This document shows, one piece after another, positions 1 through 64,000 of a stretch of 64,000 bases of DNA; position 1 is the first letter of the stretch; each line of letters starts with the position of its first letter. Origin of the DNA: a virus (taxonomy: Duplodnaviria > Caudoviricetes); IMG/VR virus record IMGVR_UViG_2871841451_000001, positions 2,813-66,812 of that record. One strand, 5' to 3'. Below the pieces are notes generated by a model that made no database searches, had not been told where the DNA came from, and saw only the letters and a list, made by a program, of their open reading frames with translations. The translations under genes and the position numbers were made by a program.

Positions 1-1551
1 GTTATATGATGTGAGCGAAACCGGAGATTGGTTTGGCACGCCGTCGATCTCACGTATCTGAAACGTCTGGCAACTGTCATCGCTGTACCACATCACGGCC
101 GGGCGCGTTGCATTGCTTTGGGTACGAAGAAACCCGACAACTCGCGAACCGTAAACCTGAATAGTTGGCTCAACGAGCATTGGCGTGTTGTTCATTTCAG
201 CGGCAGTGAAAATCACAGCCTTCGTCATTGATGCCAGGTTGTTCGGGTTGAACTGAACGATCCCTACTTCGCCGTCGTAGAAATGGTATCCGAACGCAAT
301 GTTTCCATTCGGTAACACAGCAAAAGAGTGCATGAGAACTGGTGCTTTACCGGTGGAATCATAGAGCGGTACCGGGTCAAGAACCGGCGTATAGACCGAG
401 CCATCATTGGCGCTTTTATAGAGCACGCATTTGCTTTGCGATTCATCAGAGACGCGGCGAAAACGTGCGGCCATCCAGATATTAGCACCGTCAGAACCAG
501 CCCCCCAGGCAGATACTCCCTGCGGCCACGTAACGGGATCAGTGTTTGACAAGCGCGGCGCCGGCCTCGACCACGCTGTGCCATCTTCAGACATTTGCTG
601 ATAGACGCTCAACGAGGCATTGCTGTGGGTATCGCCGACGTTATAGAGGCAGTACGCCTTGTTTTTGTGGCTGAACACCTTCCCCTGGGGCCAGGCACAG
701 TACATCCCCGCATCGGTGATAGGCTCAACGGTAACCGACGAAATCAGATTGAGGATCTCGGCAAGCGTTGTTCCCTTGTGCCCTATCATACCGGCGCCGC
801 CTGGATTGCCGCGTGAAGCAAGATCGGCGGCCAGGTCGGTGCGCGTCGCATCGTCAAGATTGACCAGCTTTACCAACCCCTGTGAGTCAGTAACGAAAAC
901 CTTGTTTGCCGTATCTCCGGTCAGGATTGGCTGCGCGTACGGGAACCTGACGGTTTTACCCAAGGCGACACCGGTTTCAGTACGGATGTCGATATCAGAT
1001 GCAATGCGTTCTGCACGCTCACGCGCCAAGGCATCAGCCGCGCCGGCTTCTGCGTCTGCGATTTCAGAGTCAACATAACGCTTTGTGGCGGCGTCCTGGT
1101 TAGCCACAGGATCGCCAAGGTTAGAAATGCGGTTGCCTTGAGCATCATAGAACTTCGCCAACCAGTTTGGTTTTCGCAGCGCCAATGATGCAAATGACCA
1201 TGTCTGCTGGATCAACATCGTCAGCTTATCCCAGGCATCCTCATGCACTTCTGGGAAGAAGTTCCCCTGGTTGCGTACATCCGTTTCCTGAGTAAGTGGT
1301 AAATCACGCTCGATATTGATTTTCCACCCTGCAGCTAGAGGGCTGGCCAACTTCACTTTGCCACCCGACCGCAGACCTGCGCCGGTCACAGAGTAGTCAG
1401 TATTAAGGGTTAGGTTGATGATATTCTCTGACAAATCAACAACTGATACAGAAAGCTGATCATCAGTGAACACGCGAAATCTGTAATCAAAGTCCGTTGT
1501 CACACCATTCCCGGTGTACTCCTCGCGATCGACTTCAGTTGATACGGTCAT
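1..1551 (-). CDS. Podoviral tailspike, C-terminus off-window; T7 gp17/epsilon15 gp20-like N-terminal anchor plus endosialidase-like beta-propeller
   Basis: Absent from the ORF track because it runs off the left edge. Partial manual translation from ATG 1551 gives MTVSTEVDREEYTGNGVTTDFDYRF...QETDVRNQGNFFPEVHEDAWDKLTMLIQQ, then ITDAGMYCAWPQGKVF and Asp-box-like SEDGTAW and YSDDSCQTF. Confidence 0.85.
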   Translation of the reverse strand, partial: MTVSTEVDREEYTGNGVTTDFDYRFRVFTDDQLSVSVVDLSENIINLTLNTDYSVTGAGLRSGGKVKLASPLAAGWKINIERDLPLTQETDVRNQGNFFPEVHEDAWDKLTMLIQQTWSFASLALRKPNWLAKFYDAQGNRISNLGDPVANQDAATKRYVDSEIADAEAGAADALARERAERIASDIDIRTETGVALGKTVRFPYAQPILTGDTANKVFVTDSQGLVKLVNLDDATRTDLAADLASRGNPGGAGMIGHKGTTLAEILNLISSVTVEPITDAGMYCAWPQGKVFSHKNKAYCLYNVGDTHSNASLSVYQQMSEDGTAWSRPAPRLSNTDPVTWPQGVSAWGAGSDGANIWMAARFRRVSDESQSKCVLYKSANDGSVYTPVLDPVPLYDSTGKAPVLMHSFAVLPNGNIAFGYHFYDGEVGIVQFNPNNLASMTKAVIFTAAEMNNTPMLVEPTIQVYGSRVVGFLRTQSNATRPAVMWYSDDSCQTFQIREIDGVPNQSPVSLTSYN

Positions 1552-1636
1552 GTTTTAGCTCCGATGGTGTGCTTTTTGCTCATTTTAGCCACCAACAAAC
1601 CCTATATGAATTGAATTATGTGATAACATTATTCTT

Positions 1637-1653
1637 ATTACCATTAAGGTAAT
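1637..1653. promoter_or_regulatory. ATTACC-N5-GGTAAT palindromic operator
   Basis: ATTACCATTAAGGTAAT; the same motif recurs at 3209, 20298 and 23478. Confidence 0.7.
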
Positions 1654-1688
1654 TATCTTGCGCATATTGCTAAACTAATCATTTTTAT

Positions 1689-1708
1689 ATATGGTTATTT
1701 ATACAGTA
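1689..1708 (+). promoter_or_regulatory. Degenerate LexA (SOS) box upstream of antirepressor
   Basis: ATG-GTTATTTATA-CAG-TA, i.e. CTG-N10-CAG with C>A in the left half-site. Confidence 0.55.
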
Positions 1709-1737
1709 GTCACACGCTGAGCGAGGTGCATTAGGAA

Positions 1738-1986
1738 ATGAAGAGGTACAGCTACCCGGCCAGCAGGATGCTGGAGAAAAGCGTTAACACGCGCGAAGGG
1801 ATTGCGGGATTAGCTAAGGCTTCACTACTGGAAACGCTGCTGAAGGAACTCGATGATGACGGTTCGGATATCGGCGGTGCTATGCTGGAACTGAATGCTT
1901 TAGTGAACTATGTCACACAAAATGAAAAAATGAAGGAACAAATCAAAACACATTCGCAATTTATTACTCACCAGTTGGAACAATAA
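1738..1986 (+). CDS. ant: SPC32H/epsilon15-type small antirepressor
   Basis: LLKELDDDGSDIGGAMLELNALVNYVT resembles SPC32H Ant as recalled; divergent from the tailspike; SOS-like box upstream. Confidence 0.75.
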   Translation: MKRYSYPASRMLEKSVNTREGIAGLAKASLLETLLKELDDDGSDIGGAMLELNALVNYVTQNEKMKEQIKTHSQFITHQLEQ

Positions 1987-2220
1987 TTACCATCGTCAAT
2001 ACCTCGCCGGGCCTAGCCCGGCTGCTGACCAGGTAATTTTTTTCAATCCCGCTCGCAAAATAGTTACCAAATTGGTACATTTACTTTCTCGCAAACCTGC
2101 GCCACAGTGATAGCGCATCAGCAAAATCTGATGCCGGGATTGGTCTCCTGAAATATAGTCACAGCGCACATGACACGCGCTTAGCGTGTTTTTTTGTTTG
2201 TGCGGTCCAGCTACATCTCA

Positions 2221-2302
2221 ATGGTGGGCTGGGCAGGGGCATCGCAAGATGCGCCGGTTCCCTGTGACGCCGGTAAGACCAACTCTGTCCAGTTCACCAC
2301 CA
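2221..2302 (+). ncRNA. C4-like antisense RNA (P1 c4 / P4 CI family)
   Basis: Closed by ATGGTGGGCTGG...CCAGTTCACCA; inner CTGTGAC and AGACCAA are complementary to GTCACAG and TTGGTCT found both upstream (2138-2164) and downstream (2307-2346, over the next RBS). Confidence 0.8.
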
Positions 2303-2357
2303 GCCAGATTGGTCTCTGCGGTGGTGAGTTTAAAACTCAGTCACAGGAGACGTCACT

Positions 2358-3098
2358 ATGACAGCTCAAACAAAACCAACCGTTTTCTCTTTCGAAGCTT
2401 CTAACCCTATCCGTGCGATCAGCATTGAAGGCTCGCCCTGGTTCGTGACAAAAGATGTTTGCGATGCATTGCGGCTGACAAACTCGCGAATGGCGATGAA
2501 GGCTCTAGACGAAGATGAAAAGGGAGTAAGTTCAACTTACACCCTTGGTGGAAAACAGGATTTGTCCATCATCTCCGAATCCGGCCTCTACACGCTGATC
2601 CTGCGCTGCCGCGACGCGGTGACGCCTGGCACTATCCCCTACCGGTTCCGCAAGTGGGTAACGTCCGAAGTTCTGCCGGCAATCCGCCAGACTGGCCAGT
2701 ACCGGCATCGGGCACCGGAGACGTTATCTGACCTGGCAGGCACAGGAACCACGATGACAGTTCGCGACGCGCGCCGCGGCAAGAAGAAGACCAGCGGCAA
2801 GACCGCAAGCCGGATCGCTGATGCGTGCGTGCCGGTTATCCTGGAAGCCATGCGTGACCAGTACCACTACGCCAACACGAACGTTGGACCAGAAGAAGTG
2901 ATCCCCGCCCTGCTCAGCGACGAGCGCAACCTGCAGATCACCGCGTTGGTTGAAGAGCTGGCAGACAATGGCCACAACGTCGCCGGCGTCGTGCGTGAAG
3001 TCGAGGTGATGCGCTACTACATCCTGCAGTGCGCCAAGAACATGGCGGCGATCGCCACGCACGCAGCATTCATCTCAAAGCAGACGAAGGTGCAGTAA
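2358..3098 (+). CDS. Bro-N domain antirepressor with Ant-like C-terminus
   Basis: Bro-N motifs PWFVTKDVCDAL, ISESGLYTLI and FRKWVTSEVLPAIRQTG. Confidence 0.85.
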   Translation: MTAQTKPTVFSFEASNPIRAISIEGSPWFVTKDVCDALRLTNSRMAMKALDEDEKGVSSTYTLGGKQDLSIISESGLYTLILRCRDAVTPGTIPYRFRKWVTSEVLPAIRQTGQYRHRAPETLSDLAGTGTTMTVRDARRGKKKTSGKTASRIADACVPVILEAMRDQYHYANTNVGPEEVIPALLSDERNLQITALVEELADNGHNVAGVVREVEVMRYYILQCAKNMAAIATHAAFISKQTKVQ

Positions 3099-3181
3099 TC
3101 ATCGACCACGCGATCGGGAAGATGTGAGCAAAGCAGGTGCTTTGTGGTCAACGACAGAGTTCAATATGCAACCAACAACCC

Positions 3182-3225
3182 TTGCAACCAACATTACCAG
3201 TTAGTAATATTACCGAAGTGGTAAT
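3182..3225 (+). promoter_or_regulatory. Sigma70-like promoter overlapped by ATTACC-N5-GGTAAT operator
   Basis: TTGCAA-17-TAATAT, then ATTACCGAAGTGGTAAT at 3209-3225. Confidence 0.6.
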
Positions 3226-3299
3226 CCGCTAGAAAGCCGATACCCAAGCTAGATAAGTAAGATTACCTAGCGTTAGAAGAAGGAGAAGGAGCAAAACCT

Positions 3300-3332
3300 A
3301 TGAAAAAATTTGATGAGTTTGATGGCTTCTAA
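3300..3332 (+). CDS. 10-aa leader peptide MKKFDEFDGF
   Basis: AGGAG RBS upstream; followed by a terminator-like hairpin at 3351-3375. Confidence 0.45.
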   Translation: MKKFDEFDGF

Positions 3333-3376
3333 ATGCCATAGGGTGTTGATAGGCGGGCTAACCACCCGCCTTTTTC

Positions 3377-3916
3377 ATGGAAAAAACAATGAACATCGAT
3401 CCAGTAACAATGCAAATAGTTAGCAATGCAATTGTATTGCTTGGGGTGGTTGTTGCAATTTTCACCATCTGGTACAACATCAGAACTGCAAAAAAAACTC
3501 AGACTGCAATTTTCTTGTTCGAAAGCAGGACAGACAAAGAATACATAGAGTCATTGCATATTCTTAGAAAAGTGCACGAGTCAGGAAAGTCTTTTAGGTC
3601 TTATGTGTTCCCATGCGGTGGCGCAGAATTAACGGAAGAAGAAAAGAACGAAAAGAGAAAATTTCAGTATATTTTGAATTTTTATGAGCGAGTGGCAGTG
3701 AGCATCCAAAATGGAATTTATAACGAGGATATGATCAAAAAGACATCTTACTCGACAGTTATAGATACTTGGAATCATGCAGAGCCGCTAATTAAAGCCA
3801 TCAGAGAAAGCATTAGCTCTAAAACAACCTATCAAGAATTTGAGTGGCTTGCCAATAGATGGAAAGACTCACCGCTAAGAGAGACTTCAAAGCGACGCTG
3901 GTACCACTCATCATAA
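3377..3916 (+). CDS. DUF4760-like membrane-anchored moron protein
   Basis: N-terminal TM; ILNFYERVAVSIQNGIYNEDM and YQEFEWLANRW pattern; low GC. Confidence 0.7.
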   Translation: MEKTMNIDPVTMQIVSNAIVLLGVVVAIFTIWYNIRTAKKTQTAIFLFESRTDKEYIESLHILRKVHESGKSFRSYVFPCGGAELTEEEKNEKRKFQYILNFYERVAVSIQNGIYNEDMIKKTSYSTVIDTWNHAEPLIKAIRESISSKTTYQEFEWLANRWKDSPLRETSKRRWYHSS

Positions 3917-3918
3917 GT

Positions 3919-3941
3919 AAAGCCCGCCTAGCGGGCTTTTT
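3919..3941. terminator. Bidirectional intrinsic terminator
   Basis: AAAGCCCGCctaGCGGGCTTTTT between convergent genes. Confidence 0.8.
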
Positions 3942-3984
3942 GTTGGGTAGTGATCGCGGGGCTTGGTGGGTGGTGTGTCGGTGA

Positions 3985-4680
3985 TTATTGGAAATAAGCA
4001 TTCATTTCATTGCCATCACCCTTTGCGTAACCACTTGCTTTCTCAGTTAGATTCTCTGTAAAGAATGGCCTGGAAATAAAGAACAGCATTTTTAAGTCTC
4101 TTCTGTCGTTCAAATCCATGGCTGTGCTTACTGCCGTCGTTCTCCACAGTGACTCTTCTTTTCCAGATCGAAGACCAGCTGCATCATATGATTCAACTTT
4201 GAAACCTGTAGAGTAGAAGGTATCGGTAACCTGCTGAGTTACTGCTCCAGTAACACCATATGTAGGCGTATAGGTAGTCGTGGTGCTTAAATTGCCACCC
4301 CCGCCATAACTTGGCGTGACAGTACCATATGTAGTTGCAGAGCTCACTCCGGTCTGCCCCCAAATTGGCACAACCTCTTCACGAGTATTGCTTACCCCGC
4401 CATCATGCCAATAGTTAAGGAATATAGCTTGGTCAGCAATATTTTTATCACTAACTTTCTGATACCCCTTTTCTTTCAGAACTCTATCCAAATATTTTTC
4501 AACCTGAGCAAAATAAAGCTGGTCATTTTGCTTTAGCTCTGCCCTCGCGGGCAGGACTATGTATTTTTTTCCAACTGACTTACCTGAAGATAAAGAGTCT
4601 ACAGTTACATATGGTCCGTTATTACTTGCGCATCCAGAAAGAAAAACAGCCATAACAAGAGTAATTATTATCTTTCTCAT
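3985..4680 (-). CDS. Lipoprotein moron (possible superinfection exclusion)
   Basis: Lipobox FLSG-C; low GC; directly after the ejection-protein genes. Confidence 0.7.
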   Translation of the reverse strand: MRKIIITLVMAVFLSGCASNNGPYVTVDSLSSGKSVGKKYIVLPARAELKQNDQLYFAQVEKYLDRVLKEKGYQKVSDKNIADQAIFLNYWHDGGVSNTREEVVPIWGQTGVSSATTYGTVTPSYGGGGNLSTTTTYTPTYGVTGAVTQQVTDTFYSTGFKVESYDAAGLRSGKEESLWRTTAVSTAMDLNDRRDLKMLFFISRPFFTENLTEKASGYAKGDGNEMNAYFQ

Positions 4681-4691
4681 TATTCACCTAA

Positions 4692-7600
4692 CTATTTAAG
4701 TTGTTCCTCCACTCTGTTCAGAAGTGGAGAGATATAAAACAGGTTCTGATATGGTAGCAACTTCCTGACCGCATGTGTCTGCTTGTCGTCAAATTCTCCG
4801 TTAAGCACACCATTAGCGATAACCGCCCCATCACCGGCCATATCGAAGGTTGGCCCCATCAGGGCGCCGATTGCGTTACGGCTCTGGAAACGTGACACCG
4901 GCGGCGCGCCAAACATGGCGCCAAGGCCGAACCGGCCGCCGCTGATATTCTCCACGGCGTTCAGTGGCTCCGACAACCAGCCGATCATGCCGGCGCGGTC
5001 TATACCCTCTTTCACAAGGTTGTTAGGGCTGTAGTCGATATCACGGCCGCTGAGCTTTTGCTTCATAACGTAGACCATTGCACCGAGCGCGATAGTCCCC
5101 ATGGCTCCGAGATAAAACGATGCATCGCCCTGCTGGATGCCAGACGCGATCACCCGGTTATGCTGCGCGAAAATGAACGTCTTGAACTGCAGGAGCATCT
5201 TACCAACTTCCTTGCTCATCACCAGCGGTGTATCGCCAACGCCGGGCGTGACAACGGTAGAGTCAACATCTTTCAAAACGGCAGACTGGAAAGTCTCTCG
5301 CACTACGCGATCGTCCCACAGATGGCTATGGCCAGTCAGAAGCCCATCCATATCCTCACCATGTTTCGCAAACTGATCACCAATACGGCGCAACATGCTC
5401 TGATCGATGCCAACTTGGGCCATCTTTCTGATTTCCTTCTGCGGAACTTCCTTCCCAGTTACCAACAGCTGTGCATTGCCCAGGATACGGGACTGAACGA
5501 TAAGGCCGGACCATGACTTCAGGGCGCTATTCCACTGGTTCATCAGCGTCCAGTTACCAAACTTCTGCGTACCCCAGTTAATTCCACGCTCGAAAGCAGA
5601 GCGTCGGCTGTAGGGGTCAGTGAGATCAGCAATAGCCTTGGTTCTGGTAGACAACACATAATCCAAGCCGACAGCCATTTCACGCAGGTCTTTGGTTGCC
5701 ACTTTCACCGCGGCCATGTTTCGTAGCATGGCGCCCATAGGGCGCAGTGATTTTCTTAAACCATGCTGCATGACAGGGCGCATCAAATCGGTCGCGGCTG
5801 ATATTGTCATGCCACCCAGCAGGCGCAGGAAGTTGACGTTTCTCGCGACACGGCCGGCACGTACGAAGAAACTGCGTGGATCATTAGGCGCACCATAAGT
5901 GCCAATAAGTCTATCCCTCATTGCATTAATATCGCGTAGGTCAGCCTCTCGTTGCTTCTCGAGCTTGGCGCGCTCCTTCGGCGTCTTGGCATCTTTGATC
6001 AGCTTGGTGTATTCCTCCGATACCTGTCGGATCTGCTCACCCATATCTTTGCTACCGAATTGCGCGGTTAGTTCGATTTCTGGCCCTACCTGGCGTAGAT
6101 AGCTTTCCATGACGTGGTTGATGTCAGACTCCAAAAAGTCCTCAATCCGTTCATCTGGGATAAGCAGGCTTCGGCTCTTCGTGAAGCCAGCGCGGCCGAT
6201 TATTTTTTCAGGCAGCAGCTGAGCGGGAACCAGGCCAGAAGGAGCGCCAATAATCTTGTTGACGATCTCATCTGCGGCATCCTCGGCTTCCTCTCGTGTA
6301 AGTGGCTCCATCGCCTTCAGCGCGCGCTCACGGCTTGCATTCAGTCTGGTCGTGGAGTTGGCCTTCTTCTGCAGCTTGCGCAGCTCTGAGCGGTGCTTGC
6401 GTGGGTTATCAAGCAACTCAAGATGTCGCTGCAGGGTTGGAAGCTCCTCCTTTGCCCTGGCAACGTCATCCAGCTTGGTGCGCAAGTCAGAAACCTCTTT
6501 GTTAAGACGGGTGATCAGCTTCTGATTTTTGGCTGTGGCCAGTTGCGCCTGTTGCTTCTCCAGCCTAGCTGTTAAGTCCTGTTCTTGGCCGATCATTTTC
6601 GTCCTGTTGCCAACCTCATCCATAAGTTCAGTTTTACGGCCAGACCATGACTCTGCCGCGGCAATTTCGTCAGCCAATGCTTTTGCGCGCGGTTCGGCCT
6701 CTGCTGCTGCAGACAGACCTGAATCGATCTTCTCAATGCGCGCGCTGGCCGCATCGGCACCTTTTGTGCTGATACCCTGGAGCCAGTTTGCAATGCGACT
6801 TCGGAACTCAGTGCGATCAGAAATAATCTTGTCGAACTTATAAATGCGAGGCAGATAACTTTGCGCAGTTGAAACATCAATGTCCTCTGGCAATATACCC
6901 AGCTCCTGCATACGGGCCTTAGTCGCTTCAAACATCGGCCTAATCTTCGATGCTGCCAGGGCAACCTCTGGAATATCACTCTGATCGCCACGGCGCATTG
7001 CCATGCCAATAGCTTCGTTAAAATCAACAAAGTTCATTCGCTTACCGCCGGCAGCTCGGATGTTTTTGCTGTATGCCTGATATGCGTCCTTGGTAGACTC
7101 CATCTGCTTATACAGCATGGCATCATATTGCTTAATCTTGGTTTCTGCCGCTGTAAACGTGGCAATCCCTTCGTCGTTTTTGGCAAAGAAATAGTTGTTC
7201 TCTGCAAGTTGCTGACCAATTGCGCGCGACGCGCGGGACGGTGATTGAGCCAGGCGACCGCCAGGATTAACGCTCAGCGTTTTGTTGATTAACCCAACGC
7301 CGGCCAGTTGTTCCTGATCCAGCGTTGTGTTGAAGACCTGCGCCGCGCCAATGCTCTGAGGCGAATCATTGCCACGTAGGTTATTGGCAACGGCTTGGGA
7401 TACGGAAGTTCGCTGCCCGGCGCCAGCAAGCAACTGCGCGCCAGCCCCGAGGATGCCGCCAACCATAGCGTCAACAGCAACGTTAACTGCACTTTCCTCA
7501 AATGTGCGAGTTTCTTGTGTGGCGCTAAGCGCGGCCTCTGATGCGATACCACCGACGGCATTGGCCAAAGCAAATCTGCCAGCGGTAGCCGCAATCTCAC

Positions 7601-8081
7601 CACCGCGCACCACAGCGCCGGCGGGGACAAACATCGATGCCAGGTTGATAGGATCAATTAGCCCCATGGCCAAGCTTGCTATTGTCCCGGCACCGCCTGT
7701 TTCTGAAAGATATTGCCTGTCCTGCATCTGCTGATCTATACGCTGCTTTATAGCGCGCGTCTCGTCAGGAGAGCCGGCATCAATGAATGAGTCTGCGTAA
7801 TCCTCATATCCTTTAAGATCGGCCGCATCATTGTCGAAGGGGTTATAACCATCAACCTTGTCAAACTGGCTGAATGGCGCAGTAGCGATAAAGCTACCCA
7901 GCGAGTTATCTATGCGAAAAGCTGCATCCCGGGAGCTTTTAATTTGCTGGTCGCCGGTGAATGGATTCAACGCAGACAACAATGAGGGCGATTCAAAATA
8001 GGATGAGCTATCATCAGGTTGAGGTATATTTTGAACATCCGCAGATAGCAGATCATCAGGCTTCATCTCATACGTTGGCAT
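4692..8081 (-). CDS. Large internal virion / DNA ejection protein
   Basis: 1129 aa, largely helical; last of three ejection genes in epsilon15-like order. Confidence 0.8.
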   Translation of the reverse strand: MPTYEMKPDDLLSADVQNIPQPDDSSSYFESPSLLSALNPFTGDQQIKSSRDAAFRIDNSLGSFIATAPFSQFDKVDGYNPFDNDAADLKGYEDYADSFIDAGSPDETRAIKQRIDQQMQDRQYLSETGGAGTIASLAMGLIDPINLASMFVPAGAVVRGGEIAATAGRFALANAVGGIASEAALSATQETRTFEESAVNVAVDAMVGGILGAGAQLLAGAGQRTSVSQAVANNLRGNDSPQSIGAAQVFNTTLDQEQLAGVGLINKTLSVNPGGRLAQSPSRASRAIGQQLAENNYFFAKNDEGIATFTAAETKIKQYDAMLYKQMESTKDAYQAYSKNIRAAGGKRMNFVDFNEAIGMAMRRGDQSDIPEVALAASKIRPMFEATKARMQELGILPEDIDVSTAQSYLPRIYKFDKIISDRTEFRSRIANWLQGISTKGADAASARIEKIDSGLSAAAEAEPRAKALADEIAAAESWSGRKTELMDEVGNRTKMIGQEQDLTARLEKQQAQLATAKNQKLITRLNKEVSDLRTKLDDVARAKEELPTLQRHLELLDNPRKHRSELRKLQKKANSTTRLNASRERALKAMEPLTREEAEDAADEIVNKIIGAPSGLVPAQLLPEKIIGRAGFTKSRSLLIPDERIEDFLESDINHVMESYLRQVGPEIELTAQFGSKDMGEQIRQVSEEYTKLIKDAKTPKERAKLEKQREADLRDINAMRDRLIGTYGAPNDPRSFFVRAGRVARNVNFLRLLGGMTISAATDLMRPVMQHGLRKSLRPMGAMLRNMAAVKVATKDLREMAVGLDYVLSTRTKAIADLTDPYSRRSAFERGINWGTQKFGNWTLMNQWNSALKSWSGLIVQSRILGNAQLLVTGKEVPQKEIRKMAQVGIDQSMLRRIGDQFAKHGEDMDGLLTGHSHLWDDRVVRETFQSAVLKDVDSTVVTPGVGDTPLVMSKEVGKMLLQFKTFIFAQHNRVIASGIQQGDASFYLGAMGTIALGAMVYVMKQKLSGRDIDYSPNNLVKEGIDRAGMIGWLSEPLNAVENISGGRFGLGAMFGAPPVSRFQSRNAIGALMGPTFDMAGDGAVIANGVLNGEFDDKQTHAVRKLLPYQNLFYISPLLNRVEEQLK

Positions 8082-10804
8082 TACTGACCTCCTGCGGTAA
8101 TGTTGCTCGGGAATAGTGTTTGCGTAACTGATCCTAATGAATTTGACTGAAATGGTTGTTTATATTCCTGCCGAGCAGCGCGCGCCGCATCAACCCTCTG
8201 TTGCTGGATATCCATAGTTTGCTTGTACATAGGCGAGGTTTTTTGCTCAGGCCTGAATCGCAACGGCATACCATTTTCGCCGTAATACGGGCGAACATCG
8301 TCATAACCTTCTGCGTTCTTCTGGCGCACCATAACGCTGTAACTCTGATCGCGTGGCGTAACAGCATCGGGAACCAAAACCAAATCGGTATCATCTCGCG
8401 CGCCGCCAAACGCGGAACTTTTCAAAGCTTTTTTCTCTTCCTCCCACTGGCCTTTGATCCAGTTGCCTGAACCGTTAGTCACACCATAAACGGCTTCAGG
8501 GGCATACTTCATCACCTCTTCTTTGCCGTTGATGGTAGATACCGCCCAAACCTTTTTAATCATGGCGTTAGTCATTGCCTTGGCCTGATCAGCATCGCCG
8601 CCGGTCTGTGCAAAGTTCGCATCGTAAATGGTCTGGTAGTCGCGTTGGTACAACTGATTAGCCTGCCCTGCGGCGCTGATGCTTGGTGCCCCGAAGCTGG
8701 TCCACGACGGCGAAAGACTATTGATATTATCCTGCGCTGCGGTGGCTCTAGCCTTGATGTAGTCTTTATCCCTGACCTGTTGGCTAATCATCTGCTTCAA
8801 GCGATCGTCCTGCTGATAGACCTGGTTGTAGGCCATATCGACCGCTTTCTCTGCAGGCACGCCGGCGCGGTCATAGGCATAAACTTTCGAGTAAAACGCC
8901 ATCGCGCCTTTATCAACTCCTGTGGCCGCCGCCGGATTGTTGTCAAAAATCTGCCCGTACATCTTGGCCATAGGAACAACGACAGCAGGATCGCGCGATG
9001 TTGCCCCAGCGGTGAGCATCGTCTTGATCTGCGTCGGCAGCATGCCGGATTTAGTCGTTATCTCTGCAACCTGGTTCAAGCTGTCTGCGTTGTTGATATT
9101 GAAACCGGGGGCAACCTTTTGATCAAAGTAATGATCAGCTGCTTCCTGATTGTTTTTGTCGTTCGGGTCCAGGGGAAAATTATTTTGCAACGATGAAGAG
9201 AACCGCGCACTCCCCTGGTTCTTCTCCCATTCGGCATCGAGCTGCTTAAATTTCGCCTGCATTTTGTCCCAGCGCTGCTGGTTGGCTGCAAAATTAGATG
9301 CATTCGGATCCGTTGGCCGCAAGCGTTCAAGCAGGTCCTGCCGCGCTGCCGGCGACATGCTTTTGGCTGCTCCAATAACGCCACCATAACTTTGCTGATC
9401 TTGAAGGTCTTGCCATTGCCGCATGCCTTTTGATGGGCCATAGGCATTTATCAGATCTGCTTGCGTGGGCAGCTGTGCCGGCTGTAGTCCTTCATCAAGA
9501 GCTGAATACGCATCTTTCAGCGATGTGCCAAGCTGCTGTGCGTATAATGCTCGCTGCTCATTCTGCATGGCCTGCGCCTGTCGCAAATAGGCGCCTTGAG
9601 TTGCAGGGCTTGCAGCATCAAAAGCTGCATTGCCGGTTCTACGCTTTGAGGATTCCAACGCAGAAAGGCCGAGAGCCGCGCTGACGCCGGCGCCGATCTG
9701 CTCATCGGTGTATGGCTGGCTGCCATTCTCATGCTTCACGATGCCGGCACACAACGCTGCCAGGGTTCGCGGGTTGCTCATATCCACCTGATCGTTGGCG
9801 CCGACACCCAATGCGCCGCACAGGGCCTTGATGTAGGCATCAGTGTTGTTTCCATCAGATGCAGGCGCCCAACGGTTAACGATCTCTGCTACGGTATCGA
9901 ACCCTTTAGCCTGATACGCGAGAAGGTTCTTACCCAGCGCTCTGATCCCATGCTCCGGGGTCTCAAACCTGGCAAAGCGACCATCGCTGCCTGTCTGCCC
10001 TTCCCATGGGTTTTTATCACTGGCCTCAATGTTGCCAGGATTGTTATTTCGCAGACCGCGCGCAGCAGATGAATTTCCATGCGCAGTGAATCGAGACACG
10101 CCACCAACGTCTGACGGCTCGCCATTTCTAGCCAGGAACTGATCATAGCGGCCAGCCGTAAGCTGGGCATTCAAGGCAGCCTTGGCCGAGTTTTCCCGGA
10201 AGCTTACCCAGTTGGCTTCAATCTCTTCCGGACTTTGTCCATGCGCCTGGCCGTATGCCATGATCTGCTCTCTGGCCAGCAGGTTTGCATTTACAAATCC
10301 TTCGTTGCTATCGAAGCTGTTTTCAGCCTGCTGCTGCAGGTTCGCCAATAGCCCTTGCTGCTGACCTGCTTCGAACTGCTGACGCTGGCCGATCTCGTAC
10401 TGGCGCGCACGATTGGCAATAGGCTGGCCGGCGGCGGAAAATTGATTACGGAAACGCTCTTTCACCGGACCATCAGGAATGGAGTCAAAAGCCGTGCTGG
10501 CCATTTGGCTTAACTGGCTTGCTACCTGTTCGCTCTGCCCAATGGCGTTGGCGCCCTGCTTGGTCAGCAACCCGGTTCGAGGGTTATTCATCAGGTCATC
10601 AGCTTGCTGGTTGAACTGCATCAGGGCGTTTTGAGCGAACGCCAGATCTTCGCGTTCACGCTGCTGCTGATAAATGCCCAACGCATTAGAACCAACGTCT
10701 GCCAGCGCAGTGAAAGCGTTGTCTTTGGGGATACGCAAATCCTGCGTATTAACCGGCGCCGCTTGTGATTGCGATTGGCGCTGATATAACGGTACTGTAG
10801 GCAT
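8081..10804 (-). CDS. Internal virion / ejection protein with lysozyme-like domain
   Basis: RGLRNNNPGNIE...RFETPEHGIRAL...IVNRWAP motif within a Q/A-rich coiled protein. Confidence 0.8.
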   Translation of the reverse strand: MPTVPLYQRQSQSQAAPVNTQDLRIPKDNAFTALADVGSNALGIYQQQREREDLAFAQNALMQFNQQADDLMNNPRTGLLTKQGANAIGQSEQVASQLSQMASTAFDSIPDGPVKERFRNQFSAAGQPIANRARQYEIGQRQQFEAGQQQGLLANLQQQAENSFDSNEGFVNANLLAREQIMAYGQAHGQSPEEIEANWVSFRENSAKAALNAQLTAGRYDQFLARNGEPSDVGGVSRFTAHGNSSAARGLRNNNPGNIEASDKNPWEGQTGSDGRFARFETPEHGIRALGKNLLAYQAKGFDTVAEIVNRWAPASDGNNTDAYIKALCGALGVGANDQVDMSNPRTLAALCAGIVKHENGSQPYTDEQIGAGVSAALGLSALESSKRRTGNAAFDAASPATQGAYLRQAQAMQNEQRALYAQQLGTSLKDAYSALDEGLQPAQLPTQADLINAYGPSKGMRQWQDLQDQQSYGGVIGAAKSMSPAARQDLLERLRPTDPNASNFAANQQRWDKMQAKFKQLDAEWEKNQGSARFSSSLQNNFPLDPNDKNNQEAADHYFDQKVAPGFNINNADSLNQVAEITTKSGMLPTQIKTMLTAGATSRDPAVVVPMAKMYGQIFDNNPAAATGVDKGAMAFYSKVYAYDRAGVPAEKAVDMAYNQVYQQDDRLKQMISQQVRDKDYIKARATAAQDNINSLSPSWTSFGAPSISAAGQANQLYQRDYQTIYDANFAQTGGDADQAKAMTNAMIKKVWAVSTINGKEEVMKYAPEAVYGVTNGSGNWIKGQWEEEKKALKSSAFGGARDDTDLVLVPDAVTPRDQSYSVMVRQKNAEGYDDVRPYYGENGMPLRFRPEQKTSPMYKQTMDIQQQRVDAARAARQEYKQPFQSNSLGSVTQTLFPSNITAGGQ

Positions 10805-10813
10805 CGCTCCCCC

Positions 10814-11389
10814 TTAAAACGTGAATGCGTTAGAGCCGTAGCGACTGCTGCGGGCATTGCTAAACATGTTGCTGCTGGAACCACTACCGGTTTTGGTAGC
10901 TGGCTTATCCAGCGCGCCAGAAGATTTATAAGCACCATATGCGGTAAGCGAGGAATTCAGGATTGTCGTTGCCGCGCCAAGGTTGGCAGCGTTGCGATCG
11001 ATCTGCCCCTGGGCGCGACTAACACCAGCCTGGAAGTTAAGGCCAGCCGCCTGGCGCTCTGCGTTATTGACGGTGGTAAGAGCATCAAGCTGGCCGCCGG
11101 CCGCTGTATCGCCGAAGATATTCAGCGCACTTCCGCTGGTCATGTCAGTGCCGCCGGCGCCGAAGGCTGCAGCCTGCTGACCCTGTAGCTGGCGTGTCTG
11201 CTGGCGCTGCTGATAAGCCGCATCATTGCCCGCATTAATCGTGTCGCGCGCGGCGATCTCTTGTGCATCTGCATTGGCGTTGGCTATCCTCGCCTGTTGC
11301 TGCCCTGTTTGGTATTGGCCATAAGCGCTAACTGCACCGAGAGCCAGCGCAGAGCCTGCAAGGATTGTTGTTGGCTCACACATGATCAC
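10814..11389 (-). CDS. Small internal virion protein (T7 gp14-like)
   Basis: MCEPTT start, hydrophobic N-terminus, A/Q/G-rich. Confidence 0.75.
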   Translation of the reverse strand: MIMCEPTTILAGSALALGAVSAYGQYQTGQQQARIANANADAQEIAARDTINAGNDAAYQQRQQTRQLQGQQAAAFGAGGTDMTSGSALNIFGDTAAGGQLDALTTVNNAERQAAGLNFQAGVSRAQGQIDRNAANLGAATTILNSSLTAYGAYKSSGALDKPATKTGSGSSSNMFSNARSSRYGSNAFTF

Positions 11390-11849
11390 CTCGTCTCATT
11401 TCAAATCTGTGGAATGGAAGCCCGGCACGGCCAACGGGCTGCGCTTCATGGATGGTGAAACCCAGCCAGTGCAGCCAGCATTTAGCCGCGGTGTTGCGCG
11501 CGTCGACGTAGTTTTCCAGTTCCGGATAATGCTGCAGGAAAAGACGCAGAACTGGCCGGCACCGGCGTAGGAAAGTGGCCTGATATCTTTCAAGCAGGTC
11601 AGAACCCACCAGCCACGGAACCCCAGATCCGGTTATCATTGACCGCGGCGCCACGCCGAAGATGGTCACCACCTCGCCATTGATCAGCCCAGCGAAAGCA
11701 AATGCAGAAGTGCGCAGCGCAAGTTCAAGAACCTGAGCCGGCGTCTTGCCACTCATCGCCTCGAACTCATCAGCGTCAGCCTGGCGAACGCGCGGCAGGA
11801 GTGCCGCAACGTGTTCAAGAGTGGCTTCGACAACTTCAACCTTGCGCAC
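11376..11849 (-). CDS. T7 gp13-like GNAT-fold virion assembly protein
   Basis: LENYVDARNTAAKCWLHWLGF motif; position after the nozzle gene. Confidence 0.75.
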   Translation of the reverse strand: MRKVEVVEATLEHVAALLPRVRQADADEFEAMSGKTPAQVLELALRTSAFAFAGLINGEVVTIFGVAPRSMITGSGVPWLVGSDLLERYQATFLRRCRPVLRLFLQHYPELENYVDARNTAAKCWLHWLGFTIHEAQPVGRAGLPFHRFEMRRGDHV

Positions 11850-14350
11850 TAAATGCCTCCTACGGTTACGCGCGGGATAACTGCGAGAATAGTCATCGGC
11901 AGCGGGTCGTTCTGTTCCACAATCAGCCGGCCGTTCTTGCTCCAGTTAGCATCCAATTGTAATTCAATGGTTCCCGTCTTCGGTTCGACCGGGTCATCAT
12001 AAAATTCATCGTTGCGTTGCGCGTATTCGTACATCTCGCCGCCTGGCGTACCAGCAAACACACCGCGCGACTCATTCACTAGCAACGATGCGGCCGTGAA
12101 GAGTTTCTTCTTATCCAGCAGTGTTTCGTTGCCGTTAAGGTTAACGTCCAGCGTTTCAATGACCGCGGCGATCTGCAGCCCTGCATGCACTACGGCACCG
12201 GCTTTCTCCAGGGTGATAGCGCCAGCATTGACTACCTTCTGCGGCTCAACGTTGGCGTCAGAAAGGATGCTTACCGTTTGGCCTTCGAGGTGGTCAAGGC
12301 CTACGAATGTCGAGCGCGCCATGCTCCAGTCACTGACCGGGACACCACGGAACTGCGGCGGCACATTTCGGTTACTGGTAACGGTTGCCTGGTTGCCACT
12401 TGCGACCGAACGGATCAGCAACTTCAGCACCTTGCTTACATCATCCTCGACATAAGGCATGTGGATTTCACTACCAATATCGCCACCAGTGAAGTAACTG
12501 GCGCTGGCCACCGTCAGCGTCATCTCTTCGTCGTATGGCCAGTCACCTGCGCCACCCGTCAGAGTCATGGTTTTGCTGGCGTCACGATTTCTGCCGTCAT
12601 ACGTCAGGCCACAGTCAACGAAAAAGGCATCGTCCATAACATCGTATAGGCGGCTCTGCATACGCTCGATATAGCGGCACGGCTGGCCATTGATGGTGCG
12701 TTCAACCACGCAATAGAGCGCGTCTTCGTTTCCTTCAGCAATGCTGCACACTGATTCATAGCGCCCGGCGCCAGGATGAAGATGCCACGCTGCCACCTGC
12801 TGATCGCGAAGGTAGGTTAATCCCAACAGCGCGCCGTCATTGCGCGTACACCAAACGATCGACATAGGCGTGATTGAGAACGCCCAATCGGTAATCTGGT
12901 ACCCGGTAAAGAAGTGGTTAGCGAGGATGGTCAGGTCAGAACCCTGGAATCCGTCGACGTCGAACGAGTAGGCCAGGTCGCGCACCGCGCCGCCCTTTTG
13001 CTGGATGAATAGCGCGACATTGCTGATCGCAATAGGCTGCACGTGGCTGGCGCCATTCTGCCCCTGGCTTGAAAACTGGAAGGCCGAAGGTGTCAGCGTA
13101 CCTTGCTGGTTGCCGTTCACCTTGTATTCGCCACCGCTGGTTAGCGCGACAAGCGATCCGACGTCGATCAGATGACGGATTTGATTGAGCTGGCGACCGG
13201 CGTAGGTATAGGTGATAGCGTCATCGTCAACGGTCGGGTTTGATGTGCCGAAATCCTTATAGTCTCCGCTGCGACTGGTCCATACTGTTTGCGGCTGACT
13301 GCGTGATCCGGCAAACATCAAGCGCTGCTGGAAGTAAACGACGGTGCCAGGATAGCCAGCATCACCATTCCAGGCATAATGCGCCCACTTGTATGTTGCC
13401 GACTCGGAGCCAACTACCTGCCCGGGCAGCTCGATCTCTCCATCCTTGCGGATCACCACTTCGGCAGTGGCGGTCATCCCGTCGCCGCTTACGGCCGTAA
13501 TGCGGCAAATTCCTCGGCCGGAATGCAAGTAACGCCATTTGACGCCATAGGCATCAGAACCGGCTACAGCCCAGCCGTCCCAGCTATCACCAGTTGTATG
13601 CGTTGGCGCCACCGGGCCAGTATGCCCTCGTTCGCCAGCATCAACACAACGATAATAGTTCTCCTGGTATCGGCAGATATTCCCAACGCTAACCTGCTCA
13701 CCGGTAACCCAACGCCCGACCGTGTCGACGTTCTTCTGCTCCATGTAGAACAGCTTTCCAACATGCCAGCTTTTGAAGATCGATGCACTAGCTGTAAGGT
13801 CTACCGTTCCGCTTGTCGCGCTGGCGTAGACAGTGATCGACTCGTCAATGTTCACGTTAGCAAATGGACCGCTGACCGTGGCCACCTCTGCAGTGCGCCA
13901 ATCATCGTGCGCATAGCGTTGGATTTCCATAGGTGGGTAGTTCGGGTGGCAAACCGTCATCACGTCTGCGCTCTGCGTATATTTCAGCAGGTCGATATCA
14001 GCAGCGGCCCACGGCGTTGTTACGTCTACAGGCTGGCCAGCGCTGGTGCCGGATGAGTAGACGACCTGTGCTCCATCCATAAACACGCGAAAGTAATGAT
14101 CGCCGACCTCGAGCACATAGGTCTGCTCCGTGTTGAACTGGAACGGGATCAGACGACACTTGCGATCGGGAAACTTTGCCGGCGCCACATAGCGCGTTCC
14201 CGGCCGGTTCTCAACACCGCCATATTGGCGCACGATGAAGTTACGGCAGCGGCGCAGTGAAGTCTGGTATTTCTCCAGGTCAACGCGGCCGTAAAGGCTT
14301 GGCGATACTTCGCCACCAGCAAAGGACGGTTGAATGAGGCTGGTTGTCAT
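11849..14350 (-). CDS. Tail nozzle (tail tubular protein B)
   Basis: QPSFAGGEVSPSLYGRVD N-terminus and YPGTVVYFQQRLMFAG; 833 aa. Confidence 0.9.
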   Translation of the reverse strand: MTTSLIQPSFAGGEVSPSLYGRVDLEKYQTSLRRCRNFIVRQYGGVENRPGTRYVAPAKFPDRKCRLIPFQFNTEQTYVLEVGDHYFRVFMDGAQVVYSSGTSAGQPVDVTTPWAAADIDLLKYTQSADVMTVCHPNYPPMEIQRYAHDDWRTAEVATVSGPFANVNIDESITVYASATSGTVDLTASASIFKSWHVGKLFYMEQKNVDTVGRWVTGEQVSVGNICRYQENYYRCVDAGERGHTGPVAPTHTTGDSWDGWAVAGSDAYGVKWRYLHSGRGICRITAVSGDGMTATAEVVIRKDGEIELPGQVVGSESATYKWAHYAWNGDAGYPGTVVYFQQRLMFAGSRSQPQTVWTSRSGDYKDFGTSNPTVDDDAITYTYAGRQLNQIRHLIDVGSLVALTSGGEYKVNGNQQGTLTPSAFQFSSQGQNGASHVQPIAISNVALFIQQKGGAVRDLAYSFDVDGFQGSDLTILANHFFTGYQITDWAFSITPMSIVWCTRNDGALLGLTYLRDQQVAAWHLHPGAGRYESVCSIAEGNEDALYCVVERTINGQPCRYIERMQSRLYDVMDDAFFVDCGLTYDGRNRDASKTMTLTGGAGDWPYDEEMTLTVASASYFTGGDIGSEIHMPYVEDDVSKVLKLLIRSVASGNQATVTSNRNVPPQFRGVPVSDWSMARSTFVGLDHLEGQTVSILSDANVEPQKVVNAGAITLEKAGAVVHAGLQIAAVIETLDVNLNGNETLLDKKKLFTAASLLVNESRGVFAGTPGGEMYEYAQRNDEFYDDPVEPKTGTIELQLDANWSKNGRLIVEQNDPLPMTILAVIPRVTVGGI

Positions 14351-14961
14351 TATGATGCCCTCGCGTCGGAAACCTCAGACCACGGCGCCGGCGGCTCCTG
14401 GGTTTCATTCATGCTAAGCGTTGACGCAGATGAAATGGTGAGTTGGTATTTCTGCTCGGCGCGATTACCGAGACTGGCATCCCCTGTGATCTGCATGTTG
14501 ATTTCTGCTGCCAGGCGCCAGCTAAGTGCATCGCGGAACTCTGCGTCAAACATGTTGGGGTCGGTGACGCGTGTCACGTAGCGCAGCCATGCTTTCGGCA
14601 GGTCAGTCAATATCAAACGGCCAGTGCCATTCTCATCAGAACCGACCTCATACGGCACGCGCCGTTCTGGCGTAATAAAGCGCTCACCGCCTGGAGAGAC
14701 GATCGCAACAATGCGCTGGCAGTCCACCGGGTAACGATAACTGTATTGCCAATCAGGCTGTTCGATATCCAGATCGGCGAGCGCCACGCGCTTTGTGGCG
14801 AACCTCCACGGAAAATCAGCCAGCACCGCATCGCGGCAGTCTTCATAAAACAGCGAGCATACCGCCGCTTCTTTGCTCTTTTCCGTCAGGCTGGCAATAA
14901 CTCGGCTGTTGCCAAGCCGACCAAGCGCCACGTTGCAGATCTGGATAACGGATGCCATCAC
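14350..14961 (-). CDS. Head-tail adaptor (tail tubular protein A)
   Basis: ICNVALGRLG...WRFATKR pattern. Confidence 0.88.
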   Translation of the reverse strand: MMASVIQICNVALGRLGNSRVIASLTEKSKEAAVCSLFYEDCRDAVLADFPWRFATKRVALADLDIEQPDWQYSYRYPVDCQRIVAIVSPGGERFITPERRVPYEVGSDENGTGRLILTDLPKAWLRYVTRVTDPNMFDAEFRDALSWRLAAEINMQITGDASLGNRAEQKYQLTISSASTLSMNETQEPPAPWSEVSDARAS

Positions 14962-15281
14962 TCGCCCCCTGCGTCGCCATAAAGTGTGTCAGCAGCAGAA
15001 CGCTGCGGCGCGGCCGCCGGCTCTACGCCAATATCAGTGAATTGCAGATCAACGCTGCTTTCGGCTTTATCACCTTCGGTGCGGGTGGAGACAGACAGCA
15101 CTTTAGCCAGGCCGCCAATTGTCAGTGATTCGCCAACCTTTGGCAGTGGGATCCCCAGCTTTTCCAATGTGTCATTGTTCAGCGTGAAGCGAAGCCCCCA
15201 CGGATATTCGTCGCGAGTCTCCGGCTTTCCGCCTTCGCTTTCGTAGGTGTCTGTGCCGATCTTGAGGTTTACGGTTTTCAT
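14958..15281 (-). CDS. Capsid staple protein (epsilon15 gp10-like)
   Basis: YPWGLRFTLNNDTLEKLG...VDLQFTDIG. Confidence 0.75.
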   Translation of the reverse strand: MKTVNLKIGTDTYESEGGKPETRDEYPWGLRFTLNNDTLEKLGIPLPKVGESLTIGGLAKVLSVSTRTEGDKAESSVDLQFTDIGVEPAAAPQRSAADTLYGDAGGE

Positions 15282-15320
15282 GCGAGGACTCCAGGAAAGA
15301 AAGGGGCCGAAGCCCCTTTG

Positions 15321-15614
15321 TTAGTTGATGCCTAACTCTTTGCGCTTGGCTTCAATTTCTTCTGACAATTTGGCGATACCCGCTTTGTGATGCGGCTTGG
15401 TGCCAAAGATTTCTTCATACTGCTGCTGCAGCGCGGCCAGCTTCGCGCTGTCGTCGTTGTCGCCGCCGCCCTCTTCCAGCAGATTGCCATCACCATCGAT
15501 CAGCTGCAGGTTGTCGCCAGCCTTGCCGCCGTATTCGATTGTGTCGCCCTCTTCCAGCAGATGCCCGTTGATGAATGACTTCCGTGTGACGCGGTACATT
15601 TTCAGTTGTGACAT
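15321..15614 (-). CDS. Small virion-associated hypothetical protein
   Basis: In operon between the cement and staple genes. Confidence 0.65.
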   Translation of the reverse strand: MSQLKMYRVTRKSFINGHLLEEGDTIEYGGKAGDNLQLIDGDGNLLEEGGGDNDDSAKLAALQQQYEEIFGTKPHHKAGIAKLSEEIEAKRKELGIN

Positions 15615-15615
15615 G

Positions 15616-16062
15616 TCACGCTCCTACTTTGAAGCCGCTTGCGTAGGTACGATGTGCATCGGCATCCAACAGCAGGCCAGCAGTGAAAGCACCTGCGGTC
15701 AGCGGACCCGTAGCCACGGTGTAGTTAACGCGCAGATAGCGCTGCACACCGTGTGGAACAGTGGCCACGTAGCGATAACCAGCCTTCAGATCAGCAACTG
15801 CGATTGCACCGGTCTGCAGCAGTGTGGTTGCACTGGCGAAATCGCTGGTCTTGGATGTCTGCAGACTGATCGTTACGGTAGCGGAACCGCCAGCCGCGGC
15901 AGTAGAAGCCACCTGGGCGATGAACTCAACCGGGTAGCCTGGTCCGATATCGCGCACATCATTGCCACCAGACAGTGGGCCAAGATCGATAACGTCAGTA
16001 GATGGCGCAGTTGCCGTAACCGCCTGCGCCTGTGAGAACATATTCAGATAGTCGAGGATCAT
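15616..16062 (-). CDS. Bbp16-like capsid cement protein
   Basis: FSQAQAVTATAPSTDVIDLG...RYLRVNYTVATGP. Confidence 0.8.
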   Translation of the reverse strand: MILDYLNMFSQAQAVTATAPSTDVIDLGPLSGGNDVRDIGPGYPVEFIAQVASTAAAGGSATVTISLQTSKTSDFASATTLLQTGAIAVADLKAGYRYVATVPHGVQRYLRVNYTVATGPLTAGAFTAGLLLDADAHRTYASGFKVGA

Positions 16063-16115
16063 TTTGTCTCTCCATCAGTAAGAAAGGAGAGCCGCACCCG
16101 GCGGCTCAGCCGGGA

Positions 16116-17102
16116 TTAAACGACCTGGGATTCGGTATCCAGCAGGGCATCACAGGTGCGCAATGGAACACCACGAATCGACTGCCAGAAGATACCTTCG
16201 GTTTCCTGGGTCTTCACAGCCAGCGAGGCTTTTTCCAGTGCCTGAACGTCGATGTATTCCATCACTGTGCGGTTACCGTACAGAGCAGCCTTACCAAGCT
16301 TCAGGTTGGGGATTCGGTGGAAAGCCTTGACGATCAGCTTCAGCAGATTTGCAGCATTTTCATCGCTATCCAAAGTGGTGGTATCGATGTTGCAGATCCG
16401 CACCGCATAGCGCCAGTCTCGCACGGTAATACCGCAATCCCACTTGTAGTGCGTGCGATAGCCTTCGTACTTACCGCCGTCGGCGTCGGTCAGGGTTTGC
16501 TGCCCCTTATCTTCATGGTTAATGCCAGCCTTCTGTCCCTTCGGGAAGATGCCATGAACAGTGTTAGCCCCCCATACGACCAGCCAGATCGACGTCAGGT
16601 TAGAACCTGTTCCGCCTGCATCGATGATGTTCTGCGCGTTTTTGGCGCTCATGTCATTGTAGCGTGCGGACAAGCCGGTAAAGCGTTGCGGATTGAGAGT
16701 CGCATCACCGTAGAACACGGTTTCAGCCATCTGCTGGTTCATGCCCTCGAGGAAAGCATGGTCCTCAGAAAGACGAAATTCACTGGTATTACCGTTAAGA
16801 TCAGCCAGAGATTTGTCGATTTCTGAGTACGTTTCCAGCATACCGATAGCATCGGTGATTTGAGCTGTGGTTGATTTACCCTGCTTCACGCCATAGTTCA
16901 ACATACGCCATGTGGCCTGTGGTAAACCGGTGCGAATAGTGGTGCGGTGGCCTGTTGGCAAGTTGCCCTCGACAAACAGCATGTCGTCCAGGATTTCGTT
17001 TGTCTGGCCCAGGATTTCTACAATCTTATCTACCTTGCCATCTGGATCTACGCGCTTAGCCCAATCCGCCAGCGTCAGCGCAGTTTGACCTTTAATAGCC
17101 AT
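16116..17102 (-). CDS. Podoviral major capsid protein (epsilon15 gp7/Bbp17-like)
   Basis: EGNLPTGHRTTIRTGLP and VRDWRYAVRICNID motifs. Confidence 0.92.
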   Translation of the reverse strand: MAIKGQTALTLADWAKRVDPDGKVDKIVEILGQTNEILDDMLFVEGNLPTGHRTTIRTGLPQATWRMLNYGVKQGKSTTAQITDAIGMLETYSEIDKSLADLNGNTSEFRLSEDHAFLEGMNQQMAETVFYGDATLNPQRFTGLSARYNDMSAKNAQNIIDAGGTGSNLTSIWLVVWGANTVHGIFPKGQKAGINHEDKGQQTLTDADGGKYEGYRTHYKWDCGITVRDWRYAVRICNIDTTTLDSDENAANLLKLIVKAFHRIPNLKLGKAALYGNRTVMEYIDVQALEKASLAVKTQETEGIFWQSIRGVPLRTCDALLDTESQVV

Positions 17103-17107
17103 ATCAA

Positions 17108-17788
17108 TTACTCCTTACCGTAAAGAACATCGGCCGCGCTACGCTGACCGCCTTGATTTGGCACGACGAAGCTGTCTTCAGCCATCGCCTTGCCGACTTT
17201 TGCACAGAAGCGAACAAGTGCCGGGTGATTGCCCAGGCCGCTCGCATTCAGGTATTCGCGCAACTCTGGGTTGCCGAACTGATCCAGCGCGCGCTGTGCG
17301 GCGCCTACACTGGCGTTGAACTTGTCTCCGCCGATTTCTTTATCGGCCTTGACCTGCTCACCCCAATCAGCAACTTGCTTGCTCCAGGCTTCTGCCTGCT
17401 GCTGCTGGATCTGCGGATAGATGTCTACCAGCTTCTGCGCCTGCTCTTGGCTCAAGCCCAGCTCTTTGGCGATCGGCTCAAACACAGCCAGAGCATTGGC
17501 ATCCAGTTCCTGTCCTTCCGGCGCCGAAAACTCATATTTTTCGGGCGCAGCTGGCTTATCTTTCTTATCAGTCTTGTCGCCGCTTTCCTTGCCGGCCTTG
17601 TCTTCATCAGGGCTGTCTGCAGGCTTATCGTCAGCTGGCATATCTTCGCCTGCTGGTTGATCTGCGCTGCCTGCCTGCGGAGCATCGCCCGCTGGGGTAT
17701 CCGCTGCCGCCGGTGCGCCACCATCACCGCCTTCAGGCGGAGCTTCAGAGCACAGGCGGCGATACATCAAACGTTCGAACAAGTTCAT
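17108..17788 (-). CDS. Capsid scaffolding protein
   Basis: Acidic low-complexity N-terminus, PEKYEF, GLGNHPALVRF; upstream of the capsid gene. Confidence 0.8.
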   Translation of the reverse strand: MNLFERLMYRRLCSEAPPEGGDGGAPAAADTPAGDAPQAGSADQPAGEDMPADDKPADSPDEDKAGKESGDKTDKKDKPAAPEKYEFSAPEGQELDANALAVFEPIAKELGLSQEQAQKLVDIYPQIQQQQAEAWSKQVADWGEQVKADKEIGGDKFNASVGAAQRALDQFGNPELREYLNASGLGNHPALVRFCAKVGKAMAEDSFVVPNQGGQRSAADVLYGKE

Positions 17789-17798
17789 GTGATGCCTC

Positions 17799-18062
17799 TT
17801 AGCTTGTTGCGATAATGCCGGCAGCGCGGAGGCTCGCTAGCAGTGCGTTGTATTCGGCCTGGGTTGGGGCTGCCGCTGCGTTAGCCACCGCCGCGCCCTG
17901 CTTCACGCCGCCGACTACAGAAGCGGTTGCCACCGGCGGTGCAAATGTGGTTGGTTTACCGGTGATATCACCCCATGCAACGGAGGAACCGCCGCCGCTC
18001 AGAACCTTAACGACTTGCACGCCGCCGTCATTCCGGATCAATTTCTGGCGTTGTGTTGCCAT
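17799..18062 (-). CDS. Small head-fibre-like protein
   Basis: WGDITGKPTTF, GGVKQ, YNALLASLRAAGII. Confidence 0.6.
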   Translation of the reverse strand: MATQRQKLIRNDGGVQVVKVLSGGGSSVAWGDITGKPTTFAPPVATASVVGGVKQGAAVANAAAAPTQAEYNALLASLRAAGIIATS

Positions 18063-18327
18063 GATTAGCCTCTCTGTCTTTCTCGGCCTCGGCGGCCATC
18101 TTTAGGTACAGTTCAGGGCAGAACTTCAACACATCGTTGAATAGCGCCAGCCCTGAATTGCGGTTACCTTCATTGAAAATTGTGCTGTTCACCTCGCCGG
18201 TGAATGAGATGCGAAACACACCAGCCTGATCGAGAAGCCCCCATACAAAACGGCGGCCACTCTCTGTTGCCATCACCTTCTTCACGTCGTCGGCGTGGCG
18301 TTGCTGAAGCTGCTCGCGAGTCATCAT
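18028..18327 (-). CDS. Bbp19-like protein
   Basis: GRRFVWGLL...FNEGNRNSGL; follows the portal gene. Confidence 0.75.
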   Translation of the reverse strand: MMTREQLQQRHADDVKKVMATESGRRFVWGLLDQAGVFRISFTGEVNSTIFNEGNRNSGLALFNDVLKFCPELYLKMAAEAEKDREANHGNTTPEIDPE

Positions 18328-20009
18328 TGCTGCGCCCCCCGGCCTTGCTGCATAGCCTGCTGAATGCTGGTCAGTAAGTTAGGGTCTGCAGTTCCTGATT
18401 GGCTGAGAGTCTTCGCGATATCCGCGGCTCCGGCGCCCATCTGCAGGCTTTGTGCCGCCTGCTGTTGCTGCGCGCGCTGTTCGCGCTCTGCCTGAACCTG
18501 CTCGTCGGACTTGGTGATCGTCGTAGGAACGCCAAGCATGTCGCCGTATTCATCGATCGCCTGGTCAACATCAAGCTTGTCTGCGGCCTGCTGGAACCCT
18601 GCCTTAGCCATGTTTCCGATGAAACCGACAAAGCGCTCAATAGAGCCAATGCCAACAGACTTCTGCGCCTGCGCCATCACGCTGGTGTATTCCACGCGCA
18701 GCGGCTGCCCCTGCAATTCATCCGGAGGCGGTGGCAGCATGCCGCGGCGCATCATGATGTTGAAAATCCGGTCGATAGCCGGGTCCAGCAGTTCATCATT
18801 CAGCCGGTCGAGCACCGGGCCGATCTGAAGCATCTTCTCGTCGCGCATCTCGTTGACCGCTTCGATCGGCATGCTGCGGGTGTTGATGTTGCTGAACATG
18901 TTGAACAGCGGAACGAAGTAGCACTCATTAACGAGCTGGCGCCCGTCTTGAATGCTGCTGAGCAGTTCCTGAATGCGGGGGTTGATTTCGTAAACCGGTT
19001 TGAATCCAGCCGTATCGCCGGCGCCGTTGTAGTAGGAAACATCGCCAGGCAGCAACGACAGGCGTTCATTCTTCATCGAACTTGGCGCCATCATTGGCGG
19101 GTTAACCAACTTGTCGATCGCCTGGTCTTTGCGCTTCTGCTGAAGCTGCAACGCTTTAACGCCGCCCAATGCAAGGATGCCAGGGCATGATGAGCCGTAT
19201 GCATCCTCGCCGTTGATGTCCCAGCGCGGCACCAAGATAGGCATTTCATCGAAACCAGACTCGCTCAGCAGTTTGTCGCCGGAGCCGCCTGGTTCGTAAT
19301 AAATCGAACTGAAACGCTTGTTCTTCGCGTTCAGCTTTCCGGTGTCGCGGTTATTGTTCGGCAATACGGCATGCACGACTTCGAACCACGTTTCAAACGA
19401 GCCGGTATCCCATGCGGATGCCACGGCATCGCTCACGTTCTCCTTTCCAAACTTTGTCACCAACTGGCGGCAGGTCATGGAGAATTTGCGGAATACAGTG
19501 TCTACCTGCAGGCGATCGCTGTTCGAGATGTAGTAGCTCCCGATCGGCAGCACGTGCGTGCGGATCACATCCTCTTCATCTTCCAGGATGGAAATCGCAC
19601 CAGTGGCAAACGTGCCAAGGTAGCGATAGAGCACCGTCAGGGACTGATACCAGTTCGATTTGTTCATCACGTCGTTCATCAATTCGACGACCTGAGAAAG
19701 CCACATCTTGACTGGCCAGCTATCCATCAACTGCTTGTCTGGAGTGCTAAGAGAAAACCACGGGCGCGTCGGGCTGGTAATGCCGGACAACATGCCAGAT
19801 TCAAGAGTGCGCGAAGCAAGCCCGCCGGTTGGGTCAACAACCTTGGTGTTGCGCTTGTTGCGGCCAGCATCGGTTGTCAGGAATCGCCCGCAGTTTGGCA
19901 GGATGAAATCGCTCAGCTCTTTCCAATGCGAGTCATACGACGTCCGCGCGGTTACGAGCTGAGATAGCTGCTTTTCCAGAAACTGCTTGCGGGATTCCTG
20001 CTCAGCCAT
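18324..20009 (-). CDS. Portal protein (T7 gp8/Bbp21 type)
   Basis: SGITSPTRPWFSL and EKMLQIGPVLDRL; 561 aa. Confidence 0.92.
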   Translation of the reverse strand: MAEQESRKQFLEKQLSQLVTARTSYDSHWKELSDFILPNCGRFLTTDAGRNKRNTKVVDPTGGLASRTLESGMLSGITSPTRPWFSLSTPDKQLMDSWPVKMWLSQVVELMNDVMNKSNWYQSLTVLYRYLGTFATGAISILEDEEDVIRTHVLPIGSYYISNSDRLQVDTVFRKFSMTCRQLVTKFGKENVSDAVASAWDTGSFETWFEVVHAVLPNNNRDTGKLNAKNKRFSSIYYEPGGSGDKLLSESGFDEMPILVPRWDINGEDAYGSSCPGILALGGVKALQLQQKRKDQAIDKLVNPPMMAPSSMKNERLSLLPGDVSYYNGAGDTAGFKPVYEINPRIQELLSSIQDGRQLVNECYFVPLFNMFSNINTRSMPIEAVNEMRDEKMLQIGPVLDRLNDELLDPAIDRIFNIMMRRGMLPPPPDELQGQPLRVEYTSVMAQAQKSVGIGSIERFVGFIGNMAKAGFQQAADKLDVDQAIDEYGDMLGVPTTITKSDEQVQAEREQRAQQQQAAQSLQMGAGAADIAKTLSQSGTADPNLLTSIQQAMQQGRGAQQ

Positions 20010-20011
20010 GA

Positions 20012-20215
20012 TCAGCCACCCAACAGAGTTTTGCCGGTGGTGCTGGCTTGGCCTGTAGCGCCCTGCGCGCCAGTAAGGATTGTTGACTGCTGACCAGCAG
20101 CCGCACGGCGTCGAGCCTTATCCTTATCGGCGGCATCAATCACTGCAGCATCCTGCGCTTGCGGCGCTGCCTGTGGCTGCGGTGGCGTTGAAACCTTCGG
20201 CGTACTCATGCACAT
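20012..20215 (-). CDS. Small conserved protein preceding portal
   Basis: MCMSTPK...STILTG...KTLLGG. Confidence 0.7.
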   Translation of the reverse strand: MCMSTPKVSTPPQPQAAPQAQDAAVIDAADKDKARRRAAAGQQSTILTGAQGATGQASTTGKTLLGG

Positions 20216-20276
20216 GCGCGTAACCCTCCCAAATAATTACCAATTAAACCACATGAGAATTATTTTGACTAATTTG

Positions 20277-20314
20277 TTGACGTTATAATCAAAACAAATT
20301 ACCTTTATGGTAAT
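20277..20314 (+). promoter_or_regulatory. Promoter overlapped by ATTACC-N5-GGTAAT operator
   Basis: TTGACG-17-TACCTT; operator ATTACCTTTATGGTAAT at 20298-20314 covers the -10. Confidence 0.65.
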
Positions 20315-20458
20315 CATTGAGAGCATAAGCCGAGCCAGCTTCTATCACTCTACACAGTATAAAACTGGTATCGGTGCTCTCGATGGTTCAACAGGTAAGA
20401 GCATTGGCTTGGTAATCCAGGATAGTTCCGGCTGGTCAATGGGGTTAGTGCTCTTTCC

Positions 20459-20610
20459 GTTGTGGTGAATGCGCAGGCTGATGCGCGACCGATGTATAAA
20501 CAGCGCTCATGGCAAGCCGTAACCAATCGGCGCCTCAAGACAGAGTTAGTGGTAGTGAGGGCGCTCTAACCACTATGCCGGAAAGACAGCAGCACCGGCC
20601 ACCACAACCA
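20459..20610 (+). ncRNA. Putative tRNA-like multi-branched RNA
   Basis: GTTGTGGTG/CACCACAAC closing stem, four internal arms, 3' end reads ACCA. Confidence 0.5.
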
Positions 20611-20653
20611 AAGCCGCGACCGTTATCACCCTGGAATGCTGTGTGTAGGATTT

Positions 20654-20679
20654 AGCCCGCCTTGCGCGGGCATTTTTTT
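20654..20679 (+). terminator. Intrinsic terminator
   Basis: GCCCGCcttgcGCGGGC followed by ATTTTTTT. Confidence 0.75.
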
Positions 20680-20694
20680 AACGAGGAATACTCC

Positions 20695-21057
20695 ATGAAC
20701 GAACAAGCAAACAAGATATTGGTTGAGCTTCTCCAAAAGGCAAGTGGAGGAATTGACGCAGCAGTATCATTTAGTCAGCAACAGATCCCCGACGTGATTA
20801 ATCAGTTACTTGTTTGGAACGCAGTAAGCAGCGCTCTTGGGCAGATTATTGGAATTATTACAATTTTAGCCCCATTAATATTTTCAGTTAAGAAGTGGAA
20901 TTTCATCTACCGGAATGATTTAGAAGCTTTCATGGTTCTTCATGTTGTAACCATACCTTTAGGAGCGCTTGTCATTGCATGTAATTTCGATTGGTTGAAA
21001 ATCTGGCTAGCCCCAAAACTTTACCTCATTGAATACGCCGCCAGCTTGGTAAAATAA
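20695..21057 (+). CDS. Membrane moron protein
   Basis: GAGG RBS, two hydrophobic segments, low GC, antisense to the late genes. Confidence 0.7.
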   Translation: MNEQANKILVELLQKASGGIDAAVSFSQQQIPDVINQLLVWNAVSSALGQIIGIITILAPLIFSVKKWNFIYRNDLEAFMVLHVVTIPLGALVIACNFDWLKIWLAPKLYLIEYAASLVK

Positions 21058-21118
21058 CAACAGCCCGCATCCGCGGGCTTTGTGTATACTGCTTGAATGG
21101 GATAAATGGGGACCGAAT

Positions 21119-21391
21119 ATGCAAGAGCAACACTTCTCACACGAAAACGAGTTGTTAGCAATGGCGCCGCTTAACGCTGATGGTGATAACCAGCTTTTCA
21201 AAAAGCAACGTGTTCATCTTACTGGTGAGGGATACGTGCAGTGGGATTTCATCCTTCCTGATGGCATTGACTGGCACTTCCGACAGGAAAGCATCTACCT
21301 CAGAAGCGATCTTCAATTGAAGGAATTTAAAGAATTTATCCGCGATGAGCTGAGGCAAATCATTGCACGTAGAATCGAACAGGCCCGCTAA
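21119..21391 (+). CDS. Hypothetical moron protein
   Basis: Intact ORF ending at terminator hairpin 21383-21404. Confidence 0.55.
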   Translation: MQEQHFSHENELLAMAPLNADGDNQLFKKQRVHLTGEGYVQWDFILPDGIDWHFRQESIYLRSDLQLKEFKEFIRDELRQIIARRIEQAR

Positions 21392-21452
21392 TGCGGGCTT
21401 TTTTATAGCAACTACTGCAAATTCTTCAGTAGTTCGATGTTCTGCCAACTCG

Positions 21453-22925
21453 TCACGCATACGGATCATATTCTGTAATAGCCCCGCCTCGCTTCTCGCC
21501 TGGTAGTGCATGCTGGCGCTTAGTCACCGGATAGGCGAACGTCAGCACGAAGGAATCACCGCAACCAGGAGAGCGACCAATCCGCTCCTTAACCTTTTCT
21601 TTTGGCTCCAATACTATCTTTCCATCTAGCCGCACCGTGTACTCTACAGCAGACAAATCCTCAGCGGTTTCACGCTCATCTAACGCGCCCCCAAGCTTTA
21701 GCCATGTCTTTGCACTGTTGTGCATCTCGCCGCGCTTGTTCAGCATCTGCGGATCACTGGACGCTCCACCGAACGCAACCAGCGTCCACGCGCGCCCCCA
21801 GCTTGTGCCGATGGAATGAATGCCCGTACCGTAGCCAAAGTCAATATTCACGGCGTCGGCCTGGTACTGGTCTTCAAAGTCGGCGATGCGCTTCGCCATG
21901 ATCAAGTCGTCGGTGGTCTTGCTACCGCGCCACAGAAGTTTGGCATGCAGCCCGCGCCGCATGTAGATCACAGCGTCATCGGCGCCGGAGTACGCAGGGT
22001 CAACACCAATGATTGTCGGTGCGCTCGCCACGTCTCGCTCTGTCACTACGCGCGCCAGCGCAGCATCGGTTAGGCCGGTAGGGATAAACTGCGTCTCTGA
22101 TGCGTCAGGGAATATCCCGCGAACACGCACTTTGAAGAAGTCGCTATCCTCGCCGTTGTCCTCCTCCCACTTGGCGATCTGCTCTTTGTTGGTGCCTTCA
22201 ACTGTGCGGCTGTCGATCTGCTTACCCTTCCAGCGGTGCCGGAACTTGCGGAAGCACTCGCGGAACCGGCCCATGTTTCGCGTTGGGTTACCGAACGCCA
22301 CCCAGATAATCTCGGTCCCCTCATCCGTCAGCGCACCCTCGGCGACTTCCCACACCAGATCGGCAATGTTGGATGCCTCATCAAAAATCAGGATGATGCG
22401 CTTGCCCTTGTTGTGCAGCCCGGCGAATGCCTCGGTGTTGTTTTCTGACCACGGCACGGCATCAGCGCGCCAAGATTTGGCGTGTGCTGGGTCATTGGCA
22501 TAGATGGCCGTGGCCGTGCAGTTAAACCAGTCGTTGGTGATGGATAGACGCTGCCACTTGGCGATCTCCGGCCAGGTCTTGGTACGCAACTGGTTCTCGG
22601 TGTTAGCCGTCACCACAACCTTGCAGTCTTCGCAGGTATCCATGCCCCACTTCACCAGCATAGAGATCCAGGCAGATTTACCGATGCCGTGGCCGGATGC
22701 GCGGGATATTAGCAACGGCTGGTGCCGAGTCTCCGGGTTTTGAAGATGGTCACCAATTTCATCGAACGCTTCCCCCTGCCACTGGCGCGGACCGGCGGAG
22801 TCGTGCAGCTCTGTTCCCTCTTCGCCCCACGGGAATGCATAGAGCGCATAGCCGTGCGGGTCATGCGTGAAGCTGGCGATATCCTCAACCAGTTGCTGCT
22901 CGAGCTGTTCTTCGTCGTCACTCAC
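21453..22925 (-). CDS. Terminase large subunit (epsilon15/APSE type)
   Basis: Walker A SGHGIGKS, Walker B LIFDEAS, GNPTR, nuclease IGVDPA. Confidence 0.93.
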   Translation of the reverse strand: MSDDEEQLEQQLVEDIASFTHDPHGYALYAFPWGEEGTELHDSAGPRQWQGEAFDEIGDHLQNPETRHQPLLISRASGHGIGKSAWISMLVKWGMDTCEDCKVVVTANTENQLRTKTWPEIAKWQRLSITNDWFNCTATAIYANDPAHAKSWRADAVPWSENNTEAFAGLHNKGKRIILIFDEASNIADLVWEVAEGALTDEGTEIIWVAFGNPTRNMGRFRECFRKFRHRWKGKQIDSRTVEGTNKEQIAKWEEDNGEDSDFFKVRVRGIFPDASETQFIPTGLTDAALARVVTERDVASAPTIIGVDPAYSGADDAVIYMRRGLHAKLLWRGSKTTDDLIMAKRIADFEDQYQADAVNIDFGYGTGIHSIGTSWGRAWTLVAFGGASSDPQMLNKRGEMHNSAKTWLKLGGALDERETAEDLSAVEYTVRLDGKIVLEPKEKVKERIGRSPGCGDSFVLTFAYPVTKRQHALPGEKRGGAITEYDPYA

Positions 22926-23473
22926 TTGGTGTTTTTCTCCAATGCGCGCCGGCGGGCATTAGCCATACGGTCGGCCAGTGTCACGTTAACGTTGACATCT
23001 ACCCGGTCTTTGAACGCCTGCACATCGACATGCTTGCCGATCATCTCGAGGTTCTTCACTTTGTCAGGCCACTTGATTGACTTGAGCACGCCGATCATCT
23101 GCTTGTCATCGCCCTGGCCTTCGAACATTTCCGCCACCTTCACGCCGGATAGGAATTGTCTCCACGCCTTTGGCCACGCGCTTAGTGGCTTCAGCGTCAG
23201 ATCATCGTTCATGATATCGGCAAGGTCCAGCTCATCGATTTCCACCAGCCGCTTGAGAACGTAGTCAGCTCCTATCTTGGTGCGTTTATTGCGATGCTTC
23301 ATCAGTTCCGCGATGCGCTCCTGCACCTTCGGACTATCCATATTTCGTGACGCCGACACGGCCGCATTCTTATAGCCGGCGGCGGCGGCGGCCGCAGTCT
23401 GGTTGTCTGGGTTCTTGATGTATTCTTGGCAGAAGCGTTCCATCTTCGCGTTAAGTTTACCGTCTTTAGCCAT
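22922..23473 (-). CDS. Terminase small subunit
   Basis: KMERFCQEYI...AAAAAGY HTH and KIGADYVLKRLVEI; start reassigned to ATG 23473 after GGAGG. Confidence 0.88.
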   Translation of the reverse strand: MAKDGKLNAKMERFCQEYIKNPDNQTAAAAAAGYKNAAVSASRNMDSPKVQERIAELMKHRNKRTKIGADYVLKRLVEIDELDLADIMNDDLTLKPLSAWPKAWRQFLSGVKVAEMFEGQGDDKQMIGVLKSIKWPDKVKNLEMIGKHVDVQAFKDRVDVNVNVTLADRMANARRRALEKNTK

Positions 23474-23477
23474 AATA

Positions 23478-23494
23478 ATTACCTCCTTGGTAAT
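23478..23494. promoter_or_regulatory. ATTACC-N5-GGTAAT operator over the terS RBS
   Basis: ATTACCTCCTTGGTAAT. Confidence 0.7.
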
Positions 23495-23581
23495 ATCATA
23501 ACACGCAGTGAAAAACCGCCAAGCGGCGGACGTTGTGCTGTGTGGCCTGTCGTGACTCGTCACGCTTTATCATGTGACACG

Positions 23582-23965
23582 TCACAACGTCTTTAGCATC
23601 AGGTCACGCCAAATCTGCGTTTGACCGCATGCTGCTTCCCCATTGCGGAAACAACCACCGGATGGCCCCGGCATCGATTCGCCGCACTGGCATTTATGGC
23701 TGGCCAGTTCCGCAAGCTGGCGCTTCAGTTGATTGATGTCCTGCACCGCCAGCAATTCGAAGTATTCATCAACGCTGTACGGATCTTTGCCTGGACGCCG
23801 CGCCACGCAGTTAGCCTGGATCTGCTCGAAGATGTGATCGCTAACCTCGAACGTAATCCGGCGCCGGCCGCTTACAGCGGCGCTGCTCGCCGCTTCTCTT
23901 TCTCGCTGGCGCTGAGCGCGCTTCCGGTCGCGGGCGTCGGCCCGGCGCTGGTCTTCACTTTTCAT
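23582..23965 (-). CDS. Basic, Cys-rich putative DNA-binding protein upstream of terS
   Basis: RDRKRAQRQRE, NCVARRPGKDPY and several C-terminal cysteines. Confidence 0.7.
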   Translation of the reverse strand: MKSEDQRRADARDRKRAQRQREREAASSAAVSGRRRITFEVSDHIFEQIQANCVARRPGKDPYSVDEYFELLAVQDINQLKRQLAELASHKCQCGESMPGPSGGCFRNGEAACGQTQIWRDLMLKTL

Positions 23966-24707
23966 TGCTGCCCTCCGGTGCTGCTGGTAATGGCATCCAG
24001 TGTGTAATCTCGCTGCTTTGGAATTGTGCTTGAACATCGCTTTTGATAAACCACACCGGCCCCTGACGTTTGCTTTCGCTCCACCATCCCCAATAATTTC
24101 CATCGGTATCCGGCAGTCTTTCGCTGCATGGCACCCATCCATCCGGAATTTCCGGAGAGTTGCCATTCCCCAGCATTGCAGCGCGGCAGGCGCCACCCTT
24201 GCGTTCGTATTTCACCCCGACCAAGGCCAGTGCAGCCATTACTTCTTCCAACCGCACCACAACCCCTTCATCGCTGTAGAACTCGGTCGGAAGCTTCACC
24301 ACTGCTGGCGCTGGCTGGGCTGCGCTGTTCATCGCCGCGGCGAGACAAGCGCCGATCTCATCAATCGCAAACTCGGCGGCGTTGTAAAACGTCGCTCCGG
24401 GTATGCGCAGGCATTTACTGTAAACTCTGTCGGCAATAGCCTGTTTGTCTATGCCCTGCAGTGCTGGTGCTGGCGCTGGCGGGGCGGTGAACAGTGGGAT
24501 CACCGCATCACCCATCGGCTCAGACCAAGTAACCAGGCTCTTTTCGCCTTCCTTTGCGTATGCCAAGGTTTCTTCGCTGGCGTACAGCACCGGCACCGCC
24601 TCCCGGTAAGCCAGGAGTTCGCGAGCCATTGCGGCCGCATCGCCGCACTGAGTGTGGTCAGTTTCTACGATTTGACGTAGCTCGTCAGTCGTTAGTGTCT
24701 GTGTCAT
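23955..24707 (-). CDS. EaA/DUF551-domain protein
   Basis: WVPCSERLP...ITHWMPLPAAP. Confidence 0.8.
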   Translation of the reverse strand: MTQTLTTDELRQIVETDHTQCGDAAAMARELLAYREAVPVLYASEETLAYAKEGEKSLVTWSEPMGDAVIPLFTAPPAPAPALQGIDKQAIADRVYSKCLRIPGATFYNAAEFAIDEIGACLAAAMNSAAQPAPAVVKLPTEFYSDEGVVVRLEEVMAALALVGVKYERKGGACRAAMLGNGNSPEIPDGWVPCSERLPDTDGNYWGWWSESKRQGPVWFIKSDVQAQFQSSEITHWMPLPAAPEGSNEK

Positions 24708-24889
24708 GGCTTCACCTCCACGCATTTAATGTTATTGATTCGCGGAATGTTCTCGCTCCACGTGCTTTGCTCTCTGGCGATATCAATTGACTTTATCGCA
24801 GCTTGGCACTGTTCCATGCTTTGCATCGGCTGCACCTGCATGTTCATGCTTTGACTGCTGACGACGATTATCAGGAAAATGTAGGTCAT
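24704..24889 (-). CDS. Small hypothetical protein
   Basis: Translationally coupled within the operon. Confidence 0.55.
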   Translation of the reverse strand: MTYIFLIIVVSSQSMNMQVQPMQSMEQCQAAIKSIDIAREQSTWSENIPRINNIKCVEVKP

Positions 24890-25303
24890 CTACTCATCCC
24901 CCTTGACCTTGAAGCCATCGGCGCGTAGTTCCTTGGCGCAAGCATCAATGGCGTTATTCCAGCAATCTTCACCATCATCCCTGTCCCAGCCGGTGTTTTT
25001 CTGCGCCAACCGCACCGGCGTAGCCAGCCGCTTTTCCAGTTCGGCGATGCGCCGGTCTTTCTTTTCCAGCTCTGCCAGCAGGGCGCGGATGTTTACTGGC
25101 GACACAGCCTCCAGGTAGTCGCACAACCACGACGTATGACGGCTATCATCAGCAGCGCGAACAACCACATCATTGGCGTTGATAACGGCGTGATAATTTT
25201 TTCCGTTTTCTCCGCCGACCAGTGCGCTGTCCCATTCACCGTCGAATTCAGTTGTTTCCAGAAACTCCAAGGCATCTTTCAGTTCGCTCAGCTTATTGTC
25301 CAT
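24890..25303 (-). CDS. Ead/Ea22-like protein
   Basis: SPVNIRALLAELEKKDRRIAELEK and WNNAIDAC. Confidence 0.7.
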   Translation of the reverse strand: MDNKLSELKDALEFLETTEFDGEWDSALVGGENGKNYHAVINANDVVVRAADDSRHTSWLCDYLEAVSPVNIRALLAELEKKDRRIAELEKRLATPVRLAQKNTGWDRDDGEDCWNNAIDACAKELRADGFKVKGDE

Positions 25304-25445
25304 CATCACAGCCTCATCAAATTGCAAAAATTCATCATTGGTCTATGTTTAAACGGTGTGGCAAATCGCCTGCACACAGTAAGGCATCACTTCTTGATAT
25401 GGCCGGGCATTGCCCCGGCATTTTTTTTGCTTTTACGCTTAGCCG

Positions 25446-25919
25446 TTAATACTCACCCCAGCTATAAGTTGAAGCGATCGGCCCCGGCTCACCTGATGCT
25501 ATAAAATTGCAATCTGGCGTATTAAGAATCTTGCTCCACCGCGTGACCCCACCATCAGTGGACCCCTCGACAAATCCGGAATCCGCTAGCCCGCGCAGGC
25601 ACATCCGCACCGTCTCTGCGGTTAGATTGATGCGGTCAAGTTGGAAAAGCTTGCGGTAGATGAACGCCTGCATAGCCTGTTCTTTTGTCAGGTGGTAGCC
25701 GGAACGAGCGGCGTTTTTCAGGCAACGCTTAACCTGCTTATTGCTCGGTCTGGAGTGATACTTGCGCATGTTTTCAAGTGACATGAGTGGCATGTCGTGA
25801 ACGTGCCAGAAGGTCTTTTCGGTTTCGCGCAGAATCACTCTCTCCCACAGCATGACTATCGGTCTTCCTTCGCTGTCGTTGCCGTCCACATAGCGATAGC
25901 AATATTTTTTGTCGCTCAT
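25446..25919 (-). CDS. Hypothetical phage protein
   Basis: Intact ORF with AGGAG RBS. Confidence 0.65.
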   Translation of the reverse strand: MSDKKYCYRYVDGNDSEGRPIVMLWERVILRETEKTFWHVHDMPLMSLENMRKYHSRPSNKQVKRCLKNAARSGYHLTKEQAMQAFIYRKLFQLDRINLTAETVRMCLRGLADSGFVEGSTDGGVTRWSKILNTPDCNFIASGEPGPIASTYSWGEY

Positions 25920-25936
25920 AATGCTTTCTCCTGGGC

Positions 25937-26164
25937 CTATGGACAGCAACGGTCACTGCCGTAGCAGTAGAACCCGCCGTCTTTTTGGTTCGACTCTCCA
26001 TGCTTTCCACACCCTGGACAGGTTGCGGTTTCTGGCTCCACACATTGATGATCTTCGGGCTCATCTGCCTTGTAATATCCATCGCAGATAGCGCAGCGGA
26101 CATGAGGCACCTCATCATGATTTGTGGTGCCGGTGATGAAGCCAGGCTTCAGTTCATTCGCCAT
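25937..26164 (-). CDS. Small Cys-rich (zinc-finger-like) protein
   Basis: CAIC and CPGC motifs. Confidence 0.55.
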   Translation of the reverse strand: MANELKPGFITGTTNHDEVPHVRCAICDGYYKADEPEDHQCVEPETATCPGCGKHGESNQKDGGFYCYGSDRCCP

Positions 26165-26663
26165 TGCCAGACCCCTTCACGAAGATAATCCAGTGCGTTT
26201 TGTCACCCTTACCTGTGCGTTGCCAGATAGCCGGCTTCTCGTCTGTTAGAGCGATGACTTGGCTAACAGGTATCTGGGTTTCGTTCCATTTGAAGATCAG
26301 AACGCCGTGTGGCCGCAACACGCGAAAAGCTTCAGTGAACCCGTCGCGCAGTTCATCGCGCCATGTTTCGCGGTCGAGCTTCCCGTACTTTTTTCCCTGC
26401 CATCCGTTGAGGCCGACGCGTTCCAGGTGCGGCGGATCGAACACGACAACCGGGAAGGTGCAATCGGCGAAAGGCAGCGCGGTGAAGTCGGCGATCAGGT
26501 CAGGGGAGATCACCAGTTTCCGACCATCGCACAGGGTGTGGCTCTCGCTGCGCTTATCGCTGAATACGGCGCGCTCGTCTTTCTTGTCGAACCAGAACAT
26601 GCGGGAACCGCAGCACATATCCAGAATGCTTTTGCCTTCGAGGCTCAGTTCATTTGCTGGCAT
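26154..26663 (-). CDS. Phage SAM-dependent (probably DNA amino-) methyltransferase
   Basis: Motif I ILDMCCGS and motif IV DPPH. Confidence 0.8.
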   Translation of the reverse strand: MPANELSLEGKSILDMCCGSRMFWFDKKDERAVFSDKRSESHTLCDGRKLVISPDLIADFTALPFADCTFPVVVFDPPHLERVGLNGWQGKKYGKLDRETWRDELRDGFTEAFRVLRPHGVLIFKWNETQIPVSQVIALTDEKPAIWQRTGKGDKTHWIIFVKGSGNGE

Positions 26664-27313
26664 CACGCACCTCCCACACGACGAAACTCGATAACCCACA
26701 CCCAGGGGTTGGCGTTCCAGCTATCAACGCCGTAGATTGATGACCACAGCCGCGCAAATACGTCAGCTACACAGTCGCCACTCTTCATGTCGGAGATGCT
26801 GCAGCCTTCGCTAATCGCGTCGCCATCGCTGATATCGTTCAGCCGTTCAACACGCACGGCGGTGATTTCCAGCGTGATTCTGCTGGCCCAGCGCGGCATG
26901 TGGATTGATGGGCGCCATGCGCCTTCGTATTGGGTGTCTCGATCAGGTATCGACCACAGTCCGTAGTTCCCCGGCTCTTGCCAGCACGACGCTTTATAAA
27001 TCCGCGCCGCATGCTTCTCATCGCCCTTAATCAGGTTTCCGTCCCAATCGATAGGACAGCCGTCGTCGTTGCCGAGAATGGAGAATGTTTCGCGCACCCA
27101 CATCCGATCGCCTACCCGGCCTAATGGGCATAAACCATGCCCCAGCGCATCCATGACATGCGTGTAAATCCCGTCTTTGGTTTTGGTCGGCTTCTGCAGT
27201 GGAATGCAGTTATCGGGGCTGACATTGGCAATAACACGCCGCGTCTGGGTCTTACGGCCGTCGAGAATTGCGCGAACCATCTCGCCGTTGAAAATCACTG
27301 GGCACTCTTTCAT
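26663..27313 (-). CDS. ASCH/PUA-like phage protein
   Basis: MVRAILDGRKTQTRR and WRPSIHMPRWASRI. Confidence 0.75.
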   Translation of the reverse strand: MKECPVIFNGEMVRAILDGRKTQTRRVIANVSPDNCIPLQKPTKTKDGIYTHVMDALGHGLCPLGRVGDRMWVRETFSILGNDDGCPIDWDGNLIKGDEKHAARIYKASCWQEPGNYGLWSIPDRDTQYEGAWRPSIHMPRWASRITLEITAVRVERLNDISDGDAISEGCSISDMKSGDCVADVFARLWSSIYGVDSWNANPWVWVIEFRRVGGA

Positions 27314-27606
27314 TTGGCCTCCGGATGCTTTTCGTCGCCTTCGAATTTAGTCCCACAGAGAGGGCAGTAGCTCATCATGCAAAGGTGATCTGCTTTGGTC
27401 TGGTTTGCTGCCAGTCCGCCGCCCTTGCGCTTGCGGTAGTAGCGGAATTTAAAATTCATCGCCACCGGGGAATGATCGCCACCGCTGAAGTTGTAGAGCG
27501 AGTGCTCGAACCCAGCCTCTTCAATCTCTCCAAGGGCATCGCCGACCTTTTCGGAAATGCGTTCCTTGAACAGCGTGGCTGTTTTTTCAAAGCAATTACA
27601 GGCCAT
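27310..27606 (-). CDS. Cys-rich hypothetical phage protein
   Basis: CNC...YCPLCG. Confidence 0.6.
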   Translation of the reverse strand: MACNCFEKTATLFKERISEKVGDALGEIEEAGFEHSLYNFSGGDHSPVAMNFKFRYYRKRKGGGLAANQTKADHLCMMSYCPLCGTKFEGDEKHPEAK

Positions 27607-27607
27607 G

Positions 27608-28102
27608 TTATTTACCCTCCCGCAGCTCGGTAGCGAATGATTCCAAGCATCGGATCTGGTTTCGAATGAGCGCAGATGTCATACCAAAGGCGTGAGTATC
27701 AGGATGCATGTCGGCGAGCTCTCTTTTCTTTCTGCCGATAAGCAGCTCAATAGCCTCAACCTTTGCTCGCGCTTGGATAGCTGCAAGTGCGGCGTCAGTG
27801 GCTGGGGTTTCGGAGTTGAACAGCTCATCATTGGCAATCATCGCCACTACTCCGGCTTGTCCTTTGTCGGTTACATCCACATGTTCCAAAATTACGGAAA
27901 GCGCGTGCTTAAAGCCTGCATTCTCCACAGCCAGCGCATTAACTCGATCTGCCAGCGCATCGCGCTCAGCCTTCAGTGCGATCACTTCCTGCTGGTGGGC
28001 ATCAAATCGAACATATTCACCGTGTTCAGCTTCACGCGCGAAAGCCTCAAAGCGCACTGCGTGCATTTTGTAGTCAGGGGTAAACCGCTGGATGGTTGTC
28101 AT
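27608..28102 (-). CDS. Ead-like coiled-coil protein
   Basis: NALAVENAG...ETPATDA. Confidence 0.65.
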   Translation of the reverse strand: MTTIQRFTPDYKMHAVRFEAFAREAEHGEYVRFDAHQQEVIALKAERDALADRVNALAVENAGFKHALSVILEHVDVTDKGQAGVVAMIANDELFNSETPATDAALAAIQARAKVEAIELLIGRKKRELADMHPDTHAFGMTSALIRNQIRCLESFATELREGK

Positions 28103-28881
28103 TCGTCGTCTCCCAGCACCCAGCGGAGCGCCTGAGCGTAATCACCGCTCGCACCCTCAAGGGCTTTCGTGATTTCTTTTCGGGACTTCATGCGGGGTTT
28201 GGCATCGCCAATCACCTGGCGCTGCCGGCGTGCCTTTTCATGGCCTTTGGTGCCGGCAGTTGCCGCTTCAACCTCTTTCACTTTTTCGCGCTGTTCGTCG
28301 GGTGTGAGGTTCGCCAGCTGCCGCGCCTGGGTAACAGTAATGTCGCCAGATTCAACCGCATCTTTAACGGCCTGAGTGGCATCGAGCAGGGCGAGTGTGG
28401 CACGGATCGTCTGCACACCGACGCCAAACATCAGCGCTAAATCTTTTTCGTCGTGGCCCCGCGTCAGCGCATCAGCCATTTTCTTGGCACGGCCCAGCGG
28501 CGTATCGGCCTGAAAGATTTCATTGGCACTAATCATCACTTCAGCAACGCTAAACGGCGAGCCGCGTCTGACCACTGCCGGCACAAGAGGTTTTTTGCCT
28601 TCTTCCCGCAGACGTTTATTTGCTTCGAGGGTGTTTTTAACCCGCTGGCGACCTTCAACTACGCATGAGCGGCCTGTTTCTGGGTCTTTCCAGATAATGA
28701 TCGGCTCCAGCACCCCCAACTTCATGATGCTAAGCACAGTCGGCTCATGGAGAGGAAGGTGGATGCGTTCGTCGTAAAGCGGGTGCGTTTTATCAGACAC
28801 CAGGTGCAGATTTTCCGGCTCGAACATCAGCACGTTGGTTTTACCGCTGGCGCCGTAGGCTTCCTTTGAGTTTTTGGCCAT
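28099..28881 (-). CDS. ParB-like nuclease/HTH protein
   Basis: GVLEPIII...VEGRQR followed by an HTH. Confidence 0.8.
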   Translation of the reverse strand: MAKNSKEAYGASGKTNVLMFEPENLHLVSDKTHPLYDERIHLPLHEPTVLSIMKLGVLEPIIIWKDPETGRSCVVEGRQRVKNTLEANKRLREEGKKPLVPAVVRRGSPFSVAEVMISANEIFQADTPLGRAKKMADALTRGHDEKDLALMFGVGVQTIRATLALLDATQAVKDAVESGDITVTQARQLANLTPDEQREKVKEVEAATAGTKGHEKARRQRQVIGDAKPRMKSRKEITKALEGASGDYAQALRWVLGDDE

Positions 28882-29021
28882 GCATCAACTCCAGACCGCG
28901 CCGGCAGTCAGCAGGCACAGGGTAAAAATGAGAAGGTAGAAAAGGTGTTTGCCGTGGTGGCGTTTAGGGGCGAAATCGCCCCCGGTCAGGTCGTACTTGT
29001 GCTGAATACGGGCGTTGAGGC

Positions 29022-29234
29022 TTACCATGTTGGCCTCCGCTGCTGAGCGTGAAAACGGCGCTGCAGTGTTCTGATGTTCTGGCGGACGACGTACACCGGC
29101 GCGCAGGTATCGGAACAGACGAGGATTCGGACGGCTTTATATCTGCCGTCCTCGTAGCGTTGAATGCTTACGGACTGTTTGGCTACGTCGCGGGTTTTCC
29201 CGCAATGCTCACAGCGTTGGGTAGTGGTTTGCAT
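29022..29234 (-). CDS. Small zinc-finger-like protein
   Basis: CEHC...CSDTC. Confidence 0.55.
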   Translation of the reverse strand: MQTTTQRCEHCGKTRDVAKQSVSIQRYEDGRYKAVRILVCSDTCAPVYVVRQNIRTLQRRFHAQQRRPTW

Positions 29235-29263
29235 AACATGTCCTCTCAATGAAATTCACATGG

Positions 29264-29590
29264 GTAAAGGCGCTGCCTTGTTGGGATCCGCGCTCGCTTT
29301 CGCTACGGTTCCGGCACTTCCGGAGCGGTGGGCAGCGCCTTTACTGATGTGAAAAAAAGAGCCCCGGCGAGCGGGGCGAAGGATGTGACAAGGGAAGTGG
29401 TACTGAGCAGGCTTGTGATTTCTCACGCACCTGGTGGCGCATCGAACCGGGGCTTTATACTGTGCAGGTTAAAAGGTGAACCGGAACGATACGCCACCAG
29501 ATAGGTGAGGTATTGGGCTGACCACTCATGAGGTAGGATCCTTCACCGCTTCCAGAATTTAAGGAATCGGGCGAGTGGTCAGCCCAATAC
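29264..29590. repeat. Three closely spaced long inverted repeats plus a minus-strand terminator
   Basis: 14-bp stem 29264-77/29331-44; interrupted stem 29422-29509; 18-bp perfect stem 29510-27/29573-90. Confidence 0.8.
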
Positions 29591-29728
29591 GCCGGCATTA
29601 ACCGGCGATGATAAAGCCGACTACTGTCCAGCAGGCGGCGCATAAGACAAACACGCCCAGCCAGACTTTTTCATTGAATGTCATGATTGCCTCAGTGCGC
29701 CCCGTAGGGCGCGGTGGGTGTCAGTCGA

Positions 29729-30262
29729 TTAGCGGGGTTCAATTAGTTGCGTTACTCTGTCATTGCCTTGGAAATTCCATTCTCTGCCAGGGCCGAAGTA
29801 GCCCGGTTCAATTCTGCCGGATACCCATTCAGCAATATTTGCCGCTACATCTTTTCCGTCAGTTCCCGCCCCGGGGAAACTGAGTACTTTTATCACTTTA
29901 AAGACCGCACCATGCGCGTGAACAATGTCACCGATAATAACTTCTGTGTTTAAAACTCTTTGTAATTCCATCATTTTACCCTTTGTAGCCCCGCCGCTTT
30001 GGCTGTCGGTACTACGCCAAATCCCGGAACAAACAAAATCGGTGAAATGTTGCTGGTTAACTATGGTTTGTCCTGCAGTCAGCATGTCAGGGTGGGCTGT
30101 TTGATAGTCAGCTTTCCGATCAGCAATGAACGAAACCATGTCAGCGCCACGACGATTCACATTAAAGTTTCCTGTGTGAACCAACATCGCCGCAAAACGT
30201 TGCTGAACGTTGAATTCAACAGCCGTTTCATATGCGTCTTTACTGAATTTCTCGTTAGTCAT
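29729..30262 (-). CDS. Hypothetical early protein
   Basis: Intact ORF with GAGG RBS in the pL operon. Confidence 0.6.
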   Translation of the reverse strand: MTNEKFSKDAYETAVEFNVQQRFAAMLVHTGNFNVNRRGADMVSFIADRKADYQTAHPDMLTAGQTIVNQQHFTDFVCSGIWRSTDSQSGGATKGKMMELQRVLNTEVIIGDIVHAHGAVFKVIKVLSFPGAGTDGKDVAANIAEWVSGRIEPGYFGPGREWNFQGNDRVTQLIEPR

Positions 30263-30279
30263 CGTGTAACCCTCTGCTG

Positions 30280-30438
30280 TTAGTCGGCCATCTGACGAGC
30301 AAACCAGCGTTGCGCGCCTGTTTCGGTTTTAAAATCCCGGCTCTTGGTGAACGTCATCGCGGTAAACGTGCCGTCGCCGTTTGGGAAAACGCCGGTCTTT
30401 ACTGTTTCGTTGTTGCCCATATCGTGAGAAGTGTTCAT
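30280..30438 (-). CDS. DUF1391-like small protein
   Basis: Manual translation: MGNNETVKTGVFPNGDGTFTAMTFTKSRDFKTETGAQRWF. Confidence 0.7.
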   Translation of the reverse strand: MNTSHDMGNNETVKTGVFPNGDGTFTAMTFTKSRDFKTETGAQRWFARQMAD

Positions 30439-30798
30439 CGCTAATCCTCAGTGGTTTTATGCCTACCGCCCCAAACTGGCAGCGGCAGGGTAAATCCACT
30501 CGTCGTTTTAAGCTGCTTGTGCGTTCGCCGGGCGCTAACCGGTTACTTAGTAATGCTTTACGCCTCCTTTCCCTCACTGCGTCGCCGTGGGAACCCGACC
30601 TGTAACACCGTCGTCGCGTGGCTGGCCTGTAGGCCATGAGCCGATTTACTGCTTCATTGGCTTGATCTCCTTTGTTGATAAATCGTCACCCAGTCCTGTC
30701 CGCTGCATGCCGTTGGTGCCATACCCCCGTAAGGGCTGGGGACTGCCGGGTACTGAGTTGTGCAGATCTCTCTGCTCAGTGCTGGGTGACTAAACCTG

Positions 30799-30812
30799 AT
30801 TGTTAAAGAGCG
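30799..30812 (-). promoter_or_regulatory. boxA antitermination site in pL leader
   Basis: CGCTCTTTAACAAT on the minus strand. Confidence 0.8.
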
Positions 30813-30859
30813 TCCCGGTGGTTTGGGGTGACGTTGTTGCTGTCGATGGATTCAATTTA

Positions 30860-30887
30860 TGCGTATAACGCAAATGCGTCAAGCGCA
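30860..30887. promoter_or_regulatory. OL operators / pL (TGCG-N5-CGCA, two copies)
   Basis: TGCGTATAACGCA and TGCGTCAAGCGCA; same motif as at OR. Confidence 0.75.
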
Positions 30888-31011
30888 AAAATAAGCGTAA
30901 ATTTGTGTTTTTACGCATATGGTTGAAATTTCTGGTTAAAAAATTTGCGTGGGGAGTGGATTTTAGGCACAAAAAAACCGGCCTGAGCCGGTTTGATTGC
31001 TTATATGTGGT

Positions 31012-31752
31012 TTACCAAGTGGATGAAGACCAGAAAACCCGACCAAGAACAACTAGTAGTTCTTTTCTTTGCTGGAGGGTAAGAACTTCATCTTTAAACT
31101 CTTCTCGGTTCATTGAGCGGATCACGACACCGCCATCTGGCTGCTCAATAAGATATTTTACTCTAAGCAGATCGCCATGACGGATGCCATAGGCCTTACC
31201 ATCCCGGATGCGCGTATCGTCGGTGTTAATACCTACTACATCACCGTCAGACAATCTTGGTTCCATACTGTTGCCAATCACCCTGACAAGTTTGGCCGCA
31301 GAAATAGACACTCCCAACTTGTGTAGATAATAACGCCGGAAAATTAAGGCAAACTCTTCTTTTTCCACAATTTCGACACTGCCATCACCTGCAGAAAAAT
31401 GAACGTCAATTAGTGGGATTTCCACAAATTCCTCGCTGTCCTGAGCTCCATCCTCCCATACTGAGGCTTTAAGCCTGGTTGGCTGAGCATCAGACTCAGG
31501 AGATAAGTTTTCGAAAGGCAAATCAGGCCTGAAAAGGTCGCTAACAGGGCGTTCAAAGAAGTCAGCAATCTTTCTGATCATCTCGTCACTATAACCCTGC
31601 TTAGCCCGCTCCAGGCGAGAGATGTTCCCTACGTCGCTATCAACAGCATTCGCAAGGTCAGCAAGATTTAGCCCCTTCTTAACGCGAAGGTGCCGGATGT
31701 TACGACCGACAGTAGGGTCGATTTCTTTAGGTAGCTTCTTTTCGGTTTCCAT
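31012..31752 (-). CDS. cI: CI-like repressor (HTH plus S24 autopeptidase)
   Basis: N-terminal HTH; SAG cleavage site; GNSMEP catalytic Ser; VK catalytic Lys. Confidence 0.93.
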   Translation of the reverse strand: METEKKLPKEIDPTVGRNIRHLRVKKGLNLADLANAVDSDVGNISRLERAKQGYSDEMIRKIADFFERPVSDLFRPDLPFENLSPESDAQPTRLKASVWEDGAQDSEEFVEIPLIDVHFSAGDGSVEIVEKEEFALIFRRYYLHKLGVSISAAKLVRVIGNSMEPRLSDGDVVGINTDDTRIRDGKAYGIRHGDLLRVKYLIEQPDGGVVIRSMNREEFKDEVLTLQQRKELLVVLGRVFWSSSTW

Positions 31753-31773
31753 GCCGTCATTTTTCCATTCATG

Positions 31774-31834
31774 TGCGTCACACGCAAAGCGTCTTGCGCA
31801 AAAATGAAATGCGCATTAATATGCGTGTAGCGCA
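31774..31834. promoter_or_regulatory. OR operators (TGCG-N5-CGCA, three copies)
   Basis: 31774-86, 31788-800 (one mismatch) and 31822-34, between cI and cro. Confidence 0.75.
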
Positions 31835-31850
31835 ATTAAAAGGGGCCGCT

Positions 31851-32099
31851 ATGCAAACACCACTTAGAAATATGCGTGTAAAGAAAGAGCTCAAGATCAC
31901 TGACGTAGCCCATGCGGTCAATTGTGATCCTGGTTACCTGAGCCGTGTAGAACGTGGCGTGCATACAGCATCGCCTGAGTTGGCTGAAAAGCTATCTCGA
32001 TTCTACTCCGGTGAGATCACCGAGCTGCAAATTCTTTACCCAAAACGTTATGCGCGAGCCAGCGAAAGCCAGCCGCCAATCATCAACCAATCACTGTAA
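31851..32099 (+). CDS. cro: Cro-like HTH regulator
   Basis: DPGYLSRVERG...ITELQILYP; divergent from cI. Confidence 0.85.
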   Translation: MQTPLRNMRVKKELKITDVAHAVNCDPGYLSRVERGVHTASPELAEKLSRFYSGEITELQILYPKRYARASESQPPIINQSL

Positions 32100-32116
32100 G
32101 ACAACGGAAATTGTAA

Positions 32117-32410
32117 ATGGAATCAGTCGCAACAACACGCAACGAAGCTCAGGCGATTCAGAGCGACATCATGAGTCGCATTGCAGCTATCGGGGTGACA
32201 AGCCTTGCCGGTGCGATCGGCGTTGATAAATCGCAGGTGAGCCGCTGGCAGAGCAAAGGGGGGCTGGTGGAGAAAGCGAGCCTGCTGCTTGCCGCTACGG
32301 GATTTAAGCGTTCGGAAACCATGCTGACGTTCAGGGGCGAGGAAGTCGCTGATCTGGCGCGTGGGTTAATGGCGATGCTGGAGCACATCCGGGAACCAAA
32401 GACGGAATAG
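32117..32410 (+). CDS. cII: CII-like activator
   Basis: IGVDKSQVSRW resembles the lambda CII HTH; position after cro. Confidence 0.85.
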   Translation: MESVATTRNEAQAIQSDIMSRIAAIGVTSLAGAIGVDKSQVSRWQSKGGLVEKASLLLAATGFKRSETMLTFRGEEVADLARGLMAMLEHIREPKTE

Positions 32411-32418
32411 GGGGCTTT

Positions 32419-32684
32419 ATGGCCTGGGACACGTTTGTTTACGACAACATCAAGAAGCAACTGGTGAAAGAGGGATTCAGCGAAGCGCTGGCTCAGGGGG
32501 GGCATCACACGGAGCCGACCTTTACCGGCGGAAGTCGCAGGCGAGCAGGAAGGGGATGATTTATGACGACTGTCTCACGCTTGCGCGCCAGTACGTACTT
32601 GCAAGCTGTACCAAGGAAGAAAAACCGGAGTCAGGGAAGAAAAAGAGCCGAACAGTTGCAGCTGCTCGGCCGACACTTTTCTAG
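32419..32684 (+). pseudogene. Small phage gene frameshifted at a G7 tract
   Basis: Adding one G at 32496-32502 gives an 88-aa ORF MAWDTF...QGGASHGADLYRRKSQASRKGMIYDDCL... that fills the gap between cII and the KilA-N gene. Confidence 0.65.
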
Positions 32685-32698
32685 ATAGGAGTTCTGCT

Positions 32699-33436
32699 AT
32701 GAACAACCTGATTGTGATCGAAGAGACTGCCATTCGTCAAGACTCGGCTGGCCGTTACTGCCTGAATGACCTGCATCGGGCCGCTGGTGGTGAGGAACGC
32801 CATAAGCCGAAATACTGGTACGCCACCCAGCAAACGCAAGAACTTGTACAACTTTTGACCGAGGGAGGAATTCCCCCCTCGGAACAAAATCAACCAATTA
32901 GCGTTATTCGCGGTGGTTTGGAGCAGGGCAGCTATGCATGCAAAGAGCTGGTTTACTCCTATGCCATGTGGATCAGCGCAGCTTTCAACCTGAAGGTGAT
33001 ACGCACATTCGACGCCGTGCAGACCGCATCACCGATGACCGAGCTTGAAATGATCGCTCTGATGGCGACCAAAGCCGCCGAGCAGCAGCGCCAGATGAAC
33101 GCATTACAGCTGCAGGTGAGCGGTGTAACCCAGCAGATTGAAGAAATCTCGACCGGTGCCATTCCTCCAGGCTGGCAGACCGTCCGCAACCTGGTTGCTG
33201 AATCCGGCCTTTCAGACGGAAAGGTAAGAGCGTTGATCAGCGCCTTCCATGTACCCAGCAAGAAAATCCCCTTCAACGCACCGGGCGGCATTTTGACGAA
33301 TGCGACGGTGGCGAAAGAGGACGATTTCATGTCTGCCCTGGGCGAGGTACGCCGAACGGCGACGCGCGCCTGCCGCAGCAAGTACTGGTATCACCCGCGC
33401 CTTGGCCGCTTCGAGATGAAAGAGCTGCATGACTAG
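32699..33436 (+). CDS. KilA-N domain protein (antirepressor-like)
   Basis: GRYCLNDLHRAAG and KELVYSYAMWISAAF. Confidence 0.85.
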   Translation: MNNLIVIEETAIRQDSAGRYCLNDLHRAAGGEERHKPKYWYATQQTQELVQLLTEGGIPPSEQNQPISVIRGGLEQGSYACKELVYSYAMWISAAFNLKVIRTFDAVQTASPMTELEMIALMATKAAEQQRQMNALQLQVSGVTQQIEEISTGAIPPGWQTVRNLVAESGLSDGKVRALISAFHVPSKKIPFNAPGGILTNATVAKEDDFMSALGEVRRTATRACRSKYWYHPRLGRFEMKELHD

Positions 33437-33605
33437 CCGCGAGGTTGATCGGTACTACGAAGACAGCCACGGCATCCGCGTGCATGTCATCCGTTGGGAA
33501 ATCGGCGAGAACCGAGTGATTTTTCTGCGTGATGGTTATGAGCATGGCGAGTGCTTCAGGTCTGTCGAGAACTTCAAAGAGAATTTTAAGCGAGTCGAAG
33601 TATGA
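33429..33605 (+). CDS. DUF4222-like small protein
   Basis: Manual translation: YEDSHGIRVHVIRWE...VIFLRDGYEHGECF; overlaps both neighbours. Confidence 0.7.
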   Translation: MTSREVDRYYEDSHGIRVHVIRWEIGENRVIFLRDGYEHGECFRSVENFKENFKRVEV

Positions 33606-34627
33606 GCATGAACCTGATGGCGCAGGCTATGAGCATCAAAGTGGGCAACCCACTGCGCAAGCTGGTGCTGATCAAGATAGCCGACAACGCGAACGACAAG
33701 GGCGAATGCTGGCCTTCATATCAGCATGTCGCTGACCACTGTGAGTGCAGCAAAAGCGCTGTACGGGCGCACATTGAGGCATTGATTAAGATGGGTTTAC
33801 TCACCAAAGAGAACCGCCTGGGCGTGAATAACGGCAAGGGTAATACCTCGAATCTCTACTATCTGACCCTGGATAACCCTGTGCCGTCAGAAAGCATAGC
33901 CCCCTGTGCCGTCAAAAAGCATAGCCCTATGCCGTCAAAAAGCACAGGGGTGTGCCAGCAGGTGACACAGGGTGTGCCGTCAGAAAGCACACCCCCTATG
34001 CCAGCAGATGGCACCAGAACCAGTCACTCTTTTGAACCAGTCATTGAACCAAAAGAAAAACCCCCCTTAGCCCCCCAGAACGATGCTGGAGCAGCGAACC
34101 CATCGGATGAGGCTGGGGAAGTTCTCGATTTTCTGAATGAAAAAATCAACGGCAGGACGCCAAAGCGTGCCGACACGTTGCGTGAAATTGCCGAGCGCCT
34201 GGCAGAAGGCAACAGCGCCGCCGAACTGAAGCTGGTGGCTGAACACCGCGCAAGTCTGCTGCTGGGTGATCCTAAGATGGGCCACATGCTCAGCGCCAAG
34301 ATGATTTTCGATGCCGTCCGGTTCGGTGGGTATCTGGCAGCCGCCAAAGCCTGGGATCGTCAGCGCAGCCACAAAGCTGCTATGGCTGAAGCGGTCGAAC
34401 AGCAGCGCCAGGAGCCGGTGGCCGGTGACGCGCCGGAGATTAATTTCGATGATGCGTTCGATCGCCTGCTAATTGAAGGCTTGCAGCCTGAGAATCCGGC
34501 CGAGAAACAGGCGTTACAGCATGTTCAGAAGCACGGCTTCAGTTCCAAGGTTGAAGAAAACGCACGCCGTGAGTGGCGGGTAATTTTGGCTAAGGCGTAT
34601 GCCCGCACAGGAGGCGTTGAGGTATGA
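33602..34627 (+). CDS. Replication initiator (O-like, HTH)
   Basis: KLVLIKIADNANDKGECWPS; internal iterons. Confidence 0.88.
   Translation: MSMNLMAQAMSIKVGNPLRKLVLIKIADNANDKGECWPSYQHVADHCECSKSAVRAHIEALIKMGLLTKENRLGVNNGKGNTSNLYYLTLDNPVPSESIAPCAVKKHSPMPSKSTGVCQQVTQGVPSESTPPMPADGTRTSHSFEPVIEPKEKPPLAPQNDAGAANPSDEAGEVLDFLNEKINGRTPKRADTLREIAERLAEGNSAAELKLVAEHRASLLLGDPKMGHMLSAKMIFDAVRFGGYLAAAKAWDRQRSHKAAMAEAVEQQRQEPVAGDAPEINFDDAFDRLLIEGLQPENPAEKQALQHVQKHGFSSKVEENARREWRVILAKAYARTGGVEV
33880..34016. repeat. Replication origin iterons
   Basis: About six imperfect TGCCGTCARAAAGCA repeats inside the initiator gene. Confidence 0.8.
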
Positions 34628-35598
34628 GAGCGATAGTCAAAGCAGCGGTACAGCGTGATCTGGGTATTGTGCTGATCCCAGTTACTGAGGAGATGGCGTT
34701 TCACATGAACGGGCGCCTGATGATTTCTACCATTCCTCGTAAATTTGTGGATACGCCGGAAGGGGTTCTGCCGCCTGTAGAACATGAGATCGCCAGCGAC
34801 CCGAGGCTGCAGGTTTTCTTCCAGCACGAGCGAGTCATAAACGCCTGCGGCGGGGTTAACGCGATTGAAGCCTGGGCGACGCAGTTCACGAAATGCCAAT
34901 ACAGCAAACATGATCGGCCTTCGACGATTCTGGATACTGAGCGAGTAGGGCATTCCGCCGTTCGCATTTGCCCACAGTGTTACAAACAAAGCTGCGGCTC
35001 ATCGCCAAAGCTGGAAAAAATTGCAGCACGTAATACTGCGCGCTGGATAGCTGAGACGGCGAAGCACCGCTTGAAGTCGGAAGGGCCGCTAACCATTCCT
35101 GAGCTGCTGCTGTGGTCGATGCTGGCCGGTTTGTTCGATCTGATTCCTGAAGAAGTAGCGCGCACAGTGACCGACAGGCCGGAACCAAAGGTGATTAGCG
35201 GCACACGCAAGGAGTCCGAAATGGACTGCCAGCCAGCGGTTAAAGAACTCATCGTTAAGCAGGCGGTTAAGTGCTTCACCGTAGACCCGGCACCACAAAA
35301 GGCCTTCATGCTGCGGCCGAAGCTCACCCGCGTAGAGGACAGCAAATATACCCGCTGGGTTAAGACTCGTCCTTGCTGTGGCTGCGGCGCCAGAGCTGAT
35401 GACCCTCACCATATCATCGGCCACGGCCTGGGAGGGATGGGAACCAAGCCCAGTGACTACCTGACAATCCCGCTGTGCCGTACATGTCACCGCAAACTGC
35501 ATGACGATCCAGCGGCATGGGAAGCGGAACATGGTAGCCAAACCGATTTGCTGGCGCAGTTCCTGGATTACTCCATTGGCATCGGGGCGATCGCATGA
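34624..35598 (+). CDS. DUF968-family protein (C-terminal HNH-like zinc domain)
   Basis: CCGCG..ADDPHHIIGHGLGGMGTK..IPLCRTCH. Confidence 0.85.
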   Translation: MRAIVKAAVQRDLGIVLIPVTEEMAFHMNGRLMISTIPRKFVDTPEGVLPPVEHEIASDPRLQVFFQHERVINACGGVNAIEAWATQFTKCQYSKHDRPSTILDTERVGHSAVRICPQCYKQSCGSSPKLEKIAARNTARWIAETAKHRLKSEGPLTIPELLLWSMLAGLFDLIPEEVARTVTDRPEPKVISGTRKESEMDCQPAVKELIVKQAVKCFTVDPAPQKAFMLRPKLTRVEDSKYTRWVKTRPCCGCGARADDPHHIIGHGLGGMGTKPSDYLTIPLCRTCHRKLHDDPAAWEAEHGSQTDLLAQFLDYSIGIGAIA

Positions 35599-35951
35599 AA
35601 ACGTACCTGATCACGCCAATCCCTAAACCACGCATGACACAAAAAGACCGGTGGGCGAAGCGCCCGCCAGTTCTCCGCTACCGGGCATTCTGCGACGAGG
35701 TGAAATTGAATCGAATCTCGCTGCCTGAGAGCGGCTATCACGTGACGTTTGTTTTACCCATGCCAGAGAGCTGGAGCAAGAAGAAACGCGCTGAGATGGC
35801 CGGGAAACCGCATCAGCAGAAGCCTGATGCAGACAACTTACTAAAAGCCCTTATGGACGCAATCTACTCTGAAGATTGTGCCGTTTGGGATGTCCGCGTA
35901 ACCAAACGCTGGGGAAATGCCGGCGAGATAATCATCAAGGAAATTATATGA
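35595..35951 (+). CDS. rusA: RusA-family Holliday junction resolvase
   Basis: HQQKPDADNLLKALMDA...ED. Confidence 0.85.
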   Translation: MKTYLITPIPKPRMTQKDRWAKRPPVLRYRAFCDEVKLNRISLPESGYHVTFVLPMPESWSKKKRAEMAGKPHQQKPDADNLLKALMDAIYSEDCAVWDVRVTKRWGNAGEIIIKEII

Positions 35952-36346
35952 GAGATATCCAGTTGGTATTAGAGCGTTGGGGCCAGTGGGCGAAAGACAA
36001 CAGCGGTGTGGACTACTCTCCGATCGCAGCAGGATTTAAAGGGATTCTGCCGAATACGAGCAAGAGTAAGCCTTCATGCTGCGATAATGACGGTCTGATT
36101 GTTGACGGTGCCGTGGGTAGATTGAAGAAGGTACGCGACGAAAGAGAGCTCGGAGTAATCATGCTCCACTACCGGTACGGGGTATCAAAATCAGAGATAG
36201 CCCGTAGATGGAAGGTTTCAGAAGGGAATATAAGGCAAAAGCTAATGATGGCAGAGAGCTTTATAGAGGGCTGTTTGGCTATGACCGGGGCGACGCTTGA
36301 GATGGACGCTTGGACGAGCAGATCAGAAATTTCGGCTGTCGCGTAA
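35948..36346 (+). CDS. Q: Late antiterminator Q
   Basis: MRDIQLVLERWGQWA...AESFIEGCL. Confidence 0.88.
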   Translation: MRDIQLVLERWGQWAKDNSGVDYSPIAAGFKGILPNTSKSKPSCCDNDGLIVDGAVGRLKKVRDERELGVIMLHYRYGVSKSEIARRWKVSEGNIRQKLMMAESFIEGCLAMTGATLEMDAWTSRSEISAVA

Positions 36347-36423
36347 ATTTCCGCTTTTCGTTACGAATTTTACTGGCTATTGTGATAAGAGTGGTTACGC
36401 AGTGACGTAGCTTATCAGCTTTC

Positions 36424-36447
36424 AAAACCTCGCCTTGGCGGGGTTTT
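36424..36447 (+). terminator. tR'-like terminator after the late promoter
   Basis: AAAACCTCGCCttGGCGGGGTTTT. Confidence 0.7.
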
Positions 36448-36706
36448 CTCGTTTTCAGCCCCAGCCAACATCCGACACACACCTGGCACACCCCGTATCG
36501 CCAAATCGTTTACGGCTGGTGGCTGATCCTGCTTTCTGGAGAAAATGATGAAGGTAATTATTGAAGCGCAGGAAGGCATTATCTGGATGCGTAATGCACA
36601 AACTGGTGAAGGTATAACTTCAACAGGTTACGTAAAGGACGGCACTCAGCAGAAGATTATTGCCGCCCTTGAAGAGGCTCTCTTTCAGGCAAAAGGCCAA
36701 TTCGGG

Positions 36707-36970
36707 TTAGTTGATAACGTTAATTGAATACCGGATGTTGGCTCTATGACCTGGTGGAAGTGCCAAGACAACATTCCAATATCCGCTATGCGGAACACCA
36801 ATCCTAACCGGGAACCGCGTGTAGAAACCTCCGTAATAGCGTGCACTTCTTCCTGATTTGTAGGCTGAATAGTTACTGTCATCCAGAAGCAAAACGTTAA
36901 TTTGGTGTGAGCACTGGACGGAAACTACGCTACCACTTTCCATGTATTCCCGGCTATGAATGTGTGACAT
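36707..36970 (-). CDS. DUF1883-like moron
   Basis: INVLLLDDSNYSAY...YYGG...VPHSGYWNVVL; antisense within the late leader. Confidence 0.75.
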   Translation of the reverse strand: MSHIHSREYMESGSVVSVQCSHQINVLLLDDSNYSAYKSGRSARYYGGFYTRFPVRIGVPHSGYWNVVLALPPGHRANIRYSINVIN

Positions 36971-37117
36971 AAGAAACCCTCTTGGTGGTGTGAGAACTTC
37001 CAAGATACCACCGCCGCCTGAGGTGGAAAAATAACAGGCAAATAATTCAAAAGCTGAGCTAATGCTCGGCTTTTCTCGTTTTACTACAGCACAGCCCGAT
37101 AACCGGGAGGTGGAGTC

Positions 37118-37414
37118 ATGAAGATGCACCCAGACAATCCAAACCTACCGTATTGGTGGTCAAGCCTTCTCGGCCTTTTTTCGCTGCTGTCGCTGCAGGA
37201 TTACGTCTTTATCGTAGGGGCGTTGATATCCGCCTTCTTTACGATCAAGACGTACTACGCCAAACGGAAGGAAGAGCGCGAACGCCTGGTAGAGGAGCGC
37301 CGGCGCACGAAAATCATGGAGGACTATCTGCACGGTGTATCAGCCAGGCCAGAAAGCGAGCGACCAGCGGCAGTTGAGGTTGTAGCCGAAGCGATGCGCA
37401 GAGCAGAGGGATGA
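37118..37414 (+). CDS. Holin
   Basis: Hydrophobic N-terminal segments and charged tail; directly before the endolysin. Confidence 0.8.
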   Translation: MKMHPDNPNLPYWWSSLLGLFSLLSLQDYVFIVGALISAFFTIKTYYAKRKEERERLVEERRRTKIMEDYLHGVSARPESERPAAVEVVAEAMRRAEG

Positions 37415-37415
37415 T

Positions 37416-37946
37416 ATGTCGATTAGCAAATCAAAACTCAGCGCCGTAATGCTGGCCCTGATCGCGGCCGGCTCATCGGCTCCTGTCATGATGTCGCAGT
37501 TTCAGGAAGAGAAAGAAGGTCAGCGCCTGACCGCATACCAGGACGGTGTTGGCATCTGGACAATTTGCGGCGGCGTGACAATGGTCAACGGCCAGAAGGT
37601 TGTGAAAGGTCAGCGCCTGACTGCTGAGCAGTGCAAGCAGATTGACACAGCAGAGCAGAAAAAGGCGCTCGATTGGGTAGACCGCAACGTCAAGGTAAAG
37701 CTGACTGAACCGCAAAAAGTCGGTATCGCGTCATTCTGTCCTTGGAACATCGGCCCCGGAAAGTGCTTCACCTCCACCTTTTACAAGAAGCTGAACGCCG
37801 GCGACCGCTTTGGCGCCTGCCGCGAAATCCGCCGTTGGATATACGACGCTGGCCGAGATTGCCGCATCCGTTCGAATAATTGCTACGGGCAGATCGTACG
37901 CCGCGATCAGGAAGCCGAACTGGCTTGCTGGGGGCTGGACAAATGA
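37416..37946 (+). CDS. Endolysin (GH24 lysozyme, SAR-type)
   Basis: E-X8-D-X5-T triad in EG..AYQDGVGIWTICGG; weakly hydrophobic N-terminus. Confidence 0.92.
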   Translation: MSISKSKLSAVMLALIAAGSSAPVMMSQFQEEKEGQRLTAYQDGVGIWTICGGVTMVNGQKVVKGQRLTAEQCKQIDTAEQKKALDWVDRNVKVKLTEPQKVGIASFCPWNIGPGKCFTSTFYKKLNAGDRFGACREIRRWIYDAGRDCRIRSNNCYGQIVRRDQEAELACWGLDK

Positions 37947-38317
37947 AGCCCTTACTCATTCTTGGCGCTGCCTCAATCGTCTTGGTTTCTGCGCTTTGCG
38001 CTGTAGTCAACTACTACCACGATAAATCGGAGAGGCTGGTAAGCGAGGTTAAGCAGCAGGAAAAGACGCTGGCGCAGCAGTCAGGACTGATCACCACACT
38101 GCGCGCGGATGACGCCCGTAATCGCGCAATGATGGCCGAACAGCAACGGAGAGAGCAGCAGCTGCGCCAGCAGGGCGAAACCTACCAGAGGAAATATCAG
38201 GATGCCATTAAAAATGACGAGTGCGCCCGCCGCACTGCTCCTGGTGCTGTTCTTGACCTCCTGCGCGGAACGGACACCACCACCGCCGCCGGCGCCGCTC
38301 GTGCTGTTTCCCCCTGA
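37943..38317 (+). CDS. Rz: i-spanin (Rz)
   Basis: N-terminal TM followed by coiled coil. Confidence 0.82.
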   Translation: MKPLLILGAASIVLVSALCAVVNYYHDKSERLVSEVKQQEKTLAQQSGLITTLRADDARNRAMMAEQQRREQQLRQQGETYQRKYQDAIKNDECARRTAPGAVLDLLRGTDTTTAAGAARAVSP

Positions 38318-38468
38318 ATCGGTGTTCACCCCCTGCGAGCAACCAAAACTGCAGGGTGATACGTGGGGGGATATCGGCAGCCTCGCGCTGGCGCTTCAAA
38401 CAGCCCTATCAATCTGCGCCGGCCAGGTGGCCACGCTGAACCAATGGCGAGCGTCGGTAGGGAGATAA
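38202..38468 (+). CDS. Rz1: o-spanin lipoprotein (Rz1)
   Basis: Lipobox LTSC, Pro-rich, overlaps Rz. Confidence 0.82.
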   Translation: MPLKMTSAPAALLLVLFLTSCAERTPPPPPAPLVLFPPESVFTPCEQPKLQGDTWGDIGSLALALQTALSICAGQVATLNQWRASVGR

Positions 38469-38624
38469 TTATGGGACGGAAAGCGCCAACACCACCGCCT
38501 TACAAACCGGGGGATAAGGTAAAGCGTCCAGCCCCACCACCGACGCCTCCTAAAAAACCATGAAGGATCAGCCCATTTTGCTATGATAGGTTGGTTTTCT
38601 TATATGATCCTGAACGGAGTTTCC

Positions 38625-38846
38625 ATGAGAAAGGTTATCGTTTTCTTCAATGGTGATGCACCATATTTAATTCAGATTGGAGTGCATTTGCCTTCACTAA
38701 GACTTGAATATCCCGATGGCCAACGTACAGATTTACCGATTCGCAAGGCTCTAATTAACGGAGAGCGTGGCGAGTACGCTTATGCTTCAGATCGCGAAGT
38801 AGAATTTGACGAAATTAGAGACGCATTTGAAAAGCTGGACAAATAG
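38625..38846 (+). CDS. Hypothetical moron
   Basis: GGAG RBS, lower GC. Confidence 0.55.
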   Translation: MRKVIVFFNGDAPYLIQIGVHLPSLRLEYPDGQRTDLPIRKALINGERGEYAYASDREVEFDEIRDAFEKLDK

Positions 38847-38920
38847 CATACAGGTGGCATTCACTGAGTGCCATCGATAATGTTCAAGCTCGATTTAACA
38901 ATGACTGCTGAGGCGATGCC

Positions 38921-39118
38921 ATGTTCAAACATGAAATAGGGCAACGGGTTGTAACCACTACAGGCGAAGAGTGCGCCATCCTGGGGCGGGCTGAATATGT
39001 GAACGATCCGAACATGTATTTGTTGAGCTGGCCATCAGACGACGGCTCGGAGGCTGAGATTTGGTTCAAAGAAGATGAGTTGACGGCTGTTGCCTCGATG
39101 CCCGAGCCATCCGCGTAG
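38921..39118 (+). CDS. Small hypothetical protein
   Basis: GAGG RBS; FKHEIGQRV...GRAEY. Confidence 0.6.
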   Translation: MFKHEIGQRVVTTTGEECAILGRAEYVNDPNMYLLSWPSDDGSEAEIWFKEDELTAVASMPEPSA

Positions 39119-39174
39119 CCAATCCTGCCGGGTTGCTCACTTCGGAAGGGAACTCCCCAGATCATTCTTGCAAA

Positions 39175-39297
39175 TGATAATTATTATCAAAAGGTACTCC
39201 CGAGGGGGTACCCCAGCCACGGGGCGGCGACCTCGCGGAAAACGGCTAGTTTTTGAATTTTCATGCTGTCAGCAGCAGGTGTAATAACTATTTGATA
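39175..39297 (+). other. Lambda-like cos site relic (Fur box, cosQ-like, cosN, IHF site)
   Basis: GGGCGGCGACCT at 39222-33; AGGTACT 23 nt upstream; TGATAATtATTATCA at 39175-89; WATCAAnnnnTTR match at 39285-97 on the minus strand. Confidence 0.8.
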
Positions 39298-39370
39298 TAT
39301 AGAGATAAAAACGTAATTGCTTACATGCAGCTGGATGCTGGCGTATCATCCTCTGAACCAGGAGGATTTT

Positions 39371-39625
39371 ATGTCATACAATCTCGGCAACTTGCCAAAA
39401 GAAGAAATGGACAAGGTGAACGTAGACCTTGCGGCGTCAGGCGTGGCGTACAAAGAGCGCATGAACATGCCGATCGTTCCGGCTCAGGTGGAGGCGGAAC
39501 AGCCTGAACACCTACGCGAGCTATTCCGCGAGCGCCTACAGTTCTACCGCAGCCAGAGCCACAAATTCCCAGGGCCGAACGACCCGCGATACCAGCAGAT
39601 GGCTGAGGCCAACGGCAAGAAATGA
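39371..39625 (+). CDS. holE: DNA polymerase III theta subunit homologue (Hot)
   Basis: [23 protein letters not shown]...[14 protein letters not shown]. Confidence 0.92.
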
Positions 39626-39664
39626 CTGAACCCGCTCCGGCGGGTTTTTTATTGGGAGATAATC

Positions 39665-40315
39665 ATGGCTAAAACAGCACAGGATGAGAACCATGATAGG
39701 CGGCCATACCCACCGCTACGGTTTATCGAAGACCATCAGCTAACGCCGTATATCGGCCTGGTTCCTGCGAACGAGGTGCAGGAGTGGATGCAGCGTCAAA
39801 TCATCGATGATGCCGGCAGCCTGTTTAATCCAGATCATGGACACCTTGCAGACGCCGATCTGCGCTTTATGTGGGCATCGTCCGCGTTTGAGAAGAAAGG
39901 GCGCCATGTGCTAGGCCAAGCTGAAGAGGTAGCGATGCGCGCTGGCGGATGGCAGAAGGCCAGGATGGAACAGCAGATGCATGAATGGTTCGGTGAGGTG
40001 CCGAAATTCATCATCACGCTCGCTGCCGACTACTGCTCGCAGTGTTCAGACGCCGAGTTCTGCGCTCTGGTCGAGCATGAGCTTTACCACATCGCACAGG
40101 CGACAGACGATTTCGGCGCACCAAAATTCAACAAGGAAGGCCAGCCGGTGCTGAAGCTGCGCGGCCACGACGTTGAAGAGTTTGTTGGCGTGGTTCGCCG
40201 GTATGGCGCCAGCGTTGAAGTTCAGGAACTGGTTGATGCGGCCAACAGGCCTGCGGAGGTGGCACAACTAAACATTGCCAGGGCATGCGGTAACTGCATG
40301 TTGAGGCTGGCGTAA
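39665..40315 (+). CDS. Putative phage metallopeptidase
   Basis: HELYH (HExxH) and HDVEEF. Confidence 0.8.
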   Translation: MAKTAQDENHDRRPYPPLRFIEDHQLTPYIGLVPANEVQEWMQRQIIDDAGSLFNPDHGHLADADLRFMWASSAFEKKGRHVLGQAEEVAMRAGGWQKARMEQQMHEWFGEVPKFIITLAADYCSQCSDAEFCALVEHELYHIAQATDDFGAPKFNKEGQPVLKLRGHDVEEFVGVVRRYGASVEVQELVDAANRPAEVAQLNIARACGNCMLRLA

Positions 40316-40346
40316 ATATTGGACTGTATTGGACGGATGGTGATTT

Positions 40347-40826
40347 ATGGCTGCATTAAAACCAGATGTAAAAGCCTTCATCATTCAGTCGCTTGCGTGC
40401 TTTGACACCCCTACGTTGGTGGTGGAGTCCGTCCAAAAAGAGTTTGGGCTAAAAATCACGCGTCAGCAGGTTGAATCTCACGACCCGACAAAGGTTAGCG
40501 GCAAGTCGCTGGCGAAGAAGTGGGTAGACCTATTCCACACGACGCGAGAACGATTCAAGACGGAAATCTCAGATATACCGATCGCCAACAAGGCCTACCG
40601 GCTGCGCGTTCTTGATCGCATGGCGACGCGAACCGAAACCATGAAGAACTACGCATTGGCCGCTCAGATCGTCGAGCAGGCCGCGAAAGAGTGCGGCGAT
40701 GCGTATACGAATCGACAGAAGGTAGAGCACACAGGTAAAGACGGCGGCCCCATCGAGTCGGCCACGTTGACGAAAGACGAATACAAGCAGGCTCGGCGGG
40801 AGATGTTGGAGGATGACGACTGTTGA
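40347..40826 (+). CDS. Terminase small subunit (DUF2280-like)
   Basis: FIIQSLACFDTP...DPTK...IPIANKAYRL; overlaps terL. Confidence 0.8.
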   Translation: MAALKPDVKAFIIQSLACFDTPTLVVESVQKEFGLKITRQQVESHDPTKVSGKSLAKKWVDLFHTTRERFKTEISDIPIANKAYRLRVLDRMATRTETMKNYALAAQIVEQAAKECGDAYTNRQKVEHTGKDGGPIESATLTKDEYKQARREMLEDDDC

Positions 40827-42291
40827 GCAGCGGAATTATGCCCGCAAGATAGAGTGTGAAGAGGATGGGATGTATTTCTCCCGCTACTTCTTCAAGCAGA
40901 GAACCGGCGGCAAGATGATCGTCGCACCACATCACAAGGTAATCCAGGAGACACTGGATCGTGTGATCGATGGCGAGATTCAGCGTCTGATTATTAACGT
41001 CCCTCCCGGCTATACAAAAACAGAACTGGCGACCATCAATATGATGGGGAGAGGACTGGCGCTAAATAGGCGTGCCAGGTTCATGCATCTGTCGTATTCG
41101 CACAACCTTGCTCTTCTTAACTCATCTACAGCGCGAGGAATAATAAAGTCTCGTACGTATCAATCCATGTGGCCTATGGAGCTTCGCGATGATGCTGATA
41201 GCAAGGCGATGTGGTGGAATGAGTTTGGCGGCGGCGTGTATGCGTCATCAGCAGCAGGCCAGGTAACCGGATTTCGAGCCGGGCACATGGAGCCAGGCTG
41301 GCAAGGCGCTCTGGTTATAGATGACCCAGTAAAACCTGACGACGCTTACTCTGAGATCGTCCGCGATGGCGTAAATAACCGCTTTAACGAGACAATCAAA
41401 TCACGACTGGCGATCGAGACGACGCCGATGATTGTTATTATGCAGCGCATCCACTACCACGATCTTAGCGGTTATCTTCTGCGCGGAGGCAGTGGTGAGA
41501 AATGGCATCATCTGAACTTGCCGGTGATTATCGACAACAGTCAGTCATACGCTGCGCAGTATCCAGAAAACACCCACGCTATACCGATTGACCACGGATT
41601 GCCTGATGGTTGGCTGTGGCCATTCAAACACAACGAATCGCATCGAACTTCTCTGTTTTCTCATCGCCGCACTGCGGAAGCTCAGTACATGCAGAAACCT
41701 CGCCGCTTCAATGCTGAGGGGGCGCTGTGGAACGAGCAGATGATAAGCGCTGCTCATGAACTACAAATCAAGCATGACAAGGTTCGCACAGTCGTGGCGA
41801 TTGACCCACAGGCAACCAACAGCGATGAGAGTGATGAAACAGGGATAGTTGCTGCAAGTTCCTATGGCGCTGGAGACAAAAAGCAATTCTCGGTTGATGG
41901 GGATTACAGCGGTAAATATTCCCCAGCAGGATGGGCTAAAAAATCGATATGGGCGTATAAACATCATCAGGCAGATGCGATCGTCATAGAGACAAACCAG
42001 GGTGGTGATATGGCGGAGGAGACACTACGCAATGCAGGCTTTAAAGGGCGGATTATTCGAGTTCACGCCAGTAAGGGGAAATATGCCCGAGCGGAACCAA
42101 TATCAGCCCTGTACGAGCAAGGCAGGGTGTTGAATCAGGGAAATCTCTACGTGCTGGAAAATCAGCTGATGGAGTACATACCGACCACTGCCAAAAAGTC
42201 ACCAGACCGCCTTGATGCCATGGTTTATGCGCTGACTGAACTTAACGGCTCTCAACCGAGAGGGATGATGCTCCCTAAGCGGCTACAGTAA
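40813..42291 (+). CDS. Terminase large subunit (probably headful type)
   Basis: NVPPGYTKT Walker A, VIDDP Walker B, VAIDP and SPDRLDA nuclease motifs. Confidence 0.9.
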   Translation: MTTVEQRNYARKIECEEDGMYFSRYFFKQRTGGKMIVAPHHKVIQETLDRVIDGEIQRLIINVPPGYTKTELATINMMGRGLALNRRARFMHLSYSHNLALLNSSTARGIIKSRTYQSMWPMELRDDADSKAMWWNEFGGGVYASSAAGQVTGFRAGHMEPGWQGALVIDDPVKPDDAYSEIVRDGVNNRFNETIKSRLAIETTPMIVIMQRIHYHDLSGYLLRGGSGEKWHHLNLPVIIDNSQSYAAQYPENTHAIPIDHGLPDGWLWPFKHNESHRTSLFSHRRTAEAQYMQKPRRFNAEGALWNEQMISAAHELQIKHDKVRTVVAIDPQATNSDESDETGIVAASSYGAGDKKQFSVDGDYSGKYSPAGWAKKSIWAYKHHQADAIVIETNQGGDMAEETLRNAGFKGRIIRVHASKGKYARAEPISALYEQGRVLNQGNLYVLENQLMEYIPTTAKKSPDRLDAMVYALTELNGSQPRGMMLPKRLQ

Positions 42292-42312
42292 ACCACTCCA
42301 AACGGATACCAC

Positions 42313-43641
42313 ATGAACAAAAATCTCCAACTGGCCGTCAACCACGCGTTGAACGACGCCAGGATTGAGCGTGCTCGTATGGCGATGCTTGGGCCATCTA
42401 TGGGCCTGGATAATAAACGCGGCTCCGCATGGTGCGAATACGGCTTTCCTGAGCAGATCACTTACGACAACCTTTATTCACTGTATCGCCGTGGTGGTAT
42501 TGCGCATGGCGCCGTGGAAAAGCTGGTGGGTAAATGCTGGCAGACCAACCCGGAGATCATCGAGGGTGATAAGTCCGACGAGAAGCGCGCGGAAACTTCC
42601 TGGGAGAAAAAACTCAAACCGGTATTCACGAACCGGTTATGGCGCGCTTTTGCAGAGGCTGACCGCCGGCGGCTTGTCGGGCGTTACTCTGGCATTTTGC
42701 TGCACGTCCGCGACAACAAACCATGGAATACCGAAGTAACCAGAGGCCGAGGGCTCGAAAAAGTCACGGTAGCCTGGGCTGGTTCACTAAACGTGAGCGA
42801 GTGGGATACCGGGCTTAACTCGCAAACATACGGCCAGCCGAAGATGTGGCAATACACGGAGCGGCTTTCAAATGGCACCACGCGCCGTGTCGAAATCCAT
42901 CCAGACCGGATCTTCATCCTTGGCGACTACACCGACGACGCTATCGGGTTTCTTGAGCCAGCATACAACGCATTCGTCAGCCTGGAGAAGGTGGAGGGCG
43001 GTTCCGGTGAGTCATTCCTGAAGAACGCAGCTAGGCAGCTGGCGCTAAGCTTCGACAAAGAGATCGACTTCGGCAGTCTGGCGTCTATGTATGGTGTCAG
43101 CGTTGACGAATTGCAGGACAAGTTCAACGAAGCCGCGCGAGAGATGAACCGCGGCAACGATGTGCTTATGAGCCTGCAGGGCGCCGCTGTTACCTCCCTA
43201 GTTTCCCCTGTGTCTGACCCAAGCCCAACCTATGCCGTGAACCTGCAGACGGCTTCTGCCGGCGTTGATATTCCTTCGCGGATACTGGTAGGCAACCAAC
43301 AGGCTGAACGCTCAAGCACCGAAGACCAAAAGTACATGAACGGGCGCTGCCAGAGTCGCCGCGGTGATCTGTCGTTCGAAATAGAGGACTTCTGTGACAA
43401 GCTGATCGACCTGAAAATTATCGATTCTGTCGGCCAGAAAACAGTCATCTGGGATGATCTCAATCAACAGACTCGCGCTGAGCGCCTGGCGGACTCCAAG
43501 GCCATGGCAGAGGTGAACAAGGCCATGGTTGAAAGCGGTGATACGGCGCCGTTCAGCGGTGAGGAAATTCGCACTGCTGCAGGATTCGAAACTGAAGGCG
43601 GCGAGCCTCTTGGAGAGACAGGGGATGACGACGAAACCTAA
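42313..43641 (+). CDS. Portal protein (DUF1073-like)
   Basis: Position after terL; 442 aa; IPSRILVG motif. Confidence 0.85.
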   Translation: MNKNLQLAVNHALNDARIERARMAMLGPSMGLDNKRGSAWCEYGFPEQITYDNLYSLYRRGGIAHGAVEKLVGKCWQTNPEIIEGDKSDEKRAETSWEKKLKPVFTNRLWRAFAEADRRRLVGRYSGILLHVRDNKPWNTEVTRGRGLEKVTVAWAGSLNVSEWDTGLNSQTYGQPKMWQYTERLSNGTTRRVEIHPDRIFILGDYTDDAIGFLEPAYNAFVSLEKVEGGSGESFLKNAARQLALSFDKEIDFGSLASMYGVSVDELQDKFNEAAREMNRGNDVLMSLQGAAVTSLVSPVSDPSPTYAVNLQTASAGVDIPSRILVGNQQAERSSTEDQKYMNGRCQSRRGDLSFEIEDFCDKLIDLKIIDSVGQKTVIWDDLNQQTRAERLADSKAMAEVNKAMVESGDTAPFSGEEIRTAAGFETEGGEPLGETGDDDET

Positions 43642-44551
43642 GCCTCCAATCCTGCCAAGCAACATCAAAGATCCCACAGGAGTTGATAAGTTAGAGCGTG
43701 GCGCCATGCGTGAGTTTGCAAAGCGCATGAAGCTGATAACGAAAGGCTATATTGACATCCTCAACCGCATCCCCTCCGAACCCGTCGTAAACGAGCGCTA
43801 CACCTTCCGTCTTGATCAGGGTCTTCTGTCGATGCTGCTGCAGAACGGAGAAGCGCTGGTGGACGAAATTCTTCTGGAGGGTGGGGAATTCAACCTGTGG
43901 TTCTTTGGCCGCTATGTGTCCGTGGCTTACCAGCGAGGAACGGCGCAGGAGTATTACAACCTCTCTCAGCAATCCTCCGCTTATGCCGCCGGCCAGCAGG
44001 ATGTTCCAAACATCTTGTTGAGTGAGCCATATCAGCTGCGGCTGATTCTGGTCAGAGCGCGTGAATTCGAAGAGATGAAAGGGCTCAGCGCTCAGGTTAA
44101 GAGCGATATGGCGCGAATTCTGACTGATGGCATTGCCAGAGGGCTAAACCCGCGGGACGTAGCCAAAAACCTCAACGAGCAAACCGGCATTGAAACCCGA
44201 CGCGCGAATCGCATTGCCAGAACTGAGATCACTACCGCACTGCGGCGCGCGCGGTGGGATGAAGCTCAGGATGCGCAAGACCGCTACGGCATCAAAACAA
44301 AGCTGCTTCACATCTCTGCGTTAAGCCCTACCACCCGAGCAACGCACGCCGCCAGGCACGCTCATCTGTACACGCAGGATGAAGTTAGGGAGTGGTACAC
44401 GAATAACGGAAACGCCATCAACTGCAAATGCTCGCAGCTTTCCGTGCTGGTGGATGACAAAGGAAACCCTCTCACTCCTTCGGTCATCGACAAGGCCAAG
44501 CAGACGTTCAACGACATGAAGGAGAGAGGCTACAAATGGGCAGAGGGTTAA
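43625..44551 (+). CDS. Minor head morphogenesis protein (SPP1 gp7/MuF-like)
   Basis: RANRIARTE...TRATHAARH...INCKCS. Confidence 0.85.
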   Translation: MTTKPKPPILPSNIKDPTGVDKLERGAMREFAKRMKLITKGYIDILNRIPSEPVVNERYTFRLDQGLLSMLLQNGEALVDEILLEGGEFNLWFFGRYVSVAYQRGTAQEYYNLSQQSSAYAAGQQDVPNILLSEPYQLRLILVRAREFEEMKGLSAQVKSDMARILTDGIARGLNPRDVAKNLNEQTGIETRRANRIARTEITTALRRARWDEAQDAQDRYGIKTKLLHISALSPTTRATHAARHAHLYTQDEVREWYTNNGNAINCKCSQLSVLVDDKGNPLTPSVIDKAKQTFNDMKERGYKWAEG

Positions 44552-44554
44552 TCC

Positions 44555-45820
44555 ATGAAAGTTCAAGTTAACGTCACTACGAAGGTCAACAGCCAGGCAA
44601 TTCGCCGGGAGTCATACAACGGCCGCGAGCATCTTGTTTTGCCGAGCTACACACTGCCAGCAAACGTGGTCATGAATGATGGGCTGTATACGGCCAGCGA
44701 AATAGATGCTCACTATCAAGGGCTTGAAGGCACGTTGGCGCCGCTGGGGCATCCTCAGCTAAATGGCGCATTCATCTCTGCCTTTTCTCCTGAAGGTATC
44801 AACCAGGGCCATATCGGCGCCTGGAATCGCAATGTGAAGAAATCGGGCAACCGGATCTACCTGGAGAAGTGGGTTGATACCCAGATTGCTAACCAGAGCG
44901 AGGGAGGTAGGGAGCTTATCTCCCGCGTAGAGGCCATTGAGCGCGGCGAAGATGTTCCACCTATTCACACCAGCGTTGCGGTGTTTCTCGACCAGCTTGA
45001 GCCCAATGAGCAACAGAAGGCAACAGGCGCCAAGTGGGTGGCGAAGATTCACGGCATGGATCATGACGCAATCTTGCTGCATGAAGTGGGCGCAGCGACA
45101 CCTGAGCAGGGCGTTGGTCTGATGGTTAACGCTGACCTTGCCACGCCGTTAAAAGCTAACTCTGGCGCGCTGATTGGCGAATCCTACCGGGATCGTGAGC
45201 AACGTCTCGACCGCGCAGCAAAAGATAAATTTGCACCCGGCGAAAATGAATACGCCTGGGTGGCAGACTTCACCGACTCACAGGTAGTGATCATCCGCAA
45301 CGGCGGCGCTGCCCAGGTTTATGGCTACACATCGGAGGGCGGAAAAATCACCTTTGATGAAACCGGCACACCGGTTGCGCGTCAGGAATCCTGGGTAACG
45401 GTCGTCGCCAACAAAGTTAAATCCCTTTTCAATCCGCAGGGACAACCTGCAACCAACCACCAAACGGAGGGCGACATGCCTTTAACCACTGAAGAGAAAC
45501 AAGAGCTGATCACCGAAATCGGCAAAGGCCTGGCCGCCAACTTCGCCGAGGCGCTCAAGCCTATTACCGAGAAAGTTGAAGCGCTGCAGGCCAACCATAC
45601 CCAACTGGCCGAAACCCTTACTGCCAACTCCCGCGCAGAAGAGAAAACCAAGCGTGAAGCAGTGGCGAAAGTTCACGGCGAAATCGTGGCAAACGCGCTG
45701 CAAGGCGAAGCGCTGGAAGCGATGTTTAAAACGCTAGGCGAATCGGCGCCGCTGGCAGGTAACTCAGGCCAGCATCAGCAAGAATCCGGCGCACCCGCCG
45801 CAGATTCATACTTCAAATAA
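44555..45820 (+). CDS. Prohead protease/scaffold
   Basis: LGHP and DHDAILLHEVGA; coiled C-terminus. Confidence 0.75.
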   Translation: MKVQVNVTTKVNSQAIRRESYNGREHLVLPSYTLPANVVMNDGLYTASEIDAHYQGLEGTLAPLGHPQLNGAFISAFSPEGINQGHIGAWNRNVKKSGNRIYLEKWVDTQIANQSEGGRELISRVEAIERGEDVPPIHTSVAVFLDQLEPNEQQKATGAKWVAKIHGMDHDAILLHEVGAATPEQGVGLMVNADLATPLKANSGALIGESYRDREQRLDRAAKDKFAPGENEYAWVADFTDSQVVIIRNGGAAQVYGYTSEGGKITFDETGTPVARQESWVTVVANKVKSLFNPQGQPATNHQTEGDMPLTTEEKQELITEIGKGLAANFAEALKPITEKVEALQANHTQLAETLTANSRAEEKTKREAVAKVHGEIVANALQGEALEAMFKTLGESAPLAGNSGQHQQESGAPAADSYFK

Positions 45821-45832
45821 GGGGGCTATCCA

Positions 45833-46279
45833 ATGTCACGTTATCGTCGCGTAAACATCGACGGAAAGTCGCTGTATAAGACCGAAACCCGCACCACTGC
45901 CGCGGCACTTCTGCCAGGCACTGCTGCAGTCATCAACGCCAGCGATGAATTCGCTCAGGCTACCGCGCTAAATGGCCGGATCTACATCATCGACGTTGCC
46001 TACCACCAAGGGCTGAAAATAACCGAGGCGGTTCCTGCTGGCGACTCCGCTGTAGGCAACTACGTGGAAGAAGGCCGTGAACTGGCGCTGCTATGCGTAC
46101 CTGGCGCGTACAAGAAAGATAGCCCGATCAAGCTTGGCGCTAACGGCCAATTCACCCTGGCAACTGCTGACACTGATTCAGTGATCGGTTACAGCCAGGA
46201 CGAAGCCACCATCGCTGCTGGCGCTACCGATTTCATCCGCGTGCGTATGCGCGTTGGCACTGTCGCCGCTGGCGCTTAA
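45833..46279 (+). CDS. Head decoration protein
   Basis: Position before the capsid gene; beta-rich, 148 aa. Confidence 0.7.
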   Translation: MSRYRRVNIDGKSLYKTETRTTAAALLPGTAAVINASDEFAQATALNGRIYIIDVAYHQGLKITEAVPAGDSAVGNYVEEGRELALLCVPGAYKKDSPIKLGANGQFTLATADTDSVIGYSQDEATIAAGATDFIRVRMRVGTVAAGA

Positions 46280-46296
46280 AAGAAGGATAAACGCAC

Positions 46297-47373
46297 ATGT
46301 ATTTCTCCAAAGAGACATTGGCGGCTAACAGCCGTCTCGGCGGTCACTGGAATGAACTGTGGGCTAACCGAAACATCTGGAACGCCCAGCACAATGCAAT
46401 GCTCGCCGCAAACCGTGCGCATATGACGCCTGAAATGCTGGCGTGTAATGCTGTAGGTGGTTTCGCTCGCGAATTCTGGGCTGAAATCGATAACCAAATC
46501 CTGCAGCTGCGCGACCAGGAAGAAGGTATGGAAATCATCAATGATTTGATGGGTGTCCAGACTATTCTTTCTGTTGGTAAAACTGCAAAACTCTATAACG
46601 TTGTTGGTGATATTGCTGATGATGTCTCAGTAAGCATTGACGGCCAGGCGCCGTTCTCATTCGATCACACTGAATATGATAGCGACGGTGACCCGATCCC
46701 TGTCATCACTGCAGGTTATGGGGTTAACTGGCGGCACGCTGCCGGCCTTAATTCCGTGGGTGTTGATCTGGTTCTGGATTCTCAGTCTGCTAAGTTGCGT
46801 AAAGTCAATAAGCGCCGGGTGGCCTATTACCTTGGCGGCGATGAAAAAATTCAGGTTCAGGGCTACCCAGCTCAAGGCCTGAAGAACCACCGCAACAGCA
46901 AAAAGCTCAACCTGGGGGCCGGTGCCGGCGGCGCTAATATCGATCTGACCACCGCGACGATGACTCAGTTGTTCGAGTTCTTCGGTAAGGGGGCTTTCGG
47001 TACGTTGGCACGCGCCAACAAAGTTTCGCAGTACGACGTAATGTGGGTATCCCCGGAAATCTGGGCTAACCTGGCGCAGCCATACGTGGTCAACGGTGTA
47101 GTGAGCGGCAATGTATTGCAAGCGGTAATGCCATTTGCACCGGTGAAAGAAATTCGCCAGACGTTCGCGCTGAAAGGCAACGAGTTCATCGCATACGTTC
47201 GCCGCAAAGATGTGATTTCCCCACTGGTTGGTATGGCTCAGGGCGTTATTCCTTTGCCACGCCCTCTGCCTAACGTTAACTACAACTTCCAGATCATGTC
47301 TGCTGAAGGTCTGCAAATCACTGCGGACGATCAGGGGCTTTCCGGTGTTGTCTACGGCGCCAATCTGGCGTAA
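46297..47373 (+). CDS. Siphoviral major capsid protein
   Basis: 358 aa; position in the head operon. Confidence 0.85.
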   Translation: MYFSKETLAANSRLGGHWNELWANRNIWNAQHNAMLAANRAHMTPEMLACNAVGGFAREFWAEIDNQILQLRDQEEGMEIINDLMGVQTILSVGKTAKLYNVVGDIADDVSVSIDGQAPFSFDHTEYDSDGDPIPVITAGYGVNWRHAAGLNSVGVDLVLDSQSAKLRKVNKRRVAYYLGGDEKIQVQGYPAQGLKNHRNSKKLNLGAGAGGANIDLTTATMTQLFEFFGKGAFGTLARANKVSQYDVMWVSPEIWANLAQPYVVNGVVSGNVLQAVMPFAPVKEIRQTFALKGNEFIAYVRRKDVISPLVGMAQGVIPLPRPLPNVNYNFQIMSAEGLQITADDQGLSGVVYGANLA

Positions 47374-47382
47374 GGGGGAAAC

Positions 47383-47676
47383 ATGGCTAAATACGAAGTT
47401 ATTCGCCCCTGGAATGGCGTAGAGATCGGGGATGTGTTGGAACTGGAAAAGCTTCACCCAGCGCTGAAATCTAACGTGCGTCTGATGCGTGGCGAGGCCG
47501 GCGGTGAACTGACCCCGGCCACCCCGGATGCCGGCAACGAAACAAAGTCGCGCAAGGATGCTATCAAGGCGCGGCTCACTGACCTGGGGATTGAGTTCAA
47601 AGGCAACCTCGGCGAAGAAAAGCTCGCTGAACTGTTGCCGGAAGGCGAGCTCGAAAACCTGTTCCCTGCTGAATAA
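47383..47676 (+). CDS. Small head-associated protein
   Basis: Follows the capsid gene; terminator downstream. Confidence 0.65.
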   Translation: MAKYEVIRPWNGVEIGDVLELEKLHPALKSNVRLMRGEAGGELTPATPDAGNETKSRKDAIKARLTDLGIEFKGNLGEEKLAELLPEGELENLFPAE

Positions 47677-47742
47677 CAGCCGCCGCCAAGGCGGTTTTTT
47701 TATGCCCCGTTTCGGCGGGGTATCTTCTTACAGGAATCAGCC

Positions 47743-48141
47743 ATGGTGAATAAAGAAAAGGCCAAGGAATATCTGGAGTCACAGGGTATCACCTTGCCTG
47801 ATTTCGTCCTGGATGCGCTGGTGGAGCAGGTGAACAGCATTCAGGAATGTCTGGATGCGAATTACCCAGCATCCACGGCATTACTCATCCAACTCTATCT
47901 TCTTGGGCTTATGGGATTAGGCCAGGGCGATAAATACATCAGCTCTCAAACGGCGCCAAGCGGGGCATCGCGTTCGTTCCGCTATCAGTCATTTAGCGAT
48001 CGCTGGAAAGGGGCGCTGAACCTGCTGCGCGGGTTGGACAAAAAAGGGTGCGCTACAGGCCTGATTCCACCTGACCCAACAAACAAGGCTTTTGCCGGTG
48101 TCTGGATCGGCAAGGGTGGCTGCATGTGCGGTGGTGGTTGA
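47743..48141 (+). CDS. Head-tail adaptor
   Basis: ISSQTAPSGASRSF; gene order. Confidence 0.7.
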   Translation: MVNKEKAKEYLESQGITLPDFVLDALVEQVNSIQECLDANYPASTALLIQLYLLGLMGLGQGDKYISSQTAPSGASRSFRYQSFSDRWKGALNLLRGLDKKGCATGLIPPDPTNKAFAGVWIGKGGCMCGGG

Positions 48142-48311
48142 TGGCATGGATACCTGTCACCGAACGATTACCAAAGCCTTTTGATCGCGTCTGGGTGAAG
48201 ACAGATTCCGATCGGCAGACTACTGCTTACATCAAATCGGATGGGGAATGGTTCATCAATTGTCCGCGCATTCGTGAGACTGGTGCGAAGGTGTTGCAAT
48301 GGAGGGAATGA
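48141..48311 (+). CDS. Stand-alone DUF551-like mini protein
   Basis: WIPVTERLP...VLQW. Confidence 0.6.
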   Translation: MAWIPVTERLPKPFDRVWVKTDSDRQTTAYIKSDGEWFINCPRIRETGAKVLQWRE

Positions 48312-48314
48312 AAG

Positions 48315-48551
48315 ATGGCGATTGTAAAAAGTACGATTAGTGCATTAAACGTGACGGTGGTTTATCACGTTGCAGGTGAAACAAAGACGTTTAGTGAGTC
48401 CGTTGTTTCACAAATCGTTATCGACCGTTACTTGCAACTTGAATGCGGCGATACCGTAGGTCTATTCGTGCCGGTAGGAAAAGGCCAGCAGGTCAACGCG
48501 CTGAATATCGAATGGTTTGAAATTGAGCGCATTATGGCGCCAAAGGAGTGA
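48315..48551 (+). CDS. Hypothetical protein
   Basis: Intact ORF in the operon. Confidence 0.55.
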   Translation: MAIVKSTISALNVTVVYHVAGETKTFSESVVSQIVIDRYLQLECGDTVGLFVPVGKGQQVNALNIEWFEIERIMAPKE

Positions 48552-48554
48552 CCG

Positions 48555-48902
48555 GTGTCGAGTGTAGCAAGCTGGTCTTATACTGCCCAGGCCACCATAT
48601 GGCGAAATCTCGGCAATAGCGAAGCGGGCGATCCTCTGGGTTGGGCTACGCCTGAAATTATCATGTGCGATTACCAGGGCGGACTCTCGGCGAAGCTGAA
48701 CAATATCGGTTCGGAAATAACCGTTAAAAACACTGTGTGGACTGAATTCACCGAAGCCAAGAAAGGCGACTATCTGCTTATCGGCGTGTCTACCATGGTA
48801 GACCCGATCGCCGCGGGTGCCGATGAGGTGGTACAGGTGATCCGCTATGCCGACACGTTCGAGCGCCTGGCAGAGGATATAGCCATTCTGACGGGAGCGT
48901 AG
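48555..48902 (+). CDS. Head closure protein
   Basis: SWSYTAQATIW; gene order. Confidence 0.7.
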   Translation: MSSVASWSYTAQATIWRNLGNSEAGDPLGWATPEIIMCDYQGGLSAKLNNIGSEITVKNTVWTEFTEAKKGDYLLIGVSTMVDPIAAGADEVVQVIRYADTFERLAEDIAILTGA

Positions 48903-48904
48903 CG

Positions 48905-49315
48905 ATGGGCGTAAAGATAAAGGGTATCAAAGAGGCCCAGCGGCGCCTTGATGCCGTGGTTGAGGATGTCAGGACGAGAAAGGCGGTTAGGGCTATCAAA
49001 ACAGCGCTGTTTATCATCGGCAATGAGGCAGCCCTGATGACCCCAATAGGTAAAACCTCGGTACTGTTTAACTCGCAATACCAGGATACCCCCGTAGTGA
49101 ATGGAACACGCATCACTGGGCGTATCGGGTATTCGGCCAACTATGCGGTCTATGTCCATAACGCCAGTGGCATTTTAAAAGGGCTGCCGCGTCCTAAGTC
49201 GCAAGGTGGCGGTAATTATTGGGATCCATCTGGTGAACCTAAATTCCTCACCAAGGCCGCAGAGAAAACCCGCCGGCAAGTGGACGAGATAATCAGGAAG
49301 GAGATGATGCTGTGA
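48905..49315 (+). CDS. Neck protein (HK97 gp10-like)
   Basis: GYSANYAVYVH...PKFLTKA. Confidence 0.75.
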   Translation: MGVKIKGIKEAQRRLDAVVEDVRTRKAVRAIKTALFIIGNEAALMTPIGKTSVLFNSQYQDTPVVNGTRITGRIGYSANYAVYVHNASGILKGLPRPKSQGGGNYWDPSGEPKFLTKAAEKTRRQVDEIIRKEMML

Positions 49316-49695
49316 CACCTCCAATGTATCTCCGCCTGCGAAATCTTTTCGAGAGTGCAGGCCTAACCGCGGGGCTCACCATCCAAACGCTGATGTGGAA
49401 CGACACGGGTAAGTTATCAGACGCCTTCATCGTGTTCAGGCCTGGTGGTGGTTCAGATATTCAATACGACCGCGGCGGAGATTTCTTCGTAATGGTCGAT
49501 GTTGTCGGGGCCAAAGGGAAGAACGCAGAAGCAGATGCCGCGGCGAACAAAATCGCCGACTACATCAGCATCCAGCAGGGCGCTGATAGCTGTGTTGGCG
49601 CTATGCGTCTGCTTGGAGGCTCTCCAACGCCAATCCCATCAGCAGAGGGGCGATTAATCTACCGACTTTTAGTCTGCTGCACCTACGGCGAATAA
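49312..49695 (+). CDS. Tail terminator
   Basis: Gene order, directly before the tail tube gene. Confidence 0.7.
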   Translation: MTPPMYLRLRNLFESAGLTAGLTIQTLMWNDTGKLSDAFIVFRPGGGSDIQYDRGGDFFVMVDVVGAKGKNAEADAAANKIADYISIQQGADSCVGAMRLLGGSPTPIPSAEGRLIYRLLVCCTYGE

Positions 49696-49755
49696 CGCAC
49701 ATATCTATCCATCAGGCTGCCTCTGGGCGGCCTTTTTTATTTGAAGAGGTAACAC

Positions 49756-50505
49756 ATGCAAGGTTGTGCAAATGATACCGGCAAGCTGATCGGTAAAGTC
49801 GCGGTGGTGCGTATGGCTTTCGGCTGTGCTGATACGCTGCCGGAACTGAGTGACTGGAAGCGCCTCGGCGCTATGACCACCAAGAGCTTCGACTTCTCAC
49901 CAAACTCCGTGACGTCTGAAGCAGACGACGCGAAAGGGCTGGTGGAGAACCTGGTAACCAGTATGGACTTCACCATTTCCGGTGAAGGTGAATTCCGTCG
50001 TAAAGACAAAACCACTGAGATTGGCGCGCTCAACATCTCCAAGTACATTTTCGATGAAGTTCAGGCCGGCCGGCAGCCGTCTATCTGGGTGCGATTCGAT
50101 TTCGTCGGCGAAGATTCCGGCACCTACATCATGGGCTACTTTAACAGCACGTCATGGTCTGGTGATTTTGGTACGAGCGACATCGCCACTTTCTCTGGTG
50201 AGTGGAAAGTGGCTGATGCCGATACTGTCGTGTTTGAAGTCGCCGCGGACGTTCCGGTTACCGGTGTGACGGTGGCGCCAGCAACAGCAAGCATTGCCGT
50301 AGGGGCGACTCAGCAGCTTACCGCTACCGTGGCGCCGGCAGATGCCAGCGATAAAACTGGCACCTGGTCATCCTCGGCAACCGGTAAGGCTACCGTCAAT
50401 CAGTCAGGTCTCGTTACTGGCGTTTCTGCCGGCGCGGCCACAATCACGTTTACCACCAATGATGGCACCAAAACATCAACCAGCGCGATCACCGTTACCG
50501 CGTGA
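49756..50505 (+). CDS. Major tail tube protein with C-terminal Ig-like (Big_2) domain
   Basis: VPVTGVTVAP...WSSSATGKATV. Confidence 0.88.
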   Translation: MQGCANDTGKLIGKVAVVRMAFGCADTLPELSDWKRLGAMTTKSFDFSPNSVTSEADDAKGLVENLVTSMDFTISGEGEFRRKDKTTEIGALNISKYIFDEVQAGRQPSIWVRFDFVGEDSGTYIMGYFNSTSWSGDFGTSDIATFSGEWKVADADTVVFEVAADVPVTGVTVAPATASIAVGATQQLTATVAPADASDKTGTWSSSATGKATVNQSGLVTGVSAGAATITFTTNDGTKTSTSAITVTA

Positions 50506-50556
50506 CTATCACAAAGGGCGTACTGCGCCCTTGATGATAATTATTCGAGGCATCTC

Positions 50557-51228
50557 ATGACACCAATCACTGAATTAGGCGAGATGGTCATCACCGATGC
50601 CGATCGCGATTACTTCCTTCGACCTTCGTTCGCAAACATGACCCGTATAGGCTCGCCAGCGGAGATTGTAGAGCGCTTTGCTGAACTCCATACCAGTGAG
50701 GCGCCACGGTTACTTGAAGCCGCTGTTGAGGCATACGGTGAGGTTCCTGGGTGGTTGCTGGCATACATCAACGCTCCGTCATTCAGTAGCTCAGCAATAT
50801 TCGCCGGGATGATCGTCATGCAGGCATGTTGTGATGATGACCTTAGCGCGCTGGTGGGAGAGTTGCGGCCAAGCAAACGAGGGAAGAGGGCTTTCGTGTT
50901 TCGCCGCGGCAAGATGCCGGCGAGCGATATCATTGTGATCGGCCAATCGCTGATCACCCACGGCATCATCGGCAAGGCAAAGATACGCAAGTTGCAGCGT
51001 CACGAGTCGAACAGTTACGTGAACGAGTTCAACGCTTTTGAGTACATCAGCGCAGCGCGCAATCACTTCAACATGCCCCGCGCCGAAGCAGAGTGCCTTT
51101 CGATGACCGAGTTTCAGTTGCTGCTGGCGGCAAAGTACCCAGAGCAAAAAGGCTTCACGCGCGAAGAGTACGACCAGGTGATGGACGAAGACGAGAAGCG
51201 CTGGCAGGCGATGATGGCGAGGAAATGA
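50557..51228 (+). CDS. Tail assembly chaperone (DUF6246-like)
   Basis: Between tail tube and tape measure; LSMTEFQLLL. Confidence 0.7.
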   Translation: MTPITELGEMVITDADRDYFLRPSFANMTRIGSPAEIVERFAELHTSEAPRLLEAAVEAYGEVPGWLLAYINAPSFSSSAIFAGMIVMQACCDDDLSALVGELRPSKRGKRAFVFRRGKMPASDIIVIGQSLITHGIIGKAKIRKLQRHESNSYVNEFNAFEYISAARNHFNMPRAEAECLSMTEFQLLLAAKYPEQKGFTREEYDQVMDEDEKRWQAMMARK

Positions 51229-51392
51229 ACTCGCCTTTGTAATCGTTTGAAACGACGCTGTTTGAGCCTCTATCAAGCAGATTCATATCAGCTATGCAAA
51301 TTTTTTAATCAGTTCTGCATTGATCATTTGCGAGCATAGGTATTAAACTTCGAGTTGAGTTACCAATATGGTAACCGAACTGGAGAGAAGAG

Positions 51393-51692
51393 ATGAAAAC
51401 CTTACGTTGCATGGCCTATCAGCAGAACGGGGTGTTTGTCGCCGCCTGCCTTGATTTGTCGCTGGCAGCACAGGCAGATACCATGCAGGAAGCAATGAAA
51501 AAATTGGATGCCCAAGTTAAAGATTATCTTGAAGAGGCGTTCTCTGAACCAGCTTACACTAAACAGCTTTTGAACCGCAAAGCGCCGCTCTCGATGTGGC
51601 TAAAGTACTGGAACATCGCTTTCAGAATTTTCTTTAGCAACAAGCAAGGGCCGAGCAAGTTGTTCCGCGAGCCGTGTGAGGCTACTGCATGA
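51393..51692 (+). CDS. hicB: HicB-like antitoxin, no evident DNA-binding domain
   Basis: FVAACLDLSLAAQADTMQEA partial RNase H fold; adjacent to hicA. Confidence 0.7.
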   Translation: MKTLRCMAYQQNGVFVAACLDLSLAAQADTMQEAMKKLDAQVKDYLEEAFSEPAYTKQLLNRKAPLSMWLKYWNIAFRIFFSNKQGPSKLFREPCEATA

Positions 51693-51701
51693 GACTAGCA
51701 T

Positions 51702-51986
51702 ATGTTCGGTAGGAAACTTTCTCCGCTGAAGTATGCTGAAGTTGTTAGCGGGTTAAGGGCGTTAGGATTCGAGATGAAACCTAAGACCGGAACCTCGCAT
51801 GAACAATGGATAAGAAAGACTGCAAACTCAAAGCATGTTGTTACAGTCGATAAGCACCACGCCCCTTTTTCTCGTGATCTGATAAAGTCAATGGCGAAAC
51901 AGGCTGGCGTGGATGCTAAGAAGTTTCATGCACTTTGCAGGGGTGACTGCACCCTAAAGGATATAGGCCTCGAGCCTGCTGAATAA
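51702..51986 (+). CDS. hicA: HicA-family mRNase toxin
   Basis: LRALGFE...GTSHEQW...VTV...LIKSMAKQAG. Confidence 0.82.
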   Translation: MFGRKLSPLKYAEVVSGLRALGFEMKPKTGTSHEQWIRKTANSKHVVTVDKHHAPFSRDLIKSMAKQAGVDAKKFHALCRGDCTLKDIGLEPAE

Positions 51987-52061
51987 AACCCACCCAAGAG
52001 GTGGGTTTTTGCTTTCTGCGGGTGCTATAGTGCTCAATCATCCTTAACAATGGTGATTGCT

Positions 52062-52256
52062 ATGAAATGGATATCGGTAGGCGAGAGGTTGCCAGAGGCT
52101 GGCCTTTATCGCGTAATCGTCGCAACAGACAAGGGCGTTGGCTCTGCCAATTTCAACCCTATCAACGGTTTTCAGGCGGTAACGCTTAATGGAAGTACTC
52201 AGTACTCTAATCTTACAGTGACCCACTGGATGCCGTTCCCTGATGCGCCTCAATAG
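52062..52256 (+). CDS. Stand-alone DUF551 mini protein
   Basis: WISVGERLP...VTHWMPFPDAP. Confidence 0.7.
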   Translation: MKWISVGERLPEAGLYRVIVATDKGVGSANFNPINGFQAVTLNGSTQYSNLTVTHWMPFPDAPQ

Positions 52257-52368
52257 CGATGAAGATAAGCCCACTTGAGTGGGCTTTTTGCATTCTAAGG
52301 CTTACTTTACCTCACAAGTGAGATTCGTTATCATTTGCATGGTTGATTGTTACTATAAGGATGTAGAG

Positions 52369-52569
52369 ATGCGTAAGTTACTGCTGGTTGCCCTGGGTGT
52401 GGTAGCTCTATCAGGATGCGCAGGCCAGAACGATGATTATCAATTGAATAGCAAACAATCGTCTACTCAGAAAGACAGCAAAGAGTGGAAAGAGTTTGTC
52501 GCTCCTCTGTCTACCAAAACTCAATCGCCACAAGACAGACTGATGAAGCGTGCCGAGAGAAACTACTGA
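52369..52569 (+). CDS. Small lipoprotein moron
   Basis: Lipobox LSG-C; flanked by near-identical terminators. Confidence 0.7.
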   Translation: MRKLLLVALGVVALSGCAGQNDDYQLNSKQSSTQKDSKEWKEFVAPLSTKTQSPQDRLMKRAERNY

Positions 52570-52686
52570 CTGATAAAAGCCCACCTGAGTGGGCTTTTTG
52601 CTTCCTGCTCCCTCGTTTTCGTTGCCACCGCCGACGCCTCTGCTACCATGTAACGACTTGTTACTTGTCTATGGGAAAAGGACTAA

Positions 52687-53091
52687 ATGAAGAAGATTGC
52701 AGTTGTTGGGGCCATACTGGCGTCACTTGCTATGTCTGGTTGTTCATCACAGCAACCGCCTAGCCAGGCTCAAATATCCTCTGCTAGTTACGGTGAACTT
52801 CCGAAAGATTATCAAGAGAAAATTAAAAATCATTTTAACTCCACATTAAAAGATCCCTATTCGGCTCAATATAAGTTCATGCCAACCTTCAAGGGGTACT
52901 CTCAGGATGGCCAATGGTCACCATCTGGTGGGAAGGTAACTTTTGGGTGGGTATCACCCGTTCTGGTTAATGCCAAGAATAGCTATGGTGGCTATACCGG
53001 AGATCAGAAGTATGTGTTTATCTTCTCTGGTGGCGAGATGTATGACGTTACGGCCATGAGCCAATTTGGTATGGTTCATCCAGTCAAGTAA
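52687..53091 (+). CDS. Lipoprotein moron
   Basis: Lipobox MSG-C; LKDPYSA and VNAKNSYGGYTG. Confidence 0.75.
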   Translation: MKKIAVVGAILASLAMSGCSSQQPPSQAQISSASYGELPKDYQEKIKNHFNSTLKDPYSAQYKFMPTFKGYSQDGQWSPSGGKVTFGWVSPVLVNAKNSYGGYTGDQKYVFIFSGGEMYDVTAMSQFGMVHPVK

Positions 53092-53146
53092 AGTAATAAT
53101 TTAACGATAAAACCCCGCTCTGGCGGGGTTTTTTTATGCCCGGAGA

Positions 53147-56100
53147 ATGGTTATGGCGAGCGAAGAACAAGTTGGCAATATCGTTTATGAAGTAGAAATG
53201 AATGTTGCCAATCTGCTCGAGGCGCAACGCAAAGTTAACGAACGGCTGGACACAATGGATGAGCGTTTTAAACGTTCAGCAAAATCATCCGACACGCTAT
53301 CTACCTCCGTAACACGCCTGGCTGGTGCTGTTTCGGCGGCAATCTCAGTGCAACAAGTTGCTAAGTATGCTGACGCTTGGACGACAGTAAACAACAAGCT
53401 CGCAAACTCGGTTAAGGCAAATGAAGACCTTGCGACAGTCACGCAACGAGTTTTTTCCATTGCTCAAGATACGAGGGCGGCTCTTGATGCCACAGCGTCT
53501 TTGTATCAGCGTCTTGAAAGGGCAACACGAAGCTATGGAACTAGTGTTGATGATGTTGCGAGATTAACAACGATCATTAACCAAGGTTTTGTCGTTTCAG
53601 GTGCTACAGCTCAGGAAGCAAGTAACGCTGTTATTCAGCTGTCTCAGGGCTTAGCTTCTGGCGCGCTTCGTGGTGAGGAGTTCAATTCTGTAACTGAACA
53701 AGGTGGTCGGCTGGCTACGGCGCTGGCTGATTCCTTGGGGGTTAATATCGGCCAGCTTAGAGCAATGGCTGCTGAAGGCAAGCTGACAACGGATGTAGTT
53801 GTTAAGGGCCTTCTCTCTCAAGGAGATGCGATAGGGAAAGAGTTTGCGAATACTACGACTACTATTGGACAGGCGCTTGAGATTGCCAATAACAATATAA
53901 TTCAATTCATTGGCAGTTCAACGACAGTTAAGTCTACTGTTTCACTATTTAACAGCTCAATTATTACGCTAAGCGAAAATCTTGATGTCGTTGCGAAAGT
54001 AATCGGTTCAGTGGCCGCTATCGTCGGCACTCGTTACGCAGCAGCTCTTACACTCGCTGTAGCAGGACAGGTTAAGCTTGCCGCAACTGCTTTTGCTGCC
54101 TCAACATCTCTATCTGCTTTTGGTGCTGCTGCTGCTCTGGCTAGAGGGGCGCTTGCGTTAATCGGCGGCCCCGCAGGGGCTGCTGTGCTCGCTGCTTCTG
54201 CAATCTTTTATTTTTACCAACGAGCAAAAGAAGCGCGGCAGGCGGCCATTGAGTTAGCCGACGGCGTGAATGCTCTGTTAGGTAAGATGAAGGACATGTC
54301 TGCCACCGAGATCGCAGCCAGTATCGCAAAACTACGTGGTGCGATACCTGAATTAACTGGTGCAGTCAAAGATGCAAGCGACGAGTATGATAAAGCGTCG
54401 AAGCGCGTTGCAAACCTTCAGCGAGAAGTTGATAACTGGGGAACTGGCACTACACGTGGGCGCCAGGCTGCCGAGGCATTAACCGGAGCTATTGATAACC
54501 AAAACATAGCTTTTGCAGAGCTTGACAGAGCCCAAAGAAATCTCAGCCAAACACAAAGTGCTGTAGGAATTGCTTCTGCGCAGTTGAATGGCACTTTTGA
54601 GCAAGGGATTGGATTGCTTTCCAAACATGGCGAGCAAGCTGGGTTTGCTGCCGGAATGATGAATCAACTCGGTAAGCAATTGAATTTTGCAGCCGGTGCT
54701 CAGGAAAAATTCAATGCATCTAACCTGAAAATAACCAGACCCAAGAACGTCCAAGACTACCTTGACGGCCTTCAAGATCAGGTTGAACTTCAGGCGGAAT
54801 TAAACGATAAGAAGCGAGCTCAGCTTAAAGCGGAGCAACAAATAAGACGGCTGGGAGGAACAGAGGCTGATGTTGTTTTGGCAAGAGAGCGCGCTGCTGC
54901 TGAATATGACTCTCTTCAGGCGCAGCAGGAGCAAAAGAAGGCAACCAAGGAAGGGATAGCGGAGAGCAAGAAGTCAGCCAATCAGGCGGAAAGCGCTGCA
55001 CAGAAAGTCGCCAACCTCAAACAGCAGTCTAAGCTGGCTGCAGGTTCTACTCAAGAGCTAACCCGTGAGCAAGCCATACTGCAGGCGCAACTTTCTCTTG
55101 GTAAAGGAGCGACGAAAGAACAGATTAAGCTTGCGGGGCAATATCGAGCTGAAATCTGGGATACTGCAGCGGCACTTAAAGCTCAGAACGCTGTTCCAGA
55201 ACTGAAGGAAAACGCAAACTACGCCTCTCAGAAGGCTCAACTGCAAATGTTGAAAGAGGCGAAGGATGCTCAGGGTAACCTACTTATCAGTCAAAAGCAG
55301 TTCAGCCAACTTTCCGAGCAGCTTGAACGTGAACACCAGGTAAACCTTGCCAGAATCCGAGCGGAACAGGCTACGTCCAATCCGATAGCTGATGCGCGCG
55401 GACAGGTTGACCCTATTCAGCAGTTGGCTAATGAGAACAGTCAGAAACTGGCTTTGATGAAAGAATATCAGGCTCAGGAGCTGGCGATTATCAAACAATC
55501 TTATGATGCCAATAAGATCACTTACGAGCAGTTCATTGCTGCAAAACGCGCCACGGATGATCAGTACCTGGCTTTACGTACTGCCCAGGAGAAACAATAC
55601 CAGGAGCAGCAAACGGCGGCGCAATGGCAGCTGTTGAGCCAGCAAAGCCTTGGTTACAACATGCTGACGAGCGCTATCGATGCCTTCTCGGGCAATGCCT
55701 CAAACGCTATTACAGGGCTGCTTACCGGCACCATGTCGGCACAAGAGGCGATGCGGTCGCTTGGCAACACCATCCTGAATAGTGTGATAAACAGCATCGT
55801 TCAGGTGGGCATGGAGGCATTGAAAAATTACATCCTCGGCCAGACGCTTGGCGCCGCATCCGTGGCGTCATCTGTGGGTATGGCTGCAACAACGGCTTCT
55901 GCCTGGGCGCCGGCGGCCGCAATGGCATCACTGGCAACTCTTGGCGCTAACGCGGCTCCAGCGGCTGCAGGGATAACCTCAACCGTTGGATTGGCTGGTG
56001 GGCTGGCTTTGGCTGGAGCGCGTTATAACGGCGGCCCTGTGAGCGCTGGCGCGATGTACCAGGTAGGTGAGCGAGGCAAGCCAGAGATTTACCAGGCGAG

Positions 56101-56359
56101 CACTGGTAAGCAGTACATGATCCCCGGTGACAACGGCAAGGTGATCAGCAATAAGCAGATCACCGGCGGCGGCAGTGCGGCGCCAACCATCATCATCGAG
56201 AACTACTCATCCGGTGCTGGCGTAATGGATACCCAGGCTAGCAAAGGGGCTGATGGTGCCGATGTGGTGCGCATCGTGCTGGCGGATCTACAGCAAGGTG
56301 GCCAAATCAGTCAGGGTATATCCCAGTATCACCAGGCTCCCCGCAAAGCCACTGAATAG
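53147..56359 (+). CDS. Tail tape measure protein
   Basis: QLSQGLASGALRGEEFNSV; 1070 aa, Ala-rich. Confidence 0.93.
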   Translation: MVMASEEQVGNIVYEVEMNVANLLEAQRKVNERLDTMDERFKRSAKSSDTLSTSVTRLAGAVSAAISVQQVAKYADAWTTVNNKLANSVKANEDLATVTQRVFSIAQDTRAALDATASLYQRLERATRSYGTSVDDVARLTTIINQGFVVSGATAQEASNAVIQLSQGLASGALRGEEFNSVTEQGGRLATALADSLGVNIGQLRAMAAEGKLTTDVVVKGLLSQGDAIGKEFANTTTTIGQALEIANNNIIQFIGSSTTVKSTVSLFNSSIITLSENLDVVAKVIGSVAAIVGTRYAAALTLAVAGQVKLAATAFAASTSLSAFGAAAALARGALALIGGPAGAAVLAASAIFYFYQRAKEARQAAIELADGVNALLGKMKDMSATEIAASIAKLRGAIPELTGAVKDASDEYDKASKRVANLQREVDNWGTGTTRGRQAAEALTGAIDNQNIAFAELDRAQRNLSQTQSAVGIASAQLNGTFEQGIGLLSKHGEQAGFAAGMMNQLGKQLNFAAGAQEKFNASNLKITRPKNVQDYLDGLQDQVELQAELNDKKRAQLKAEQQIRRLGGTEADVVLARERAAAEYDSLQAQQEQKKATKEGIAESKKSANQAESAAQKVANLKQQSKLAAGSTQELTREQAILQAQLSLGKGATKEQIKLAGQYRAEIWDTAAALKAQNAVPELKENANYASQKAQLQMLKEAKDAQGNLLISQKQFSQLSEQLEREHQVNLARIRAEQATSNPIADARGQVDPIQQLANENSQKLALMKEYQAQELAIIKQSYDANKITYEQFIAAKRATDDQYLALRTAQEKQYQEQQTAAQWQLLSQQSLGYNMLTSAIDAFSGNASNAITGLLTGTMSAQEAMRSLGNTILNSVINSIVQVGMEALKNYILGQTLGAASVASSVGMAATTASAWAPAAAMASLATLGANAAPAAAGITSTVGLAGGLALAGARYNGGPVSAGAMYQVGERGKPEIYQASTGKQYMIPGDNGKVISNKQITGGGSAAPTIIIENYSSGAGVMDTQASKGADGADVVRIVLADLQQGGQISQGISQYHQAPRKATE

Positions 56360-56416
56360 CGGCACTCAAACCTCCATAACCCGCTTCGGCGGGTTTTTTA
56401 TTACCGGGAGAAAACC

Positions 56417-56884
56417 GTGGCAATACCTTATCCCGACTGGCTATCACTTCCCCAGAAGGCTAACAAGAGCCGCACGATTGATGCTGGGTTCCGCACCGAT
56501 CAGCCGGCAGTGGGTGCGCCTATCTTTCAGCGCCTGACAGATGACCTCAAAACTACCTGGTCGCTGACGTGGATTTTCACGCTGCAAGAGGATCGGGCAT
56601 TCGAACAGTGGTATCGCAGCCCTCGTTACCTGGATAACGGCAATCAGTGGTTCACGATGCTTTGCAATCTGGGGGGCTCTGGCCTGCAACTGCAGGAACT
56701 GCATTTCGTTGCGCAGCCGGTTCAGACGAGCATCAACGGCAACACGACCACATGGACGGCGAGCGTAATCACCCGGAAGGTCTACAACCCGGATGACGAG
56801 TTCTCAGACGTCATTGTTGAGCTGCCGCCATATCAGTGGGGGATCATTGATGAAGTGGTCAACCGCGACATGCCGGAGTTTTAA
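56417..56884 (+). CDS. Distal tail protein
   Basis: Gene order after the tape measure. Confidence 0.75.
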   Translation: MAIPYPDWLSLPQKANKSRTIDAGFRTDQPAVGAPIFQRLTDDLKTTWSLTWIFTLQEDRAFEQWYRSPRYLDNGNQWFTMLCNLGGSGLQLQELHFVAQPVQTSINGNTTTWTASVITRKVYNPDDEFSDVIVELPPYQWGIIDEVVNRDMPEF

Positions 56885-57355
56885 ATGCCTACATTACGAG
56901 AATTTCAGTCACAGCGGCCTAACAGGATCATCTACGACACGATGACGTTTAGTCATCCGGCATTTGGCGTTATCCGGCTGGTAGCAAACCAGATATACCC
57001 GAAGACATTCGCCGGCCAGGTGTTTTCAGCGTGTCGAATGGAGGTCGCAGAGAGCCAGCAGAGCAGCACGCCGGTGATCAACTCAACAGTGAAATTTGGG
57101 CGCCTGGCACAGGACTTTAAGCAGCAGCTGAAGCTGTGGCGCGCGCACTCACGCATAGCGCCGATCTCTGCCACGTATCAGCGTTTCGATGCGGCGGACA
57201 TGAACACGCCGCTGAAGTCTTGGACGCTGTATGTGAAAGATGCCTCTCTCGATGAGGCTGACGTAACGTGCTCGCTCACGCTGCAGAACCCGCTAAACAA
57301 CAACATCGGCTTTCTCTACAACACCACGGAATTCCCAGGGCTCGCCAATGCATAA
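56885..57355 (+). CDS. Minor tail protein (DUF1833-like)
   Basis: Gene order; C-terminal YNTTEFPGL. Confidence 0.72.
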   Translation: MPTLREFQSQRPNRIIYDTMTFSHPAFGVIRLVANQIYPKTFAGQVFSACRMEVAESQQSSTPVINSTVKFGRLAQDFKQQLKLWRAHSRIAPISATYQRFDAADMNTPLKSWTLYVKDASLDEADVTCSLTLQNPLNNNIGFLYNTTEFPGLANA

Positions 57356-57779
57356 ACCTGACTTCATTCACGCCATGGAGGGTAAGCCATGGCGCGATCG
57401 AGCGTGCTCGTTCGACGCGGCTGATTGCTGGGGGCTGGTGGTGCTGTATTACCGGCATGTGCTCGGCATAGAGATACACCAAACGCCGGACTACGAAGCC
57501 GGCAGCGACTTCCTGACGTGTTTTTCCGGTGATGTTGTGTTCTGGCATCAGGCCGAGAAAGCGGCCGACGGTAGCATTTTTATCGCGTATTACGGCGGTC
57601 AGCCAGCTCACGTCGGTTTGGTCATCGATGGGCAAGCATTTCACAGCCGCGGCGAAGCGGGGCATGTGCGCTTTGACAAGCTGCGGACGCTGGAGCGAGT
57701 TTTCACCAAATTGGAGTTTTACGACTATGCCGTTGATCGAAGTACAGCGCGTGCCGGGGTTGCCGAAAGAACGGCATAA
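57348..57779 (+). CDS. NlpC/P60 tail assembly protein
   Basis: DCWGLV and HVGL catalytic motifs. Confidence 0.85.
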   Translation: MHKPDFIHAMEGKPWRDRACSFDAADCWGLVVLYYRHVLGIEIHQTPDYEAGSDFLTCFSGDVVFWHQAEKAADGSIFIAYYGGQPAHVGLVIDGQAFHSRGEAGHVRFDKLRTLERVFTKLEFYDYAVDRSTARAGVAERTA

Positions 57780-60219
57780 TCTTCCCGCCGGCAGCATGTT
57801 CTATCCCTGGCTTAAATCGGCCAACCTTCACTGTGATGTTGAAATTCTGCGTAACGGCGTAAAGCTGCAGCCCGATGATGAGTTGAATTTCCCGCTCAAC
57901 GATGGCGACGTGATCAGCGTGTTCGACCAGCCGAAAAGCGGCACCATTGGCAAAGTGCTAAGTCCTATTTTCGCTCCGATCAAGTTTGTCCAAAAAATCC
58001 TGACGTCATTGCTCGGCCAGCCAAGCGCGGGCGTGGCGACAAGCAGCAACGCAAAGACATCCCCGAATAACAGCCTGAAAGGGCAAACCAACATTGCGCG
58101 AAACGGTGAGGCAAAGCCTGACAACTACGGCCAGGTGCGCGCGTACCCTGACCTGATTCAGGAGTCGCTGTTCGAGTACGACAACAACATCAAGAAAGTC
58201 ACAGAGTGGATGAACTTCGGGCTGGGCCGGTATGACGTCACGTCAGTAAGGTACTCAGAATCGAACCTCGGCGCGCTGGCTGGCGCCTCATACCGCATCT
58301 ACCAGCCAGGCGATAACATCCCGCTGATCAACGAGGGGTTCGCTTTTGACGACATAGACGGCCAGGAGCTGCCGGGGCCGAACGAGAGCGGAGATTTTCC
58401 AGCAGAAACGGCGACGACAACTACCGATATGGTGTCTGGGGAGTTCATCGCTGGACAGGCAAAGGTGAAAATCAAGCAGAACAGCGATTTCGATTACTTC
58501 TATGACCTGTCTAAGCCTCATTCCGTGTCTTTCGTGGTCAATGTCACATACAACACAGTATCAGGGCCAGTAACACGCGATATCACGGTATTTGCCGATC
58601 TCTTCAGTGCTACGACAACCGATGATGGCGCCCCAGTAAATCCGCAGTATTTTTACGAATTCACCTTCATAAACTTGGGTGGCAATGATATTGGGCAGAT
58701 ACCTGATGATGCGGTGGTCAACACGTCGATATTCACGCTAAACGACAATGAACCGCTGGTTATAGGCCCGTCATTCTCTCCGGTTGAGGGGACTCAGTTA
58801 TGGATCCATCTGCAGGCTCAACTGGGGCATGGTGACTATGCGCGCACAACGGTTACCTGGTGGAAGATTGACGATGACAACAACCAGATCCCAGGAACTA
58901 CAGAGTTTCTAAACATCGGTCTTAACAACGATGACGAGAATGCAGATACCAAGTATGGGACAACCAAAATTACGCCGGCAGCCGGTTATGGTCGTTATGC
59001 GCTTCAGTTTGTCAGAACAAACAACAGTAACGATCACTCGATCCTGAAAGTAGAAGCTGTTCACATCGTCAGGACGCGCACCAACGTTGTTTACCCGAAT
59101 GACACACTCGTAACCGTCACTGTCACTGCGACAGAACGCGCGACCAGTGCAAGGGAGCGAAAATATAACGCTCTAATCACGCGCCATGTCATCAGCTACA
59201 ACCTGGCTACACAGACAGTCGATTATACAGAAAGGCCGTCACGCTCGTTTGCAGACGCTGTATTGCATACCTGGCTAAAGATGGGCGGTCAGCCAGAGTC
59301 GAGCATCGACATCTACGAGCTTTACTCAATTGCGGCATCGTTGCCGGATCAGCGCCTAGGTTATTTCGATTACACGTTCGATGATGAAGATATCTCTCTG
59401 GGTTCCAGGGTGCAGACGATTTGTGATGCGGCCACAGTAACGGCGTTCTGGGATGGTGGGGTGTTGTCTTTCACGCGCGATGAAAGGAAGCCAAGCGCAA
59501 CGACGGTATTCAACCGCGCCAACATGAAAGCGGAGGATTACAGCCTTTCCTACGACATGACTCTCCCCGGTGGTTTTGATGGGGTAGAGGTCAAGTATCG
59601 AAACCCGGTCACGAATAAACAGGCATTCATCCGCTACAGGATCGTCGGCAATTCGATAGAAGAGGGCGAACCGGTAAAGGCGAAGAAGTTTGACATGCTG
59701 TTTATCCGCAATTCTTTCCAGGCACGGGATCGAGCGTTGAAAGAAGTTCGCCGGCTGCTGTATTCACGCCAAACGATGACTATCCGCGCGCTGGCCGATG
59801 GTGAATGGGTGAACGTCGGGCAGATGGTGCAGGTGGCTGATATATACGACGCGATCCAGCAGGATGGGTATATCGTCGCGCGCAACGGAAACAATTTCGA
59901 TACCAGCGAACGGATCGAGTGGTCTGGGGATATGTTTGTGGTCGTTACTGATGCAATCGGTGCGCCTACAGCACGCGTCCAGGCATTTCCTCGCACAGAT
60001 ACAATATTTGGCTTCACTGCAGCAGTACCAGCAATAACCCTCAACCTCTATGACGGCTACAACACCCAGTCGCCGTCTCGTTACGTCATCGCCTCTCAGG
60101 TGGAGATGGATGCGACGAAATGGACTATTACAGAAAAGAAACCTAATGGCGACGGGACTACCTCGTTAACCATGTCTGAATACAACGATGAAATGTATAA
60201 TTACGAGGTTACAGCGTAA
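57727..60219 (+). CDS. Tail tip / host specificity protein (J-like hub)
   Basis: PDNYGQVRAYPDL; start reassigned to ATG 57727. Confidence 0.85.
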   Translation: MPLIEVQRVPGLPKERHNLPAGSMFYPWLKSANLHCDVEILRNGVKLQPDDELNFPLNDGDVISVFDQPKSGTIGKVLSPIFAPIKFVQKILTSLLGQPSAGVATSSNAKTSPNNSLKGQTNIARNGEAKPDNYGQVRAYPDLIQESLFEYDNNIKKVTEWMNFGLGRYDVTSVRYSESNLGALAGASYRIYQPGDNIPLINEGFAFDDIDGQELPGPNESGDFPAETATTTTDMVSGEFIAGQAKVKIKQNSDFDYFYDLSKPHSVSFVVNVTYNTVSGPVTRDITVFADLFSATTTDDGAPVNPQYFYEFTFINLGGNDIGQIPDDAVVNTSIFTLNDNEPLVIGPSFSPVEGTQLWIHLQAQLGHGDYARTTVTWWKIDDDNNQIPGTTEFLNIGLNNDDENADTKYGTTKITPAAGYGRYALQFVRTNNSNDHSILKVEAVHIVRTRTNVVYPNDTLVTVTVTATERATSARERKYNALITRHVISYNLATQTVDYTERPSRSFADAVLHTWLKMGGQPESSIDIYELYSIAASLPDQRLGYFDYTFDDEDISLGSRVQTICDAATVTAFWDGGVLSFTRDERKPSATTVFNRANMKAEDYSLSYDMTLPGGFDGVEVKYRNPVTNKQAFIRYRIVGNSIEEGEPVKAKKFDMLFIRNSFQARDRALKEVRRLLYSRQTMTIRALADGEWVNVGQMVQVADIYDAIQQDGYIVARNGNNFDTSERIEWSGDMFVVVTDAIGAPTARVQAFPRTDTIFGFTAAVPAITLNLYDGYNTQSPSRYVIASQVEMDATKWTITEKKPNGDGTTSLTMSEYNDEMYNYEVTA

Positions 60220-62526
60220 ATGACCACACCAACCAGCAAACCCATTCCTAGTAATGACGTAATTGATTTAAAGTTTAACGCGGAAAAAATAGACGAGGTG
60301 GTTAATTCCAATGCTGAGGAATACCTGGATAGGTTTGGGGTGGAAAGATACACCTTAGAAGGCATTAGGAAAAATCTCTCTCCATTAGGAAAAACATACA
60401 CTCAAGAGCAGGCTGCCGCTGCTATTGCATCTGGAGAAATACCGGATGGCGCGTTCTTCTTTATCTGGTCTGATGATGAGGGCGCTGTAGCTGAAAAATA
60501 TCAAAACGTTGGCGGTGTAATTGCACCAACGGGTGTGAAAATATCAAGTGAGCAATTCGTGCAAATGGTTTACCAACAGGCGTTGGCAAACCTGGCCGAT
60601 ATTTCGCAACTTAAAAACATCACATCGATGCTTAAAAACTACACCTCTAAAGGGTGGCAGTTTTCGTTGGAGTCGAAAAACGGTCCATCTGAAACACTTC
60701 TTGGTGTAGATGATAATGGCGAGTTGTGGCTCGCAGGCCTTGTTCGTGGGATACAGGAATATGTTGAGCAGTTAATTCCGACATCATTAGCGAACAGATA
60801 TAAAGGGCTTCAATGGGCGCTGGTGGATAAATCAGGAAAGCTCGGGCTTATCACAATTGACGATGATGGTGCTATGAACATTGTCGGGATGGACGATGCA
60901 CTTCAGGATCGTGTTTCCTCGCTTTGTTCATCAACATTTTCACGTCGTATTGTTGGATTTCAATATGTGGTTTTGGCAGAGGATTTAAAGTCGGCACTGC
61001 TCGCTATTGATGATGATGGCGGTTTCTATATTCCAGGTATTGAAGGCCCGCTTCAAGATAATCTGGGTGAGTCCCTTGCAACGATAAAAACCGAGAACGG
61101 AGTGCCGGCGGCGGCATGGCGAGGAAATGTTGTGTGGTCTGAGAGGCCAGTACTCACCGCCCAAAAACTGACATCGACCGGATTTATTTTCAGTTATGTG
61201 CCTGGAGGTGAAGCAACTGCAGGGAGTGGGGTTAAGTACGAGCCATCAATTCGAGAAATGCCTATCGATGCAAACGAGGTGCATGGCGGTGGTTCGGGTG
61301 GCCAGTCACTGAACACGCCAAAAGATGGCGCCGGCATTAATATTGTCAATCGCGATCCTGCTTTTCGTGGTCGAGTACTCGCGGGTGCAAATGGAAGGCC
61401 GGAAGGCGGCGGCATGGATCCTGTAAGCGAGTCAGACCTGTCTACGCTTAACGATGCACAGTATCCGGCGGCAGGATGGCGCCAGGGTAACGTGTTGCCG
61501 ATGTATTATGCGATTCTCCATCAGAATCCTGGCAACCAGGTCTTTATTCATGCCCCATTTGCGGCAGGCGGCCGCTCTTTTGCTGAGATAAGCAAAGGGA
61601 CAATCCCTTATCAAAACTCGCTGGACTTCGTGCAGCTTGGGAAAAATGCAGCCGACGGAGTAGGGAAGCGCTACACGTTCAAATTCATGACGTTTGAGCA
61701 TGGAGAAACGGATAACGACAACGGCAGCTCCCAGAATCCTGGTGACTATCTCGCGAAAATGACGCCTTATTTCTCGGGCATGCAAGTTGACTTCAAAGCG
61801 ATTACCGGCCAGACCGAGAATTTCGCAGAGGTCGTGGGGCAGGTCGGCAGTCGCATCAATACCAAAAATCAGCAGGTAGACGATCAAGGCAACCCAATCG
61901 GCGAGCCTGTGGTTGTACAGCCGTACTCTGTCACCGCCACAGACCAGTTAACTTATGTGCGTCAGAACGCGGCCAAGTCCATCATGTACGGCCCCAAATA
62001 CCCGCTTAACTGGCTCTATAACGATGCAACGCTGAGCCATCTGAATGCCGCCGGCAAAGTGCTGCAAGGCGAATATGCCGCACAGGCTATCTACTGGCAT
62101 CTGTATGACCCAGTGAAAAAAGGCACCTGGACGGGGCTCAAAGCTCGCTCATTATCAGTGAATGGTAGCACTATCGACATCGTGTTCGATGTCCCATACC
62201 CACCGCTGGTAGTTGATACAACAACAATTGCTGATTGCCCTGGGCAAGGCTTCTCGTTGCAAGATGCCTCTGCTGAAGTTCAGTCTGTAGTAGTTATCGC
62301 ACCAAACACTATCCGGCTTAATCTCAATCAGTCCCCAGCAGTTACAGATCACTTATTGATTGGATTCACTAACACTGTTCCAGCAACCCAGGACTTTGTC
62401 TATCCACTGGTTTGCCTGCGTGATAGCTCAACTCAAACATCACGCTGGGTCACTAAGAACAACCAACCCTTTCCGCTATATAACTGGGCATGTCTCGATC
62501 GCCTACCACTGAATGGAGCATTTTAA
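60220..62526 (+). CDS. Tail spike with SGNH-esterase-like C-terminal domain
   Basis: DLKFNAEKIDEVVNS anchor; three ~50-aa repeats; GQSL, HGETD and SHL blocks. Confidence 0.75.
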   Translation: MTTPTSKPIPSNDVIDLKFNAEKIDEVVNSNAEEYLDRFGVERYTLEGIRKNLSPLGKTYTQEQAAAAIASGEIPDGAFFFIWSDDEGAVAEKYQNVGGVIAPTGVKISSEQFVQMVYQQALANLADISQLKNITSMLKNYTSKGWQFSLESKNGPSETLLGVDDNGELWLAGLVRGIQEYVEQLIPTSLANRYKGLQWALVDKSGKLGLITIDDDGAMNIVGMDDALQDRVSSLCSSTFSRRIVGFQYVVLAEDLKSALLAIDDDGGFYIPGIEGPLQDNLGESLATIKTENGVPAAAWRGNVVWSERPVLTAQKLTSTGFIFSYVPGGEATAGSGVKYEPSIREMPIDANEVHGGGSGGQSLNTPKDGAGINIVNRDPAFRGRVLAGANGRPEGGGMDPVSESDLSTLNDAQYPAAGWRQGNVLPMYYAILHQNPGNQVFIHAPFAAGGRSFAEISKGTIPYQNSLDFVQLGKNAADGVGKRYTFKFMTFEHGETDNDNGSSQNPGDYLAKMTPYFSGMQVDFKAITGQTENFAEVVGQVGSRINTKNQQVDDQGNPIGEPVVVQPYSVTATDQLTYVRQNAAKSIMYGPKYPLNWLYNDATLSHLNAAGKVLQGEYAAQAIYWHLYDPVKKGTWTGLKARSLSVNGSTIDIVFDVPYPPLVVDTTTIADCPGQGFSLQDASAEVQSVVVIAPNTIRLNLNQSPAVTDHLLIGFTNTVPATQDFVYPLVCLRDSSTQTSRWVTKNNQPFPLYNWACLDRLPLNGAF

Positions 62527-63432
62527 ATGACAGCAGCTATCAATACTGGCAAAGCCTATGCGGGTTTTCGTGCGGCTCTCGACTTGTCGGCATCAATCCT
62601 TGACCCACAGGCGCTCTTTAATGCCTACAAAGTGCGGGTAGTGGCAGACGGAGGCTCTATCCCGGACGAGTCTGGTTGCTTGGCGCGGTTTTCATTTTTA
62701 CTGAACAATGGAATGTATGACCGAGCGACGGTATGTGCTGCGCCGGCATTCGGACTAAAGGCGGATGGTTCAGGAAACGTCCAGACCATTTACAACCTGC
62801 TTGGTGTTGACGGTGATTTGATTGCAGGTTCCCAGGGCACTCCACCGTTGCCGATGACGTATGATGCTACCGCGCGCGCGGTTATCATTCAAATTACATC
62901 CGGCGGCGGCTGGTTCTTAAAGAGTCGCGCAAACCAGGTTATTCAAAAGGGCGGTGCGTATCTTATCGCTGGCCGCATGAGCGATCTGTACCGTGCGGAC
63001 AACAACGGTATTCAGCTTGGGTACAATATCAATAATCTGCCGCTGGCATATCTGCGGACAATGATCACGAACAACAATGCCATAACTGAATCCTGGCGAT
63101 ATGGTACGCGTGATAGTGCCTGGCCAGCTGGTACTGGCGGCGCGGTAGGTGCTGCGACATCTATCTATGCTGACTATGTGCCATCGGCAGGACTTTTCAA
63201 AGTCGCGTCTGGTGTCATTGAAGGTTATGAGAAAGGAAAGCTGTCGGTAACTTCCTCTGTGGCCGCTACAGGTAAGCTTGCCGATTTGAGCAGTTTCACT
63301 GCCCCGCTGTTGGTCGGCGGGACGCAGGGCTCCGGCAGTGTTGGCGCATGCTATGGCGCTTTCAAAGATGTGTTATTCCTGCACACTGCCGATGAGTCTG
63401 ACGCGGTATTGGCTTCTCGTCTCGGGATGTGA
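62527..63432 (+). CDS. Tail-spike-associated protein
   Basis: Abuts the spike gene; YKVRVVADGG N-terminal motif. Confidence 0.6.
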   Translation: MTAAINTGKAYAGFRAALDLSASILDPQALFNAYKVRVVADGGSIPDESGCLARFSFLLNNGMYDRATVCAAPAFGLKADGSGNVQTIYNLLGVDGDLIAGSQGTPPLPMTYDATARAVIIQITSGGGWFLKSRANQVIQKGGAYLIAGRMSDLYRADNNGIQLGYNINNLPLAYLRTMITNNNAITESWRYGTRDSAWPAGTGGAVGAATSIYADYVPSAGLFKVASGVIEGYEKGKLSVTSSVAATGKLADLSSFTAPLLVGGTQGSGSVGACYGAFKDVLFLHTADESDAVLASRLGM

Positions 63433-63544
63433 TGCGCTGCCGGGAGGGAACCCGGCCATTCATGTAAACTATCTTTCTTTACCGATCAATATCCTACCGT
63501 TCTAACAAAAATCCGAACTTTCCCCCGTCAAAATCTTGCGCATA

Positions 63545-63564
63545 TACTGTATAAAAACACAGTA
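63545..63564 (+). promoter_or_regulatory. LexA (SOS) box
   Basis: TACTGTATAAAAACACAGTA, near consensus. Confidence 0.9.
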
Positions 63565-63577
63565 ACAAGGCAACATT

Positions 63578-64000
63578 ATGACTTTCTTTTATCCAACACC
63601 AAACCCAACCAAGCTCAAAATCCCGCTGTTCGCTGACAAGGTGCCGGCGGGGTTTCCCAGTCCAGCGGCAGATTACGTCAGCTCGCGCATCGATCTGAAC
63701 GAGTATTGTATAAGCCATCCCAATGCAACCTATTTTCTGTATGCGACAGGTGATTCCATGCTTGAGGCTGGGATCACTGAGGGCTCTATGCTTGTGGTTG
63801 ACCGCAGCATCAGTCCGGCCCATGGCGATATAGTGATTGCCAGCATAGCCGGCGAGTTCACCGTGAAACGCCTCTGTTTGCATCCTCGCGCGCAACTGGA
63901 ACCCATGAACCCGAAGTATGAGCCGATCCTGCTCCATGATGGCGGTGACGATCTGGAGGTGATGGGCGTTGTTGTGTCTTCGATCACGAGGCTCAAATAA
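63578..64000 (+). CDS. umuD: UmuD (Pol V subunit, S24 peptidase)
   Basis: AGFPSPAADY, GDSM and EFTVKRL motifs. Confidence 0.93.
   Translation: MTFFYPTPNPTKLKIPLFADKVPAGFPSPAADYVSSRIDLNEYCISHPNATYFLYATGDSMLEAGITEGSMLVVDRSISPAHGDIVIASIAGEFTVKRLCLHPRAQLEPMNPKYEPILLHDGGDDLEVMGVVVSSITRLK

Follow-up and report, generated by a model that had tools for sequence, protein, structure and literature searches.

Epsilon15 and phiV10, together with their relatives in IMG/VR, carry a regulator, terS, terL, connector, protease, capsid, tail, internal virion proteins, tailspike and lysis genes in this order, and the same order is found in the left half of the stretch analysed here, a window of 64,000 bases. 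The terS and terL genes are about 75% identical in nucleotide sequence to those of epsilon15 and phiV10, and the late module as a whole is 81–90% identical to those of four IMG/VR relatives (L007, L025, L032 and L037). The complete podovirus relatives (38–41 kb) have their own integrase, repressor, cro, O and P upstream of a set of small genes, whereas the present locus has a lambdoid cI side instead; its small-gene region also contains a stretch resembling the Serratia phage vB_SspM_BZS1 (MT843275; BZS1 below) and a methylase module that we call R, both lacking from the podovirus relatives.

BZS1 itself is collinear with the locus throughout the early region, starting in the leftward operon and continuing via cI, cro, KilA-N, O, HNH and RusA as far as holin and endolysin (75–90% nucleotide identity), and its last two tail genes are 77% identical to those of the window. 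However, BZS1 is annotated with head genes of lambda type and a contractile tail of Mu type, whereas the locus has ES18-like siphoviral late genes; and in BZS1 the leftward operon is followed by xis, int and attP, whereas neither int nor the BZS1 attP is present here. ES18 and the Klebsiella phage vB_Kpn_RAH1 share about 76% nucleotide identity with the window over the head and head–tail genes and match the same PHROG families for terL, portal, head morphogenesis, major tail and tape measure, but only the late module is held in common, the early region of the window being BZS1-like. Inversions between prophages that have highly similar regions in common are documented in Streptococcus pyogenes (PMC11602124) and in E. 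coli O157:H7 (Iguchi 2006, as cited in PMC13492144); if the join described below were real it would be an event of the same kind, leaving two reciprocal chimeric prophage remnants. Unlike in those cases, the partners of this putative event are of unrelated virion types.

The window belongs to a virus record of 66,812 bases (L079), which extends for another 2,812 bases to the left. As the preliminary description had claimed, two distinct sets of virion genes diverge in it from a single repressor switch: an epsilon15-like podoviral late module on the minus strand (1–23.6 kb), a BZS1-like cI/cro/O/Q region (28–38 kb) and an ES18-like siphoviral late module on the plus strand (40–63.4 kb). The chain of minus-strand ORFs, noted earlier as running from the leftward operon to terS, is indeed unbroken between 30637 and terS. 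The claim of only one lysis cassette was an edge effect: over the whole virus record both late modules are complete and each has a lysis cassette of its own. On the lambdoid side, divergent cI/cro is followed by cII, O, Q, lysis and late genes in lambda order, and int/xis are missing from the distal end of the leftward operon; on the podoviral side, the late module and its own lysis genes are present, while a podovirus-type integrase, repressor/cro and replication genes contiguous with them are absent from the 66.8 kb. There is no integrase among all 18 ORFs of at least 300 aa in the virus record, tblastn with the BZS1 Int, the BZS1 Xis and the integrase of L080 (see below) gave no match, and the BZS1 attP with its surrounding sequence found chance matches of 11–15 bases only. 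Compared with itself, the virus record contains no internal repeats at E ≤ 1e-5. We consider it probable that the record follows a wrong path through a two-copy repeat, so that two ordinary prophages were misjoined in assembly; the arrangement of one switch and two virions is most likely a product of how this repeat was resolved and not a genetic element.

The podoviral module begins at the left edge with the N-terminal 517 of the 866 aa of a tailspike/fibre protein (1–1551, minus strand; Pfam Phage_T7_tail and End_beta_propel), the full-length form of which matches tail protein and tailspike PHROGs. This gene continues to the left of the window and is followed there by the podovirus lysis cassette, composed of holin, endolysin, Rz-like spanin and an 86-aa ORF (383–1731 of L079). 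Accessory genes on the opposite, plus strand lie inside the module at 1738–3916, among them Bro-N (2358–3098) and DUF4760 (3377–3916). The structural genes (3985–20009, minus strand; assigned by PHROGs, and 81–90% identical to the four IMG/VR relatives) comprise three internal virion proteins (4692–8081, 8081–10804 and 10814–11389), two tail proteins (11849–14350 and 14350–14961), major head (16116–17102), protease (17108–17788) and a portal-sized connector (18324–20009). Upstream of these, again on the minus strand, are terL (21453–22925; phrog_2) and terS (22922–23563; Terminase_2, phrog_51), and directly upstream of terS is a regulator of phrog_536 (23582–24196), homologues of which were found for its C-terminal ~90 aa only. 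A homologue occupies the position just upstream of terS/terL in the Klebsiella phage Kp4865-1, and the stretch is conserved in all four of L007, L025, L032 and L037; by these sequence comparisons the regulator is native to the podovirus module.

On the other side of the junction lies the proximal leftward operon of a lambdoid phage (27791–30637, minus strand), composed of the N-terminal part of the ORF at 27608–28102, a ParB-like gene (28099–28881) and small ORFs, and collinear with BZS1 and many lambdoid loci in IMG/VR. The immunity switch consists of cI (31012–31752, minus strand; HTH and Peptidase_S24, 92.7% identical in amino acids to BZS1 CI) and, on the plus strand, cro-like (31773–32099) and cII-like (32117–32410) genes. 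Rightward early and lysis genes follow at 32699–38317 (plus strand): KilA-N/antirepressor-like, O, HNH (DUF968-type, going by the annotation of BZS1), RusA, Q-like, holin, endolysin and Rz-like. This central early region is 75–85% identical to BZS1 in nucleotide sequence. The siphoviral late module (39665–63432, plus strand; assigned by PHROGs, ~76% nucleotide identity to ES18, vB_Kpn_RAH1 and others) encodes a metallopeptidase, a DUF2280 protein that from its position is probably TerS, TerL, portal, head morphogenesis, capsid-like, major tail, tape measure, J-like tail and fibre proteins, and a homologue of the BZS1 virion-associated protein p28; its stretch 60820–63460 is 77% identical to 21607–24242 of BZS1.

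The two halves meet in shared Ead/DUF551/methylase-type genes at about 24–28 kb, just where the joint had been suspected. The region at 24.2–28.0 kb is collinear both with the sequence that precedes terS in the relatives L007, L025 and L032 of the podovirus and with leftward operons of lambdoid type (BZS1, L028 and L046). The tblastx comparison was noisy, and nothing but its collinear short motifs was used. All of its genes lie on the minus strand. First comes a mosaic Ead/DUF551-type gene (23955–24725; DUF551 match, tblastn and IMG/VR loci), different pieces of which are common to podovirus relatives and to lambdoid prophages, and then small ORFs (24887–25936) that are 86–90% identical in nucleotide sequence to leftward-operon genes of BZS1. 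R itself is a methylase module of 1,854 bases (25937–27790), bordered by short conserved linker motifs and present twice in the source isolate; the join of the virus record passes through it. It contains a DNA methyltransferase (26154–26699; methylase PHROGs), two further ORFs (26663–27313 and 27310–27606) and the C-terminal part of the ORF at 27608–28102.

The copy number of R comes from an independent re-assembly, the Logan contigs of a sequencing run (X1) that is the probable source of the virus record, being the sole one of 20 listed runs with at least half of the sampled words. Here R is a separate contig (Logan record 3; 1,854 bases, exactly 25937–27790) at a depth of 100.2. To its left are Logan record 1 (35,007 bases, depth 51.3), which covers 15000–25966 with no differences and stops there, so that the BZS1-like small ORFs are contiguous with the podovirus module, and Logan record 2 (30,492 bases, depth 47.2), which also ends at 25914–25966; to its right are Logan record 4 (69,056 bases, depth 45.7), which begins at 27761, and Logan record 5 (34,893 bases, depth 51.2), which also ends at 27761–27811. 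From these depths and ends, R is present in two copies with four flanks, all of single-copy depth. Misassembly across a shared repeat had been raised from the start as a serious alternative, with a doubling of coverage as its sign, and this sign is found: 100.2 over R against 51.3 and 45.7 in the flanks that the virus record joins. The depths moreover fall into two pairs, 51.3/51.2 (Logan records 1 and 5) and 47.2/45.7 (records 2 and 4), as would be expected of two complete prophages lying apart, one of about 40 kb and one of about 43 kb, while the join in the virus record needs a step from 51.3 to 45.7; the argument is one of five contig means from one run, possibly the very data behind the virus record. 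Logan contigs stop at R and carry no pairing information, and the path chosen by the original assembler would deserve trust if it came from mate pairs or long reads. Three other runs (X2, X5 and X6) hold relatives only, and parts uncovered there were not used as evidence; in X5, a relative differing in 43 letters over ~8.6 kb of the late module (15000–23586) lies in one 63.5-kb contig, which leaves the window sequence at 24629 and 27811.

For the two flanks omitted from the virus record an identity can be proposed. The 30 letters that continue Logan record 5 past 27811 have a single exact match in IMG/VR, located 93 bases before the end of L080, whose final 93 bases match 27811–27719 of the window at 97.8%. 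L080 encodes an integrase, methylase, RecT, exonuclease VIII, repressor, O-like and P-like proteins and a Holliday-junction resolvase, and is collinear with the early arms of the podovirus relatives L007, L025 and L032; in L025, a normal relative, precisely this gene order is found as far as terS. The 81 matching bases and L080, which is from another isolate, thus suggest that Logan record 5 carries a whole podovirus early arm. For Logan record 2 the guide is L046, a lambdoid provirus of another isolate, in which a single contig has ParB, a 164-aa ORF and the methylase (each of the latter two 100% identical in amino acids), and then 204 bases of the same flank as in Logan record 2. Judged on its sequence, L046 is an independently observed join of leftward operon and record-2-type flank, and Logan record 2 would be the integrase-side arm of the siphovirus. 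Its 30-letter continuation is also found in G001, which represents a third type of phage, in the interval that separates replication from packaging genes. G001, a 70-kb provirus, was considered as a similar double element and rejected: it is a different phage, with an R-like methylase between O and a distant podo-like portal, and is therefore uninformative on what Logan record 2 is.

On this basis we propose that the source isolate holds two ordinary, separate prophages. One (P) would be an epsilon15-like podovirus of about 40 kb, with int, RecT/exonuclease, repressor, cro, O, P, resolvase, small genes including R, the late regulator, terS to tailspike, and lysis genes; the other (S) would be a lambdoid siphovirus of about 43 kb, with a BZS1-like leftward operon including R, cI/cro, O, Q, lysis genes and ES18-like head and tail genes. 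R would lie downstream of the replication genes in P, transcribed towards terS, and within the leftward operon in S, transcribed away from cI. The virus record would then have left R by the wrong exit, joining the late arm of P to the immunity-to-tail arm of S and omitting both integrase-side arms. Which flank joins which is something we infer, and the sizes support this reading of two prophages, since the arm sums match normal genome sizes: the arms assigned to P add up to ~28.4 + 1.85 + 9.9 = 40 kb, against 38.1–41.2 kb in the relatives and 39.7 kb in epsilon15, and S has 37.5 kb or more, to which an integrase-side arm must be added (~5.7 kb in BZS1).

The chimeric join was sought elsewhere. 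In IMG/VR, the DUF551 gene found 44 loci and the 164-aa ORF at the right border of R found 32; with one locus from GTDB genomes and the further locus L001, which is BZS1, there were 78 related loci (77 from IMG/VR, one genome locus). None of the 78, compared with the window by BLAST, combines a podoviral late module with a lambdoid cI side. One early gene of the window (29696–30280) recurs in L007, in the opposite orientation, as expected of a normal phage. As exact probes, a 35-mer just left of R had no match in viral or metagenome contigs, and a 36-mer right of R had two, both in lambdoid contigs without podoviral genes.

The best-placed alternative to misassembly, although in our view unlikely, is that the join is real and arose by crossover between inverted copies of R, which inverted the chromosome segment between P and S. 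Its products would be the P late arm–R–S cI-to-tail arm of the virus record and, reciprocally, the P int-to-resolvase arm–R–S integrase-side arm, neither able to excise as a unit. Upon SOS induction, transcripts running leftward from S could then extend into the regulator and late genes of the podovirus, with the siphoviral genes driven by rightward transcription, and both sets of particles might come from DNA replicating in place. The path is, after all, that of the virus record itself, with an unbroken minus-strand ORF chain from cI to terS; two highly similar segments with podovirus-type and lambdoid-type flanks do occur in one genome; the exact repeat, at 1.85 kb, is easily long enough for RecA-dependent recombination; and its perfect identity between otherwise diverged co-resident prophages points to recent exchange, making a crossover plausible. 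The orientation of R on each phage map fits if both prophages face the same way in the chromosome, and the four observed flanks are predicted by either arrangement. Adjacent arms should match in depth after an inversion, yet steps from 51.3 to 45.7 and from 51.2 to 47.2 would be needed (these being contig means, a weak point), and there is no second instance among the 78 related loci or by exact flank probes. Such events are shown by a minority of strains, while an exact 1.85-kb repeat is more than short-read assembly can resolve.

Far less probable is that both arrangements coexist in the culture, the segment flipping through R and the assembler reporting one state: the exact inverted repeat would permit repeated flipping and contig graphs cannot separate a mixture from a single state, but the clean depth pairing suggests one dominant state, and high-frequency flipping of a large inversion would be unusual. 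Fusion of adjacent prophages by deletion across the shared genes, which would have left a single immunity region and the shared segment in one copy only, is excluded: it accords with the lack of an integrase and the single immunity region in the virus record, but because R is at double depth and has two more single-copy flanks, one with a podovirus-type early arm, the supposedly deleted parts remain in the genome. Of the fusion by recombination first put forward, the deletion route thus falls, and the inversion route is weakened by the depth pairing and the lack of a second instance. A gene transfer agent-like element was rejected, both modules adjoining ordinary temperate-phage control, replication and lysis genes; this idea and that of two virions from one element found no support beyond the join itself.

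We consider it improbable that inversion via the 1.85-kb methylase module has put the complete podoviral late operon and its own late regulator behind the leftward promoter of the same lambdoid CI/Cro switch from which the complete siphoviral late operon is driven rightwards. If it had, two unrelated types of virion would be controlled by a single SOS-cleavable repressor, at a locus exceeding 63 kb that lacks an integrase and is unable to excise. The immunity and replication genes of the podovirus would be retained at the reciprocal locus, and in-place replication from the O origin could feed two packaging machines outwards into both chromosomal flanks. The locus would then be a natural case of one repressor over two unrelated particle sets, with two-sided lateral transduction a possibility.

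With misassembly as the preferred reading, the practical lesson is that virus records cut out of draft genomes can be chimeric when prophages in the same cell have an identical module in common. A provirus that exceeds 60 kb, has two late modules and lacks an integrase should serve as a warning. The identical 1,854 bases of R in a co-resident epsilon15-like podovirus and lambdoid siphovirus document a recent module exchange between unrelated virion types. This exchange is biologically real but ordinary, and the shared, identical R is a ready substrate for rearrangement.

The virus record is a single sequence of 66,812 bases, of which the window takes in bases 2813–66812, and the layout put forward in the preliminary description, two structural modules around one repressor region, is truly present in it, as judged from the gene families, an unbroken chain of ORFs and the lack of an integrase. 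None of the record's 18 ORFs of at least 300 aa encodes an integrase, and tblastn of the record with the integrases of two relatives gave zero matches. No internal repeats were found in the record at E ≤ 1e-5, and no tRNA in the window.

The podoviral late module lies on the minus strand. The genes terS (22922–23563; Terminase_2) and terL (21453–22925), with matches to phrog_51 and phrog_2, respectively, have about 75% nucleotide identity to epsilon15 and phiV10, and 3′ of terL come a 561-aa connector/portal-sized protein, a protease, the major head protein, tail proteins, three internal virion proteins and, as the final gene of the structural series, the N-terminus of the tailspike (minus strand, 1–1551). 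The rest of the tailspike is in the record's 2.8 kb to the left of the window, followed by a holin, an endolysin, an Rz-like spanin and an 86-aa ORF. Because this second cassette sits outside the window, the single lysis cassette of the preliminary description was an edge effect, and a lysis cassette accompanies each of the late modules. Three genes of the opposite strand separate the tailspike from the internal virion protein genes (plus strand, 1738–3916: one ORF of 82 aa, a Bro-N protein and a DUF4760 protein). GC falls to 0.45–0.49 here, and the three look like accessory genes that the phage has picked up. The gap between the connector gene and terL (20010–21450; GC about 0.50) is an insertion or deletion difference, since a sister-strain relative in sequencing run X2 skips 20679–21808; one ORF inside the gap (plus strand, 20662–21057) and another in the same region (minus strand, 21155–21511) have no Pfam family match.

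The minus-strand ORF chain is unbroken from 30637 down to terS. At the lambdoid centre are cI (HTH and Peptidase_S24) and, divergent from it, a cro-like gene, together with cII-like and KilA-N-type genes, O, HNH, RusA, a Q-like gene, holin, endolysin and Rz. This region is collinear with Serratia phage vB_SspM_BZS1 (BZS1) at 75–90% nucleotide identity, its CI being 92.7% identical to the BZS1 CI in amino acids. To the right follows a full siphoviral late module, ES18/RAH1-like, whose last two genes are also found in BZS1; the record closes on the right with an ORF that is cut by the sequence end (minus strand, 63494–64000; 168 aa or more) and matches no Pfam or PHROG family. The BZS1 attP is absent from the record.

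The podovirus relatives L007, L025, L032 and L037 (IMG/VR contigs of 27–41 kb) match the window from the structural genes to about 24,630 at 81–90% nucleotide identity, and short collinear linker motifs common to them and the window reach 27,979. From the other side, collinearity with BZS1 and with many lambdoid proviruses begins at about 37,900 and reaches down to about 24,170–24,890. Because these collinearities overlap at 24.2–28.0 kb, that stretch is a small-gene region (DUF551/Ead-type, methylase and others) found in two settings, as had been supposed: between replication and terS in the podoviruses, and in the leftward operon of the lambdoid phages. In L025, a normal podovirus relative, the order is RecT, RecE, ParB and repressor, then cro, O, P, resolvase and methylase, followed by small genes, an Ead-type gene, a regulator and terS. 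Motifs at gene borders (~25004–25055, 25914–25961, 27293–27343, 27767–27811 and 27908–27979) are kept in podovirus relatives and lambdoid prophages whose small-gene regions otherwise differ, and the ends of many alignments coincide with them, as do those of R, the 1,854-base methylase module (25937–27790) through which the podoviral/lambdoid join runs; to judge from the alignments, they resemble linkers by which modules are exchanged. The ORF at 29729–30262 (177 aa, phrog_19692) has a counterpart of 98.8% nucleotide identity in the early-left arm of L007 (window 29696–30280 against L007 2336–2919), and is another nearly identical gene common to both phage types. On a contig ascribed to Pseudomonas lundensis, an odd host label for an enterobacterial-type phage module, 521 bases (L078, 10169–10683) are 90% identical to window 27811–27294, and in G001 (L092/L093), an IMG/VR provirus of 70 kb with a completeness rating of 100%, an R-like methylase (94% in amino acids) lies 3′ of an O-like gene and 5′ of a distant podo-like portal, a third setting of the module.

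Only one of the 20 runs listed, X1, probably that of the source isolate, holds the whole stretch 23000–27000. The Logan contigs of X1, assembled independently from its reads by k-mers, break the join of the virus record. Logan record 1 (35,007 bases, depth 51.3) spans the podovirus side and ends at 25966, record 4 (69,056 bases, depth 45.7) begins at 27761 on the cI side, and R itself is a separate contig, record 3 (1,854 bases, 25937–27790), with a depth of 100.2; two more contigs enter R, record 2 from the left (30,492 bases, depth 47.2) and record 5 from the right (34,893 bases, depth 51.2). Since record 3 has double depth and is met by four single-copy flanks, R is present in two copies, identical or nearly so. 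Doubled coverage, which the preliminary description had named as a sign of misassembly, was thus found (100.2 for R against 51.3 and 45.7 for its flanks in the virus record). Records 1 and 4 extend past the two ends of the virus record, by about 6 kb and about 33 kb from contig coordinates with collinearity assumed, which suggests that it had been clipped from a longer host sequence.

The second copy of R adjoins a podovirus-type early arm. The 30-letter continuation of record 5 past 27811 occurs exactly once in IMG/VR, in L080, a provirus fragment (9,965 bases) of another isolate; it lies 93 bases short of the fragment's end, and those terminal 93 bases match window 27811–27719 at 97.8%. L080 carries integrase, methylase, RecT, exonuclease VIII, repressor, O-like, P-like and Holliday-junction resolvase genes, and it aligns collinearly with the early arms of L007, L025 and L032. 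Record 2 follows R to 25914 and continues with about 200 other bases, a 27-base piece of 25279–25305 and a 30-mer of its own, a layout also seen in L081; the 30-mer recurs between O and the distant portal of G001, which is a different phage. The first 204 bases of this flank also occur in another isolate, in the 41.6-kb lambdoid provirus L046, where a single contig has O on one strand and, on the other, ParB, the 164-aa ORF at the right border of R and the methylase (both 100% in amino acids) and the record 2 flank; a 268-aa ORF lies where a repressor would be, ahead of ParB and on the strand opposite to O. This is the ordinary siphovirus-type join, seen independently.

Which flank joins which was inferred from four indirect lines (depth, size, a close relative and the lack of a second instance), and these favour the ordinary arrangement, record 1–R–record 5 and record 2–R–record 4. 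The depths pair as 51.3/51.2 and 47.2/45.7, while the path of the virus record would need a 12% step at R. The podovirus arms sum to about 28.4 + 1.85 + 9.9 = 40 kb, compared with 38.1–41.2 kb in the relatives and 39.7 kb in epsilon15, and the siphovirus arms to at least 37.5 kb plus the integrase-side arm, for which that of BZS1, about 5.7 kb, serves as a guide. The closest podovirus relative, in run X5, differs at 43 letters in about 8.6 kb of late-module sequence and is a normal prophage within one 63.5-kb contig. It parts from the window at 24629 and again at 27811, where record 5 also leaves. The chimeric join was seen in 0 of 78 related loci, and a left-flank probe of R had zero further matches among viral and metagenome contigs. 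Against this, some assembler did make the join, possibly with mate pairs or long reads, and the depth evidence consists of five contig means from one run that may be the source.

The two-virion prophage of the preliminary description is therefore most likely an artefact of resolving a two-copy, 1,854-base repeat common to two ordinary prophages, which would be an epsilon15-like podovirus and a BZS1/ES18-like lambdoid siphovirus. A genuine inversion through R, which we consider unlikely, would give the record's exact layout and a reciprocal locus, provided that R is inverted between two prophages lying the same way round. That the two copies of R are exactly identical shows a recent exchange between the prophages, which makes a crossover plausible, and inversions between similar prophage segments are documented, in PMC11602124 for S. 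pyogenes and, for E. coli O157:H7, by Iguchi 2006 as cited in PMC13492144; the depth step and the want of a second instance, among the related loci or by the probe, speak against it. That the segment flips, giving a mixture of both states, is very improbable. A deletion fusion is excluded, as the parts it would have removed persist in the genome, and the suggested GTA-like agent is without support, both modules lying beside ordinary temperate-phage control, replication and lysis genes. Even if true, the join would be a known kind of rearrangement.
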